From assembly GCA_019828565.1 (NCBI GenBank), contig JAHDYR010000067.1, positions 680,994 to 744,993 on the forward strand: 64,000 nucleotides of DNA. The letters run 5' to 3'. Shown in pieces: positions 1-64,000 of this stretch (position 1 is the first letter of the stretch; each line of letters opens with the position of its first letter). The stretch is from Carpediemonas membranifera BICM. Taxonomy: Eukaryota; Protista; Fornicata. The position numbers and the translations under genes are program-made. The notes beneath the pieces are model-generated. The model had not been told where the DNA came from and did not search any database. It saw only the letters and a program-made list of their open reading frames with translations.

Positions 1-1284
1 GGCGATATGAGGGCGAACTCGACCAGCGAACAGCAGCTGGCGGCCGCTGAGGAAGATGCTAAAATAACTCGTCTGCGAAATCATGATCCGGTCGACCCTG
101 AAGGGCAGGTCGCCGAAGCGTGTCATATCATCATCGTGCCCGAGCCCCAGCTGGCCATAATCGTTTCTCCCACTGATCATCTGCCGATCACACATTGAGA
201 GGATGACAGTCGCTGCATTAAACGGACCCACATGCATGATGTGATCTGGGACAAAGCCAGACGGCACTGCTACTGGGGTGAACAGACGTCTATTGCCCCT
301 CTCGGCTTCGCCTATGAACCAATTCGCCTTGTTGCCCGCCATGACAGTGCCGACCGGAGTGAGTATGAACGTCTGATATTCATATATCGACACATCAGTC
401 ACCATCCTGTGCTTCTCCCAGGGGGGCAGGCTGGCCTCGAGCGCGGCGACCTTGGGGCAGGCGGGGAAGGTGAGGCGGGTCGGGTCGTTGAACTTAAATG
501 ACTGGAACCCAAGCTGGCTACGTCCGCTAGTGCCCCAGCCCCACATGCCCTTGGGCGTCCTGGCGATGTGGGTGATCTCGTTGCCGTAGACCTCGAGGGC
601 CCTGGGCATCCTGGCCCTGGTGAGGGCGGCGTGATAGTCAGTGCGGAGCATGAAGAGTCGGCCCATGTACATGCGGTGGTGGTAGCATCTGTCGGGCACA
701 GGGCGCTGATAGCTCTCGCCGTCCTTCTCGGCGACGTTCAGCGAGAAGAAGAACTTGCGGCAGAGGAACCAGAGGCACTTGGCCTCGGGGGTGAACGCGT
801 CGCTGATCTTGTCGTGTGTCTCAATATCATCTGGCTCCTTCTCTCGAGCCTCTTTCAGCACCCTGTCCTCGAGGTCGGGGTTGGCCCCGCCGCCCAGCAG
901 ACACGCCCACACCGCGCCCTGGTTCAGCGTGTGCATGGCGACCGGGAGCTCCTCGCCGTCCGCGAGCTCGACGTTCATGGACAGCGGGGGGCCGCTGGTG
1001 AGGATCGAGCGGGCGCGGTCGAGGAGGGCTTGCGCGGATGGCTCGAGAGGAGGGAGCTTGGAGAGCGCGGCGAGGAGGGATTCGAGAGAAGGGGCGCTGG
1101 TTGGTGTATAAGTGCTATCTGCTTTGTGAATCGAGGGCATCTGCTTCTTGAAGTGCCTGACGTAGGCGCATTGGATCAACGAGGGGATGTCCCCAGAGAT
1201 GGAGGCCGTCACAACAAGCGAGGCGCGGAATGCGGTGATCAGCGCATCTCTGATGGCAGATGGCGAGGATCTAGTGCTGCTCAT
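1..1284 (-). CDS. RCC1/BLIP-II-like repeat protein, 3' end outside the window
   Basis: Absent from the ORF track because it has no stop in the window. Manual translation from ATG 1284 is open to position 1 (MSSTRSSPSAIRDALITAF...HTLNQGAVWACLLGGGANPDL...FAGRVRPHIA). It contains RCC1-type motifs MWGWGTSGRSQLG and ISGRNDYGQLGLG. Confidence 0.75.
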   Translation of the reverse strand, partial: MSSTRSSPSAIRDALITAFRASLVVTASISGDIPSLIQCAYVRHFKKQMPSIHKADSTYTPTSAPSLESLLAALSKLPPLEPSAQALLDRARSILTSGPPLSMNVELADGEELPVAMHTLNQGAVWACLLGGGANPDLEDRVLKEAREKEPDDIETHDKISDAFTPEAKCLWFLCRKFFFSLNVAEKDGESYQRPVPDRCYHHRMYMGRLFMLRTDYHAALTRARMPRALEVYGNEITHIARTPKGMWGWGTSGRSQLGFQSFKFNDPTRLTFPACPKVAALEASLPPWEKHRMVTDVSIYEYQTFILTPVGTVMAGNKANWFIGEAERGNRRLFTPVAVPSGFVPDHIMHVGPFNAATVILSMCDRQMISGRNDYGQLGLGHDDDMTRFGDLPFRVDRIMISQTSYFSIFLSGRQLLFAGRVRPHIA

Positions 1285-1559
1285 TGGTTTCAGCGCTCAG
1301 TTCGGTGGTGCCCAAATTCTGACTGCCGACTCGCCGACCGCCGACGCCAGCTGCGAGACATGGCCTTGCAGCAAGCCAAGCCTCACCACAAACATACTTT
1401 ATACATCCATCGATGACATGCAGCCACCCAGCCAACTCACCGACCCCGCAGCAGCTTCCGCTAGGCCTTCTCCTCCTCCGTCAGCCGGCCCCACGGTTTA
1501 AATAACACGCACCCTCGCCCCTTCCACGCTAATTAACATTTACATGCCCCACTACAGCC

Positions 1560-3381
1560 TCATTCCCGTTCCCCCACCCGATCGGTCTGCAGCATCGCCA
1601 GCTCTGCCAGCAGCTCCTCGTTCCTCGCCGCAAGCTCCTTGTTTCTCGCAAGAAGTGTGTCTATCATGCTCTGCATTGCACCAGGACTCATATCACCGGC
1701 AAGACTGCCCGTATCTGCGGTCACAGGTCGGATGATTTGCTCAAGAACAGCGGTCTGTTGCTCCAACATTGTCTGGACAGTAGCCACAGTTAGCCCACTC
1801 CCTAGGGGCTTCGGGGTAGTTGCCTTGGCTTGCGACGGCGTGGCCACGGGCCGTGTTGCTTCATCCCGCGCGCTGACGAGGGGTAGATCCCGTATGCTCG
1901 GCTCCTTCTCGCCAATGAATCTATCAACCTCCCCGTCCCCGTCGCTGAAGATCCCAGTGCCAGTGCCCCCCTCACCGGGCGGTTTCTTCTCAGATCGCCG
2001 GACGGTGAATCGTCCTTTCTTACGGCCGCCTGCTACGAGCTTGGCGCTCTCCGCGGGCGTATCTGGTCTTGACCCCTCGACCGAGTCGTGGTCATCTCTG
2101 TCGCTAGGAGCGCGCTCAGCAGGCGTGCGTTCGTCTCGATCGCGTGTTGGTTCTCGAGTCGTGCTGATTGTGCTTGGTATCTCGCGTGTGTCCTTCTCCT
2201 TGCGGTCGGGGGCAACTACCTCTACCCGCTCGACCCTGTCAACCGGCTCGATCTCGTCCTCACAGATCCTCTCAGGCCGGTGCGAGGTCTTGCTCTGAAC
2301 TCTGTCCGCGTCTATCTTGGCTGCGGCCTTGTTCTCCTCCGTCCCGCTGAATTTCCAGCTCGTGTGTAGCTGGGCGCCGGTCGCTACCTGCGGCACCTGG
2401 CGGGGCGGTGCAGTTTTAAGGAACTCGACGTATCTTGCCAGAGCCGCGCCGAGTTGCTGCTTGCCATCGGGAATGCGGGATTTCTTGGCCGCGGCCCAGG
2501 CTTGGAGAATGCCGAGGAGTTCTTTCATGGACAGCCGCTCCTGGGGCGAGCGCTTGAGGCATCCGTGGATGAATGACTTCATCTTGGAGCTAGTCTCGGG
2601 CGGTGGGCCGGGCGGGTCGCGCTGGAGGGTCTTGATGAGGACCTTCATGGCCGGCAGGTCCGAGTGGGGCGCTGCGCCGTACATCATCTCGAGAGCGGTG
2701 ATTCCGAGCGACCATACATCCGCCTTCTGGTCGTAGCCCTTGTTGTTCTGCTCCACAACCTCCGGGGCCATCCAACAGGGCGTGCCCACGAAAGTCTGGC
2801 GCTTGTTGACTCTGGAACCAGCGTCAAACATGGATGCTGAGACGCCAAAGTCCGCGAGAAACACGCGGAGGTGAGTGTCCACGAGAATGTTGCCTGTGTG
2901 AGTCTGAGCGATGGGCTGTTGGTAGAAGGCCGTGCTAATACATACCTGCCTTGACGTCCCGGTGGATGCGGCCCGTTGAGTGGAAATAGACGAGAGCCTC
3001 GACCACTTCCAGGAGGATGTAGCCTACTGCTTCTTCTCGAAGGCCATCGCGGGATACTGCGTGCATGATGTCGTGAATGGAGCCCTCGAGCAAGGGCATG
3101 ACTATGTATAGGCTGGATTCGTGCAGGAACACAGTGTGGAACTGAACGAGGTTGTTGTGCCGTGTCATACGCATAGTCTGGATCTCCTGGCGGATCTCCT
3201 CGAGGAAACTGGAGTTGCCGTGCTCTAAGTCGATGATTTTGACTGCAACTTCTTCGTCTTTAGCGAGACAGCGCGCCTTGTAAACTGTGGCGGATGCACC
3301 ATTGCCGATAGGACAAATAAGCTCGTAGTCCTCTTTGCTATCAGGCCATATCAAGCCTTCTGGTTGGGTTTCAGTTGACAT
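1560..3381 (-). CDS. STE20-family Ser/Thr kinase (OSR1/SPAK/Fray-like), two exons, intron 2894-2945, C-terminal coiled coil
   Basis: Motifs IGNGASATV and VAVK. HRDVKAGNIL is restored by splicing a 52-bp GTATGT...CACAG intron. Also DFG, TFVGTPCWMAPE and DVWSLGITALE. Likely start MSTETQPEGLIWP at 3381; an upstream in-frame ATG exists at 3492. Confidence 0.93.
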
Positions 3382-3735
3382 CGACGGATTGTCGCCCTTG
3401 TAGAGCCGCTCTTGTCGACGTGCCTTAAACCGCTCGCTCGAAAAAATGTTGTTGCTGTTGACAAACAGCACTTGTTGCCTTCTCTCGGACATTGTGTGTT
3501 GCGTATAAGATGTTCAGTTGTTTCAGTTCTCCAATCGCCGCTCAATTTTCAAATGGACCACGCCGCTGGTCAGAAACGCCATAAATTGCGCAAGAAACAA
3601 TGCACAGAGGAACATGATGCCCAGCATTCTTCGCTCCGCCACATTTCCAGCTCAATCGTCCCACCCCGGCTCATTTTCGTCGGGGAATCCTCTGCATGAA
3701 AAAAGCTGTAGCAAAATCCAAATCGACGTTGAACT

Positions 3736-4953
3736 ATGGAGCCGCAACACGCCAAGGCTCAATACGACTATAACGGAAAAGAAGAGCGTGAGCTTAGTTT
3801 CCATGTGAACGATATTATCCTCGTGCTTAAGTCTGATCCCTCTGGCTGGATGAAGGGTGAGCTCGATGGAAAGCAAGGCTGGTTCCCGCGGTCCTATGTG
3901 ACCATTGGAGACTCCAACAGTACATCAACTCAAGCAGCGGCCAAATCTGCTGCCAGCAGCGCTGATTTCCCCTATATGGCTCGAGCTGCCTACACGTATG
4001 GCGGTCAGGAGGAAAAAGAGCTTTCATTCAAGAGTGGGGAGCTCATCAAGGTCCTCAAGGCTGATCCGTCAGGCTGGATGAAGGGTGAACTGAACGGCAA
4101 GCAGGGCTGGTTCCCCGAGACGTTCATTGTACCAATTCGTGACGAGCAAGTGACACAGGGCGCAGCTGACTCTGCGTCCATCCAGCCTGCCACAGCCCCT
4201 GCCCAGCCAGTAAGCAAGCCCAGCCCCGCCGAGGCGCCCGAGAAGGAGAAGAAAGACAAGGACAAGAACGCCACCCATACTGATGATACCTCCTGGAAGG
4301 GCGTGCTGAAGTTCCTCAATGGCTTCTTCAAGCGTCGCCCGACCCGCGAGGAGCTTATCCGCAAGAAAATCCTCCCTCCAGAGGGGGATCGACTCTTCGG
4401 CCTCGACCTCCAGCGCGTGCTCGACCGTGAACAGCGCACTGTTCCGCGTTTCGTCACAGACGCCATCGCATACCTGAGAGAACACGGCATTCACGAGGAA
4501 GGCATCTTCCGTCTCTCTGCTTCTGCCGCACAGCTCCAAGAGAAACGACTGGCCCTCGACTACGAGCACCAGGTCGACCTCAGTGGAATCAAGGACCACA
4601 ACCTCGTCGCCGCGCTGTTTAAGTTGTACATCAGAGAGCTTCCTGGCGGTGTGATCGGCACGGCTCCTCTGGCCGAGCTCGGGGCTGTCGTGGGCGACCT
4701 TGAGGCGACCGCAGCGGTTCTCGATAGGCTGCCTGCGTGCAAGCGGGACTTTATGAAGACTGTAATGCCGCTACTTGCGGAGGTCGCCGAGATTCCTGAG
4801 AATCGTATGGATGCCAACAATATCGCCATTATATTCGGCCAGAACATATTTGAGCAGGTGGGGGCGTTCGACCCTGATGTGCTGAAGAATCAACACGCTG
4901 TCCTCAAGACGATGGTCGAGAACTGGGCCGCGATCGCGGGGATGCTGGCGTGA
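3736..4953 (+). CDS. RhoGAP with two N-terminal SH3 domains and an RPEL-like motif
   Basis: Two SH3 repeats (AxYDY...ELSF...GWMKGE..GKQGWFP). RRPTREEL sits just before the GAP domain, which has EEGIFRLS (arginine finger), ALFKLYIRELP and NRMDANNIAIIFG. Confidence 0.92.
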   Translation: MEPQHAKAQYDYNGKEERELSFHVNDIILVLKSDPSGWMKGELDGKQGWFPRSYVTIGDSNSTSTQAAAKSAASSADFPYMARAAYTYGGQEEKELSFKSGELIKVLKADPSGWMKGELNGKQGWFPETFIVPIRDEQVTQGAADSASIQPATAPAQPVSKPSPAEAPEKEKKDKDKNATHTDDTSWKGVLKFLNGFFKRRPTREELIRKKILPPEGDRLFGLDLQRVLDREQRTVPRFVTDAIAYLREHGIHEEGIFRLSASAAQLQEKRLALDYEHQVDLSGIKDHNLVAALFKLYIRELPGGVIGTAPLAELGAVVGDLEATAAVLDRLPACKRDFMKTVMPLLAEVAEIPENRMDANNIAIIFGQNIFEQVGAFDPDVLKNQHAVLKTMVENWAAIAGMLA

Positions 4954-5543
4954 GGGATAAATGCTTGTAGAACTTGAGTTGAGAGATGATGGAAGGGTTG
5001 TTTTAAGTCGAACTTGACCCGACTGGGTATCGTTGGAGGGGAGGTTTATCAGTGGCAGGTTGGCGCGCGGGGGCAGGTTGAAGGACCCACCCGGTAGCCC
5101 CCCTCCCCCCCCACACACAATTTTAGAATGCTAGGTTGTGTGTTCTGCCTCACCTGCGCGACTCCGTCGACTCAGGGTCGATCTGGTAAATCTTATGTGA
5201 GGGTTGAGAGAGAACCTTTCTCGTCTCGCCCTCGTGCCAAAGAAATACTATTACACTGGTGAATGGCCGTCTAGTTTATTGTCGTTCTTGTTCAGTTACC
5301 AAGTGAACGTGTCATGTGACGCTATGGAGTGCAGCTTGCTGATTCCGGCTTGGGATGGAAGCATGCAACCTCCTTTTGTCAGGATACTGAAGCCCGGCTC
5401 TTTTCAAATTTTTGATTTGAATGATCGACTGTCGCAGTCCAAGTCCGCAATCAACCGTTTGACCGCTGCTGGTTACGCTGGAAGCTTGTAATTGCCTTGG
5501 TACTGCTAAGGTGTTGATCTTGGTTAGTTTCGCCGCAGACTGG

Positions 5544-5672
5544 TGTCAGCGCGGCACTTCAATCAAATATTTATTTGATTGATGATCCGATCCGATCCCC
5601 GGGCAGGGTCCCGAATCATCTTTTTGTTTTGCTTGTAAAGCTTCACCCCCCGTTTCGTCTGCGAAACGAACA
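5544..5672 (+). repeat. 5' LTR of the Gypsy element
   Basis: TGTCAGCGCGG...CGAAACGAACA; two substitutions relative to 35477-35605. Confidence 0.93.
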
Positions 5673-5689
5673 GTATTAATACTAGTTTG

Positions 5690-8600
5690 ATGCAGAACGT
5701 TCCTGTGCCGGTTCCTAAACTAGCACTACAAGAATTGAGCCCAAAGACCTGGGCCAACTTCAAGAGAACGATGATCCAGTTCAAAATCTTCTACCCCGCA
5801 GCCACATACGCTGCCTTCCTAGACGCTGAACTCCAAGGTGCCCTAGAGGTCCAGCACAACGTTTCGCTGGCCTCCCAGTCCGACGACGACGTAATCCGCT
5901 GGGTTAACCAGCTCTTGGCGCCCCGAGACCCTCAAGACCTCCGCCTCCGTCTGGAGGCCGTGAAGTGCCAGGTGGATGCGAACCACGCCGTGTCGCGCGC
6001 CAACCATATCCGAGCTTATGCTCGTGCGTTTACAGATGTCCTGGGCTCTGCGGAGTTCATGGCCACCCCGCCAGCTACCCCTGAGGCGGACGAATCCATC
6101 CTCGCCGGGAACACTGACGGCACCGAACCAGAGCCCCCGGCCGATACCACCGTTCCGGCCGCCAGCGAGACCACGTCGGCCTCTCGGGCTCATCAGCGCA
6201 TCTTTGCGCAGGGCTTGAGGCCCGCCGCCTTCAGAGATGCCGTTGACTATGCCCAACGTGTAGAACGTCCGTCCTCTCTGCAGGACCTCATCCAGCTAAC
6301 TCTCAAGATCGCGGACGAAGATGACGAGGCCCGCGAGAAGGCCCAGCGCTTCGGATACTACGCGGGTCGGGGCCATGCCCCCACTGGGCCGCAGCGTCAG
6401 GGCCCCATAACCCCCTATCGTCCCAAGCCGCTGACCGGACCCAACCCGGGCCGCCAGGATCAGCCGCGGAATAATCCCGACCAGAGACGCCAGACCTTCG
6501 CCCAGCCACGCGAATCCCCTGGAAATTTCAGGGCTCCCGATTATCGCGCAGGCCGCAGAGCATGGAACCGAGAGAATGGATCCCTTCGCCCCGCCAGAGG
6601 CAACACCGCTCGCCAAAGTGCCCCTCGCGTGGTGAACACCCTCGATAATGGAGAACAGGTCGAAGATCATGAGGTTTTCCTCTTAGACGGTGATATCTCC
6701 GCGTCCACGGGACCTCTTACCGTGGAAGCCGCGATCGGTGACATGTCTATGCGCGCCATCATCGATACCGGTGCTTCCGTCACGTGTATCACCGAGCCTC
6801 TCGCGCACATGCTTCTTGAGGCCAAGAGCGCCAAACTCGTCGCCCGAGAGCCCATCACGGCCACCCCGGCCTTCGGCAGTACCCTATCTGTGAATGAGTT
6901 CATCGAGACCTCCCTCACTGCCACCCTAGTCGGTAGCCCGGTCCACACCACGATCATCGCCGCCGTCATTCCCGGACAATCTCAGAAGGTTCTGATTGGG
7001 ACCGACACGCTACGGAGCCTGGGAGTCCTGTGTAAGGACGAGCTATTCCTGAAGCTCAGCGCCCAGCCCGACAACCCCAAGGATGACGATATCCCGCTAC
7101 CTGTGTTCTCCATCGCTCCAGCCACCGAGGACCCGCTATCGCTTATTCAGATCCCGAACGACGACCTCCGCCCGGAGATAGTTGAGCTCGTGAATCAATA
7201 CGCCGAGCTCTTCAGCGATATTCCCCCAGAGGGCGCCAATGTGCCGCCGATGCACATCCCCATCGCGGAAGATGCCCCTCTAGTCCAGTCTGCACCGCGC
7301 CGTCTTGCCCCGCAGGCCAGAGACGCAGTCGATGCTGAATGCGAGCGCCTCCTTCAGGCCGGCATCATCGAGCCGAGCCAAGGCCCTTGGGCCAGCCCCA
7401 TTGTTGTGGTCGGAAAGAAGGACGGACGCATGAGACTGTGCGTTGATTACACGCAGATCAACCGCCTGACGCCGCCAGACAACTTCCCGCTACCTAACAT
7501 CCGGGAGTTCCTTCGCGCAGCCGCAGGCTGCACGGTGTTTGCCTCGCTAGACCTCAAGCAAGGCTATCACCAGGCCCCACTTCGAGAGGAAGACCGTCCG
7601 CTGTCAGCCTTTTGTCACACCCGACGGATACTTCCAGTACCGCCGGGTCCCCTTCGGCCTCACCCGTGCCCCGTCCTATTTCCAACGCATCATGCAAACG
7701 GTACTAGCACCCGTGCTCCACCGTGGCGTGGAAGTATACCTAGACGACGTCCTCATCTATGCTAGGTCTCCCAAGGAATTCATGACGATCCTTGGCTGCG
7801 TCTTCGAGCTCCTCCGGAAGGCCCGCCTCCGCCTCGGAGCCGCCAAATGCACGCTCGGTGCCTCAGAGATCACTTCTGTTGGGTTCATCATGGACAAACA
7901 GGGCATCAGAGTGACCGAAGACCGCATCAAGGCTCTCACGGAGCTCCGTAGCCCTTGCAACCTGAAGGAGCTGCGCATGGTGCTGGGTAAGTTCAACTAT
8001 GTGGCCCGACACCTCCCCCAAGCTCAGAAACACCTCGCGACGCTGTCGGAGCTCTTGGCTGGCGTCCCCGCAAAGGCAGGCTCCAAGAACCGCAGCAAGA
8101 CGGTCACCATCACCTGGGAGGCTCGCCACGAGCATGCCCTCACCTGCCTTAAAGAGCAGGTCCGCTCCCGGGTCACCCTGGCCTATCCCGACCTGTCGAA
8201 GGAGTGGCATCTGTTCACCGACGCCTCAACGCAGGGGAGTAGGCGGTGTACTTATCCAAGGCCGACCCGACGCGCCGGACGCTGAAGTAGTGGCATTCTT
8301 CGCCAAGAGCTTCACGACCACACAGAAGGCATGGTCCACATATGAGCAGGAGTTATATGGAATCCTACACGCCCTCTCCTCCTCCGAGTTGACGCCGCTC
8401 CTGAAGTGCCATCCCAAGCTCCACGTCCACACCGATCACCGTAACCTGGTATTTATCCGGAAGAAGTACCCTCAGAACGCGAAGATCGCTCGCTGGCGCA
8501 TTACGATGAACGAATTCACGTTTACTCTCGAACATGTCGCTGGCGAGGCTAACACGGTAGCAGACGCCCTATCTCGTGTCCTCCCCGACCTCAACGTCGA

Positions 8601-9219
8601 CACTGTCTACGCTGTGCACGTGAACGGGAGAGGCGAGGACTTCGTCATGATCGACCCACAAGCTGAGCTCACCAAGGTGCACAACACCGCGGTTGGTCAT
8701 GTGGGCCCCCCCGAGATGATACGCCGTCTGCGAAAGGCGGGCGTCCAGTGGCCCGGCATGTGGGAGGATGCCCGAGCTTTCTTCACAACGTGCACCGAGT
8801 GCCAGCGTGTCCGCCCAGGCCAGCGCTTGCCGGTCCCCCAACACCCAGACCTGCGGACAATACCCTTCCAGTCCGTCCAGGTCGACACCCTGGGCCCGTT
8901 TGCCCAGGACGAACACGGCCAGAAGTACGTCGTCGTGATCGTAGACGCGTTTTCTCGACACGTTTCTCTATTCCCGACGCACACTACGTCAGCAAAAGAC
9001 GCCGCCGACGCAATCTACAAGTTTCGCGCCGCGTTCGGCGTGCCGGAGTTCATACAGACGGACCAAGGCTCGCAGTACAAGAACAGTTTAATCGAAGAGC
9101 TCACAAGAAGCCTCACGATCGAACACCGCTTCTCTACGCCGTACCACCCCCAAGCAAACGGAAAGGTCGAACGCATGAATGCTGAGATCGCCCGTCACAT
9201 GAGGACGCTCGTAGATGAA
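5690..9219 (+). pseudogene. Gypsy gag-pol, part 1 (Gag, aspartic protease, RT, RNase H, integrase core); frameshifts near 7612 and 8235
   Basis: Protease AIIDTGAS; RT RLCVDY, LDLKQGYHQ, YLDD; RNase H LFTDAS, EQEL, TDHRNL; integrase HNTAVGH...CTEC, VDTLGP, TDQGS, KVERMN. Confidence 0.93.
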
Positions 9220-11706
9220 AGAAATTTAACGTATCCTGTACACCTGTGTAAATCAGGGAATTACCAGTTTGCACCACCCCATGTCCCCGGGAACGCCTTA
9301 GCGTGTTGACTTCCCTTCGTGAGCGAGCCTGATACTACGTTGGGGGCGTTAGCACCATCACCGTCAGGGTCCAGCTGGTAAGGCTGGGTAGTCCCTTGCA
9401 TGTTGACCTATCAACTGGCTGGCCCGATACCCCCAAAGTCGGGATAACCCAGGTCTTACTCTTGGGGGTCCTTCGGGCCCCCGTTCTGCCTGGCACCCGC
9501 AAGGCCTTGCCCTGCACACCCGCCACCGGGGCCTTCTGCTCGGTTTCCCCTACAGGGCTCCTCTCAGGGATATGTTCTCCATACCATTCGACCCAGTTTG
9601 CAATTTTTCAGGCACCCGCCGAAGCGGTTTCGGGCTTGGCGTTTGCCGTACCACGCAATTGGGCCAGTTATGAAACCCACCGATCATCGCTGGGTAGCTA
9701 TATGATTCACGGCTGCGTTCGGGCTCTTCCACACTTTCCGTTCCGGCATGGATCCCCTCCTCAAGGATTTGTTCCCTATAGGGCTTCTTCCTAGCTTCCG
9801 GCTGGTTCCAAGTTTTGGGTGCCGGGCCGTTCGGCGCAGCTCTGATTTGGTCCAGGTGCCGCCCAGGTGGTATTGTTGCCTTATGGTTACCCTCCTGTTT
9901 GGCTGCTGCGCCCCGATACCTCGCACGTACGTGTATACATGTGCATACGTGCCCCGCCCTATGGCTCTGGGTTATTTCTTATACGTGTGAAGAGTGTGCC
10001 GGTTCTGCCGACTGAATGTTGTCTACGTTCCCAGTATGGGTGAGCGTTTGTGTGTTAGCGAGATTAGTGTTCGGGGTTGAGTCCCCCTTCCGCGGCTGGG
10101 TGCTACCGGGATACGTGGGGCTTGCGTCCCCCGCTGATCCCAGGAGCGCTCCGCTTCGGTTGAGGCGGGGGTTGGATCCCAGTTTGACCCTGGTCCCAGA
10201 GGTCATAGGATTCTGGGATGGTGTACTTACCCGTCTTTCCGGAGGTTCAGAAGGGCACGTCTGCCGTTCTGCAGTCCCTCTCTGACGGTATGGTCCTCGC
10301 TGCGGAGGAGCCAGAGCATTTCCAGGATTGCCCTTGAGTTGTACCACTCCGCCTCCTGCCCTTGCCTTAGGGCGTGGTACTGTGTGCGTAGATGCGCCTC
10401 TGCCAGGATGTCATTCCATCCTTCTGGGCGTTCTACCGCCTTGCATTGGCAGATGATGTGGCTTTGTGTTCCCAGGGGCTGGTTGTATGCCCATTCTGAG
10501 AGGATTTTGGTGGTTTCCGCCGCGGTTCTGGTGACAGTGTACAGGCGAGTAATGGTGTCACCTTCTGAGTCCAGGGTACATAGGGGGCAACACCGCTTGA
10601 TCCTGCTCAGGAGGGCCTGGGGCTGGCCGATCGCGCTCCCAAGTATGGCTCTGCTTCTGCCACTGTTGCTGGGGGAGGGGAGTGTGTTGGATGCAGTCAT
10701 GATTACTCTCTTGACTTCCCGTCTGGTTATCATCTCACCCTTGATCATTCCTGGTTTCTTGGGTCTCTTCCCTTGCTGCATGCTGAGGATGACTTCCGGG
10801 GCTAGTACTGTTGCCACCCCTTTGGCCGTTCGGCTCCCCGGTGTGCAGTAGTTCTTCTGCTGTGAGGGTCCAGCCTCCCCTCTTTGCTCTTTCCCTGGCG
10901 GGCATCTCCTCCTGTGTGCCCTGGAGGACGCTCCGTCGCCATTGGTAGAGGCGATGTAAGACCGATCCTCTCTCCGCTGTCGCCCAGTCCAGATTCCCTA
11001 GGGGGTCGGACGGTCCGGGTCGTGCGCAGACTCATAGAGCCTCACCGCTCTCTGCCCCATATCTGCCTCCCAGCACATCCATCCCATTAGTACACGGGCG
11101 GCTCCTCCTCCCCCTGGTCCTGTGCCTGCCATTAGGCCGCGCCAGTTGTTCCAGATGGCTCTTCCCCCTGGCGCTTGGCCCCAGATCTCGATCCCGAACT
11201 CGATCTTGGGCCAGAGGAAGGTTCTGAGGATGGATTCCGAGGTGGCGGCCGGGGTGGATCCTTTGGTCCACCCTGCTCTCCTTGCCAGGGCTAGGTATTT
11301 CCGGGATTGTGACGTCTTCATTTTGATGCATGCTGCCAACGGATTCTTCCCGCTGGCTAGCCAGAGTCCCAGATACCTTGCTGAGTCTGACGCCAGTGTG
11401 GGAGTTCCTTGGATGCTGACCGCTGCAGTTACGTCGGTACTTATCACCACACTTTTGCCTGGGCTGGTCTGGAGTCCATGGGCTTCAATTACCCTGACCA
11501 CTGCGTCTGTGCCTTCTTCGGCGAGCTGTGGGGTCTCGGCTGAGATGCTTGTATCATCTACAAACATTGCAATGAGGCAGTTTTTGGGCCTATCGTCCGT
11601 TGGAGGGAGGCAGGGGTCCGGGATCTCTCTATGCCGGAGGTACAGTGCCGCCTGGCTTAGCCAGTTAGCTGTGAAGAGAATGAACAGAGTGGGGGCCACC
11701 ACACAT
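9220..11706 (-). mobile_element. 5'-truncated non-LTR (LINE-like) retrotransposon inserted antisense into the Gypsy integrase
   Basis: 17-bp TSD GGACGCTCGTAGATGAA at 9203-9219 and 11707-11723. Minus-strand RT fragment (CVVAPTLF, MFVDDT, SPGKS, RYLGLWL) and C-terminal CPLC...HIICQC motif; broken ORF ~11706-10227; ~1-kb 3' UTR. Confidence 0.88.
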
Positions 11707-12233
11707 GGACGCTCGTAGATGAACACGAAGCCGCTTGGAGCGACATGCTCCCGCAAGTGGCCCTCATACTCAACTCGCGAGTACACCCCGTGACCCATCA
11801 GTCCCCGTTGACCCTCCTCTTTGGTCACGACGGCTTCCACAAGGATACTCAGAGTCGGGAGGAGCGCTACACACGAGCCAGGAACTCTGTCTCCCGCGAC
11901 CATGCCAAGAAGCTCGGCCGTGTTGCGTCCACGACCTACCGAGCTTATACCAGCGGGAGCCTCGTACTGCTGGCCCCCATCAAGCCGATGAAGCTGGCCA
12001 TGAAGTGGCGCGGCCCGTTCCGCGTCATACAGGAGGGGAAGGTCAAGGGATCGGTCATCATTCAGTCCCTCACCGACGACGCCGACCAGTTCACCGTCGC
12101 GTCAGAGCGCCTCCGGCCTTTCCACCGCCGCCGAGGCCAGTCACTCGCAGAACTTCGGGCACTCGTAGCCCGCCAAGACCGTGAGTTCGAGGTCGAGTCC
12201 GTCAAGGACCTCGACATGAAGGGTCGCCGTCTC
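11707..12233 (+). pseudogene. Gypsy pol, part 2 (integrase C-terminus, GPY/F motif, start of chromodomain)
   Basis: Continues RTLVDE into HEAAWSDMLPQVALILNS...SPLTLLFG; KLAMKWRGPFRV; EFEVESVKD. Confidence 0.88.
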
Positions 12234-12307
12234 CATACTGTGAAAGTCGGTAGATAATCTACGATTTTTTCTAGATAATCTAGGGCCTAAAAACCCTAGA
12301 TTATCTA
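12234..12307 (+). repeat. Left TIR, copy 1
   Basis: Reverse complement of 34894-34967 with one mismatch; contains three TAGAT(A/T)ATCTA motifs. Confidence 0.95.
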
Positions 12308-13307
12308 CGGTTGCAAGAAAAAATGAACTCGACGATGAGCCGGAGCTGGATCTTCAAAGTGGTATGGTAGTACTTGGCTATACCTAAGCAATACGCATGC
12401 GCAGTATCAAACTTTAAATCCTGCTAGAAAAAAGTAACATAGGGACAAATTGGAATTGAGAGTTGAGACTCAAAAAACGGGCAGGGGGGAGGAAATGGTC
12501 CATAGGTACGCCTTATGGGTCGCTTCCTCCCTCTGCCCTTTTTAATCGCAAAATCGATTTGCCGGATTTGACACACGTTTGATGTGATCAAAATGGATTT
12601 GATAGACATGGGTCCAGATCATGCAGTTGGCCATCCTGAAGCGCTAGGGTGGCCTGCAGACCGCAGCAATGCCTCTGCTGAATGCCCTTCATGCCTGACG
12701 GACAGGACGCGCGTTGACTATAAAGGACTGCATGTTTCGGCATCAGAAGAAGGTGTGGAATACAACGGAGTCATCGCCGAACCGCTCCGACCAAGTCGGT
12801 TATTAGGACATCGCGTTCAGACGCCCTCTGCAATTACCAAGTCAATAGATGGGAGTCGACCTGATCAGCACGTCATTTGGGGCCTCAGGTGACACTATAG
12901 CTGAGTTTGGCTGGGCGCTGCTGCGGCCATGGGCCGCTAGCGCGCTGATTGGCTCGTTTCTCCTCGTATAGCTGCCGTAGAGGTCTGATCTGAGCCTCGT
13001 TATAATAGTCTGCCCGAGTAGAGTCCAGCCATACCATAAATGTCCCCCAATCTCCCCCTCCCAGTCGCTCATACCTCCAAAATGGCCTATATTCCCTGTA
13101 GGGAGATTAATAAGGGCGGATTTCCCATAAGTCGTGGCATAGAGGGAAGAGACTTTGTACACAGCCTCCTGATCGTGGGTTCAATTTTCACCGGGAGCAA
13201 TATGCTCTTTTTGGCAGACAACGCCGCTCCGAGCTCTATCGCGCCCAGCGGTGCCTGCAGCGGCCAGAACAGAGCCAGAATTCGGGTGATTTTTAATCTC
13301 GATCGAA

Positions 13308-14060
13308 ATGCTGCTGAAGCACGCTCTAGAGGGACTGAAGCGCTCTACGAAGGAGCAATACAAGCAGACATATCAAAAACTGTGCGTTTACCTTGAGTGC
13401 GACGATGAGGATGCTGATGTTGTTATTATCACAGAGATCCGACAAAATAGTGACGTATTCGAACAGTTTCTGGACTCTCTGTCCTTCTGTTGCCGTTTTG
13501 GACGGTACAAGTCCATCTCGATGCCTCAACAGGCTCTCGTTCGCCTTCTTCGCACTGCTGGTGCCGAAACCGACCTAATTTGCAGGATAAGGACTCACAC
13601 GCTTCCGGCACGCCAGGTGCTGACTGAGGAAGAGTACGACAAGCTCACGGGTGCTCTGAAGTACGACATTGCCGAGTCCCACCGTCAGCTCGCCCTAGTC
13701 GTTGCTCTCTGCCGGCTGGGATCGTATGTCGCAGACCTACGTGACTTAGACCCGCGCTACAGGAGTTGATGCAAGAGGCTGCCGTGGATCACCCTGCCTT
13801 TGAGACCCTTATCTGGATGTCCAAGGACCTTGATTCGCTCTGGGGTAGTCCCCCATGACAGTCAGGCACGCGAACCGTATCCTGCACGAAGCGGGGATGC
13901 AGAGTCTGAAAAGACCCATCTCCCTGTCCGATCTGGATACCCCTGACGACAGATGGAATGACTGAAGCTGTAAACATATCCATTGACTCTGAATCTTTTA
14001 TTTCTCCATCTGCGAGTTAAGCCAGGCCACTGCCTTTCCGTCAAATATACCTTACGTGTG
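13308..14060 (+). CDS. Degenerate tyrosine-recombinase-fold protein A (frameshifted after ~13750)
   Basis: STKEQY...LP...VLTEEEYDKL...LALVVALCRLGSYVADL resembles the integrase core-binding domain plus box I, but lacks the catalytic Arg. The 3' end is approximate. Confidence 0.4.
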
Positions 14061-14927
14061 TCGTGCGCCTTCTTTGTTGCTCTTGCGGCTGAAGCATCAA
14101 CAGTGGCCTGCTTCAACAAATCTCGGCAGCTAGACTTCGGCGTCTTGGTGCCACGTCGCGTGCAGGCCCACTCTCTATCGTCCACGGACCCACCGCACAC
14201 AACGCATGACCCTGCTAATACGATCGGTGGCTTTCTCCTTCAGCTTCTGTCGAAGCAGATCGCACATCGCGGTCTTGACGACGCGTCGAGATAATTCATC
14301 CGTGCGCAGGGTACTAACAGGCTCAACCAAGAGCTCTGTCTGAGTAGACGCCTCCTCTAGGTCTCGCACAGTCTGAGTCTCTGCATGCTCACCCTGTGGC
14401 GAAAACTGCTGGCATTTTCCCACCATCCTCGGCTTATCAGGATCAGGACCCAGCGCAGTCATGTAAACAGGTACCTCAACCCGCTTCTCGACTATCTTGA
14501 CAGGCTGGGAGCCCCTGCGGGAAGGGGCTTGCGGGTGAACTCGCGTCCTGGTCGGCCCCCCGTTCGCCTCGTTGTGCAGAGCCTCCATGAAGGCATTGAA
14601 GCCGTCATCACGGCCCACCTTCTGCGTCACAAACGACATGACGCATGTGACCGACATCTCAAAGGATGCAAAATCGGCAGCACTGGAAACATCGCGATTG
14701 TGGCAGATTGAGTTTCGAGCTGCCAACAGCTCGCGTATATGTCTCTTATCAGCGTGGTGAAGATCAGGAACACGATGTAGGATCGCTTGCAAAAGCATAG
14801 CCGGATCCATCTCGCCACCGTCACCACGGTACCTCGCGATGTACTCCTGCAGCTTCGGAATCATCCTCAGTAGCGCTTCAAACATCATGCTGGCGTATCC
14901 TGCTGAATCCTTCGCCCCAGAGCTCAT
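14052..14927 (-). CDS. HEPN-domain protein (Swt1-like) with Cys-rich C-terminal region; frameshifted
   Basis: DPAMLLQAI...RELLAARNSICH has the HEPN Rx4H motif. The CVVC...C...C tail is joined by comparing frameshifts between the two copies. Confidence 0.6.
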
Positions 14928-15187
14928 ATCGGTTTCTTCAGAACGAAATTCTAAAGAAATGTTCGGTGGTAAGTGAGATCACTGCGCGTCTAGAGACAGC
15001 AGAAACGTAACCTACAGCCCATATTGATGTGGGCTGGGCGTTGCTTCAACTGATAAATGCCACATTTCTCTGTTTACATGGTAAGGTAACACGTGAGTGC
15101 TTTGTACTGGCATACTTAAAGGCAAGGTAAGGTTGGCGGACGTAGTATCACCCGTGGCGCTTGACTATCACTCAATCAGACAGATAT

Positions 15188-15843
15188 TTATTTCTTCGTG
15201 GATACCTTGTCGAAGAACTGCAATGCCAAGGTCAACTTGCCTTCCTTCGTCATCTCTTTGTCGGTCAGCAGTGTCTCGAAGTCAGCGACAACGAGAGGCC
15301 GGCAAGCAAAGGGGTCAGCCCAATAGTCATCTTCGTAGGCGACCGAGAGGAACTCAAACGGACGAATGTCAACGCTTGCTTCATATACAATGACAGGCAA
15401 GACTGCATCCTCCACACAAACATGGCACAGAAGAGCACTGACATTGTGGTACTAAATAATTGGGGGAGAGGCATGTTACAAACAGCAGAGTTGTCGTTCA
15501 CCGTGTGGACTCCAAGCTTGCCCATCAGTGAAGACGCATCCATAGCGAACTTCGTCGTGCCAACGCGAGTGCAGTACGTGGGGTCATCCGGCTGGAAGTC
15601 GATCAGTCGGCCGCAGTACAGGCCGATGATGCTCTTCGCAGGGATTTCGGCACGAGACGCGATGCCCTTGCCAGCGGTGCCTCCATATAGCGTGCGCTGA
15701 TCAGTCATGTACAGCTGTACGCTCTTGGAGACACCGTTGGCCGCTATCGTGATGTCCCGGTCCAGGAACGAGCTACCCTCCTGCTTCCAGTCAATATCCT
15801 TCAAGTCTGCCGGTATTTTTGTCAAACAGCAGCTCATAGTCAT
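15188..15843 (-). CDS. SET-domain methyltransferase-like protein, intron 15452-15483
   Basis: AGKGIASRAEIPAKSIIGLYCG and MDAS. Splicing a 32-bp GT..TAG intron gives VNDNSAYHNV...ASVDIRPFEFLSVAYEDDYW, matching SET NH..PN and DI..GEEL..DY. The true start may be 15895 via a frameshift in an A5 run. Confidence 0.72.
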
Positions 15844-16195
15844 GACGAGACATGCTAGAACCCTCCGAGGGGATTACGATCGTTTCTTCCGACATCGTTC
15901 TCAGAATTCGACCCGTTTATAAATCAATAATAAGCAAGCTAAGCTGCAGCTCAGGCACCCTCCATGCGCTCGTTCCCTGGCATCTTGGCCCGCGGCCTCT
16001 TCAGCGGCGTTTCGGCCCCTCTCGTAAATCGAGAGGTCTTCTTGATGTTGTTACTGTCTCTGTGCTCCCATTGCTTGCCAGTCTCATTGTAGTGTTAAGT
16101 TAGTGCCAAATGGTCTTTATTGCTGTTCGCTCGCATTAATACGGAAGAGAAAGAATGATGATGTTGATTAGCTTGCGGGGAAAGGCATTACCAAG

Positions 16196-19100
16196 CATTT
16201 GACGCGCACAACCTGCTTAATACTGCATAAACGCATCGCTGATCGCTTTCTCTTCTGTTCTTCAACGCCCAAGGAGCGGCTTCCAGGTCGGCAACGGTTG
16301 CCGACCTGGACCCGTGCAGTTTATGCTTTTTCGGCCAACCGACGAAGTCAAGCTTGGCCAAGACACATACTGTGTACACGGACCCTGGCAGGCTAGTTAC
16401 GCCGCTCAGCCTCTGCATCCAGTTGATAATCACTCGCCATTTACTTCTGGTGCTTTTCCTGCTCTCTCTTCTCCATCACGTCGTCATACTCGGCCCTCGT
16501 CAGCCTCACAGTTGTCATCCCGGCATCACGGATGTGCTCAAAGGCCTCAACGGGCAGCTTCGGCATCCCGTCCTCGCTGTCGCTGCTGCTGCCCAAGTCT
16601 GACTCGCTCTCGTGATAGCGGCGAAGGCGAATGCGTCTGCTGGGCTCCCTGGTCTTCATAGCGTCATAGAGCGGAGCGAGCCCACTTCCATTGGCCCCGC
16701 TACGGACACCCTCATCGGTATCTCTCTCAGACATATCACACTCAACCTGTTGTGACTGAAGAAATGACAGGTTGTCGACGAGGCTATCCTCGGCATCGCT
16801 GTCTGAACTCTCCTCATCCTCCCACTCTCCTTCCAGCATCTCCAACCCGGCCTCATCGTCAAACTCGCCCTCCACTGCGGTCTCCGGCATCTCTGCCTCG
16901 CCAGCTGTCTCGTCAAACAGCGCCTCATCGTCAGACTCACCCTCCCCCGTGTCGCCCCCCTCGGGATTACGCTGGTCGTGGAGCTGGACCATCCTCATCC
17001 TGAGCTTTTTGTAAAGCCACCAGGTCGGCAGAGCTTAAGGTAATCCTGGCGCCCTCATCCTGGCGCCTCATCCCTGGCGCCGTCATCCCTGGCGTCCTCT
17101 CCCTCATAAATCTGAATCATCTTCTTGTCTTGCTCCCGATGTTGTCATTGCTGTTTTCGTGTCCACAAGCATTCCAGTCTCATTATAATGTTTATTCAGT
17201 ACCAAATCATCCTTTAGTGACGGGCATTCTCCTCTACATTGCCGAGAAAAAGAGTTGATGTTGATTAGATGGTGACGAATGCATTACCGGACATTTGACG
17301 CGCACAACCTGCTTAATACTGCATAAAAGCATCGCTGATCGCTTTCTCTTCTGTTCTTCAACGCCCAAGGAGCGGCTTCCAGGTCGGCAACGGTTGCCGA
17401 CCTGGACCCGTGCAGTTTATGCTTTTTCGGCCAACCGACGAAGTCAAGCTTAGCCAAGACACATACTGTGTACACGGACCCTGGCAGGCTAGTTACGCCG
17501 CTCAGCCTCTGCATCCAGTTGATAATCACTCGCCATTTACTTCTGGTGCTTTTCCTGCTCTCTCTTCTCCATCACGTCGTCATACTCGGCCCTCGTCAGC
17601 CTCACAGTTGTCATCCCGGCATCACGGATGTGCTCAAAGGCCTCAACGGGCAGCTTCGGCATCCCGTCCTCGCTGTCGCTGCTGCTGCCCAAGTCTGACT
17701 CGCTCTCGTGATAGCGGCGAAGGCGAATGCGTCTGCTGGGCACCCTGGTCTTCATAGCGTCATAGAGCGGAGCGAGCCCACTTCCATTGGCCCCGCTACG
17801 GACACCCTCATCGGTATCTCTCTCAGACATATCACACTCAACCTGTTGTGACTGAACAAATGACAGGTTGTCGACGAGGCTATCCTCGGCATCGCTGTCT
17901 GAACTCTCCTCATCCTCCCACTCTCCTTCCAGCATCTCCAACCCGGCCTCATCGTCAAACTCGCCCTCCACTGCGGTCTCCGGCATCTCTGCCTCGCCAG
18001 CTGTCTCGTCAAACAGCGCCTCATCGTCAGACTCACCCTCCCCCGTGTCGACCCCATCGGGATTACGCTGGTCGTGGAGCTGGACCATCCTCATCCTGAG
18101 CTTTTTGTAAAGCCACCAGGTCGGCAGAGCTTAAGGTAATCCTGGCGCCCTCATCCTGGCGCCTCATCCCTGGCGCCGTCATCCCTGGCGTCCTCTCCCT
18201 CATAAATCTGAATCATCTTCTTGTCTTGCTCCCGATGTTGTCATTGCTGTTTTCGTGTCCACAAGCATTCCAGTCTCATTATAATGTTTATTCAGTACCA
18301 AATCATCCTTTAGTGACGGGCATTCTCCTCTGCATTGCCGAGAAAAAGAGTTGATGTTGATTAGATGGTGACGAATGCATTACCGGACATTTGACGCGCA
18401 CAACCTGCTTAATACTGCATAAAAGCATCGCTGATCGCTTTCTCTTCTGTTCTTCAACGCCCAAGGAGCGGCTTCCAGGTCGGCAACCGTTGCCGACCTG
18501 GACCCGTGCAGTTTATGCTTTTTCGGCCAACCGACGAAGTCAAGCTTGGCCAAGACACATACTGTGTACAAGGACCCTGGCAGGCTAGTTACGCCGCTCA
18601 GCCTCTGCATCCAGTTGATAATCACTCGCCATTTACTTCTGGTGCTTTTCCTGCTCTCTCTTCTCCATCACGTCGTCATACTCGGCCCTCGTCAGCCTCA
18701 CAGTTGTCATCCCGGCATCACGGATGTGCTCAAAGGCCTCAACGGGCAGCTTCGGCATCCCGTCCTCGCTGTCGCTGCTGCTGCCCAAGTCTGACTCGCT
18801 CTCGTGATAGCGGCGAAGGCGAATGCGTCTGCTGGGCTCCCTGGTCTTCATAGCGTCATAGAGCGGAGCGAGCCCACTTCCATTGGCCCCGCTACGGACA
18901 CCCTCATCGGTATCTCTCTCAGACATATCACACTCAACCTGTTGTGACTGGAAGAAATGACAGGTTGTCGACGAGGCTATCCTCGGCATCGCTGTCTGAA
19001 CTCTCCTCATCCTCCCACTCTCCTTCCAGCATCTCCAACCCGGCCTCATCGTCAAACTCGCCCTCCACTGCGGTCTCCGGCATCTCTGCCTCGCCAGCTG

Positions 19101-19200
19101 TCTCGTCAAACAGCGCCTCATCGTCAGACTCACCCTCCCCCGTGTCGACCCCCTCGGGCTTACGCTGGTCGTGGAGCTGGACCATCCTAATCCTGAGCTT
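16196..19200 (-). repeat. Array of ~1096-bp tandem repeats (2 units plus a third that forms the 3' end of gene B); each unit has a 185-aa acidic ORF and a 29-bp palindrome
   Basis: Near-identical ORFs recur at 16188, 17284 and 18380 (period 1096). Confidence 0.95.
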
Positions 19201-20052
19201 GTTGTAAAGCCAGTCATCGAGCGTCGGCGGCACCAGGTCAGCAGAGCTTCGGATCTCCGGGTTGAGATCGAGGATCGTTGGGCGCCGCGTGGTCGTTAAG
19301 TGACTGGACGCCAACTGGTGCCTGAACTGCTCATCGGTCAGGCTGATGCGCTTGTCCTTAATGACCTTCTGAGGCTTCTCCCGCGGTCTGCCGCGGCGCT
19401 CTAGCGTGCCGATAGACTGCATCCTATCGGTGGACACGTCGATCCGCTGCGCAAAGCGAAGCATGCGAACCGTCAACCCCTGAACCTTGAGCGCCTCCGA
19501 TACAGCACTGGCCTGCGGGAATCCCGATTTGAGCGTGCCAAAGCCCATCCAGCTCGGGCACGAGGTAAGGTCTATCGCATCGGGGAGATTACCTTGGAGA
19601 TACGAATACTCCCAGCCCGTCTGGTTGAGCAGAATGGCAATGGCGCCATACGGGCTGGGGAGACTCTCAACTGATGCAGGCGACACCTCTTCCTCCTCTT
19701 TCCAGGACAACGGCTTCGCGGGGTGTGGCAAGTCGAAGTTCCGGAAAGACTGAACAGCCGAAACGATCTTCTTCTGCGTCCCCAGAGGCTTCTCAGCGAG
19801 GTACCGGCGCAAATGGGTTACCAGCTCGGCACTACGAACAATCGCGATGCCCTTCTGGATATCTGTGGCGGTTTCCTGACAAATTCTGGCCAAAACGTCT
19901 TTCAGAAGCTTGTTGTAGTTCGTACGCGATTTGGTTGGAACATTCTTCAACCAACGCTTCATGATATCTTCGTCTATTGCCGCTACAGCCTCCATGGGAT
20001 GAGTTTTTGCTGCTTCAGTTTGGATTGCTATTCCAGAATTTCGACCATACAA
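18633..20052 (-). CDS. Degenerate tyrosine-recombinase-fold protein B with AT-hook and acidic tail (one frameshift near 18950; intact in copy 2)
   Basis: KSRTNY, TQKKIVSAVQSF, AILLNQTGWEYSYL (box I-like), GLTVRMLRF (HxLR-like), RRGRPR; D/E-rich C-terminus. Confidence 0.5.
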
Positions 20053-21123
20053 AACTCTAAAGTATTGGGAATTGACCCAAACTGAGCTCAGATACGTGAT
20101 CTGGGGCCTGAGTGGGTGAATGGGGACCTTTCATTTTTTAAAAGTGTTGTTACACTCCCAGATTTAATGATAATCTCCGGTGCTGGAAGTAATTCTGAAA
20201 TGGCGATCCAAATGCAATTATTATTCTGAAAACCGAATCCATGGTGCTGCCATTCTCTATTCGCTCTAATAGGTACCCAGGCCAGGTTTTGTACACCCTC
20301 CCGCTTGCCTCGGAATTCGGACATGCCGAAATTCTGAAATTCGAATACCACCGCCCATTTTTGACGTATGAGATCAGTATCCCATGCCAAACCTCAGGAC
20401 GGCATTCGTGTACCTTTTCCTGCCCTGTATCCATTAGATAACCACCCACTTTCCTTTCACAATGTGCACTTTATGCTCGCAACGAGATTGAAATGGCGAA
20501 CTTAAGAATAGAAAGAATACTGGCGGCTTTAACGTAGTAGGCATGTGTACAACACTAAGAAACATCAGTATGCGGGCGCAGAGCATCATTAAAGCAACAA
20601 TAATCCCTAAACAACATCAAGTACCATAAGTCCACCAGGACCATACGATATGAACTATAAATGGAGCATAGATCAGTACAGCTGATTTGAAAGTACCAGG
20701 CATGGCCAGAATACCGCAATTATCGTCCGTTGATCCACGTGACCTCCATCTTGGTCGGTATCCAGAGAACCTCCGTCAGACGCTTGCAACGGAACATTTA
20801 GGGGGAGCATCCTGAATGGGGCCAGATTTGAGGGACCCTTGGTCTGACATGCCATGACCGAGTACTCTAGGGGCCTCCACAGTGCGTCCCGAGGTACGTT
20901 ATAGCACCACAGACTTGGTGTGTCTTAGCCTGCACCGCCCGAAAGCTCGTCGGATCACTCCCCATACGTTATATCGCCATTCAGTCCACATAATGGATGT
21001 TTTCGGAGCGATTATATCCCCCGTTTGTATGGTATAACGTTTCCGACACCCCGTTGCCTACGGTTACTGGCAATTTTCTCATCTCTGTTATATGTCCATT
21101 ATTGGGATATAACGAAGAGAAGA

Positions 21124-23108
21124 ATGACGTTCGAATTCCTTCACGAGTGGATCGAGAGCACCTCAGATGATGTGATTGAGGCCGTTATCACCGAATTCAA
21201 GGAGAAGAAGACAAACAAGGCGAAGAGTGCCGTTCTTCGGGACAAATTGCTCGACGAGAACGATATCTTCGATATAGTCGTCAAGAACGGTACGTAATTG
21301 GTGCAAATGTTTATATAGGGATCAACTTTAACCACCTGTGCTCATATTTCGAGATTCAGGGCGAGAAGAAGGCAGAACTCGAGGCATTGCTGTCTCAGCA
21401 GGTGCAGGATAAGACCTCGAACGAGAACATCGAGGCAACCTTCACGGAGAAGGAGATGAAGGCGTTTGAGTCGGCCGCTGTCACAGCCTTCAAGAACTCC
21501 AAGAGGGCTGAGTATGCCAAGGAGAATGAGGGCGCGCGTATCGAAAAAGAGGCGCTGAGTGTCAAGGTTCGGGCGTGGCGCAACGCGACATCCACCAACG
21601 CGCTTGTGCGCGACCATGTCACAGCAATGGTTGCCAGGGTGCGCAGCAAGGAGGCAGACCTTGCTTACATGAAGCACTCCTGCCGCTCGTACTTCGAAGA
21701 GTACATCATCGCCCTGGAATGGTTGGAGACCCCCGCGGGAGAAGGTACGCCCCTGCTCCCCCCAGGTACTGGCGCTATCATCGATTACTATCACAAAATT
21801 GTTCGAGGATACAAGAAGAGAGTCAAGCAGTTGAGGAAGAGCTTGACGGCAAAGAGTGAGGAAGTCATCACGCTGCATCGACGCCTTCTGCAGCAGCAGG
21901 CTGAGCGAGAGGCAGCCTATGACGCTGACAAGTCCATGGATGCATCACTCCCATGCAGCCCCATCCCGCCACAGTCTGGCACAGTCTCCAGGACTTCCTG
22001 TCCCCGACGCGATACGGACGAGGCGCAGGCAGCCATGTCTGTGAAGCGCAAGGCCCTCATCATCACGCCCGAGAAGGCCAGGCCAGAGGACTCGGAGGAG
22101 GAGTCAGAGGAGGAAGAGGAGCCAGTGGAGGAGGTCGAGTCAGAGGAGGAAGAGGAGCCAGTGGAGGAGGTCGAGTCAGAGGAGGAAGAGGAGCCAGTGG
22201 CGGATGAGTTGATGGAGGAGCTGCACTTTGGCGACCTCGAGGGCGGCAACTCCGGCGACGACGAGGATGTTTGCTCAGCGTCTGCACAAGCAACCGCTCC
22301 GAATGACCTGGCAGACCCCATAGACCTCAACTTTACGCCTGAGATGAAGGATATCATCGCACAGCACTCTCCGGCCAAGAGTAAGTCAGAGGAGGAGCAG
22401 GAGGAAGAGAAGGCCGAGTCAGACGAGGAGGGTGGGGCAGAGGAGGAGGGTGAAACCGAGGAGAGCGGAAGAGTGGTCAACGCCAGGTCTGACCCAACCC
22501 GCTACAACCGAACTGTGGCATTCGACATGATCATCACGACAAGGCTTCCGAGTTCAGGTTGGCCTACGTATCCGACCCTGGGTTATGGGAACTGCATCAT
22601 TCACTGCCTGATGATGATGTCGGGTCTGAGAACATTTACTGCGTTCAGACGCAAATTGCCCTTGTCGCAGAAGCTCAAGGCTGAGGATGAGGCGACAGCT
22701 TACCGCCAGACGCTCCTCGCCCACGCAAGGACCATGGCCGTATTCTCAAAGATGACAGAGATAGAGCTTCTGGATGAGCTGTTTCCTGAGCACGTCAATA
22801 GTGACGGGACAGTGACGAGATGGGCATGCGTTGAAGCAATCAGAGTGTGGACTTCGATGACAGGGAAGCCGACCATGCTTGTCAACATTGATGAGAAGAT
22901 GATCACGCACATTTACCGTAACGAGAAGGGCAATGCATTGACAGTGCGGCGTCCCTTCGATGGCGATCAGAGTAGAGCGCTGGAGAGTTTTAGGGCGGAG
23001 TGCGCCAGGCTCGACATCAACTACGTGATACAGTTGATGGGTCGACATGCAACTTTGCGGAAGGTCTCAAAGCCGACCCAGGTGAAGATTAGGAGACGTA
23101 AGAACTAA
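21124..23108 (+). CDS. Protein with coiled coil, acidic repeats and C-terminal OTU-like cysteine protease; intron 21290-21318
   Basis: A 29-bp GTACGT...TATAG intron joins MTFEFLHEW...VVKNG to INFNHLC in frame. OTU-like motifs TLGYGNCIIHCL, WACVEAI and IQLMGRH. 36-bp ESEEEEEPVEEV repeats at ~22101-22200. Confidence 0.65.
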
Positions 23109-23291
23109 ATATGACATGAAGTATTCGGTAATTTGATCGGTACTATTAACTAGGAGTCTGTTCATAGTCACAAGTGCAACATCACTCACGTCACGTGAAT
23201 TAGCGAGGATATATTAGTTCACACCAGTGTTTACCCGTCTATGTTGCATTGTTAACACGTATCATTGAAACTGTGACCAACTTTGGTTGCG

Positions 23292-25805
23292 AGCATAAAC
23301 TGCACGGGTCCAGGTCGGCAACCGTTGCCGACCTGGAAGCCGCTCCTTGGGCGTTGAAGAACAGAAGAGAAAGCGATCAGCGATGCTTTTATGCAGTATT
23401 AAGCAGGTTGTGCGCGTCAAATGTCCGGTAATGCATTCGTCACCATCTAATCAACATCAACTCTTTTTCTCGGCAATGCAGATGAGAATGCCCGTCACTA
23501 AAGGATGATTTGGTACTGAATAAACATTATAATGAGACTGGAATGCTTGTGGACACGAAAACAGCAATGACAACATCGGGAGCAAGACAAGAAGATGATT
23601 CAGATTTATGAGGGAGAGGACGCCAGGGATGACGGCGCCAGGGATGAGGCGCCAGGATGAGGGCGCCAGGATTACCTTAAGCTCTGCCGACCTGGTGGCT
23701 TTACAAAAAGCTCAGGATGAGGATGGTCCAGCTCCACGACCAGCGTAATCCCGATGGGGGTCGACACGGGGGAGGGTGAGTCTGACGATGAGGCGCTGTT
23801 TGACGAGACAGCTGGCGAGGCAGAGATGCCGGAGACCGCAGTGGAGGGCGAGTTTGACGATGAGGCCGGGTTGGAGATGCTGGAAGGAGAGTGGGAGGAT
23901 GAGGAGAGTTCAGACAGCGATGCCGAGGATAGCCTCGTCGACAACCTGTCATTTCTTCAGTCACAACAGGTTGAGTGTGATATGTCTGAGAGAGATACCG
24001 ATGAGGGTGTCCGTAGCGGGGCCAATGGAAGTGGGCTCGCTCCGCTCTATGACTCATGAAGACCAGGGAGCCCAGCAGACGCATTCGCCTTCGCCGCTAT
24101 CACGAGAGCGAGTCAGACTTGGGCAGCAGCAGCGACAGCGAGGACGGGATGCCGAAGCTGCCCGTTGAGGCCTTTGAGCACATCCGTGATGCCGGGATGA
24201 CAACTGTGAGGCTGACGAGGGCCGAGTATGACGACGTGATGGAGAAGAGAGAGCAGGAAAAGCACCAGAAGTAAATGGCGAGTGATTATCAACTGGATGC
24301 AGAGGCTGAGCGGCGTAACTAGCCTGCCAGGGTCCTTGTACACAGTATGTGTCTTGGCCAAGCTTGACTTCGTCGGTTGGCCGAAAAAGCATAAACTGCA
24401 CGGGTCCAGGTCGGCAACCGTTGCCGACCTGGAAGCCGCTCCTTGGGCGTTGAAGAACAGAAGAGAAAGCGATCAGCGATGCTTTTATGCAGTATTAAGC
24501 AGGTTGTGCGCGTCAAATGTCCGGTAATGCATTCGTCACCATCTAATCAACATCAACTCTTTTTCTCGGCAATGCAGATGAGAATGCCCGTCACTAAAGG
24601 ATGATTTGGTACTGAATAAACATTATAATGAGACTGGAATGCTTGTGGACACGAAAACAGCAATGACAACATCGGGAGCAAGACAAGAAGATGATTCAGA
24701 TTTATGAGGGAGAGGACGCCAGGGATGACGGCGCCAGGGATGAGGCGCCAGGATGAGGGCGCCAGGATTACCTTAAGCTCTGCCGACCTGGTGGCTTTAC
24801 AAAAAGCTCAGGATGAGGATGGTCCAGCTCCACGACCAGCGTAATCCCGATGGGGGTCGACACGGGGAGGGTGAGTCTGACGATGAGGCGCTGTTTGACG
24901 AGACAGCTGGCGAGGCAGAGATGCCGGAGACCGCAGTGGAGGGCGAGTTTGACGATGAGGCCGGGTTGGAGATGCTGGAAGGAGAGTGGGAGGATGAGGA
25001 GAGTTCAGACAGCGATGCCGAGGATAGCCTCGTCGACAACCTGTCATTTCTTCAGTCACAACAGGTTGAGTGTGATATGTCTGAGAGAGATACCGATGAG
25101 GGTGTCCGTAGCGGGGCCAATGGAAGTGGGCTCGCTCCGCTCTATGACTCAATGAAGACCAGGGAGCCCAGCAGACGCATTCGCCTTCGCCGCTATCACG
25201 AGAGCGAGTCAGACTTGGGCAGCAGCAGCGACAGCGAGGACGGGATGCCGAAGCTGCCCGTTGAGGCCTTTGAGCACATCCGTGATGCCGGGATGACAAC
25301 TGTGAGGCTGACGAGGGCCGAGTATGACGACGTGATGGAGAAGAGAGAGCAGGAAAAGCACCAGAAGTAAATGGCGAGTGATTATCAACTGGATGCAGAG
25401 GCTGAGCGGCGTAACTAGCCTGCCAGGGTCCTTGTACACAGTATGTGTCTTGGCCAAGCTTGACTTCGTCGGTTGGCCGAAAAAGCATAAACTGCACGGG
25501 TCCAGGTCGGCAACCGTTGCCGACCTGGAAGCCGCTCCTTGGGCGTTGAAGAACAGAAGAGAAAGCGATCAGCGATGCTTTTATGCAGTATTAAGCAGGT
25601 TGTGCGCGTCAAATGTCCGGTAATGCATTCGTCACCATCTAATCAACATCAACTCTTTTTCTCGGCAATGCAGAGGAGAATGCCCGTCACTAAAGGATGA
25701 TTTGGTACTGAATAAACATTATAATGAGACTGGAATGCTTGTGGACACGAAAACAGCAATGACAACATCGGGAGCAAGACAAGAAGATGATTCAGATTTA
25801 TGAGG
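23292..25805 (+). repeat. Array of the ~1.1-kb repeat (2 acidic ORFs, 3 palindromes), inverted relative to 16196-19200
   Basis: Same ORFs on the + strand at 24282 and 25378. Confidence 0.95.
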
Positions 25806-25931
25806 ACGCTGAAGAGGCCATGGTGAATCGACCGGGGACCCTGGCCCGCCATCTTCCTTCGTAAACAGTACGTCTGGTGCTCCCATGGTTGTTCCCAAGG
25901 TTCTTGTTCTTCGCGCATTGCTGGAATCGAC

Positions 25932-27206
25932 ATGGAAAGCAATTACATGCTTCAGGAGCTTCACTGCCTCACTGGTACGTCCTATCGTATGCGACGGGAC
26001 AAGTTATCTGAGAAATCGGTCCTCGTTGTCAACCGTTTCAACGATTCCGCCCGTGGACGTGCCGAGGAGCTCTTTCTCGCCGCTCTTGAGCTTGCTCCAG
26101 CCTCTAACGTGTTCGAGGAACGCGATGAGCCCATTGTGCGCAAGGCAGCTCCGCAACCTGCTGAGAAGCGCGTTCGCTCCGCCGATTGCGCAGAGCAAGT
26201 CGATTATCCTGCCAAGCCTTCAGACCGAGCCCTGCGCGCAGCCAGGCGCGCAGCTGGCGACGCCGCTACATCCCTCGCCGGCCCATCTCCCACCGGTTCT
26301 GCTGCCAGACAGCTTTCAGCGGATGACCCGTGCTCTGGCACCCGCTCGGCTGTCCCTTCCATGTCCCTCGCCGAGTCAGCTTCTTCTGGCTCTGTTGGTA
26401 GCTCGTCTGTGGCCATCGCCGACACTGGTGCATCCGCATCCGCCATAACTCCCACTGCCCGCGCCAAGGCGCCGAAGCGCAAGCTTCCTTTCCTTACCAG
26501 TGAGATTGATGTGGAGCAGTTCCTAAGCTCGTGGGCTAGTTCCACCAAGCTTGAGGCAGCCGGCGCCAGGGAGCTGAAGTTTATATCCAAGTCGGACCTG
26601 AAGTCGGTCATTCGGAATGAGAGGGTCCAGAGTGTCGAGCGCATCTGCAACATCGCATGGGTGGCATATCAGATGGAGCTCTACAATGAGCTGGAGAATG
26701 ACGGTGTGGCCATCGACGACTGCATCGTCCCGACCGAGCAGCTGGAGGTACTGCAGGCTAGGGTTAGCGAGGCCTTGATGCGACCCACCAGAGAACTTAT
26801 CGATGGAACTCGGAAGGTGTGGAATTACAGGGCGACGTACGCCGGCATGGTCAAGTCGATTTGTGACTCCATGGCAACGATGTTGTTCATCGACCCTGGG
26901 ACCGTCACGCGACACTATATTCTCGTGGTGAGATACATGATTCTCTTCCCCAATCTCTTCTGGGACCTGCTCTCGAGCCACTGTCTGCCTGACACCATCG
27001 CTTACACCAACGTTGTCATGGATGTTGGTCTGAAGAATCTTTTGCTTGACACCCCTGCCGAGGATGACTCGTCCCTCACCACGCTCATCCAGAAGAAGTT
27101 TGAGGGCGATGACAGAAGAGTTGTCATTTATAAGGCGATTGGAACAGCTGATGAGGAAGTTGTCTCAACTGGGGCAGTTCCTCAGGTCGAAGAGCCTGAC
27201 GAGTAA
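25932..27206 (+). CDS. Hypothetical protein, 424 aa (cargo)
   Basis: Long ORF, identical at protein level in copy 2; Ser/Ala-rich linker between two globular-looking regions; no motif recognised. Confidence 0.7.
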   Translation: MESNYMLQELHCLTGTSYRMRRDKLSEKSVLVVNRFNDSARGRAEELFLAALELAPASNVFEERDEPIVRKAAPQPAEKRVRSADCAEQVDYPAKPSDRALRAARRAAGDAATSLAGPSPTGSAARQLSADDPCSGTRSAVPSMSLAESASSGSVGSSSVAIADTGASASAITPTARAKAPKRKLPFLTSEIDVEQFLSSWASSTKLEAAGARELKFISKSDLKSVIRNERVQSVERICNIAWVAYQMELYNELENDGVAIDDCIVPTEQLEVLQARVSEALMRPTRELIDGTRKVWNYRATYAGMVKSICDSMATMLFIDPGTVTRHYILVVRYMILFPNLFWDLLSSHCLPDTIAYTNVVMDVGLKNLLLDTPAEDDSSLTTLIQKKFEGDDRRVVIYKAIGTADEEVVSTGAVPQVEEPDE

Positions 27207-27230
27207 ACTATATCCATTGATTTATCAGTG

Positions 27231-28142
27231 TTACTTACCAAACCGAGTAAAGGAGCTACGGGTAAACTGCTCCAACAGCTTTCGAGCCTGAGGCGAAGGC
27301 TGCGGACAATACCAGCTGCGAGTAGTTTTGTTTTCGACCAGATTGTTTTGTTTGGCGTCTGCAGTCGCCTCGCACGGTTTCTGCCAAGTTCTGGTCACCC
27401 ACGGCTCCTCCCACTTGGTGAGGTGATATCCGGACTCAAACTTGGAGATAGAGTCTATGGCATAGTGCATCACAGTGTCAGTGAGCTGAACAGCAGTCAC
27501 CTCTCCAGTGACGAGATCGGCTGTGCTCGTAAAGTTGGCCCAGTCAATAAAGTCCTTGAAGACTTCAGGAGAAATCTTGCGAAGGGCATAGTGCTCCCAC
27601 CAGACCGTGAAAGCAGTAGGATGGCTGACGATTGCGTAAGCCCTCTTGGCCACACTCGTCGGTGCGATGGTAATGCACGCCTTCCTGACCTTGTCGCTCG
27701 GTAGTCTCATGCGCCTCACCTTAGCAGCAATGTCACACCAAACAACCAAGTCCTGCACGTCTTTGAGCAGTGCGAGGGTGGTGTCGATCGACATTGACGA
27801 CGGATCACCAGCACCGAAACCTGCGAAGACTGTCGTCTGAATGTCGACTGCCACAGAGCCCGAGAACGACACAAGAAGGCTGTTCGTTCTCTCCATCATC
27901 CACTTACTGCCACACTGAGTGCATAGCCAAGCGGAAAAGAACGAGCTGCGGACATCGGCCCTGATTTTGGCTGTGTTACCGTTATTCTCGCCCTCGTTAA
28001 GCCTACTGATTGTGAATAGCGAGTACTTGTCCATAAAGAGCTCAAAAGCTTCCTTAAAAGCCGTTGTCTCTTGCTGTTGGGTGCTTGACGTGATAGTGTT
28101 CATTTCCATCCGTGCAGAGCCCAGCCGAACGTCTCTAGACAT
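27231..28142 (-). CDS. Hypothetical protein, ~303 aa (cargo)
   Basis: Long ORF convergent with the 424-aa gene; one CxxC; first ATG outside the repeat is at 28142. Confidence 0.6.
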   Translation of the reverse strand: MSRDVRLGSARMEMNTITSSTQQQETTAFKEAFELFMDKYSLFTISRLNEGENNGNTAKIRADVRSSFFSAWLCTQCGSKWMMERTNSLLVSFSGSVAVDIQTTVFAGFGAGDPSSMSIDTTLALLKDVQDLVVWCDIAAKVRRMRLPSDKVRKACITIAPTSVAKRAYAIVSHPTAFTVWWEHYALRKISPEVFKDFIDWANFTSTADLVTGEVTAVQLTDTVMHYAIDSISKFESGYHLTKWEEPWVTRTWQKPCEATADAKQNNLVENKTTRSWYCPQPSPQARKLLEQFTRSSFTRFGK

Positions 28143-28145
28143 AGT

Positions 28146-29546
28146 CTGAGCAGCGTAACTAGCCTGCCAGGGTCCTTGTACGCAGTATGTGTCTTGGCCA
28201 AGCTTGAATTCGTCGGTTGGCCGAAAAAGCATAAACTGCACGGGTCCAGGTCGGCAACCGTTGCCGACCTGGAAGCCGCTCCTTGGGCGTTGAAGAACAG
28301 AAGAGAAAGCGATCAGCGATGCTTTTATGCAGTATTAAGCAGGTTGTGCGCGTCAAATGTCCGGTAATGCATTCGTCACCATCTAATCAACATCAACTCT
28401 TTTTCTCGGCAATGCAGATGAGAATGCCCGTCACTAAAGGATGATTTGGTACTGAATAAACATTATAATGAGACTGGAATGCTTGTGGACACGAAAACAG
28501 CAATGACAACATCGGGAGCAAGACAAGAAGATGATTCAGATTTATGAGGGAGAGGACGCCAGGGATGACGGCGCCAGGGATGAGGCGCCAGGATGAGGGC
28601 GCCAGGATTACCTTAAGCTCTGCCGACCTGGTGGCTTTACAAAAAGCTCAGGATGAGGATGGTCCAGCTCCACGACCAGCGTAATCCCGAGGGGGGCGAC
28701 ACGGGGGAGGGTGAGTCTGACGATGAGGCGCTGTTTGACGAGACAGCTGGCGAGGCAGAGATGCCGGAGACCGCAGTGGAGGGCGAGTTTGACGATGAGG
28801 CCGGGTTGGAGATGCTGGAAGGAGAGTGGGAGGATGAGGAGAGTTCAGACAGCGATGCCGAGGATAGCCTCGTCGACAACCTGTCATTTCTTCAGTCACA
28901 ACAGGTTGAGTGTGATATGTCTGAGAGAGATACCGATGAGGGTGTCCGTAGCGGGGCCAATGGAAGTGGGCTCGCTCCGCTCTATGACGCTATGAAGACC
29001 AGGGTGCCCAGCAGACGCATTCGCCTTCGCCGCTATCACGAGAGCGAGTCAGACTTGGGCAGCAGCAGCGACAGCGAGGACGGGATGCCGAAGCTGCCCG
29101 TTGAGGCCTTTGAGCACATCCGTGATGCCGGGATGACAACTGTGAGGCTGACGAGGGCCGAGTATGACGACGTGATGGAGAAGAGAGAGCAGGAAAAGCA
29201 CCAGAAGTAAATGGCGAGTGATTATCAACTGGATGCAGAGGCTGAGCGGCGTAACTAGCCTGCCAGGGTCCGTGTACACAGTATGTGTCTTGGCTAAGCT
29301 TGACTTCGTCGGTTGGCCGAAAAAGCATAAACTGCACGGGTCCAGGTCGGCAACCGTTGCCGACCTGGAAGCCGCTCCTTGGGCGTTGAAGAACAGAAGA
29401 GAAAGCGATCAGCGATGCTTTTTATGCAGTATTAAGCAGGTTGTGCGCGTCAAATGTCCGGTAATGCATTCGTCACCATCTAATCAACATCAACTCTTTT
29501 TCTCGGCAATGCAGAGGAGAATGCCCGTCACTAAAGGATGATTTGG
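28146..29546 (+). repeat. ~1.3 units of the 1.1-kb repeat (1 acidic ORF, 2 palindromes)
   Basis: The 185-aa ORF at 28653-29210 matches the other units. Confidence 0.95.
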
Positions 29547-29837
29547 AACTAACAGGCTTTAATAAGCATGTCAAGCCTGTGATCACGATAACAGCCTTCA
29601 ATAACTACATCAAGGCAATACATCAAGAAGATTGTTTAAAGAGACGGCGGGGAGCAAGATGCAGGGGAGAGCGGCAGGGAAACGAAGGCATGGGGACAGG
29701 AGCCCGAGAAGAGCGCCTGGAGAACGGTGAGGAAGAACGGCGGGGAAGAGCAGCCGGGCGCATGGGTACACACATCTGTCATCATGTGGCATCAACATTG
29801 CCACAGTGGTCAACTCAATAACAAGCAATGTCTTCAT

Positions 29838-31120
29838 TTACTCACTGTTCTGGATCACCAATTCGTACGACGAGTAACAGTCGGGACAGAGCCGAATCTT
29901 GGGAATCGACTTGCCACAGATGACAATCTTCAGCAGCTCCATCTGTACGCAGTTGGCAGAGTTACAGAACCAGTGCCCGCACTGCCTACAGTGCACGGCT
30001 GAGTCGTTGCGTCGGCATGCGTAACACTTCTTCTCATTGAGGCAATAGCTACACGTGTATTTCCAGCGACCTTTAGTGGACTCGGCCCAGTTCTTGTTCT
30101 TTCCAGTCTTAGGCCGGGGAGGGACACAGCGTGAGTTGTCGTGGAAGTTCACTTTGCATTCCTGGCAAGTCACAAACTTTGACGTCACGCGATTGTCGAT
30201 CCAGTCCAGACTGTGGCAATGGCCGCAACAGAAACAAAGCAGCCTATTCTGAATGTCGAGAATCGAGAAAGAATCATCACCGACCTCAGACACATCGTCA
30301 TCGTTGTCCCCTTGGCTGGCCAGACGTGCCTCCACGGTGGCGAGCCTCTGATCGACACTCATCGCGACACGGTGAACATCGTGCAGCACAATCGACTCGC
30401 GAGGCGCTTGAGGGGAAGCTGGAGAGGGAACCGAAGTGGGACCGGACGATGAGTGCAGGAAAGGCTTCACTTTTCACGCAAAGCTCTTGCTTCACGTGTG
30501 TAAGGGCGGGGGTGGCAGGGTTGGGGATTTCAACTGTTCTGCACTTGCCCACAAATCTCTCCGGGTCATTGATATCGGGCACACAGAGATTAAAGTCTCG
30601 GGAGTCGAGATTATCTGGCACAGGAATATTGAGTCTCGACAGGACGGATCTGATCGCGCTGGTTAGCTCCGAACGGACTGGGCGAGGAGCTCTTGCAGAG
30701 AGCATGGACAACCTTGGGTTTCCCGTCAGATATGGCCACAGTCACCCCCATCGTCTCAGCCCAATCTCGGACGTTCTTCGCAACAACCCTTCCCATCGAG
30801 ACGCCAGGTTTCAACTTCAGCTCATCGAGGAAGTCCGGTGTTTCGGAGCACGGCTGAAGAAACGACACGATGATGTGGTTGAACGCATTTCCGAGCTTTT
30901 TGATGGACAGGCCAGTTGGGTCTGAGTCAAAGACGTCAAACGCAAACGTGAAGAAGGCCTTAAGCATGCCCATCATGAGAATTGACCGGCAAGTACTCAA
31001 AGCGGTTGTGTTCCACTTCGTCATCGGTCTCGATCTCTTAGAAACAGCCTTAACTGCATGATCGTCCGCCATGTTCTCATTTACGGCCGCGCGCTTCGTT
31101 TCTAGCTCCGTTTCTGTCAT
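29838..31120 (-). CDS. PHD-finger / Cys-rich zinc-finger protein (two frameshifts here; intact 426 aa in copy 2)
   Basis: CFCC...FVTCQECKVNFH...RC...WKYTCSYC (C4HC3 pattern), followed by CYAC...CRQCGHWFCN...C...CPDC. Confidence 0.7.
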
Positions 31121-31204
31121 TCCAGAGTAGATTTTCTACTAAAAATTGGCATTGTTACAACCAATCATTAACATTAATAGAGACTCACCAGCCCGCGGCC
31201 AATC

Positions 31205-33820
31205 GTGACTCAGGTTCGCATCAGACGTCGACAGAGACGAGTTAAACATGAGGCTGGGCAATTGTCTTCTGAGCTAATCCTTAACCTTTCAAAGAGGATG
31301 CTAATACCGAAGTGGACGCTATTACACGGCACTATTTATGCTCCTCAAGAGGATACTGGCATCAACACCATTCTATGCAGCGTGTACCTTTCCATTGACT
31401 CAGATAACGTCAGCACACATCGGTTTCGTGTTTCCAAAGCTCCCCAACGCCGTGAGTTCGTCCAGGTTGTTCAAGAGTTGCTCAGTGCAGGATATATATG
31501 TCGCCAGGATGTTTCAAAGCAGCTGTACCCCTCTCCGACTGCCACATCTATCGCTGCGGAGAAGAGGAATCACACGACTTACCCAAGAGCCTACGTGAAG
31601 CATACATCCGCAGTTGACACTCTCGCAGCCGAGAATGAGTGTCTACGGAAGCGTCTGGCCGACACGGAGCGCCTGATTCAACTAACGAACCAGCTCAAGT
31701 CCATCACAAACGGATACAATGCCGTTAACGACGAGATCCGCATAATGAACTCTCTTGCAGGTAGGCTTAACCTTGATATTGTGCGGATATCTCCTGTTAC
31801 CTCGAAGATCAAGTCTCTCGCGTGTAATATCCAGAATATGGAGGAGATAGAATCACTTCTCCAATCTGACACCGCTTGGAGGAGATTTATCCGCAGTCAC
31901 GTTCCCGCCAACATTCAGCACAGGGTAACGGCGAGAAGGTCTGATCAGGCCAATCAGGAATATGAGCTCGACCTCATCACCCATGTCGAAGCTCCTCTTG
32001 ATGTTGTACGATCATCTATTCAGGGCGACTCGGCCCATGCAGAGCACGTTGCAGGAAAGATCGTCGTCTTCTATGACTCAGAGCAGGACCGTGAGACTCA
32101 CTATAGCATCATGAAAGAGCAAGGCCTCACCCCTCGGATGCAGACGAGTGCAAGATATACCCATGTATATCATGCATCATTTGATATCATGGAGTATTAT
32201 CGCCAAGCGGTTGCATTCCCCGTATCGCTGGAGACGTCACGATCCGGGCGCAAGAGTGCAGCTCGGACATTAAGACGACAGAGTCATTCCGCTGAGACGG
32301 GGACGATCCCACTCGTGTTAGAGGTGTGGGTCGATGCGTGGAGAGGGCTGACAACCGCTGTTAAGATTCGTTTCCTCGACGACTCCCACAAAGTCTTTCC
32401 GTCTGGTGCGACTCCTCCTTTCCGGATTCTTGAATACAACGGCCCAGAAAGTCTCATCACTGAGCATTTTGCCTTCATTGAACAGTCCATCGAGAGCACA
32501 CACCGCGAGGTGCTGGAAGTCAGGAACACGGGTCTCCTCTGCCGAGTAACGCGTGTCTTTATTATCGCTGACCATCCAGCCATGTCCAAGGTTTGCGGGG
32601 CACTCATTGGAGGCAATTACCCCTCGCCATTCAGTCCCGTTCATTCGAAGAACAAGGGCTGGAGTCCCTTTGGTCGCACCCCGCGCTGCACCTTGGCAGA
32701 TATCCTGCTGGCGAAGCATAAGTCACAGTTCGACACTATTATGGACAGAGAGGCCAAATGGGGATCCTTCTATAACCATCAGAAGAAGTGCATCGCTCCC
32801 ACTTTGTTTGAGACGTCGACTGCGTCGCTGCCCAGAGACTGCGTCTTCTTATTCCCTCCAATCATGCATGTCAGTCATGACTTTGTGTCGTTGATTCATG
32901 CCATGTGCCGCATGTTCAAGCCAGAGCCAATTGACCCAGAGAGCGACCCTCGTCAAATTAAGGAGGTGAAGGCAAGGAACGCGATGCTAGCGAATCTGGC
33001 GTCGTTTGAGCCACCCAGCCGTACGACGGGCTGCAACGAGCAAGTCAAGGGGAGAAAGATGATAGCATCGATTGGACTTAAGCTGCATCGTGCGTTCCCG
33101 CCACCCGTGCAGTCATTATTCATACTCGCTGCATATCTCCAGGAGCACTACTATTCCCACGAGGATGTAACTGAGAACATGGTCGTGTGGCATCGCTTGA
33201 CAGCACTTCTCGTGCACCTCTTCTCTGTGACCATGTGTCTTAGCACATCTAACACGGTTGCCCCAGACATTCCGATCCGTCAACCATCTGCGACTCCCGA
33301 TACGGCGCCGTGTGTTGATACACTTCACGGATTGGCGCGTATTGCCGCGCTGCCGGAGATACAAGCGAAGACTCGGGCCTCCTTTGGTCGAGTCATCGAA
33401 GAGTGCTTTGAACGTGATTTCATTGGGAATCAGGAGAGTCGAGTGCGATTGCGTCAGAACCAGACGGTTCTTGAGAGCACTATTCTGAAGGAGCAGGTTG
33501 AGTTGCTGTTCAGATGCCTTCGTGGAGTGATTTCCTACGGAAGACGCGAAACAGATGTCCCACCCCAGTCACCCCTGAAACTTATGCGCATTCATAAGTG
33601 TTGTAAGGATGCCAATTGGTGGCTTCGTATCCGGAGTGTGCATTCTAAGACGCTGACAGCGACTGAGTGCCAAAAGCTGCACATGGTGTTTACGAAGGAA
33701 GTCAACGGCCTATGGCGCACTGTCTTGTCGAAAGCAGACTGTAGCTTTGACTCAGACTGGCTGGATGTTCCCATTCACGAGCAGGGACACACTCTTGATG
33801 TTTGCATATGCAAGAGATAG
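31205..33820 (+). CDS. DDE transposase, RAG1/Transib/CMC-like, 871 aa
   Basis: Candidate triad D377 (LEVWVDA), D456 (FIIADHPAM), E736 (SFGRVIEECFER). Supporting motifs YNGPES, IMH and LH...LPEI occur in RAG1/Transib order. The ORF-track start is GTG; first ATG is at 31298. Confidence 0.75.
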   Translation: MTQVRIRRRQRRVKHEAGQLSSELILNLSKRMLIPKWTLLHGTIYAPQEDTGINTILCSVYLSIDSDNVSTHRFRVSKAPQRREFVQVVQELLSAGYICRQDVSKQLYPSPTATSIAAEKRNHTTYPRAYVKHTSAVDTLAAENECLRKRLADTERLIQLTNQLKSITNGYNAVNDEIRIMNSLAGRLNLDIVRISPVTSKIKSLACNIQNMEEIESLLQSDTAWRRFIRSHVPANIQHRVTARRSDQANQEYELDLITHVEAPLDVVRSSIQGDSAHAEHVAGKIVVFYDSEQDRETHYSIMKEQGLTPRMQTSARYTHVYHASFDIMEYYRQAVAFPVSLETSRSGRKSAARTLRRQSHSAETGTIPLVLEVWVDAWRGLTTAVKIRFLDDSHKVFPSGATPPFRILEYNGPESLITEHFAFIEQSIESTHREVLEVRNTGLLCRVTRVFIIADHPAMSKVCGALIGGNYPSPFSPVHSKNKGWSPFGRTPRCTLADILLAKHKSQFDTIMDREAKWGSFYNHQKKCIAPTLFETSTASLPRDCVFLFPPIMHVSHDFVSLIHAMCRMFKPEPIDPESDPRQIKEVKARNAMLANLASFEPPSRTTGCNEQVKGRKMIASIGLKLHRAFPPPVQSLFILAAYLQEHYYSHEDVTENMVVWHRLTALLVHLFSVTMCLSTSNTVAPDIPIRQPSATPDTAPCVDTLHGLARIAALPEIQAKTRASFGRVIEECFERDFIGNQESRVRLRQNQTVLESTILKEQVELLFRCLRGVISYGRRETDVPPQSPLKLMRIHKCCKDANWWLRIRSVHSKTLTATECQKLHMVFTKEVNGLWRTVLSKADCSFDSDWLDVPIHEQGHTLDVCICKR

Positions 33821-34893
33821 TAAAGATCGGATTTAGTCTCGCGGTCAATCTCACGTGGCCCAGAGCAGCGTGCTCCTGGAATCAACAGGGCATAAAACAC
33901 CCTGCGTATTCCGGTAGCACACCGTTCTGACTCACGTCCGTCTCTGGTTGTCGTACAGGTCTATTTACGTGTTTGGCGATGGCGCTCCTGACATAAGCTT
34001 AATGGCGTGTCGTGGCTGTCAGTATGCTGCAAATGTCTCAGCGAGAAAGGAGTCACCAATCGCGTTCAGCTTACTTGTTTCTCGCCTGATACTGCTCGTA
34101 ATATCGTTCAAGCGTGAATCTATGAAGTAATGGGACTGAATGGCCTCTATTGCGTCAATTTCCTGCGTAATCGTTGTTGAATGGTCTAGAATAGATGTTG
34201 CAGCTACTTCCAGCTCATGTTGCATGCTAAATGCTGTGTTTTTGGACAATTGGTCGTGTTCAGGCAGAATTTTTTCGTGCAAAGTGCAGGCTAATACCCG
34301 TCCTTAAACTGTGGGATCAGCCGCTGGGTAAATATACTGAGAAAAAACCATATAGCTGAGTTCACTGTCTTGTGCTGAATACGGTGGCGCCATTTATTTC
34401 TCTGAATCGTCAAGTTTTGTCAGCGTTGACCGCGCAAGACCGGTCGTCCTTACGCGATGTCACCAACACCATCATATTCTTCCCCCTGACATTCTACGTG
34501 TCCCCCAGTCTGGATTCGTGGTCTGCAATATTCACAGAGATATTCGCCTTCTCTTTCGCGAATTTGACTCTGATCAAGTCGAAAAACGAAAAAACGACCA
34601 TATCTCGAAATCTACACGTTGGAATCGGTACCAGAGTGATTTTGCGCATATGTACATCCCGTCAGCAGTCTGCAAAATCACTCTCGTACCGATTCCAACG
34701 TGTCAATTTTGAGATATTGCTCGTTTCATCCTTTTGCCTTAACCTGCGTCGCAAAGAAGTCGAAATCAGTGGTTAGACCGCACTGGACCTCTTGCAGGCT
34801 CTCTGCATACGCGCTTTAGTATGCAATGAAGGTATTCATTTTCCCGTAAATTGTTTAAATTCAATGAATACTTCATTTTCGGTCCGGAAGAAA

Positions 34894-34967
34894 TAGATAA
34901 TCTAGGGTTTTTAGGCCCTAGATTATCTAGAAAAAATCGTAGATTATCTGCCGACTTTCACAGTATG
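34894..34967 (-). repeat. Right TIR, copy 1
   Basis: ...CCGACTTTCACAGTATG; matches 12234-12307 and 43089-43162. Confidence 0.95.
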
Positions 34968-34969
34968 TC

Positions 34970-35125
34970 CGTGTCCGCTGGAAGGGCTATGAGCCCGAGG
35001 AGGACTCCTGGATCCCGCTAAACCAGGAGAACTACCGCCTGCAAGCCCTGGACGCCTATCTACTGGATCACCCGACGGCTGTGGCACCCCTCGAGGCGCT
35101 GGCTCGTCGTCGCCGCTGGCGATGA
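34970..35125 (+). pseudogene. Gypsy pol, part 3: remainder of chromodomain and stop
   Basis: Manual translation RVRWKGYEPEEDSWIPL...RRRWR* (chromodomain VRWKGY...DSW motif). Confidence 0.9.
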
Positions 35126-35466
35126 TGATCCCCATCTGATCGGGACCTTAGCACGTCCTAAACTATAAACTGCTGTCTGAGAAGCTTGATGCTGCTTAAT
35201 TGAGACTAATGGACCGCTTGCGAGGAAGAATCCCGTCGAAGATCCGAAGCTTTCGTGAAAGTTCTCGTATCTCGCCAACGAGGCCTATTGAGGCCAATGG
35301 AGTCATTTCAGCACCTAGGACCTCTTTAGCTCAATAACCTCCTTCAATGGAGTTGTTCGTCTTCACGCTCAACTATCTAATCAAACCATCGCATTTGATG
35401 GGTTTCGGATGAAATATCATAGACCAGTCCTCGCCGCCGCGCCCGTTACTCGTGGTCGTTACCACT

Positions 35467-35476
35467 GGGAGGGAAG
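35467..35476 (+). other. Polypurine tract of the Gypsy element
   Basis: GGGAGGGAAG directly before the 3' LTR. Confidence 0.8.
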
Positions 35477-35605
35477 TGTCAGCGCGGCACTTCAATCAAA
35501 TATTTATTTGATTGATGATCCGATCCGATCTCCGGGCAGGGTCCCGAATCGTCTTTTTGTTTTGCTTGTAAAGCTTCACCCCCCGTTTCGTCTGCGAAAC
35601 GAACA
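35477..35605 (+). repeat. 3' LTR of the Gypsy element
   Basis: Direct repeat of 5544-5672, followed by TSD CTGG. Confidence 0.93.
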
Positions 35606-35643
35606 CTGGTGAGTAAGGTAACGGTACAACACTTCTAACCAAG

Positions 35644-36151
35644 TTGGCTGAAAAGAATGAGAAAGAAACCGAAGATGAACCGAAAGCGCTCAACTTTCAG
35701 ACGGAGGACAAGAAGGAGCCCACAGAACCAGAAGAAGAAGAGGAGGAAGAAGAAGAGGACCCACTGCTTGCAATGGAATACATCGATTCCATGGTCGATC
35801 TTCCAAGCAAGAGAGCCCTCAATGAGGAGGCCCGCTGGATAAGACGAATCCATGCCCTGATCCAATCTTCCAAGATGGAGCCCACGGCCCGCAAGCGGCT
35901 CAACCACGAGATCTTCTGCAGACGAAAGGCCCTCAACATGAAGGATGACAACTGGTCCGATGCAACGTGTGGGCAAATTCCAGGCTTCTTTCTATCGCCA
36001 AGCCCGCAAGATCCGCAACGAGGAGGAGATCGATGAGCTCTTCTTCAAGGCCAAGGAGAAGGGTCACAAGAAGGAGGAGGACGATTATTTTCGCCCTCGA
36101 CACGGCAGGGGGAAGAAGGACCGAGGGAGCAGGGGCTCCAACAACCAGTAA
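35644..36151 (+). CDS. gag-like ORF1 of DIRS-A (frameshift near 35970)
   Basis: DPLLAMEYIDSMVDLPSKRALNEEARW...RRKALNMKDD is homologous to ORF 40505-41086; lies upstream of RT. Confidence 0.6.
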
Positions 36152-38933
36152 CACCAACATATCAATTCCCATCGATGAACAAACACTGGCAGACATGGCA
36201 ACGCTTCGGAGCCTCCGAGGAGGTAGTCGCTCTTCTCCGAGACGGAGTCCCAGTCACCCTAACCGCCCAACCCCCGCCACCCAAGCCCCAAACTCGACGA
36301 CTAGACCGCCGCATCCGCCCCAAGCTCGACGAGATGATAGCCTCGGGGGTCCTCAGAGAGTGCCACATCAAGGACCTTCGCTCCTCCGCGCCGTTGTTCG
36401 TTGTGCCAAAGGGGGAGGATGTGAGAGTTATTCACGATCTTCGCGAGCTCAATGCCGTCACCGCGGAGAGAAGGACGTTCCGACTCTTCGGGATTCGTCG
36501 CGCGATCGGACTGCTGCAGCACCACGCATACATGACAAAGATAGACCTCAAGTCAGGTTATCACCAACTGGGTCTGGCCGAGAAGGACTCGCCTCTCTTC
36601 GGAGTCGTCACGCCCGAGGGGAGGGCCTACTACTATCGAGGCCTGAGCTTCGGCTGGTGCGCGGCGCCATTCCACTTTCAAAGCGTAACGATTCAGCTCG
36701 CCAAGATCATCGCGAGACGCCTCAAGATTCTCGTCTCAGTCTACCTAGACGACTTTCTGTTCTCACACATGTCCAGAGAGTATCTCAGAGAGGCAACACG
36801 CAAAGCACTCAAGATCATGGAGGCCCTGGGGGTCATTCCCAGTCTTCCCAAGTCGGTCCTAGACCCGACTCGATCTCTCGAATACCTGGGCATGGTCCTC
36901 TCAACCGAGTCAGATTCAGTGAGACTTCCGCTCGAAAAGGCAATCAAGTACCGGCAGACACTGATCGCCGCAGCCGCGGCCGGGTCCATACCGCGGCAAG
37001 AGTGGGCCAAGATCATGGGAAAGCTAGCATTCTTCTCGACGACCGCGCATGCAGCCCTGCTCAAGCTTCGTCCTCTTCAAGCCATCCAAGGGGAGAACGT
37101 CTCCATCACAGAGGAGGTGGCATCACAACTGCAGCAGTGGCTTTGCACTCTGGAGGAGCGCCCGACCAGATCCTTTGTGGAGCTCAGGAGCCTCTGGTCT
37201 ATGGTAGACTCCCTCCAGTTATCGATAGCAACGGACGCGTCAGGCTACGGCTGGGGCGCCTGCCTCTACAGAGGCAACAACACAGACGAGGCCCAGGGCA
37301 AGTTTCCCCCAGACATCGCCGAGGAGCACATCGGGGTGAAGGAGCTGTACGCAATCGAAAGAGGGTTGGAGCTTGTTCCTTTGCAGGGCCACCCAACGAC
37401 GCTCACTGTTTTTACAGACAACGTTGCCGCTGCGTCTTGGGTCAACAAGCAAGGCTCCACAAGTGCAGGCCCGATAGTCATGGGCACACTGGAACGTATC
37501 TTACTGAGAGCAGACGCCAAGAACCTCACACTCCGATGCCTTCACATCGCCGGCCATCTCAACGTGCAGCCAGACAGACTGAGCCGGTTCGCCCGACTCG
37601 AGTGGGCAACCCCGAGGGGCGTTCTAGAGAACATCGCCAAACGGTGGGGACCCCCTCAGGTGGACGCGACTGCGAGGCCCGACAAGACCTTGGCGCTTCC
37701 GGGATTCGTGTCTCAGGCCTGGACCAGAGAGGAGCATGGCCTGAGCCGGGACTGGCGGGGGATGAGGGTCTTCATGGCTCCCCCGCTAGCTCTGATTGGA
37801 CAGATATCCCGTCGTATACAATCGATTCGGGAGCAGACCCAGAGTGGCTCCCCTCTGACCTGGACGTCAGCAGTGATAATTGTGACCCCAGACCACAGCT
37901 CACCGGAGATGAGGACACTGAAGCGCCTATCACGCCACAAGGCTTACTACTCTGTCCCAGCCAACCAGTATGCGGACTCGGAACTGAGCTGGCTCGAGAA
38001 GAACGACAAGATCCGCCTCATGGCGATGGTGGTCCGGACGACTTCGAGGCCCTCGTCAGACACGACAGACAAGCACATTTCAGGGATGAAGACTCGCGTA
38101 GGGCCGCGGCTGGCTGGGTCTGCAAGCTCCTTAGAGAGCGGGACAGGACCCTTCCAGACAACGAGCAGCTCAAACAGTACCTCAGTAGGGAAGCAGGCAC
38201 GTGCGGCCCTGCTTCGATTACGCGGAAGGGCTATTGGATCTGCGAGGCAGCCCCGCTTATCTCGGACTGGAAGCTGCCGCTGGCCGCGCGACAGATCATC
38301 ATCGGGGCTTCGAATAGAGCCTCGCTCCAAGGTCTCACTGGAGGCGCCCGGCCAGTGACCTCGGCCGAGGTACAGCGTGTAACGAAGACTTGGAGGACGT
38401 CCCCCCGCCACTTCCAGGTCGTCCTCTTCTCAACACTGTGCTTCATGACAGCCGCTAGAGGGGCGGAGATCTTCAACCTGACAAAGGGGGATATCCAGTT
38501 CGACCCGGAGGGCAATGCAGTCCTGCGGATCAATAGAACGAAGACGGAGACTGGGACGAGAAAACTGATTGTGAACAGGATGGTCTGTGACTTCAACCCA
38601 GCGAGAGCCCTAAAGCTCTGGATCGCGACCGCCACACGGCGGGATGGAGACAGCCTGTGGAGACGGGTCCGGAAGGACAAGGTCTCTCTGATGTAGGCCC
38701 TCAGCAAGGCGACAATGCGCAGGTGGGTGTCGCAGATGTACGGCCACGACACAACCCTTCACTCATTCAGGAAAGGGGCGGCGACCACCTGGGCGGTGGA
38801 GTCAGTGGCTCCATATACAATCATGTCTATGGGGGGATGGAGGACAACATCAAGTATGTTGAGGTACCTGGCGAATGGTGTGCGCCAGCACCCTGAGGTG
38901 CAGCGGCGCCTTTCCGACATCATCCTCAGGTAA
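35967..38933 (+). CDS. DIRS tyrosine recombinase ORF overlapping pol (frameshift near 38690)
   Basis: TAARGAEI, RTKT, HSFR, GGW and LRY give a complete R-K-HxxR-W-Y set. Confidence 0.85.
36175..38358 (+). CDS. DIRS pol: RT, RNase H, methyltransferase-like domain
   Basis: RVIHDLRELN, KIDLKSGYHQ, LSFGWCAAP, YLDD, YLG; ATDASGYGWG, HIGVKEL, TDN, NVQPDRLSR; WGPPQVD...DW...FMAPP. Confidence 0.9.
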   Translation: MNKHWQTWQRFGASEEVVALLRDGVPVTLTAQPPPPKPQTRRLDRRIRPKLDEMIASGVLRECHIKDLRSSAPLFVVPKGEDVRVIHDLRELNAVTAERRTFRLFGIRRAIGLLQHHAYMTKIDLKSGYHQLGLAEKDSPLFGVVTPEGRAYYYRGLSFGWCAAPFHFQSVTIQLAKIIARRLKILVSVYLDDFLFSHMSREYLREATRKALKIMEALGVIPSLPKSVLDPTRSLEYLGMVLSTESDSVRLPLEKAIKYRQTLIAAAAAGSIPRQEWAKIMGKLAFFSTTAHAALLKLRPLQAIQGENVSITEEVASQLQQWLCTLEERPTRSFVELRSLWSMVDSLQLSIATDASGYGWGACLYRGNNTDEAQGKFPPDIAEEHIGVKELYAIERGLELVPLQGHPTTLTVFTDNVAAASWVNKQGSTSAGPIVMGTLERILLRADAKNLTLRCLHIAGHLNVQPDRLSRFARLEWATPRGVLENIAKRWGPPQVDATARPDKTLALPGFVSQAWTREEHGLSRDWRGMRVFMAPPLALIGQISRRIQSIREQTQSGSPLTWTSAVIIVTPDHSSPEMRTLKRLSRHKAYYSVPANQYADSELSWLEKNDKIRLMAMVVRTTSRPSSDTTDKHISGMKTRVGPRLAGSASSLESGTGPFQTTSSSNSTSVGKQARAALLRLRGRAIGSARQPRLSRTGSCRWPRDRSSSGLRIEPRSKVSLEAPGQ

Positions 38934-39138
38934 ATCATCGATGGGACGGTGATTTGACTTGGACATGTAGACATATGTGGACGTGCAAGTTAGAGGCTTC
39001 TTCGAGAGAGGTATAGCTTGTGCCGGCGGGACATTCTCGTTGGAAAGACGTCGTATGTCCTGTCACAGGACCATCACTGGCACCTGCGCGCGCCGATCAA
39101 TGTGCACTTTAGGTCACACTTCGAAACGCATCGGCAGG

Positions 39139-39399
39139 ATGTCTGATAACGAAGACCTGCCGCCGCAAGACAGTCCCGATGAGCTTAACAAGCGTATCGA
39201 GAAGCTGGAGCGCTTGGTTAAGATACAATCGGAAGCAATTTTGGAGCAGCAAGCAGAAGCAGCTCGCCGTCCACTGTTCCTGGAGATGCCAAAGAGGTTC
39301 GGCCTCGAAGATGAGGCCAGATTCGTATACAAGACCATGAATAGGATCGAGAACGGCGCAAAGATGAAGGAATCCTCCGGCAAGAGAGCCCACACCTAA
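39139..39399 (+). pseudogene. Truncated gag-like fragment (DIRS-B)
   Basis: EMPKRFGLEDEARF resembles LPSKRALNEEARW and LPKKRPLLEEAKF; coiled coil. Confidence 0.45.
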
Positions 39400-39409
39400 C
39401 CCTCTTTCC

Positions 39410-40171
39410 ATGCATGAACGCGGCGTGGAGGGAGTGGCAGAGGTTGGGAGCATCACAACGCTCCCAGAGGGAAACAGATTTCTAATCTGTCGCCTTAACC
39501 ACTCGGCCACAGTGTCTTGTGCCCATATAGCACTCCCCTCTGGCATCCGTAACCCGGCGAAACTGCGACGCGCCATCACCAAGGCTGAGATGATCGAGGC
39601 ACTGGGGCGCCGGAGTGACGACTTTGAGTCATATCAGGCATGTCTCTTTGGGGCAGTCGCCTATCTGACGGTGTCCAGAGGCATCGAGATACTCTCCCTA
39701 TGCCCGGCCGACCTGGAGCTACTCAAGAACGGCGACATTCTTCTACACATTCAGCGGACCAAGACCATCCTAACGGGAGTTAAGAAGCGCGTACCATACG
39801 TATGGCTATCAGCCGCCTTCAACCCGGCCTTGGCACTTAGACGCTGGGTCGAGGGCACACACTACCTGGCTGATGACACCCCCATCTGGCGAGTCATAGT
39901 CAACGGGCGCCTGAGCAGAGACAAACCGCTCACAGCCGCACACCTCCGACGAGTCGTGAAGGCGTTGTTCGGTCCACGGACGGGTCTCCACAGCTTCTGT
40001 AAGGGGGCAGCGTCGGAGATGGCTCTATCAGGAGTCCCGCTGGAGGTGATCCTCTCAATGGGCACATGGAAGGACGTCACCTCCCTCCGCAGCTATGTCG
40101 CTGACGCCATCAGAACAAACGAGGACCTCACCAGGAGGATGAACCTCAGCCTTCTCGGGCCCCACTTTTAA
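39410..40171 (+). pseudogene. DIRS-type tyrosine recombinase, C-terminal part, with HxxR changed to HSFC
   Basis: TVSRGIEI, RTKT, HSFCKG, MGTW, RSY; paralogous to the YR of DIRS-A. Confidence 0.8.
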
Positions 40172-40504
40172 CCACCCCCTCCATTAAACATCCGCGTTCG
40201 AGGGGAACGGCCGAGGCGAGACGGACTCGCCGGCCTGGATTCATCATTAATTCTTAACTCTGGTCGAGGCGAGATAGACTCGCCGGCCCAAAGCTTTAGT
40301 CCCACAGGGACGTCTTGCGGGATTGTCCCATTTTGGTTGGATTTAAGAGGAGGGCTCTCTGTTATAGAGCCACACTTTGTGGATGGCACCCTCGGGTAGT
40401 ACCCCAGCTCATTGTCGCAAGGGCGACGGGACGTGGGCGAGGCCGGCAATCGCCGGATGCCCGCGTCATTGGTCAAGATTGGTCGGCGCAGTTTATGCGG
40501 CCAG

Positions 40505-43088
40505 ATGACGAACGATTCGCAGCCGGTGGCTGCGACGGCCGAGGAAGTGGCAGAACTGCGTACCACGGTGCAGGAGATGCAGAAAGCTCAGGAGAGATCC
40601 ACCAAGATCCTCGAGAGGATGGCCGCCGCAAGCGCCGAATCTGAAGCGGATTTCCACGAGGAACTGGCGTTTGAAGAAGATGAACAAGACCCCATCATGT
40701 CTTCCCTTTCATACATTGAGGCCATGACCGAGCTGCCGAAGAAGCGCCCTCTTCTGGAGGAGGCGAAGTTCCTTCGGAAGGTTCAAACGATCCTCACCTC
40801 TTCTACAGACACGAAACTCCTCAAGCGTCTTTCCCCCCTCCTCTCCGCCCGGCGTAGAGCTCTGATGATGAAGGATGAAGATTACAACGACGTCACAGTC
40901 ACCTACTTTCAGAACCAGGTATGGAAGGCCATCGCGGACAAAAGAACCCTCGACGAGTCCCAGATCGAGTCCTTCGAGCTCAAGTCTAAGATTCACGGAG
41001 CCAAGCGAAAGGGCGACAAGTTTCAGCCTCCGGGAGGCGGGGGCCGAGGCGGCAGCTCTCGCGGTCGCAACCGGCAGTCAAACTAACCGAGAACCACCTC
41101 TTCCCATCGATAACTGGCGACGTGTGGCGACTCTGGGAGCGCTTCGGCGCCTCAGAGCACGTCGTCAGCCTACTCAGAGACGGCGTTCCAATATCACTGA
41201 CCGCGCCTCCGTCGGCGGCCGCACCACAGACGCGACTGGACCCACGTGTTCGGGCCAAGCTCCAACAGCTGTTGAACGAGGGCATTCTCCGCAGAACGAC
41301 CCTGCAGTCCCTCCGCCATTCGGCCCCGATCTTCCCTGTTTCGAAAGGCTCGGACGACATCCGAGTAATACACGACCTCCGAGAACTCAACACCGTGACG
41401 GAGGAGACCCGAGTCTTCCGCCTCTTCGGCATCAAACGTGCTTTGGCGACGCTCACGGCCGGGGACTGGATGACGAAGATCGACCTCCGCTCGGGGTACT
41501 CTCAAGTCCCAGTCAGGGAGCAGGACAGGACACTTCTGGGCGTGGTCACTCCGGAGGGCGAGGCATTCTGCTACACTGGACTCCCCTTCGGTTGGACCGC
41601 GGCTCCGTTCTACTTTCAGACAATAACCATCCAGGCCGCAAAGATCATCACCAGGCGCCTCCAGATCCACGTTTGCGTGTATCTAGACGACTTCCTCCTA
41701 TCGTCTGCGCGCAAGGAGCACCTGGCATGGGCAACACACGAGGCCCTCGAGCTCATGCGCTCCCTCGGCCTCATTCCAGGGCTGGACAAGTGTATTTTTC
41801 AGCCTACACGCTGCTTGGAGTACCTCGGCCTCCTCATCAATACGGAGAACACTTCAGTGCGCCTTTCCAGCGACAAGGCGCGCAAGTATCAGCAGACGTT
41901 GATATCCGCGTTGGAGAGCGACTCCATCAGCGCCGTCGACTACTCCAAGATCCTAGGGCGTCTCTCCTTCTTCGCTTCCGCAGCGCATGCAGCACAGCTC
42001 AAGCTGCGGCCGTTGCAAGCAAGACAGCCGAGAGGCAGAGTACCTTTGGATGCAGCCCTCAAGCAAGAGCTCGCCCAGTGGGTCTCACTGCTGCAGCAGC
42101 GCCCAGCCAAGTCATTTATCGAGCTCAGGGCCCTCTGGGACATGACAGGCTCCCTGGAGATGACAGTGGCGTCCGACGCATCCAGCTTCGGCTGGGGGCC
42201 AGAGTATACCTCGGAGAGAACAACAGATCGGCGCATGGGCACTTCCCCCGCACATAGTGAACGCCCACATCTGCACAAAGGAGCTTTTCGCAGTCGTTCG
42301 GGGCGTCGAACTCATCTCTCCACAGCCGCAGGTGCGCACCCTGACAGTTTTTCTGCGACAACTCGGCCGTAGTCTCGTGGGTCAACAAGGGCGGATCGAC
42401 AAGAGCAGACCAGACAGTCATGAGCCTACTCCACGAGCTGCAACAACACCTCGACAGCAGAAACCTCGTGGCTCGATGTCTTCACATCGCAGGACACCTC
42501 AACGTGGAGCCGGACAGGCTGAGCCGGTTCATGAAGCTCGAGTGGTCGACCCCGCGTTCAGTCCTCGAGCGAATCCAGCGCAACTGGGGACCAGTGCAGG
42601 TCGACGCGACCGCCGCTCCCACTCGCCGCCTGGCCCTCCCAGGATTCGCTCAGCACGGATGGACTCTCGCAGAACACGGCCTGTCTCGGGACTGGACGGG
42701 GATGAGAGTCTTCGCAGCTCCTCCAGTAGCGATGATTCCAGCGACATATCTGCATATTCGGACGATTCGGTCGCCGACCCAGACTGGATCCCCTCAGACG
42801 TGGAGGTCAGCTGCGATAATAGTGACTCCGGACATCCCGTCACCAGAACTCCGCCGCTTGCTAGCCCTCTCATCAGTTCCCAAGATGTACTTCAGAGTGA
42901 ACCAAGATCTTCTGTCGGACTCCGAGCTGTCGCGGCTGGCCGAGAGGGGCAGGATAAGGCTCATCGCGATGATCATCAGGACTTCGAGTTCCTCCTCCAC
43001 CACGACAGGCTCTCACATCTGAGCCTAGAGGCGTCACGCAGGGCAGTCGCGGGCTACCTCGTCAAGTTCAACGCGTCGAGAGACACCA
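40505..43088 (+). mobile_element. DIRS-like element C (gag 40505-41086; pol 41122-43022 with frameshifts; YR interrupted by giant element copy 2)
   Basis: RT (KIDLRSGY, YLDD), ASDASSFGWG, NVEPDRLSR and FAAPP. The overlapping YR frame runs into the TIR at 43089. Confidence 0.85.
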
Positions 43089-43162
43089 CATACTGTGAAA
43101 GTCGGCAGATAATCTACGATTTTTTCTAGATAATCTAGGGCCTAAAAACCCTAGATTATCTA
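43089..43162 (+). repeat. TIR (transposase-side end), copy 2
   Basis: Exact reverse complement of 34894-34967. Confidence 0.95.
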
Positions 43163-44234
43163 TTTCTTCCGGACCGAAAATGAAGTATTCATTGAATTTA
43201 AACAATTTACGGGAAAATGAATACCTTCATTGCATACTAAAGCGCGTATGCAGAGAGCCTGCAAGAGGTCCAGTGCGGTCTAACCACTGATTTCGACTTC
43301 TTTGCGACGCAGGTTAAGGCAAAAGGATGAAACGAGCAATATCTCAAAATTGACACGTTGGAATCGGTACGAGAGTGATTTTGCAGACTGCTGACGGGAT
43401 GTACATATGCGCAAAATCACTCTGGTACCGATTCCAACGTGTAGATTTCGAGATATGGTCGTTTTTTCGTTTTTCGACTTGATCAGAGTCAAATTCGCGA
43501 AAGAGAAGGCGAATATCTCTGTGAATATTGCAGACCACGAATCCAGACTGGGGGACACGTAGAATGTCAGGGGGAAGAATATGATGGTGTTGGTGACATC
43601 GCGTAAGGACGACCGGTCTTGCGCGGTCAACGCTGACAAAACTTGACGATTCAGAGAAATAAATGGCGCCACCGTATTCAGCACAAGACAGTGAACTCAG
43701 CTATATGGTTTTTTCTCAGTATATTTACCCAGCGGCTGATCCCACAGTTTAAGGACGGGTATTAGCCTGCACTTTGCACGAAAAAATTCTGCCTGAACAC
43801 GACCAATTGTCCAAAACACAGCATTTAGCATGCAACATGAGCTGGAAGTAGCTGCAACATCTATTCTAGACCATTCAACAACGATTACGCAGGAAATTGA
43901 CGCAATAGAGGCCATTCAGTCCCATTACTTCATAGATTCACGCTTGAACGATATTACGAGCAGTATCAGGCGAGAAACAAGTAAGCTGAACGCGATTGGT
44001 GACTCCTTTCTCGCTGAGACATTTGCAGCATACTGACAGCCACGACACGCCATTAAGCTTATGTCAGGAGCGCCATCGCCAAACACGTAAATAGACCTGT
44101 ACGACAACCAGAGACGGACGTGAGTCAGAACGGTGTGCTACCGGAATACGCAGGGTGTTTTATGCCCTGTTGATTCCAGGAGCACGCTGCTCTGGGCCAC
44201 GTGAGATTGACCGCGAGACTAAATCCGATCTTTA

Positions 44235-46850
44235 CTATCTCTTGCATATGCAAACATCAAGAGTGTGTCCCTGCTCGTGAATGGGAACATCCAGCCAGTC
44301 TGAGTCAAAGCTACAGTCTGCTTTCGACAAGACAGTGCGCCATAGGCCGTTGACTTCCTTCGTAAACACCATGTGCAGCTTTTGGCACTCAGTCGCTGTC
44401 AGCGTCTTAGAATGCACACTCCGGATACGAAGCCACCAATTGGCATCCTTACAACACTTATGAATGCGCATATGTTTCAGGGGTGACTGGGGTGGGACAT
44501 CTGTTTCGCGTCTTCCGTAGGAAATCACTCCACGAAGGCATCTGAACAGCAACTCAACCTGCTCCTTCAGAATAGTGCTCTCAAGAACCGTCTGGTTCTG
44601 ACGCAATCGCACTCGACTCTCCTGATTCCCAATGAAATCACGTTCAAAGCACTCTTCGATGACTCGACCAAAGGAGGCCCGAGTCTTCGCTTGTATCTCC
44701 GGCAGCGCGGCAATACGCGCCAATCCGTGAAGTGTATCAACACACGGCGCCGTATCGGGAGTCGCAGATGGTTGACGGATCGGAATGTCTGGGGCAACCG
44801 TGTTAGATGTGCTAAGACACATGGTCACAGAGAAGAGGTGCACGAGAAGTGCTGTCAAGCGATGCCACACGACCATGTTCTCAGTTACATCCTCGTGGGA
44901 ATAGTAGTGCTCCTGGAGATATGCAGCGAGTATGAATAATGACTGCACGGGTGGCGGGAACGCACGATGCAGCTTAAGTCCAATCGATGCTATCATCTTT
45001 CTCCCCTTGACTTGCTCGTTGCAGCCCGTCGTACGGCTGGGTGGCTCAAACGACGCCAGATTCGCTAGCATCGCGTTCCTTGCCTTCACCTTCTTAATTT
45101 GACGAGGGTCGCTCTCTGGGTCAATTGGCTCTGGCTTGAACATGCGGCACATGGCATGAATCAACGACACAAAGTCATGACTGACATGCATGATTGGAGG
45201 GAATAAGAAGACGCAGTCTCTGGGCAGCGACGCAGTCGACGTCTCAAACAAAGTGGGAGCGATGCACTTCTTCTGATGGTTATAGAAGGATCCCCATTTG
45301 GCCTCTCTGTCCATAATAGTGTCGAACTGTGACTTATGCTTCGCCAGCAGGATATCTGCCAAGGTGCAGCGCGGGGTGCGACCAAAGGGACTCCAGCCCT
45401 TGTTCTTCGAATGAACGGGACTGAATGGCGAGGGGTAATTGCCTCCAATGAGTGCCCCGCAAACCTTGGACATGGCTGGATGGTCAGCGATAATAAAGAC
45501 ACGCGTTACTCGGCAGAGGAGACCCGTGTTCCTGACTTCCAGCACCTCGCGGTGTGTGCTCTCGATGGACTGTTCAATGAAGGCAAAATGCTCAGTGATG
45601 AGACTTTCTGGGCCGTTGTATTCAAGAATCCGGAAAGGAGGAGTCGCACCAGACGGAAAGACTTTGTGGGAGTCGTCGAGGAAACGAATCTTAACAGCGG
45701 TTGTCAGCCCTCTCCACGCATCGACCCACACCTCTAACACGAGTGGGATCGTCCCCGTCTCAGCGGAATGACTCTGTCGTCTTAATGTCCGAGCTGCACT
45801 CTTGCGCCCGGATCGTGACGTCTCCAGCGATACGGGGAATGCAACCGCTTGGCGATAATACTCCATGATATCAAATGATGCATGATATACATGGGTATAT
45901 CTTGCACTCGTCTGCATCCGAGGGGTGAGGCCTTGCTCTTTCATGATGCTATAGTGAGTCTCACGGTCCTGCTCTGAGTCATAGAAGACGACGATCTTTC
46001 CTGCAACGTGCTCTGCATGGGCCGAGTCGCCCTGAATAGATGATCGTACAACATCAAGAGGAGCTTCGACATGGGTGATGAGGTCGAGCTCATATTCCTG
46101 ATTGGCCTGATCAGACCTTCTCGCCGTTACCCTGTGCTGAATGTTGGCGGGAACGTGACTGCGGATAAATCTCCTCCAAGCGGTGTCAGATTGGAGAAGT
46201 GATTCTATCTCCTCCATATTCTGGATATTACACGCGAGAGACTTGATCTTCGAGGTAACAGGAGATATCCGCACAATATCAAGGTTAAGCCTACCTGCAA
46301 GAGAGTTCATTATGCGGATCTCGTCGTTAACGGCATTGTATCCGTTTGTGATGGACTTGAGCTGGTTCGTTAGTTGAATCAGGCGCTCCGTGTCGGCCAG
46401 ACGCTTCCGTAGACACTCATTCTCGGCTGCGAGAGTGTCAACTGCGGATGTATGCTTCACGTAGGCTCTTGGGTAAGTCGTGTGATTCCTCTTCTCCGCA
46501 GCGATAGATGTGGCAGTCGGAGAGGGGTACAGCTGCTTTGAAACATCCTGGCGACATATATATCCTGCACTGAGCAACTCTTGAACAACCTGGACGAACT
46601 CACGGCGTTGGGGAGCTTTGGAAACACGAAACCGATGTGTGCTGACGTTATCTGAGTCAATGGAAAGGTACACGCTGCATAGAATGGTGTTGATGCCAGT
46701 ATCCTCTTGAGGAGCATAAATAGTGCCGTGTAATAGCGTCCACTTCGGTATTAGCATCCTCTTTGAAAGGTTAAGGATTAGCTCAGAAGACAATTGCCCA
46801 GCCTCATGTTTAACTCGTCTCTGTCGACGTCTGATGCGAACCTGAGTCAC
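44235..46850 (-). CDS. DDE transposase, copy 2 (871 aa)
   Basis: Two amino-acid differences seen versus copy 1 (QIKEVK/QIKKVK and PLKLMR/PLKHMR). Confidence 0.75.
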   Translation of the reverse strand: MTQVRIRRRQRRVKHEAGQLSSELILNLSKRMLIPKWTLLHGTIYAPQEDTGINTILCSVYLSIDSDNVSTHRFRVSKAPQRREFVQVVQELLSAGYICRQDVSKQLYPSPTATSIAAEKRNHTTYPRAYVKHTSAVDTLAAENECLRKRLADTERLIQLTNQLKSITNGYNAVNDEIRIMNSLAGRLNLDIVRISPVTSKIKSLACNIQNMEEIESLLQSDTAWRRFIRSHVPANIQHRVTARRSDQANQEYELDLITHVEAPLDVVRSSIQGDSAHAEHVAGKIVVFYDSEQDRETHYSIMKEQGLTPRMQTSARYTHVYHASFDIMEYYRQAVAFPVSLETSRSGRKSAARTLRRQSHSAETGTIPLVLEVWVDAWRGLTTAVKIRFLDDSHKVFPSGATPPFRILEYNGPESLITEHFAFIEQSIESTHREVLEVRNTGLLCRVTRVFIIADHPAMSKVCGALIGGNYPSPFSPVHSKNKGWSPFGRTPRCTLADILLAKHKSQFDTIMDREAKWGSFYNHQKKCIAPTLFETSTASLPRDCVFLFPPIMHVSHDFVSLIHAMCRMFKPEPIDPESDPRQIKKVKARNAMLANLASFEPPSRTTGCNEQVKGRKMIASIGLKLHRAFPPPVQSLFILAAYLQEHYYSHEDVTENMVVWHRLTALLVHLFSVTMCLSTSNTVAPDIPIRQPSATPDTAPCVDTLHGLARIAALPEIQAKTRASFGRVIEECFERDFIGNQESRVRLRQNQTVLESTILKEQVELLFRCLRGVISYGRRETDVPPQSPLKHMRIHKCCKDANWWLRIRSVHSKTLTATECQKLHMVFTKEVNGLWRTVLSKADCSFDSDWLDVPIHEQGHTLDVCICKR

Positions 46851-46934
46851 GATTGGCCGCGGGCTGGTGAGTCTCTATTAATGTTAATGATTGGTTGTAA
46901 CAATGCCAATTTTTAGTAGAAAATCTACTCTGGA

Positions 46935-48215
46935 ATGACAGAAACGGAGCTAGAAACGAAGCGCGCGGCCGTAAATGAGAACATGGCGGACGATCATGCA
47001 GTTAAGGCTGTTTCTAAGAGATCGAGACCGATGACGAAGTGGAACACAACCGCTTTGAGTACTTGCCGGTCAATTCTCATGATGGGCATGCTTAAGGCCT
47101 TCTTCACGTTTGCGTTTGACGTCTTTGACTCAGACCCAACTGGCCTGTCCATCAAAAAGCTCGGAAATGCGTTCAACCACATCATCGTGTCGTTTCTTCA
47201 GCCGTGCTCCGAAACACCGGACTTCCTCGATGAGCTGAAGTTGAAACCTGGCGTCTCGATGGGAAGGGTTGTTGCGAAGAACGTCCGAGATTGGGCTGAG
47301 ACGATGGGGGTGACTGTGGCCATATCTGACGGGAAACCCAAGGTTGTCCATGCTCTCTGCAAGAGCCCTCGCCCAGTCCGTTCGGAGCTAACCAGCGCGA
47401 TCAGATCCGTCCTGTCGAGACTCAATATTCCTGTGCCAGATAATCTCGACTCCCGAGACTTTAATCTCTGTGTGCCCGATATCAATGACCCGGAGAGATT
47501 TGTGGGCAAGTGCAGAACAGTTGAAATCCCCAACCCTGCCACCCCCGCCCTTACACACGTGAAGCAAGAGCTTTGCGTGAAAAGTGAGCCTTTCCTGCAC
47601 TCATCGTCCGGTCCCACTTCGGTTCCCTCTCCAGCTTCCCCTCAAGCGCCTCGCGAGTCGATTGTGCTGCACGATGTTCACCGTGTCGCGATGAGTGTCG
47701 ATCAGAGGCTCGCCACCGTGGAGGCACGTCTGGCCAGCCAAGGGGACAACGATGACGATGTGTCTGAGGTCGGTGATGATTCTTTCTCGATTCTCGACAT
47801 TCAGAATAGGCTGCTTTGTTTCTGTTGCGGCCATTGCCACAGTCTGGACTGGATCGACAATCGCGTGACGTCAAAGTTTGTGACTTGCCAGGAATGCAAA
47901 GTGAACTTCCACGACAACTCACGCTGTGTCCCTCCCCGGCCTAAGACTGGAAAGAACAAGAACTGGGCCGAGTCCACTAAGGGTCGCTGGAAATACACGT
48001 GTAGCTATTGCCTCAATGAGAAGAAGTGTTACGCATGCCGACGCAACGACTCAGCCGTGCACTGTAGGCAGTGCGGGCACTGGTTCTGTAACTCTGCCAA
48101 CTGCGTACAGATGGAGCTGCTGAAGATTGTCATCTGTGGCAAGTCGATTCCCAAGATTCGGCTCTGTCCCGACTGTTACTCGTCGTACGAATTGGTGATC
48201 CAGAACAGTGAGTAA
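46935..48215 (+). CDS. PHD/zinc-finger protein, 426 aa, intact
   Basis: C4HC3 pattern plus a second Cys cluster; head-to-head with the transposase. Confidence 0.75.
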   Translation: MTETELETKRAAVNENMADDHAVKAVSKRSRPMTKWNTTALSTCRSILMMGMLKAFFTFAFDVFDSDPTGLSIKKLGNAFNHIIVSFLQPCSETPDFLDELKLKPGVSMGRVVAKNVRDWAETMGVTVAISDGKPKVVHALCKSPRPVRSELTSAIRSVLSRLNIPVPDNLDSRDFNLCVPDINDPERFVGKCRTVEIPNPATPALTHVKQELCVKSEPFLHSSSGPTSVPSPASPQAPRESIVLHDVHRVAMSVDQRLATVEARLASQGDNDDDVSEVGDDSFSILDIQNRLLCFCCGHCHSLDWIDNRVTSKFVTCQECKVNFHDNSRCVPPRPKTGKNKNWAESTKGRWKYTCSYCLNEKKCYACRRNDSAVHCRQCGHWFCNSANCVQMELLKIVICGKSIPKIRLCPDCYSSYELVIQNSE

Positions 48216-48505
48216 ATGAAGACATTGCTTGTTATTGAGTTGACCACTGTGGCAATGTTGATGCCACATGATGACAGATGTGTGTACCCATGCGCCCGGC
48301 TGCTCTTCCCCGCCGTTCTTCCTCACCGTTCTCCAGGCGCTCTTCTCGGGCTCCTGTCCCCATGCCTTCGTTTCCCTGCCGCTCTCCCTGCATCTTGCTC
48401 CCCGCCGTCTCTTTAAACAATCTTCTTGATGTATTGCCTTGATGTAGTTATTGAAGGCTGTTATCGTGATCACAGGCTTGACATGCTTATTAAAGCCTGT
48501 TAGTT

Positions 48506-51500
48506 CCAAATCATCCTTTAGTGACGGGCATTCTCCTCTGCATTGCCGAGAAAAAGAGTTGATGTTGATTAGATGGTGACGAATGCATTACCGGACATTT
48601 GACGCGCACAACCTGCTTAATACTGCATAAAAGCATCGCTGATCGCTTTCTCTTCTGTTCTTCAACGCCCAAGGAGCGGCTTCCAGGTCGGCAACCGTTG
48701 CCGACCTGGACCCGTGCAGTTTATGCTTTTTCGGCCAACCGACGAAGTCAAGCTTGGCCAAGACACATACTGTGTACAAGGACCCTGGCAGGCTAGTTAC
48801 GCCGCTCAGCCTCTGCATCCAGTTGATAATCACTCGCCATTTACTTCTGGTGCTTTTCCTGCTCTCTCTTCTCCATCACGTCGTCATACTCGGCCCTCGT
48901 CAGCCTCACAGTTGTCATCCCGGCATCACGGATGTGCTCAAAGGCCTCAACGGGCAGCTTCGGCATCCCGTCCTCGCTGTCGCTGCTGCTGCCCAAGTCT
49001 GACTCGCTCTCGTGATAGCGGCGAAGGCGAATGCGTCTGCTGGGCTCCCTGGTCTTCATAGCGTCATAGAGCGGAGCGAGCCCACTTCCATTGGCCCCGC
49101 TACGGACACCCTCATCGGTATCTCTCTCAGACATATCACACTCAACCTGTTGTGACTGAAGAAATGACAGGTTGTCGACGAGGCTATCCTCGGCATCGCT
49201 GTCTGAACTCTCCTCATCCTCCCACTCTCCTTCCAGCATCTCCAACCCGGCCTCATCGTCAAACTCGCCCTCCACTGCGGTCTCCGGCATCTCTGCCTCG
49301 CCAGCTGTCTCGTCAAACAGCGCCTCATCGTCAGACTCACCCTCCCCCGTGTCGACCCCCATCGGGATTACGCTGGTCGTGGAGCTGGACCATCCTCATC
49401 CTGAGCTTTTTGTAAAGCCACCAGGTCGGCAGAGCTTAAGGTAATCCTGGCGCCCTCATCCTGGCGCCTCATCCCTGGCGCCGTCATCCCTGGCGTCCTC
49501 TCCCTCATAAATCTGAATCATCTTCTTGTCTTGCTCCCGATGTTGTCATTGCTGTTTTCGTGTCCACAAGCATTCCAGTCTCATTATAATGTTTATTCAG
49601 TACCAAATCATCCTTTAGTGACGGGCATTCTCCTCTGCATTGCCGAGAAAAAGAGTTGATGTTGATTAGATGGTGACGAATGCATTACCGGACATTTGAC
49701 GCGCACAACCTGCTTAATACTGCATAAAAGCATCGCTGATCGCTTTCTCTTCTGTTCTTCAACGCCCAAGGAGCGGCTTCCAGGTCGGCAACCGTTGCCG
49801 ACCTGGACCCGTGCAGTTTATGCTTTTTCGGCCAACCGACGAAGTCAAGCTTGGCCAAGACACATACTGTGTACAAGGACCCTGGCAGGCTAGTTACGCC
49901 GCTCAGCCTCTGCATCCAGTTGATAATCACTCGCCATTTACTTCTGGTGCTTTTCCTGCTCTCTCTTCTCCATCACGTCGTCATACTCGGCCCTCGTCAG
50001 CCTCACAGTTGTCATCCCGGCATCACGGATGTGCTCAAAGGCCTCAACGGGCAGCTTCGGCATCCCGTCCTCGCTGTCGCTGCTGCTGCCCAAGTCTGAC
50101 TCGCTCTCGTGATAGCGGCGAAGGCGAATGCGTCTGCTGGGCTCCCTGGTCTTCATAGCGTCATAGAGCGGAGCGAGCCCACTTCCATTGGCCCCGCTAC
50201 GGACACCCTCATCGGTATCTCTCTCAGACATATCACACTCAACCTGTTGTGACTGAAGAAATGACAGGTTGTCGACGAGGCTATCCTCGGCATCGCTGTC
50301 TGAACTCTCCTCATCCTCCCACTCTCCTTCCAGCATCTCCAACCCGGCCTCATCGTCAAACTCGCCCTCCACTGCGGTCTCCGGCATCTCTGCCTCGCCA
50401 GCTGTCTCGTCAAACAGCGCCTCATCGTCAGACTCACCCTCCCCCGTGTCGACCCCCATCGGGATTACGCTGGTCGTGGAGCTGGACCATCCTCATCCTG
50501 AGCTTTTTGTAAAGCCACCAGGTCGGCAGAGCTTAAGGTAATCCTGGCGCCCTCATCCTGGCGCCTCATCCCTGGCGCCGTCATCCCTGGCGTCCTCTCC
50601 CTCATAAATCTGAATCATCTTCTTGTCTTGCTCCCGATGTTGTCATTGCTGTTTTCGTGTCCACAAGCATTCCAGTCTCATTATAATGTTTATTCAGTAC
50701 CAAATCATCCTTTAGTGACGGGCATTCTCCTCTGCATTGCCGAGAAAAAGAGTTGATGTTGATTAGATGGTGACGAATGCATTACCGGACATTTGACGCG
50801 CACAACCTGCTTAATACTGCATAAAAGCATCGCTGATCGCTTTCTCTTCTGTTCTTCAACGCCCAAGGAGCGGCTTCCAGGTCGGCAACCGTTGCCGACC
50901 TGGACCCGTGCAGTTTATGCTTTTTCGGCCAACCGACGAAGTCAAGCTTGGCCAAGACACATACTGTGTACAAGGACCCTGGCAGGCTAGTTACGCCGCT
51001 CAGCCTCTGCATCCAGTTGATAATCACTCGCCATTTACTTCTGGTGCTTTTCCTGCTCTCTCTTCTCCATCACGTCGTCATACTCGGCCCTCGTCAGCCT
51101 CACAGTTGTCATCCCGGCATCACGGATGTGCTCAAAGGCCTCAACGGGCAGCTTCGGCATCCCGTCCTCGCTGTCGCTGCTGCTGCCCAAGTCTGACTCG
51201 CTCTCGTGATAGCGGCGAAGGCGAATGCGTCTGCTGGGCACCCTGGTCTTCATAGCGTCATAGAGCGGAGCGAGCCCACTTCCATTGGCCCCGCTACGGA
51301 CACCCTCATCGGTATCTCTCTCAGACATATCACACTCAACCTGTTGTGACTGAAGAAATGACAGGTTGTCGACGAGGCTATCCTCGGCATCGCTGTCTGA
51401 ACTCTCCTCATCCTCCCACTCTCCTTCCAGCATCTCCAACCCGGCCTCATCGTCAAACTCGCCCTCCACTGCGGTCTCCGGCATCTCTGCCTCGCCAGCT

Positions 51501-51600
51501 GTCTCGTCAAACAGCGCCTCATCGTCAGACTCACCCTCCCCCGTGTCGCCCCCCTCGGGCTTACGCTGGTCGTGGAGCTGGACCATCCTAATCCTGAGCT
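48506..51600 (-). repeat. Array of the 1.1-kb repeat (period 1097), third unit forming the 3' end of gene B
   Basis: ORFs recur at 48588, 49685 and 50782. Confidence 0.95.
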
Positions 51601-52453
51601 TGTTGTAAAGCCAGTCATCGAGCGTCGGCGGCACCAGGTCAGCAGAGCTTCGGATCTCCGGGTTGAGATCGAGGATCGTTGGGCGCCGCGTGGTCGTTAA
51701 GTGACTGGACGCCAACTGGTGCCTGAACTGCTCATCGGTCAGGCTGATGCGCTTGTCCTTAATGACCTTCTGAGGCTTCTCCCGCGGTCTGCCGCGGCGC
51801 TCTAGCGTGCCGATAGACTGCATCCTATCGGTGGACACGTCGATCCGCTGCGCAAAGCGAAGCATGCGAACCGTCAACCCCTGAACCTTGAGCGCCTCCG
51901 ATACAGCACTGGCCTGCGGGAATCCCGATTTGAGCGTGCCAAAGCCCATCCAGCTCGGGCACGAGGTAAGGTCTATCGCATCGGGGAGATTACCTTGGAG
52001 ATACGAATACTCCCAGCCCGTCTGGTTGAGCAGAATGGCAATGGCGCCATACGGGCTGGGGAGACTCTCAACTGATGCAGGCGACACCTCTTCCTCCTCT
52101 TTCCAGGACAACGGCTTCGCGGGGTGTGGCAAGTCGAAGTTCCGGAAAGACTGAACAGCCGAAACGATCTTCTTCTGCGTCCCCAGAGGCTTCTCAGCGA
52201 GGTACCGGCGCAAATGGGTTACCAGATCGTCACTACGAACAATCGCGATGCCCTTCTGGATATCTGTGGCGGTTTCCTGACAAATTCTGGCCAAAACGTC
52301 TTTCAGAAGCTTGTTGTAGTTCGTACGCGATTTGGTTGGAACATTCTTCAACCAACGCTTCATGATATCTTCGTCTATTGCCGCTACAGCCTCCATGGGA
52401 TGAGTTTTTGCTGCTTCAGTTTGGATTGCTATTCCAGAATTTCGACCATACAA
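51035..52453 (-). CDS. Degenerate tyrosine-recombinase-fold protein B, 472 aa, intact
   Basis: Same motifs as 18633-20052 in a single open frame. Confidence 0.55.
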   Translation of the reverse strand: MYGRNSGIAIQTEAAKTHPMEAVAAIDEDIMKRWLKNVPTKSRTNYNKLLKDVLARICQETATDIQKGIAIVRSDDLVTHLRRYLAEKPLGTQKKIVSAVQSFRNFDLPHPAKPLSWKEEEEVSPASVESLPSPYGAIAILLNQTGWEYSYLQGNLPDAIDLTSCPSWMGFGTLKSGFPQASAVSEALKVQGLTVRMLRFAQRIDVSTDRMQSIGTLERRGRPREKPQKVIKDKRISLTDEQFRHQLASSHLTTTRRPTILDLNPEIRSSADLVPPTLDDWLYNKLRIRMVQLHDQRKPEGGDTGEGESDDEALFDETAGEAEMPETAVEGEFDDEAGLEMLEGEWEDEESSDSDAEDSLVDNLSFLQSQQVECDMSERDTDEGVRSGANGSGLAPLYDAMKTRVPSRRIRLRRYHESESDLGSSSDSEDGMPKLPVEAFEHIRDAGMTTVRLTRAEYDDVMEKREQEKHQK

Positions 52454-53525
52454 AACTCTAAAGTATTGGGAATTGACCCAAACTGAGCTCAGATACGTGA
52501 TCTGGGGCCTGAGTGGGTGAATGGGGACCTTTCATTTTTTAAAAGTGTTGTTACACTCCCAGATTTAATGATAATCTCCGGTGCTGGAAGTAATTCTGAA
52601 ATGGCGATCGAAATGCAATTATTATTCTGAAAACCGAATCCATGGTGCTGCCATTCTCTATTCGCTCTAATAGGTACCCAGGCCAGGTTTTGTACACCCT
52701 ACCCGCTTGCCTCGGAATTCGGACATGCCGAAATTCTGAAATTCGAATACCACCGCCCATTTTAGACGTATGAGATCAGTATCCCATGCCAAACCTCAGG
52801 ACGGCATTCGTGTACCTTTTCCTGCCCTGTATCCATTAGATAACCACCCACTTTCCTTTCACAATGTGCACTTTATGCTCGCAACGAGATTGAAATGGCG
52901 AACTTAAGAATAGAAAGAATACTGGCGGCTTTAACGTAGTAGGCATGTGTACAACACTAAGAAACATCAGTATGCGGGCGCAGAGCATCATTAAAGCAAC
53001 AATTATCCCTAAACAACATCAACAACTATAAGTCCACCAGGACCATACGATATGAACTATAAATGGAGCATAGATCAGTACAGCTGATTTGAAAGTACCA
53101 GGCATGGCCAGAATACCGCAATTATCGTCCGTTGATCCACGTGACCTCCATCTTGGTCGGTATCCAGAGAACCTCCGTCAGACGCTTGCAACGGAACATT
53201 TAGGGGGAGCATCCTGAATGGGGCCAGATTTGAGGGACCCTTGGTCTGACATGCCATGACCGAGTACTCTAGGGGCCTCCACAGTGCGTCCCGAGGTACG
53301 TTATAGCACCACAGACTTGGTGTGTCTTAGCCTGCACCGCCCGAAAGCTCGTCGGATCACTCCCCATACGTTATATCGCCATTCAGTCCACATAATGGAT
53401 GTTTTCGGAGCGATTATATCCCCCGTTTGTATGGTATAACGTTTCCGACACCCCGTTGCCTACGGTTACTGGCAATTTTCTCATCTCTGTTATATGTCCA
53501 TTATTGGGATATAACGAAGAGAAGA

Positions 53526-55510
53526 ATGACGTTCGAATTCCTTCACGAGTGGATCGAGAGCACCTCAGATGATGTGATTGAGGCCGTTATCACCGAATTC
53601 AAGGAGAAGAAGACAAACAAGGCGAAGAGTGCCGTTCTTCGGGACAAATTGCTCGACGAGAACGATATCTTCGATATAGTCGTCAAGAACGGTACGTAAT
53701 TGGTGCAAATGTTTATATAGGGATCAACTTTAACCACCTGTGCTCATATTTCGAGATTCAGGGCGAGAAGAAGGCAGAACTCGAGGCATTGCTGTCTCAG
53801 CAGGTGCAGGATAAGACCTCGAACGAGAACATCGAGGCAACCTTCACGGAGAAGGAGATGAAGGCGTTTGAGTCGGCCGCTGTCACAGCCTTCAAGAACT
53901 CCAAGAGGGCTGAGTATGCCAAGGAGAATGAGGGCGCGCGTATCGAAAAAGAGGCGCTGAGTGTCAAGGTTCGGGCGTGGCGCAACGCGACATCCACCAA
54001 CGCGCTTGTGCGCGACCATGTCACAGCAATGGTTGCCAGGGTGCGCAGCAAGGAGGCAGACCTTGCTTACATGAAGCACTCCTGCCGCTCGTACTTCGAA
54101 GAGTACATCATCGCCCTGGAATGGTTGGAGACCCCCGCGGGAGAAGGTACGCCCCTGCTCCCCCCAGGTACTGGCGCTATCATCGATTACTATCACAAAA
54201 TTGTTCGAGGATACAAGAAGAGAGTCAAGCAGTTGAGGAAGAGCTTGACGGCAAAGAGTGAGGAAGTCATCACGCTGCATCGACGCCTTCTGCAGCAGCA
54301 GGCTGAGCGAGAGGCAGCCTATGACGCTGACAAGTCCATGGATGCATCACTCCCATGCAGCCCCATCCCGCCACAGTCTGGCACAGTCTCCAGGACTTCC
54401 TGTCCCCGACGCGATACGGACGAGGCGCAGGCAGCCATGTCTGTGAAGCGCAAGGCCCTCATCATCACGCCCGAGAAGGCCAGGCCAGAGGACTCGGAGG
54501 AGGAGTCAGAGGAGGAAGAGGAGCCAGTGGAGGAGGTCGAGTCAGAGGAGGAAGAGGAGCCAGTGGAGGAGGTCGAGTCAGAGGAGGAAGAGGAGCCAGT
54601 GGCGGATGAGTTGATGGAGGAGCTGCACTTTGGCGACCTCGAGGGCGGCAACTCCGGCGACGACGAGGATGTTTGCTCAGCGTCTGCACAAGCAACCGCT
54701 CCGAATGACCTGGCAGACCCCATAGACCTCAACTTTACGCCTGAGATGAAGGATATCATCGCACAGCACTCTCCGGCCAAGAGTAAGTCAGAGGAGGAGC
54801 AGGAGGAAGAGAAGGCCGAGTCAGACGAGGAGGGTGGGGCAGAGGAGGAGGGTGAAACCGAGGAGAGCGGAAGAGTGGTCAACGCCAGGTCTGACCCAAC
54901 CCGCTACAACCGAACTGTGGCATTCGACATGATCATCACGACAAGGCTTCCGAGTTCAGGTTGGCCTACGTATCCGACCCTGGGTTATGGGAACTGCATC
55001 ATTCACTGCCTGATGATGATGTCGGGTCTGAGAACATTTACTGCGTTCAGACGCAAATTGCCCTTGTCGCAGAAGCTCAAGGCTGAGGATGAGGCGACAG
55101 CTTACCGCCAGACGCTCCTCGCCCACGCAAGGACCATGGCCGTATTCTCAAAGATGACAGAGATAGAGCTTCTGGATGAGCTGTTTCCTGGGCACGTCAA
55201 TAGTGACGGGACAGTGACGAGATGGGCATGCGTTGAAGCAATCAGAGTGTGGACTTCGATGACAGGGAAGCCGACCATGCTTGTCAACATTGATGAGAAG
55301 ATGATCACGCACATTTACCGTAACGAGAAGGGCAATGCATTGACAGTGCGGCGTCCCTTCGATGGCGATCAGAGTAGAGCGCTGGAGAGTTTTAGGGCGG
55401 AGTGCGCCAGGCTCGACATCAACTACGTGATACAGTTGATGGGTCGACATGCAACTTTGCGGAAGGTCTCAAAGCCGACCCAGGTGAAGATTAGGAGACG
55501 TAAGAACTAA
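53526..55510 (+). CDS. OTU-like protease protein, copy 2; intron 53692-53720
   Basis: Matches 21124-23108 except FPEH/FPGH. Confidence 0.65.
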
Positions 55511-55693
55511 ATATGACATGAAGTATTCGGTAATTTGATCGGTACTATTAACTAGGAGTCTGTTCATAGTCACAAGTGCAACATCACTCACGTCACGTGA
55601 ATTAGCGAGGATATATTAGTTCACACCAGTGTTTACCCGTCTATGTTGCATTGTTAACACGTATCATTGAAACTGTGACCAACTTTGGTTGCG

Positions 55694-57111
55694 AGCATAA
55701 ACTGCACGGGTCCAGGTCGGCAACCGTTGCCGACCTGGAAGCCGCTCCTTGGGCGTTGAAGAACAGAAGAGAAAGCGATCAGCGATGCTTTTATGCAGTA
55801 TTAAGCAGGTTGTGCGCGTCAAATGTCCGGTAATGCATTCGTCACCATCTAATCAACATCAACTCTTTTTCTCGGCAATGCAGAGGAGAATGCCCGTCAC
55901 TAAAGGATGATTTGGTACTGAATAAACATTATAATGAGACTGGAATGCTTGTGGACACGAAAACAGCAATGACAACATCGGGAGCAAGACAAGAAGATGA
56001 TTCAGATTTATGAGGGAGAGGACGCCAGGGATGACGGCGCCAGGGATGAGGCGCCAGGATGAGGGCGCCAGGATTACCTTAAGCTCTGCCGACCTGGTGG
56101 CTTTACAAAAAGCTCAGGATGAGGATGGTCCAGCTCCACGACCAGCGTAATCCCGATGGGGTCGACACGGGGGAGGGTGAGTCTGACGATGAGGCGCTGT
56201 TTGACGAGACAGCTGGCGAGGCAGAGATGCCGGAGACCGCAGTGGAGGGCGAGTTTGACGATGAGGCCGGGTTGGAGATGCTGGAAGGAGAGTGGGAGGA
56301 TGAGGAGAGTTCAGACAGCGATGCCGAGGATAGCCTCGTCGACAACCTGTCATTTCTTCAGTCACAACAGGTTGAGTGTGATATGTCTGAGAGAGATACC
56401 GATGAGGGTGTCCGTAGCGGGGCCAATGGAAGTGGGCTCGCTCCGCTCTATGACTCAATGAAGACCAGGGTGCCCAGCAGACGCATTCGCCTTCGCCGCT
56501 ATCACGAGAGCGAGTCAGACTTGGGCAGCAGCAGCGACAGCGAGGACGGGATGCCGAAGCTGCCCGTTGAGGCCTTTGAGCACATCCGTGATGCCGGGAT
56601 GACAACTGTGAGGCTGACGAGGGCCGAGTATGACGACGTGATGGAGAAGAGAGAGCAGGAAAAGCACCAGAAGTAAATGGCGAGTGATTATCAACTGGAT
56701 GCAGAGGCTGAGCGGCGTAACTAGCCTGCCAGGGTCCTTGCACACAGTATGTGTCTTGGCCAAGCTTGACTTCGTCGGTTGGCCGAAAAAGCATAAACTG
56801 CACGGGTCCAGGTCGGCAACCGTTGCCGACCTGGAAGCCGCTCCTTGGGCGTTGAAGAACAGAAGAGAAAGCGATCAGCGATGCTTTTATGCAGTATTAA
56901 GCAGGTTGTGCGCGTCAAATGTCCGGTAATGCATTCGTCACCATCTAATCAACATCAACTCTTTTTCTCGGCAATGCAGAGGAGAATGCCCGTCACTAAA
57001 GGATGATTTGGTACTGAATAAACATTATAATGAGACTGGAATGCTTGTGGACACGAAAACAGCAATGACAACATCGGGAGCAAGACAAGAAGATGATTCA
57101 GATTTATGAGG
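55694..57111 (+). repeat. 1.1-kb repeat array (one unit fewer than in copy 1)
   Basis: A single acidic ORF at 56119-56676 between the OTU and 424-aa genes. Confidence 0.93.
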
Positions 57112-57237
57112 ACGCTGAAGAGGCCATGGTGAATCGACCGGGGACCCTGGCCTGCCATCTTCCTTCGTAAACAGTACGTCTGGTGCTCCCATGGTTGTTC
57201 CCAAGGTTCTTGTTCTTCGCGCATTGCTGGAATCGAC

Positions 57238-58512
57238 ATGGAAAGCAATTACATGCTTCAGGAGCTTCACTGCCTCACTGGTACGTCCTATCGTATGCGA
57301 CGGGACAAGTTATCTGAGAAATCGGTCCTCGTTGTCAACCGTTTCAACGATTCCGCCCGTGGACGTGCCGAGGAGCTCTTTCTCGCCGCTCTTGAGCTTG
57401 CTCCAGCCTCTAACGTGTTCGAGGAACGCGATGAGCCCATTGTGCGCAAGGCAGCTCCGCAACCTGCTGAGAAGCGCGTTCGCTCCGCCGATTGCGCAGA
57501 GCAAGTCGATTATCCTGCCAAGCCTTCAGACCGAGCCCTGCGCGCAGCCAGGCGCGCAGCTGGCGACGCCGCTACATCCCTCGCCGGCCCATCTCCCACC
57601 GGTTCTGCTGCCAGACAGCTTTCAGCGGATGACCCGTGCTCTGGCACCCGCTCGGCTGTCCCTTCCATGTCCCTCGCCGAGTCAGCTTCTTCTGGCTCTG
57701 TTGGTAGCTCGTCTGTGGCCATCGCCGACACTGGTGCATCCGCATCCGCCATAACTCCCACTGCCCGCGCCAAGGCGCCGAAGCGCAAGCTTCCTTTCCT
57801 TACCAGTGAGATTGATGTGGAGCAGTTCCTAAGCTCGTGGGCTAGTTCCACCAAGCTTGAGGCAGCCGGCGCCAGGGAGCTGAAGTTTATATCCAAGTCG
57901 GACCTGAAGTCGGTCATTCGGAATGAGAGGGTCCAGAGTGTCGAGCGCATCTGCAACATCGCATGGGTGGCATATCAGATGGAGCTCTACAATGAGCTGG
58001 AGAATGACGGTGTGGCCATCGACGACTGCATCGTCCCGACCGAGCAGCTGGAGGTACTGCAGGCTAGGGTTAGCGAGGCCTTGATGCGACCCACCAGAGA
58101 ACTTATCGATGGAACTCGGAAGGTGTGGAATTACAGGGCGACGTACGCCGGCATGGTCAAGTCGATTTGTGACTCCATGGCAACGATGTTGTTCATCGAC
58201 CCTGGGACCGTCACGCGACACTATATTCTCGTGGTGAGATACATGATTCTCTTCCCCAATCTCTTCTGGGACCTGCTCTCGAGCCACTGTCTGCCTGACA
58301 CCATCGCTTACACCAACGTTGTCATGGATGTTGGTCTGAAGAATCTTTTGCTTGACACCCCTGCCGAGGATGACTCGTCCCTCACCACGCTCATCCAGAA
58401 GAAGTTTGAGGGCGATGACAGAAGAGTTGTCATTTATAAGGCGATTGGAACAGCTGATGAGGAAGTTGTCTCAACTGGGGCAGTTCCTCAGGTCGAAGAG
58501 CCTGACGAGTAA
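57238..58512 (+). CDS. Hypothetical protein, 424 aa, copy 2
   Basis: Identical protein to 25932-27206. Confidence 0.7.
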   Translation: MESNYMLQELHCLTGTSYRMRRDKLSEKSVLVVNRFNDSARGRAEELFLAALELAPASNVFEERDEPIVRKAAPQPAEKRVRSADCAEQVDYPAKPSDRALRAARRAAGDAATSLAGPSPTGSAARQLSADDPCSGTRSAVPSMSLAESASSGSVGSSSVAIADTGASASAITPTARAKAPKRKLPFLTSEIDVEQFLSSWASSTKLEAAGARELKFISKSDLKSVIRNERVQSVERICNIAWVAYQMELYNELENDGVAIDDCIVPTEQLEVLQARVSEALMRPTRELIDGTRKVWNYRATYAGMVKSICDSMATMLFIDPGTVTRHYILVVRYMILFPNLFWDLLSSHCLPDTIAYTNVVMDVGLKNLLLDTPAEDDSSLTTLIQKKFEGDDRRVVIYKAIGTADEEVVSTGAVPQVEEPDE

Positions 58513-58536
58513 ACTATATCCATTGATTTATCAGTG

Positions 58537-59450
58537 TTACTTACCAAACCGAGTAAAGGAGCTACGGGTAAACTGCTCCAACAGCTTTCGAGCCTGAGGC
58601 GAAGGCTGCGGACAATACCAGCTGCGAGTAGTTTTGTTTTCGACCAGATTGTTTTTGTTTGGCGTCTGCAGTCGCCTCGCACGGTTTCTGCCAAGTTCTG
58701 GTCACCCACGGCTCCTCCCACTTGGTGAGGTGATAGCCGGACTCAAACTTGGAGATAGAGTCTATGGCATAGTGCATCACAGTGTCAGTGAGCTGAACAG
58801 CAGTCACCTCTCCAGTGACGAGATCGGCTGTGCTCGTAAAGTTGGCCCAGTCAATAAAGTCCTTGAAGACTTCAGGAGAAATCTTGCGAAGGGCATAGTG
58901 CTCCCACCAGACCGTGAAAGCAGTAGGATGGCTGACGATTGCGTAAGCCCTCTTGGCCACACTCGTCGGTGCGATGGTAATGCACGCCTTCCTGACCTTG
59001 TCGCTCGGTAGTCTCATGCGCCTCACCTTAGCAGCAATGTCACACCAAACAACCAAGTCCTGCACGTCTTTGAGCAGTGCGAGGGTGGTGTCGATCGACA
59101 TTGACGACGGATCACCAGCACCGAAACCTGCGAAGACTGTCGTCTGAATGTCGACTGCCACAGAGCCCGAGAACGACACAAGAAGGCTGTTCGTTCTCTC
59201 CATCATCCACTTACTGCCACACTGAGTGCATAGCCAAGCGGAAAAGAACGAGCTGCGGACATCGGCCCTGATTTTGGCTGTGTTACCGTTATTCTCGCCC
59301 TCGTTAAGCCTACTGATTGTGAATAGCGAGTACTTGTCCATAAAGAGCTCAAAAGCTTCCTTAAAAAGCCGTTGTCTCTTGCTGTTGGGTGCTTGACGTG
59401 ATAGTGTTCATTTCCATCCGTGCAGAGCCCAGCCGAACGTCTCTAGACAT
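58537..59450 (-). CDS. Hypothetical ~303-aa protein, copy 2 (homopolymer frameshifts)
   Basis: Matches 27231-28142. Confidence 0.55.
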
Positions 59451-59453
59451 AGT

Positions 59454-60763
59454 CTGAGCAGCGTAACTAGCCTGCCAGGGTCCGTGTACACAGTATGTGT
59501 CTTGGCCAAGCTTGACTTCGTCGGTTGGCCGAAAAAGCATAAACTGCACGGGTCCAGGTCGGCAACCGTTGCCGACCTGGAAGCCGCTCCTTGGGCGTTG
59601 AAGAACAGAAGAGAAAGCGATCAGCGATGCTTTTATGCAGTATTAAGCAGGTTGTGCGCGTCAAATGTCCGGTAATGCATTCGTCACCATCTAATCAACA
59701 TCAACTCTTTTTCTCGGCAATGCAGAGGAGAATGCCCGTCACTAAAGGATGATTTGGTACTGAATAAACATTATAATGAGACTGGAATGCTTGTGGACAC
59801 GAAAACAGCAATGACAACATCGGGAGCAAGACAAGAAGATGATTCAGATTTATGAGGGAGAGGACGCCAGGGATGACGGCGCCAGGGATGAGGCGCCAGG
59901 ATGAGGGCGCCAGGATTACCTTAAGCTCTGCCGACCTGGTGGCTTTACAAAAAGCTCAGGATGAGGATGGTCCAGCTCCACGACCAGCGTAATCCCGATG
60001 GGGTCGACACGGGGAGGGTGAGTCTGACGATGAGGCGCTGTTTGACGAGACAGCTGGCGAGGCAGAGATGCCGGAGACCGCAGTGGAGGGCGAGTTTGAC
60101 GATGAGGCCGGGTTGGAGATGCTGGAAGGAGAGTGGGAGGATGAGGAGAGTTCAGACAGCGATGCCGAGGATAGCCTCGTCGACAACCTGTCATTTCTTC
60201 AGTCACAACAGGTTGAGTGTGATATGTCTGAGAGAGATACCGATGAGGGTGTCCGTAGCGGGGCCAATGGAAGTGGGCTCGCTCCGCTCTATGACGCTAT
60301 GAAGACCAGGGAGCCCAGCAGACGCATTCGCCTTCGCCGCTATCACGAGAGCGAGTCAGACTTGGGCAGCAGCAGCGACAGCGAGGACGGGATGCCGAAG
60401 CTGCCCGTTGAGGCCTTTGAGCACATCCGTGATGCCGGGATGACAACTGTGAGGCTGACGAGGGCCGAGTATGACGACGTGATGGAGAAGAGAGAGCAGG
60501 AAAAGCACCAGAAGTAAATGGCGAGTGATTATCAACTGGATGCAGAGGCTGAGCGGCGTAACTAGCCTGCCAGGGTCCTTGTACACAGTATGTGTCTTGG
60601 CCAAGCTTGACTTCGTCGGTTGGCCGAAAAAGCATAAACTGTACGGGTCCAGGTCGGCAACCGTTGCCGACCTGGAAGCCGCTCCTTGGGCGTTGAAGAA
60701 CAGAAGAGAAAGCGATCAGCGATGCTTTTTATGCAGTATTAAGCAGGTTGTGCGCGTCAAATG
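59454..60763 (+). repeat. ~1.2 units of the 1.1-kb repeat
   Basis: Acidic ORF ends at 60517; two palindromes. Confidence 0.93.
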
Positions 60764-61116
60764 CTTGGTAATGCCTTTCCCCGCAAGCTAATCAACATCA
60801 TCATTCTTTCTCTTCCGTATTAATGCGAGCGAACAGCAATAAAGACCATTTGGCACTAACTTAACACTACAATGAGACTGGCAAGCAATGGGAGCACAGA
60901 GACAGTAACAACATCAAGAAGACCTCTCGATTTTACGAGAGGGGCCGAAACGCCGCTGAAGAGGCCGCGGGCCAAGATGTCAGGGAACGAGCGCATGGAG
61001 GGTGCCTGAGCTGCAGCTTAGCTTGCTTATTATTGATTTATAAACGGGTCGAATTCTGAGAACGATGTCGGAAGAAACGATCGTAATCCCCTCGGAGGGT
61101 TCTAGCATGTCTCGTC

Positions 61117-61772
61117 ATGACTATGAGCTGCTGTTTGACAAAAATACCGGCAGACTTGAAGGATATTGACTGGAAGCAGGAGGGTGGCTCGTTCCTGGAC
61201 CGGGACATCACGATAGCGGCCAACGGTGTCTCCAAGAGCGTACAGCTGTACATGACTGATCAGCGCACGCTATATGGAGGCACCGCTGGCAAGGGAATCG
61301 CGTCTCGTGCCGAAATCCCTGCGAAGAGCATCATCGGCCTGTACTGCGGCCGACTGATCGACTTCCAGCCGGATGACCCCACGTACTGCACTCGCGTTGG
61401 CACGACGAAGTTCGCTATGGATGCGTCTTCACTGATGGGCAAGCTTGGAGTCCACACGGTGAACGACAACTCTGCTGTTTGTAACATGCCTCTCCCCCAA
61501 TTATTTAGTACCACAATGTCAGTGCTCTTCTGTGCCATGTTTGTGTGGAGGATGCAGTCTTGCCTGTCATTGTATATGAAGCAAGCGTTGACATTCGTCC
61601 GTTTGAGTTCCTCTCGGTCGCCTACGAAGATGACTATTGGGCTGACCCCTTTGCTTGCCGGCCTCTCGTTGTCGCTGACTTCGAGACACTGCTGACCGAC
61701 AAAGAGATGACGAAGGAAGGCAAGTTGACCTTGGCATTGCAGTTCTTCGACAAGGTATCCACGAAGAAATAA
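61117..61772 (+). CDS. SET-domain protein, copy 2; intron 61477-61508
   Basis: Phase-0 GT..AG intron joins ORFs 61117 and 61545. Confidence 0.72.
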
Positions 61773-62032
61773 ATATCTGTCTGATTGAGTGATAGTCAAG
61801 CGCCACGGGTGATACTACGTCCGCCAACCTTACCTTGCCTTTAAGTATGCCAGTACAAAGCACTCACGTGTTACCTTACCATGTAAACAGAGAAATGTGG
61901 CATTTATCAGTTGAAGCAACGCCCAGCCCACATCAATATGGGCTGTAGGTTACGTTTCTGCTGTCTCTAGACGCGCAGTGATCTCACTTACCACCGAACA
62001 TTTCTTTAGAATTTCGTTCTGAAGAAACCGAT

Positions 62033-62905
62033 ATGAGCTCTGGGGCGAAGGATTCAGCAGGATACGCCAGCATGATGTTTGAAGCGCTACTGAGGATGAT
62101 TCCGAAGCTGCAGGAGTACATCGCGAGGTACCGTGGTGACGGTGGCGAGATGGATCCGGCTATGCTTTTGCAAGCGATCCTACATCGTGTTCCTGATCTT
62201 CACCACGCTGATAAGAGACATATACGCGAGCTGTTGGCAGCTCGAAACTCAATCTGCCACAATCGCGATGTTTCCAGTGCTGCCGATTTTTGCATCCTTT
62301 GAGATGTCGGTCACATGCGTCATGTCGTTTGTGACGCAGAAGGTGGGCCGTGATGACGGCTTCAATGCCTTCATGGAGGCTCTGCACAACGAGGCGAACG
62401 GGGGCCGACCAGGACGCGAGTTCACCCGCAAGCCCCTTCCCGCAGGGACTCCCAGCCTGTCAGGATAGTCGAGAAGCGGGTTGAGGTACCTGTTTACATG
62501 ACTGCGCTGGGTCCTGATCCTGATAAGCCGAGGATGGTGGGAAAATGCCAGCAGTTTTCGCCACAGGGTGAGCATGCAGAGACTCAGACTGTGCGAGACC
62601 TAGAGGAGGCGTCTACTCAGACAGAGCTCTTGGTTGAGCCTGTTAGTACCCTGCGCACGGATGAATTATCTCGACGCGTCGTCAAGACCGCGATGTGCGA
62701 TCTGCTTCGACAGAAGCTGAAGGAGAAGCCACCGATCGTATTAGCAGGGTCATGCGTTGTGTGCGGTGGGTCCGTGGACGATAGAGAGTGGGCCTGCACG
62801 CGACGTGGCACCAAGACGCCGAAGTCTAGCTGCCGAGATTTGTTGAAGCAGGCCACTGTTGATGCTTCAGCCGCAAGAGCAACAAAGAAGGTGCACGACA
62901 CGTAA
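62033..62905 (+). CDS. HEPN-domain protein, copy 2 (frameshifted)
   Basis: RNSICH motif; frameshifts differ in position from copy 1. Confidence 0.58.
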
Positions 62906-63637
62906 GGTATATCTGACGGAAGGCAGTGGCCTGGCTTAACTCGCAGATGGAGAAATAAGATTCAGAGTCAATGGATATGTTTACAGCTTCGCATTCATCT
63001 ATCGTCAGGGTATCCAGATCGGACAGAGATGGTCTTTCAGACTCTGCATCCCCGCTTCGTGCAGGATGCGGTTCGCGTGCCTGACGGTCATGGGGACTAC
63101 CCCAGAGCGAATCAAGGTCCTTGGACATCCAGATAAGGGTCTCAAAGGCAGGGTGATCCACGGCAGCCTCTTGCATCAACTCCTGTAGCGCGGGTCTAAG
63201 TCACGTAGGTCTGCGACATACGATCCCAGCCGGCAGAGAGCAACGACTAGGGCGAGCTGACGGTGGGACTCGGCAATGTCGTACTTCAGAGCACCCGTGA
63301 GCTTGTCGTACTCTTCCTCAGTCAGCACCTGGCGTGCCGGAAGCGTGTGAGTCCTTATCCTGCAAATTAGGTCGGTTTCGGCACCAGCAGTGCGAAGAAG
63401 GCGAACGAGAGCCTGTTGAGGCATCGAGATGGACTTGTACCGTCCAAAACGGCAACAGAAGGACAGAGAGTCCAGAAACTGTTCGAATACGTCACTATTT
63501 TGTCGGATCTCTGTGATAATAACAACATCAGCATCCTCATCGTCGCACTCAAGGTAAACGCACAGTTTTTGATATGTCTGCTTGTATTGCTCCTTCGTAG
63601 AGCGCTTCAGTCCCTCTAGAGCGTGCTTCAGCAGCAT
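62900..63637 (-). CDS. Degenerate tyrosine-recombinase-fold protein A, copy 2
   Basis: First 153 aa identical to 13308-13769; 3' end approximate. Confidence 0.4.
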
Positions 63638-64000
63638 TTCGATCGAGATTAAAAATCACCCGAATTCTGGCTCTGTTCTGGCCGCTGCAGGCACCGCTGG
63701 GCGCGATAGAGCTCGGAGCGGCGTTGTCTCGCCAAAAGAGCATATTGCTCCCGGTGAAAATTTGAACCCACGATCAGGAGCTGGCACGCGAGTCTCTTCC
63801 CTCTATGCCACGACTTATGGAAATCCGCCCTTATTAATCTCCTACAGGAACACTTAGCCACTTTTGGAGGTATGAGCGACCGGGAGGTGGAGATTGACAT
63901 TTATGGTATGGCTACCCCTACTCGGGCAGACTATTATAACGCGAGGCCGATCAGACCTCTGCTGGCAGCTATACTGAGGAGAAAACGAGCCAATCAGCGC

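Follow-up and report, generated by a model that had tools for sequence, protein, structure and literature searches.

A 64,000-nt window of contig JAHDYR010000067.1 from Carpediemonas membranifera (the window being the whole stretch of DNA analysed) carries two near-identical copies of one transposon, whose arms and centre differ in their relative orientation. This raises the question whether the centre of such an element has been turned round and, if so, by what process. It had been proposed from the letters of the sequence alone that the two copies represent inversion isomers of a single element, and this is what we find in the single Nanopore-based assembly on which the architecture rests (Table 1).

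Boundaries and insertion site of the element

The transposon is 22.7 kb long. Its first copy is bounded by 74-bp terminal inverted repeats (TIRs) at 12234–12307 and 34894–34967, which corrects the left end initially assigned to it to position 12234, and it is flanked by a 2-bp duplication. Excising this copy together with one TC in silico reopens the chromodomain reading frame of a host Ty3/gypsy element. Taking the TIRs and the restored frame together, copy 1 is a genuine insertion. About 0.7 kb of the arm-A end of copy 2, TIR included, falls past the end of the window. A third genomic copy is flanked by an AA/AA duplication, and the same terminus is observed at each complete end of the other fetched copies of this family (family 1), all of which have different flanks; element termini begin CATACTGTG. 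The assignment as a cut-and-paste transposon holds: the element has TIRs, 2-bp duplications flank two of its copies, and its transposase is predicted to adopt a DDE (RNase H-like) fold.

Table 1. Features of both element copies and of the DNA between them, in window positions.
Feature	Position	Strand	Remarks
Copy 1 target-site duplication TC	12232–12233 and 34968–34969		2 bp
Copy 1	12234–34967		74-bp TIRs and 2-bp target-site duplication
Copy 1 left TIR	12234–12307	+	74 bp, starts CATACTGTGAAAG
Copy 1 arm A	12234–16146	+	
'YRa' ORF, copy 1 arm A	13308–13769	+	without recombinase signal
HEPN-like ORF, copy 1 arm A	14175–14927	-	weak HEPN_Swt1 match, E=0.006
SET-like ORF, copy 1 arm A	15265–15843	-	by motif only
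Copy 1 array R1	16147–19212	+	2.8 units; meets arm A at repeat position 2, U1 at position 872
Gene B, copy 1	18934–20052	-	tail within R1; frameshifted
Copy 1 unique segment U1	19213–23291	+	
OTU-like ORF, copy 1 U1	21387–23108	+	573 aa; OTU-like by motif only
Copy 1 middle array R2	23292–25805	-	2.3 units; inverted relative to R1, direct relative to R3
Copy 1 unique segment U2	25806–28139	+	
424-aa ORF, copy 1 U2	25932–27206	+	
303/336-aa ORF, copy 1 U2	27231–28241	-	5' end extends into R3
Copy 1 array R3	28140–29550	-	1.24 units and 46-bp partial unit
Copy 1 arm B	29551–34967	+	
PHD/FYVE-like Cys-rich ORF, copy 1 arm B	29838–30470	-	PHD-like by motif only
orf169, copy 1 arm B	30611–31120	-	
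Transposase ORF, copy 1 arm B	31298–33820	+	840 aa (P0004)
Copy 1 right TIR	34894–34967		74 nt, 99% complementary to left TIR
Inter-copy spacer	34968–43088		8.1 kb; remainder of interrupted Ty3/gypsy chromodomain
Further ORF with reverse-transcriptase domain, spacer	41122–42372		
Copy 2	43089 to beyond 64000		inverted relative to copy 1, 8.1 kb away from it
Copy 2 TIR (arm-B end)	43089–43162		
Copy 2 arm B	43089–48501	-	reversed
Transposase ORF, copy 2 arm B	44238–46757	-	
orf169 and PHD-like ORF, copy 2	46935–48215	+	fused as one 426-aa ORF
Copy 2 array adjoining arm B	48502–51613	+	46 bp and 2.8 units; meets U1 at repeat position 872
Gene B, copy 2	51035–52453	-	intact
Copy 2 U1	51614–55693	+	strand as in copy 1
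OTU-like ORF, copy 2	53789–55510	+	
Copy 2 middle array	55694–57111	-	1.3 units
Copy 2 U2	57112–59447	+	strand as in copy 1
424-aa ORF, copy 2 U2	57238–58512	+	
Copy 2 array adjoining arm A	59448–60812	-	1.24 units
Copy 2 arm A	60813–64000	-	reversed; ends at window edge

Arrangement of the cassette and its arms

Upon comparison of the window with itself, the outer parts of the copies align in reverse (12942–17511 with 64000–59448 at 98.4%, 28146–34975 with 49906–43082 at 99.7%), while the inner parts align in the same direction (16147–24709 with 48548–57111 at 99.5%, 24388–29492 with 55694–60800 at 99.4%). Alignments and segment map thus agree with the claim that the arms are reversed and the central block keeps strand and order. 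With R denoting a 1096-bp repeat, the sign its orientation and x the number of units, copy 1 reads A(+) R(+)x2.8 U1(+) R(-)x2.3 U2(+) R(-)x1.24 B(+) and copy 2 reads B(-) R(+)x2.8 U1(+) R(-)x1.3 U2(+) R(-)x1.24 A(-), so that each copy holds three repeat arrays where two had been described. The inverted block is a cassette of ~13–13.4 kb (U1, middle array and U2), bracketed by arrays of opposite orientation, in copy 1 by R1 and its inverted partner R3. As had been suggested, the breakpoints lie within these oppositely oriented arrays, at the outer edges (copy 1, 16146/16147 and 29550/29551; copy 2, 48501/48502 and 60800/60813), and with its 3' end gene B faces the SET-like ORF in the first copy but the PHD-like ORF in the second. 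The arm-side arrays share 1283–1354 bp of unbroken inverted homology at 98–99% identity, far beyond chance.

The 1096-bp repeat is a duplicate of the 3' part of gene B of the element itself, and each R1 unit encodes the C-terminal part of that gene (185-aa ORF, minus strand). Variant sites across the repeat units form a patchwork from which the crossover position is not placeable, as expected under frequent gene conversion among units; gene B paralogues are likewise mosaics. Four junction types are alike in copies 1, 2 and 3, with arm A meeting the repeat at position 2, arm B at 1051 (in copy 1 through R3), U1 at 872 and U2 at 262–268 (R3 in copy 1). Unit numbers travel with the unique segments in both window copies, 2.8 at the U1 side and 1.24 at the U2 side. 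Constant junctions and unit numbers tied to the unique segments are exactly the outcome expected of a crossover that takes place in register within the arm-proximal units. The inversion leaves every junction and gene unaltered, and the flip changes no coding sequence.

The isomer state could be scored in four copies, namely the two in the window, copy 3 on the same contig and copy 4 on contig JAHDYR010000069.1, all separate loci within a single assembly. Gene B adjoins the PHD-transposase arm in three of them (copies 2, 3 and 4), leaving copy 1 as the only flipped one. Between copies 1 and 2 we counted 3 substitutions in 5.4 kb of arm B, 5 in 2.8 kb of U1 and 2 in 2.3 kb of U2, compared with 17–30 relative to copy 3, and copies 1 and 2 are therefore sisters. 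Since copies 3 and 4 share the state of copy 2, the inversion in copy 1 is consequently derived and recent.

Origin of the inverted state

We propose a model in which the ancestral, usual arrangement would have the gene B 3' end beside the PHD-transposase arm, and in which a single recent reciprocal homologous recombination in the copy 1 lineage, between the arm-A-side and the arm-B-side array and in register, would have inverted the cassette while leaving junctions and genes unchanged. The host's general recombination machinery may have served as the agent, as in plastome inverted-repeat isomers. That copy 1 was flipped by one recent exchange of this kind, without an element-encoded invertase, is the account we hold to be probable, if by no great measure. 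The exchange would then have been homologous, the inversion would have occurred once, and it would presumably be neutral; one event is the minimum that the data need, and they do not fix the number of events. That inverted repeats can recombine and so invert the DNA between them is well known. The host is haploid, and its genome paper proposes heavy reliance on Dmc1-dependent homologous recombination (PMC8516963); Carpediemonas is without ORC/Cdc6, and Dmc1-driven recombination has been proposed for its replication.

The inversion could instead have arisen during assembly, with the true copy 1 in the usual arrangement and its cassette misoriented by the assembler through the near-identical inverted arrays, which we regard as unlikely. 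The contigs were built by ABruijn v1.0 from MinION R9.4 1D reads, and copies 1, 2 and 3 are identical at 99.4–99.8%, inseparable at raw-read accuracy. Arm A of copy 2 contains 75 private, clustered and indel-rich differences resembling unpolished consensus, including noisy patches at ~62880–63100 and 63700–64000, and the assembly of that region is therefore imperfect; frameshifts also occur in otherwise intact ORFs such as gene B of copy 1. However, the sequence of copy 1 is clean, with one private difference as against these 75, and its centre shows own variants and a middle array of 2.3 instead of 1.3 units, from which it follows that copy 1 is a separately resolved locus. Moreover, long-read coverage was 83x on high-molecular-weight DNA, the arrays to be bridged measure just 1.4 and 3.1 kb, and the path from arm A through 2.8 units into U1 would be in no read if all copies were in the usual arrangement.

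Active and reversible flipping, with every genomic copy an isomer mixture in culture and the assembly showing the majority form of each locus, appears rather unlikely. Inverted homology of at least 1.3 kb at 98–99% would be ample substrate in a host proposed to be highly recombination-dependent, and the patchwork of gene conversion in the repeat units fits such activity. The repeat units add up to 6.34 in copy 1 as well as in copy 3, with one unit shifted between the inverted arrays flanking U1 (2.8/2.3 versus 1.8/3.3), which could reflect further, out-of-register inversions, as a pair of these would yield that distribution; the argument is weak, though, as two independent unequal crossovers account for the counts equally well. 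Against flipping, three of the four copies share one state, and the orientation of U1 relative to U2 is constant in copies 1–3 despite the inverted arrays around U1, where free flipping should also give inversions of U1 alone and none is seen. If the segment were invertible, the arrays derived from gene B might be retained to allow flipping, for example to change the co-transcription neighbours of gene B and the 303-aa gene. The fuller claim, that the cassette inverts at a sizeable rate within an active giant transposon with a RAG1/Transib fold and that its copies are isomer mixtures, we consider distinctly unlikely.

The inverted state might also stem from transposition or repair, i.e. from gap repair off a sister or neighbour copy after excision or a local hop, with a template switch between the inverted arrays. 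The sister copies lie 8.1 kb apart in opposite orientation, as would fit a local hop followed by repair, and both carry an 840-aa transposase ORF predicted to be intact; but no specific signature of this route was found, its outcome equals that of a simple crossover and it requires more steps, rendering it improbable.

A comparison to the 2-micron plasmid, made in the original prediction, implies a dedicated recombinase, and none was detected in the element ORFs. Pfam searches, even at E<=5, returned no integrase or resolvase domain for any of them, 'YRa' and gene B matched no recombinase among PDB sequences, and the fold search with gene B gave no significant recombinase match. The first ~100 residues of gene B are predicted with confidence as a helical bundle, the remainder with low confidence and with an acidic, low-complexity tail; non-significant fold matches of gene B include XerD, XerA and a domain that precedes an integrase on its N-terminal side (E = 1.5–4.4). 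A short motif common to gene B and 'YRa' resembles the first conserved tyrosine-recombinase motif, but by our own reading of the sequences the expected arginine is T, E or Y in three proteins, in which no H-x-x-R...Y catalytic region is recognisable either. With the motif arginine absent and no tyrosine-recombinase signal in Pfam, PDB sequence and fold searches, the label 'YRa' is unsupported. Site-specific inversion of the 2-micron FLP/FRT or Gin/Hin type, with 'YRa' or gene B as the recombinase, is thus highly improbable, even though the helical bundle, the non-significant XerD/XerA matches, the shared motif and the derivation of the repeat from gene B itself point its way.

Known invertible systems and the transposase family

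Among the systems compared, inversion by general homologous recombination, and with it the plastome analogy drawn at the outset, fits best. Plastomes and some mitochondrial genomes also hold a unique segment between large near-identical inverted repeats, with junctions kept and no dedicated recombinase, whereas here a chromosomal transposon copy contains tandem arrays of 1.1-kb units, with three of four copies in one state and known from one assembly. The yeast 2-micron plasmid (FLP/FRT) and its relatives are likewise selfish elements that carry inverted repeats internally and occur as two isomers, but 2-micron inversion relies on the plasmid's own tyrosine recombinase acting at a defined site, and it serves a copy-number amplification whose logic is inapplicable to an integrated transposon. 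In herpesviruses unique L and S segments are inverted between inverted repeats as well, yet this is a viral process tied to replication and packaging that gives four equimolar genome isomers. Phage Mu G and P1 C segments (Gin/Cin) and shufflons are invertible segments within transposable or mobile elements, which differ by their serine or tyrosine invertase, short sites and switching of gene variants from the repeats of >1 kb and the unchanged coding observed here, where no invertase was found. Foldback and Galileo-type elements are eukaryotic DNA transposons in which long inverted, tandemly repetitive sequences recombine, leading to structural heterogeneity among copies. There, the arrays constitute the termini, whereas here they are internal, 4–5 kb from the 74-bp TIRs, and derived from a protein-coding gene. 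In the literature we found no description of a eukaryotic cut-and-paste transposon that occurs as isomers, and this family goes unmentioned in the genome paper of C. membranifera. Should the isomers be real, the element would provide, in multiple copies, a natural reporter of homologous-recombination activity, and per-locus isomer counts in existing long reads would directly measure recombination between repeats of 1–3 kb; if flipping were true, it would parallel, on a chromosome and within a transposon, the plastome or 2-micron flip-flop.

The AlphaFold2 model of the transposase (mean pLDDT 80.9) features a beta-beta-beta-alpha-beta core around D346 and D425, with D346–D425–E701/702 as candidate catalytic triad on a putative RNase H-like core. 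Foldseek places the predicted structure with RAG1 (E=2.7e-8) and also BbRAGL and HzTransib, at probability 1.0 to RAG1/Transib. Neither RAG1 nor Transib was retrieved by profile searches of PDB sequences, and Pfam gave no match to any family, the CACTA models Transposase_21 and Transposase_24 included. The transposase, for which 1.84 billion representative proteins yielded only 19 relatives and whose family is nearly confined to Carpediemonas, is thus recognisable only by its predicted RAG1/Transib-like fold. This predicted fold is the likeness to RAG1, ProtoRAG and Transib; sequence-level homology to RAG1 and Transib is absent, and these display 5-bp duplications and CAC termini in contrast to the 2-bp duplication and termini beginning with CAT found here. 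Mirage and some CACTA elements typically generate 2-bp target-site duplications, and in this respect the element fits CACTA-Mirage-Chapaev (2–4 bp), but without a Pfam transposase match. The element is also notable by itself, combining its 22.7 kb with chromatin-type cargo (a weak HEPN_Swt1 match and SET-, OTU- and PHD-like ORFs assigned by motif only).

Layout of the two copies and of their relatives

The layout of the two window copies of the 22.7-kb family-1 transposon was taken from window self-comparison and a segment map and is summarized together with the remaining features in the table. We distinguish arm A (HEPN/SET-like/'YRa' side), arm B (PHD-like/orf169/transposase side), the 1096-bp repeat unit R and two unique segments, U1 with gene B and the OTU-like ORF, and U2 with the 424-aa and 303/336-aa ORFs. 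The true left end of copy 1 is located at 12234. In the self-comparison, the arms of copies 1 and 2 match each other in inverted orientation, the 13-kb middle in direct orientation (99.4–99.5% identity), and the orientation switches at the exact outer edges of the outer R arrays. The original prediction that the copies are inversion isomers is thereby borne out, and so is its statement on the direction of gene B, whose 3' end points to the SET-like ORF in copy 1 but to the PHD-like ORF in copy 2. Within the assembly the finding stands, far outside what chance would produce. The number of repeat arrays per copy has to be corrected from two to three. Every coding sequence is left unaltered by the inversion; only gene neighbourhood is altered. 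Gene B and the PHD-like gene are convergent in the usual arrangement (that of copy 2), and in the flipped one gene B is directed at the SET-like gene, with both in tandem.

Features of the family-1 copies and related loci (window coordinates unless a contig or locus is named; sign, orientation; x, number of R units)
Feature	Location	Coordinates or segment order	Remark
Copy 1	window	A(12234–16146) R(+)x2.8 U1(19213–23291) R(-)x2.3 U2(25806–28139) R(-)x1.24 B(29551–34967)	
Copy 2	window	B(-)(43089–48501) R(+)x2.8 U1(+) R(-)x1.3 U2(+) R(-)x1.24 A(-)(60813–64000)	window end cuts arm A
Copy 3	JAHDYR010000067.1, ~130.6–153.4 kb	B(-) R(+)x1.8 U1(+) R(-)x3.3 U2(+) R(-)x1.24 A(-)	same arrangement as copy 2
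Copy 4	JAHDYR010000069.1	B(-) R(+)x0.8 U1(+) R(-) at least x7.6	continues beyond fetched locus
Ty3/gypsy protease, reverse transcriptase, RNase H and integrase domains	window	5687–9309	
Flanks of the insertion	copy 1	12180–12233 / 34968–35040	
Transposase	copy 1; copy 2	31298–33820 (+); 44238–46757 (-)	
871-aa ORF	copy 1	31205–33820	
426-aa ORF	copy 2	46935–48215 (+)	
426-aa ORF, split	copy 1	29838–30470 and 30611–31120 (-)	
Gene B	copy 1; copy 2	18934–20052 (-); 51035–52453 (-)	372-aa ORF; 472-aa ORF
Gene B type difference	window	19213–20052	
OTU-like ORF, 36-bp tandem repeat	copies 1 and 2	22094–22204 and 54496–54606	3.1 copies
303/336-aa ORF	copy 2	58562–59341	shorter
Arm A private-difference patches	copy 2	62880–63100 and 63700–64000	
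~14-bp GC-rich motif	repeat unit ~898–957	e.g. 18141–18200	about four copies
~14-bp-motif minisatellites	L004; L005; L006	12422–12970; 13126–14841; 12972–15065	
Family-2 regions	L002; L011	7474–12817, 12629–19492; 7471–13893	

In copy 4, gene B adjoins arm B with only its own partial unit in between. Three of the four scorable copies therefore show the usual arrangement, with gene B beside arm B, and copy 1 alone is flipped; further genomic copies with gene B paralogues (P0010, P0012, P0038–P0043) lie outside this score. Copies 1 and 2 differ by 3 substitutions in arm B (5.4 kb), 5 in U1 (2.8 kb) and 2 in U2 (2.3 kb), compared to 17–18, 29–30 and 18–20, respectively, between either of them and copy 3, while arm B of copy 4 carries 45–59 substitutions relative to copies 1–3. 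These counts render copies 1 and 2 sisters, and by parsimony the inversion is a single, recent event on the branch of copy 1.

Origin of the inverted cassette

Copies 1–3 share the junctions between segments and repeat unit (arm A at repeat position 2, arm B at 1051, U1 at 872, U2 at 262–268), and it is U1 (2.8) and U2 (1.24), not the arms, that the unit numbers follow. If the two inverted arrays crossed over reciprocally and in register in their arm-proximal units, the cassette would flip, and exactly such a movement of unit numbers with U1 and U2 is predicted. Neither Pfam nor PDB sequence searches revealed a tyrosine- or serine-recombinase domain in the ORFs of the element. Searches of Pfam (E<=5) and of PDB sequences and a pairwise comparison returned no significant tyrosine-recombinase signal for gene B or 'YRa', and the 'YRa' label of the original prediction is unsupported. 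The predicted structure of gene B is confident only over the first ~100 residues, a helical bundle, for which the fold search gave Xer-type recombinases only at non-significant scores (E>1). In our reading, where the alignment calls for the first catalytic arginine, gene B has T (type 2) or E (type 1) and 'YRa' has Y. With sequence, pairwise and fold searches all lacking significant support, both proteins were rejected as tyrosine recombinases. Given the shared junctions, the unit numbers, the missing recombinase domain, the non-significant Xer folds and the replaced arginine, general homologous recombination is the most likely mechanism, for which plastome inverted-repeat isomerism, and not the FLP/FRT system, is the closest analogue. 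Placing the crossover by repeat-unit variants failed, since the 45 columns that vary are shared in patchwork fashion across arrays and copies and no parental/recombinant pattern could be discerned; the first ~50 bp beside arm A are diverged junction sequence.

The inverted state of copy 1 could instead be a misassembly, which we consider unlikely, though well short of negligible. GCA_019828565.1 was built by ABruijn v1.0 from MinION R9.4 reads and polished with Nanopolish and Pilon, at 83x long-read coverage of a genome judged haploid (PMC8516963 and supplement). Noisy raw reads, copies that are 99.4–99.8% identical and 75 private, clustered, indel-rich differences in arm A of copy 2 all speak for such an error. 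However, only arrays of 1.4 and 3.1 kb had to be bridged at this coverage, and if all copies were of the usual arrangement, the path from arm A over 2.8 units into U1 would occur in no read. Furthermore, the sequence of copy 1 is clean, and its centre is set apart by variants and a middle-array length of its own. Since copy 1, copy 3 and even a paralogue of 96% identity agree at the 75 sites private to copy 2, and since these differences are clustered and indel-rich, they look like unpolished Nanopore consensus noise; real divergence or gene conversion was thus discarded as the source of the 2% divergence of this arm.

With regard to ongoing flipping of the cassette, nothing shows it. Copies 1 and 3 are almost equally long (22,734 and 22,738 bp) and both hold 6.34 units in total (copy 3 at L010 and L003), with one unit moved between the inverted arrays flanking U1 (2.8/2.3 compared to 1.8/3.3). 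This hints at further events, for which two out-of-register inversions suffice, but two unequal exchanges equally yield the one-unit shift, and the orientation of U1 relative to U2 is constant in copies 1–3 despite the inverted arrays on either side of U1. Isomers in which U1 alone is inverted, and copies devoid of U2, are both predicted by the three-array layout. The proposed 'flip-flop' behaviour, in particular the analogy to the 2-micron plasmid, exceeds the evidence. Recombination between copies 1 and 2 was rejected on paper as the cause of the inversion: if matching arrays of the inverted copies exchange, the palindromic arrangement stays as it was, and if non-matching ones do, U2 is lost, so that the observed structure follows from neither.

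The transposon, its transposase and its cargo

Copy 1 carries terminal inverted repeats (TIRs) of 74 bp with 99% complementarity and is flanked by TC on either side. It is inserted in the chromodomain coding region of a Ty3/gypsy retrotransposon, whose reading frame there becomes open again once the element and one TC are removed. Copy 3, also complete, shares these termini, with AA/AA as its duplication, and the same terminus meets distinct flanking DNA at each of the other complete family-1 ends fetched. The element is a genuine transposon. With another reverse-transcriptase-domain ORF in the spacer between copies 1 and 2, the region is nested and transposon-rich; the left flank of the window also encodes ordinary eukaryotic genes, a kinase and an SH3-RhoGAP protein. 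The 840-aa transposase product has an exact-sequence match on the 905,863-bp contig JAHDYR010000067.1, and the 871-aa ORF is 99% identical to a hypothetical Carpediemonas membranifera protein.

By sequence the transposase could not be classified: Pfam gave no match and PDB profile searches were negative. Among 1.84 billion representative proteins, a profile search returned only 19 relatives; two clusters among ten traced ones are named Carpediemonas proteins. The confident AlphaFold2 model built on an alignment of these relatives (mean pLDDT 80.9, pTM 0.73) matches RAG1 in Foldseek (E=2.7e-8, probability 1.0), as well as an amphioxus RAG1-like protein and HzTransib, and conserved D346, D425 and E701/702 appear to occupy the places expected of a DDE triad. 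The element falls outside canonical Transib, given its 2-bp duplication, its termini beginning with CAT and its lack of sequence-level similarity. Given that the target-site duplication is 2 bp and not 5 bp, the transposase may represent an undescribed lineage, in a metamonad, related to Transib or to the CACTA-Mirage-Chapaev group.

A single 426-aa ORF of copy 2, divergent from the transposase, comprises orf169 and the Cys-rich PHD/FYVE-like ORF; it is split in copy 1, and indels distinguish the two copies in this region. The PHD-like/orf169/transposase trio is kept across three families (transposase identity 60% and 38%); a RAG2-like partner role would be pure speculation. Among the cargo labels, HEPN holds weakly, through the sole Pfam match (HEPN_Swt1, E=0.006), while SET, OTU and PHD are by-eye motifs that find no match in Pfam; a family-2 neighbour gene has a precomputed Pfam SET match. 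The 36-bp tandem repeat of the OTU-like ORF encodes an acidic stretch, and overlapping alignments suggest one extra unit in copy 3.

Family 2 (transposase 60% identical; L002, L011) has in common with family 1 only a 5.3-kb arm comprising TIR, subterminal region, PHD-like gene, orf169 and transposase, which is also all that its own two copies share. Relative to family 1, its PHD-like/orf169/transposase block is inverted with respect to the near terminus. Starting 270 bp past the transposase stop, the internal DNA of the two family-2 copies is related but oppositely oriented, beside a ~190-bp inverted repeat. Being merely 86% identical, it shows modular reshuffling over time and not a second fresh isomer pair.

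Gene B and the repeat unit

Positions 294–872 of the repeat unit code for the C-terminal ~190 residues of gene B and positions 1–293 lie downstream of its stop codon, so that the R arrays are tandem duplications of the 3' part of gene B; each unit bears its own 185-aa ORF. Gene B was found in C. membranifera only and is a mosaic of two N-terminal types (~27% identical by our estimate) and two acidic tail types, with all four combinations present (L003–L007, P0038–P0043). Type 1 in copies 1 and 2 and type 2 in copies 3 and 4 sit at the same position of elements otherwise 98–99% identical. Gene B is intact in copy 2 and frameshifted within the repeat in copy 1; this frameshift and the shortened 303/336-aa ORF of copy 2 may reflect either genuine mutation or indels left over from the assembly. 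The ~14-bp GC-rich motif of the repeat unit recurs at other loci in minisatellite arrays of 0.5–2 kb, ~1–1.8 kb downstream of solitary gene B paralogues.
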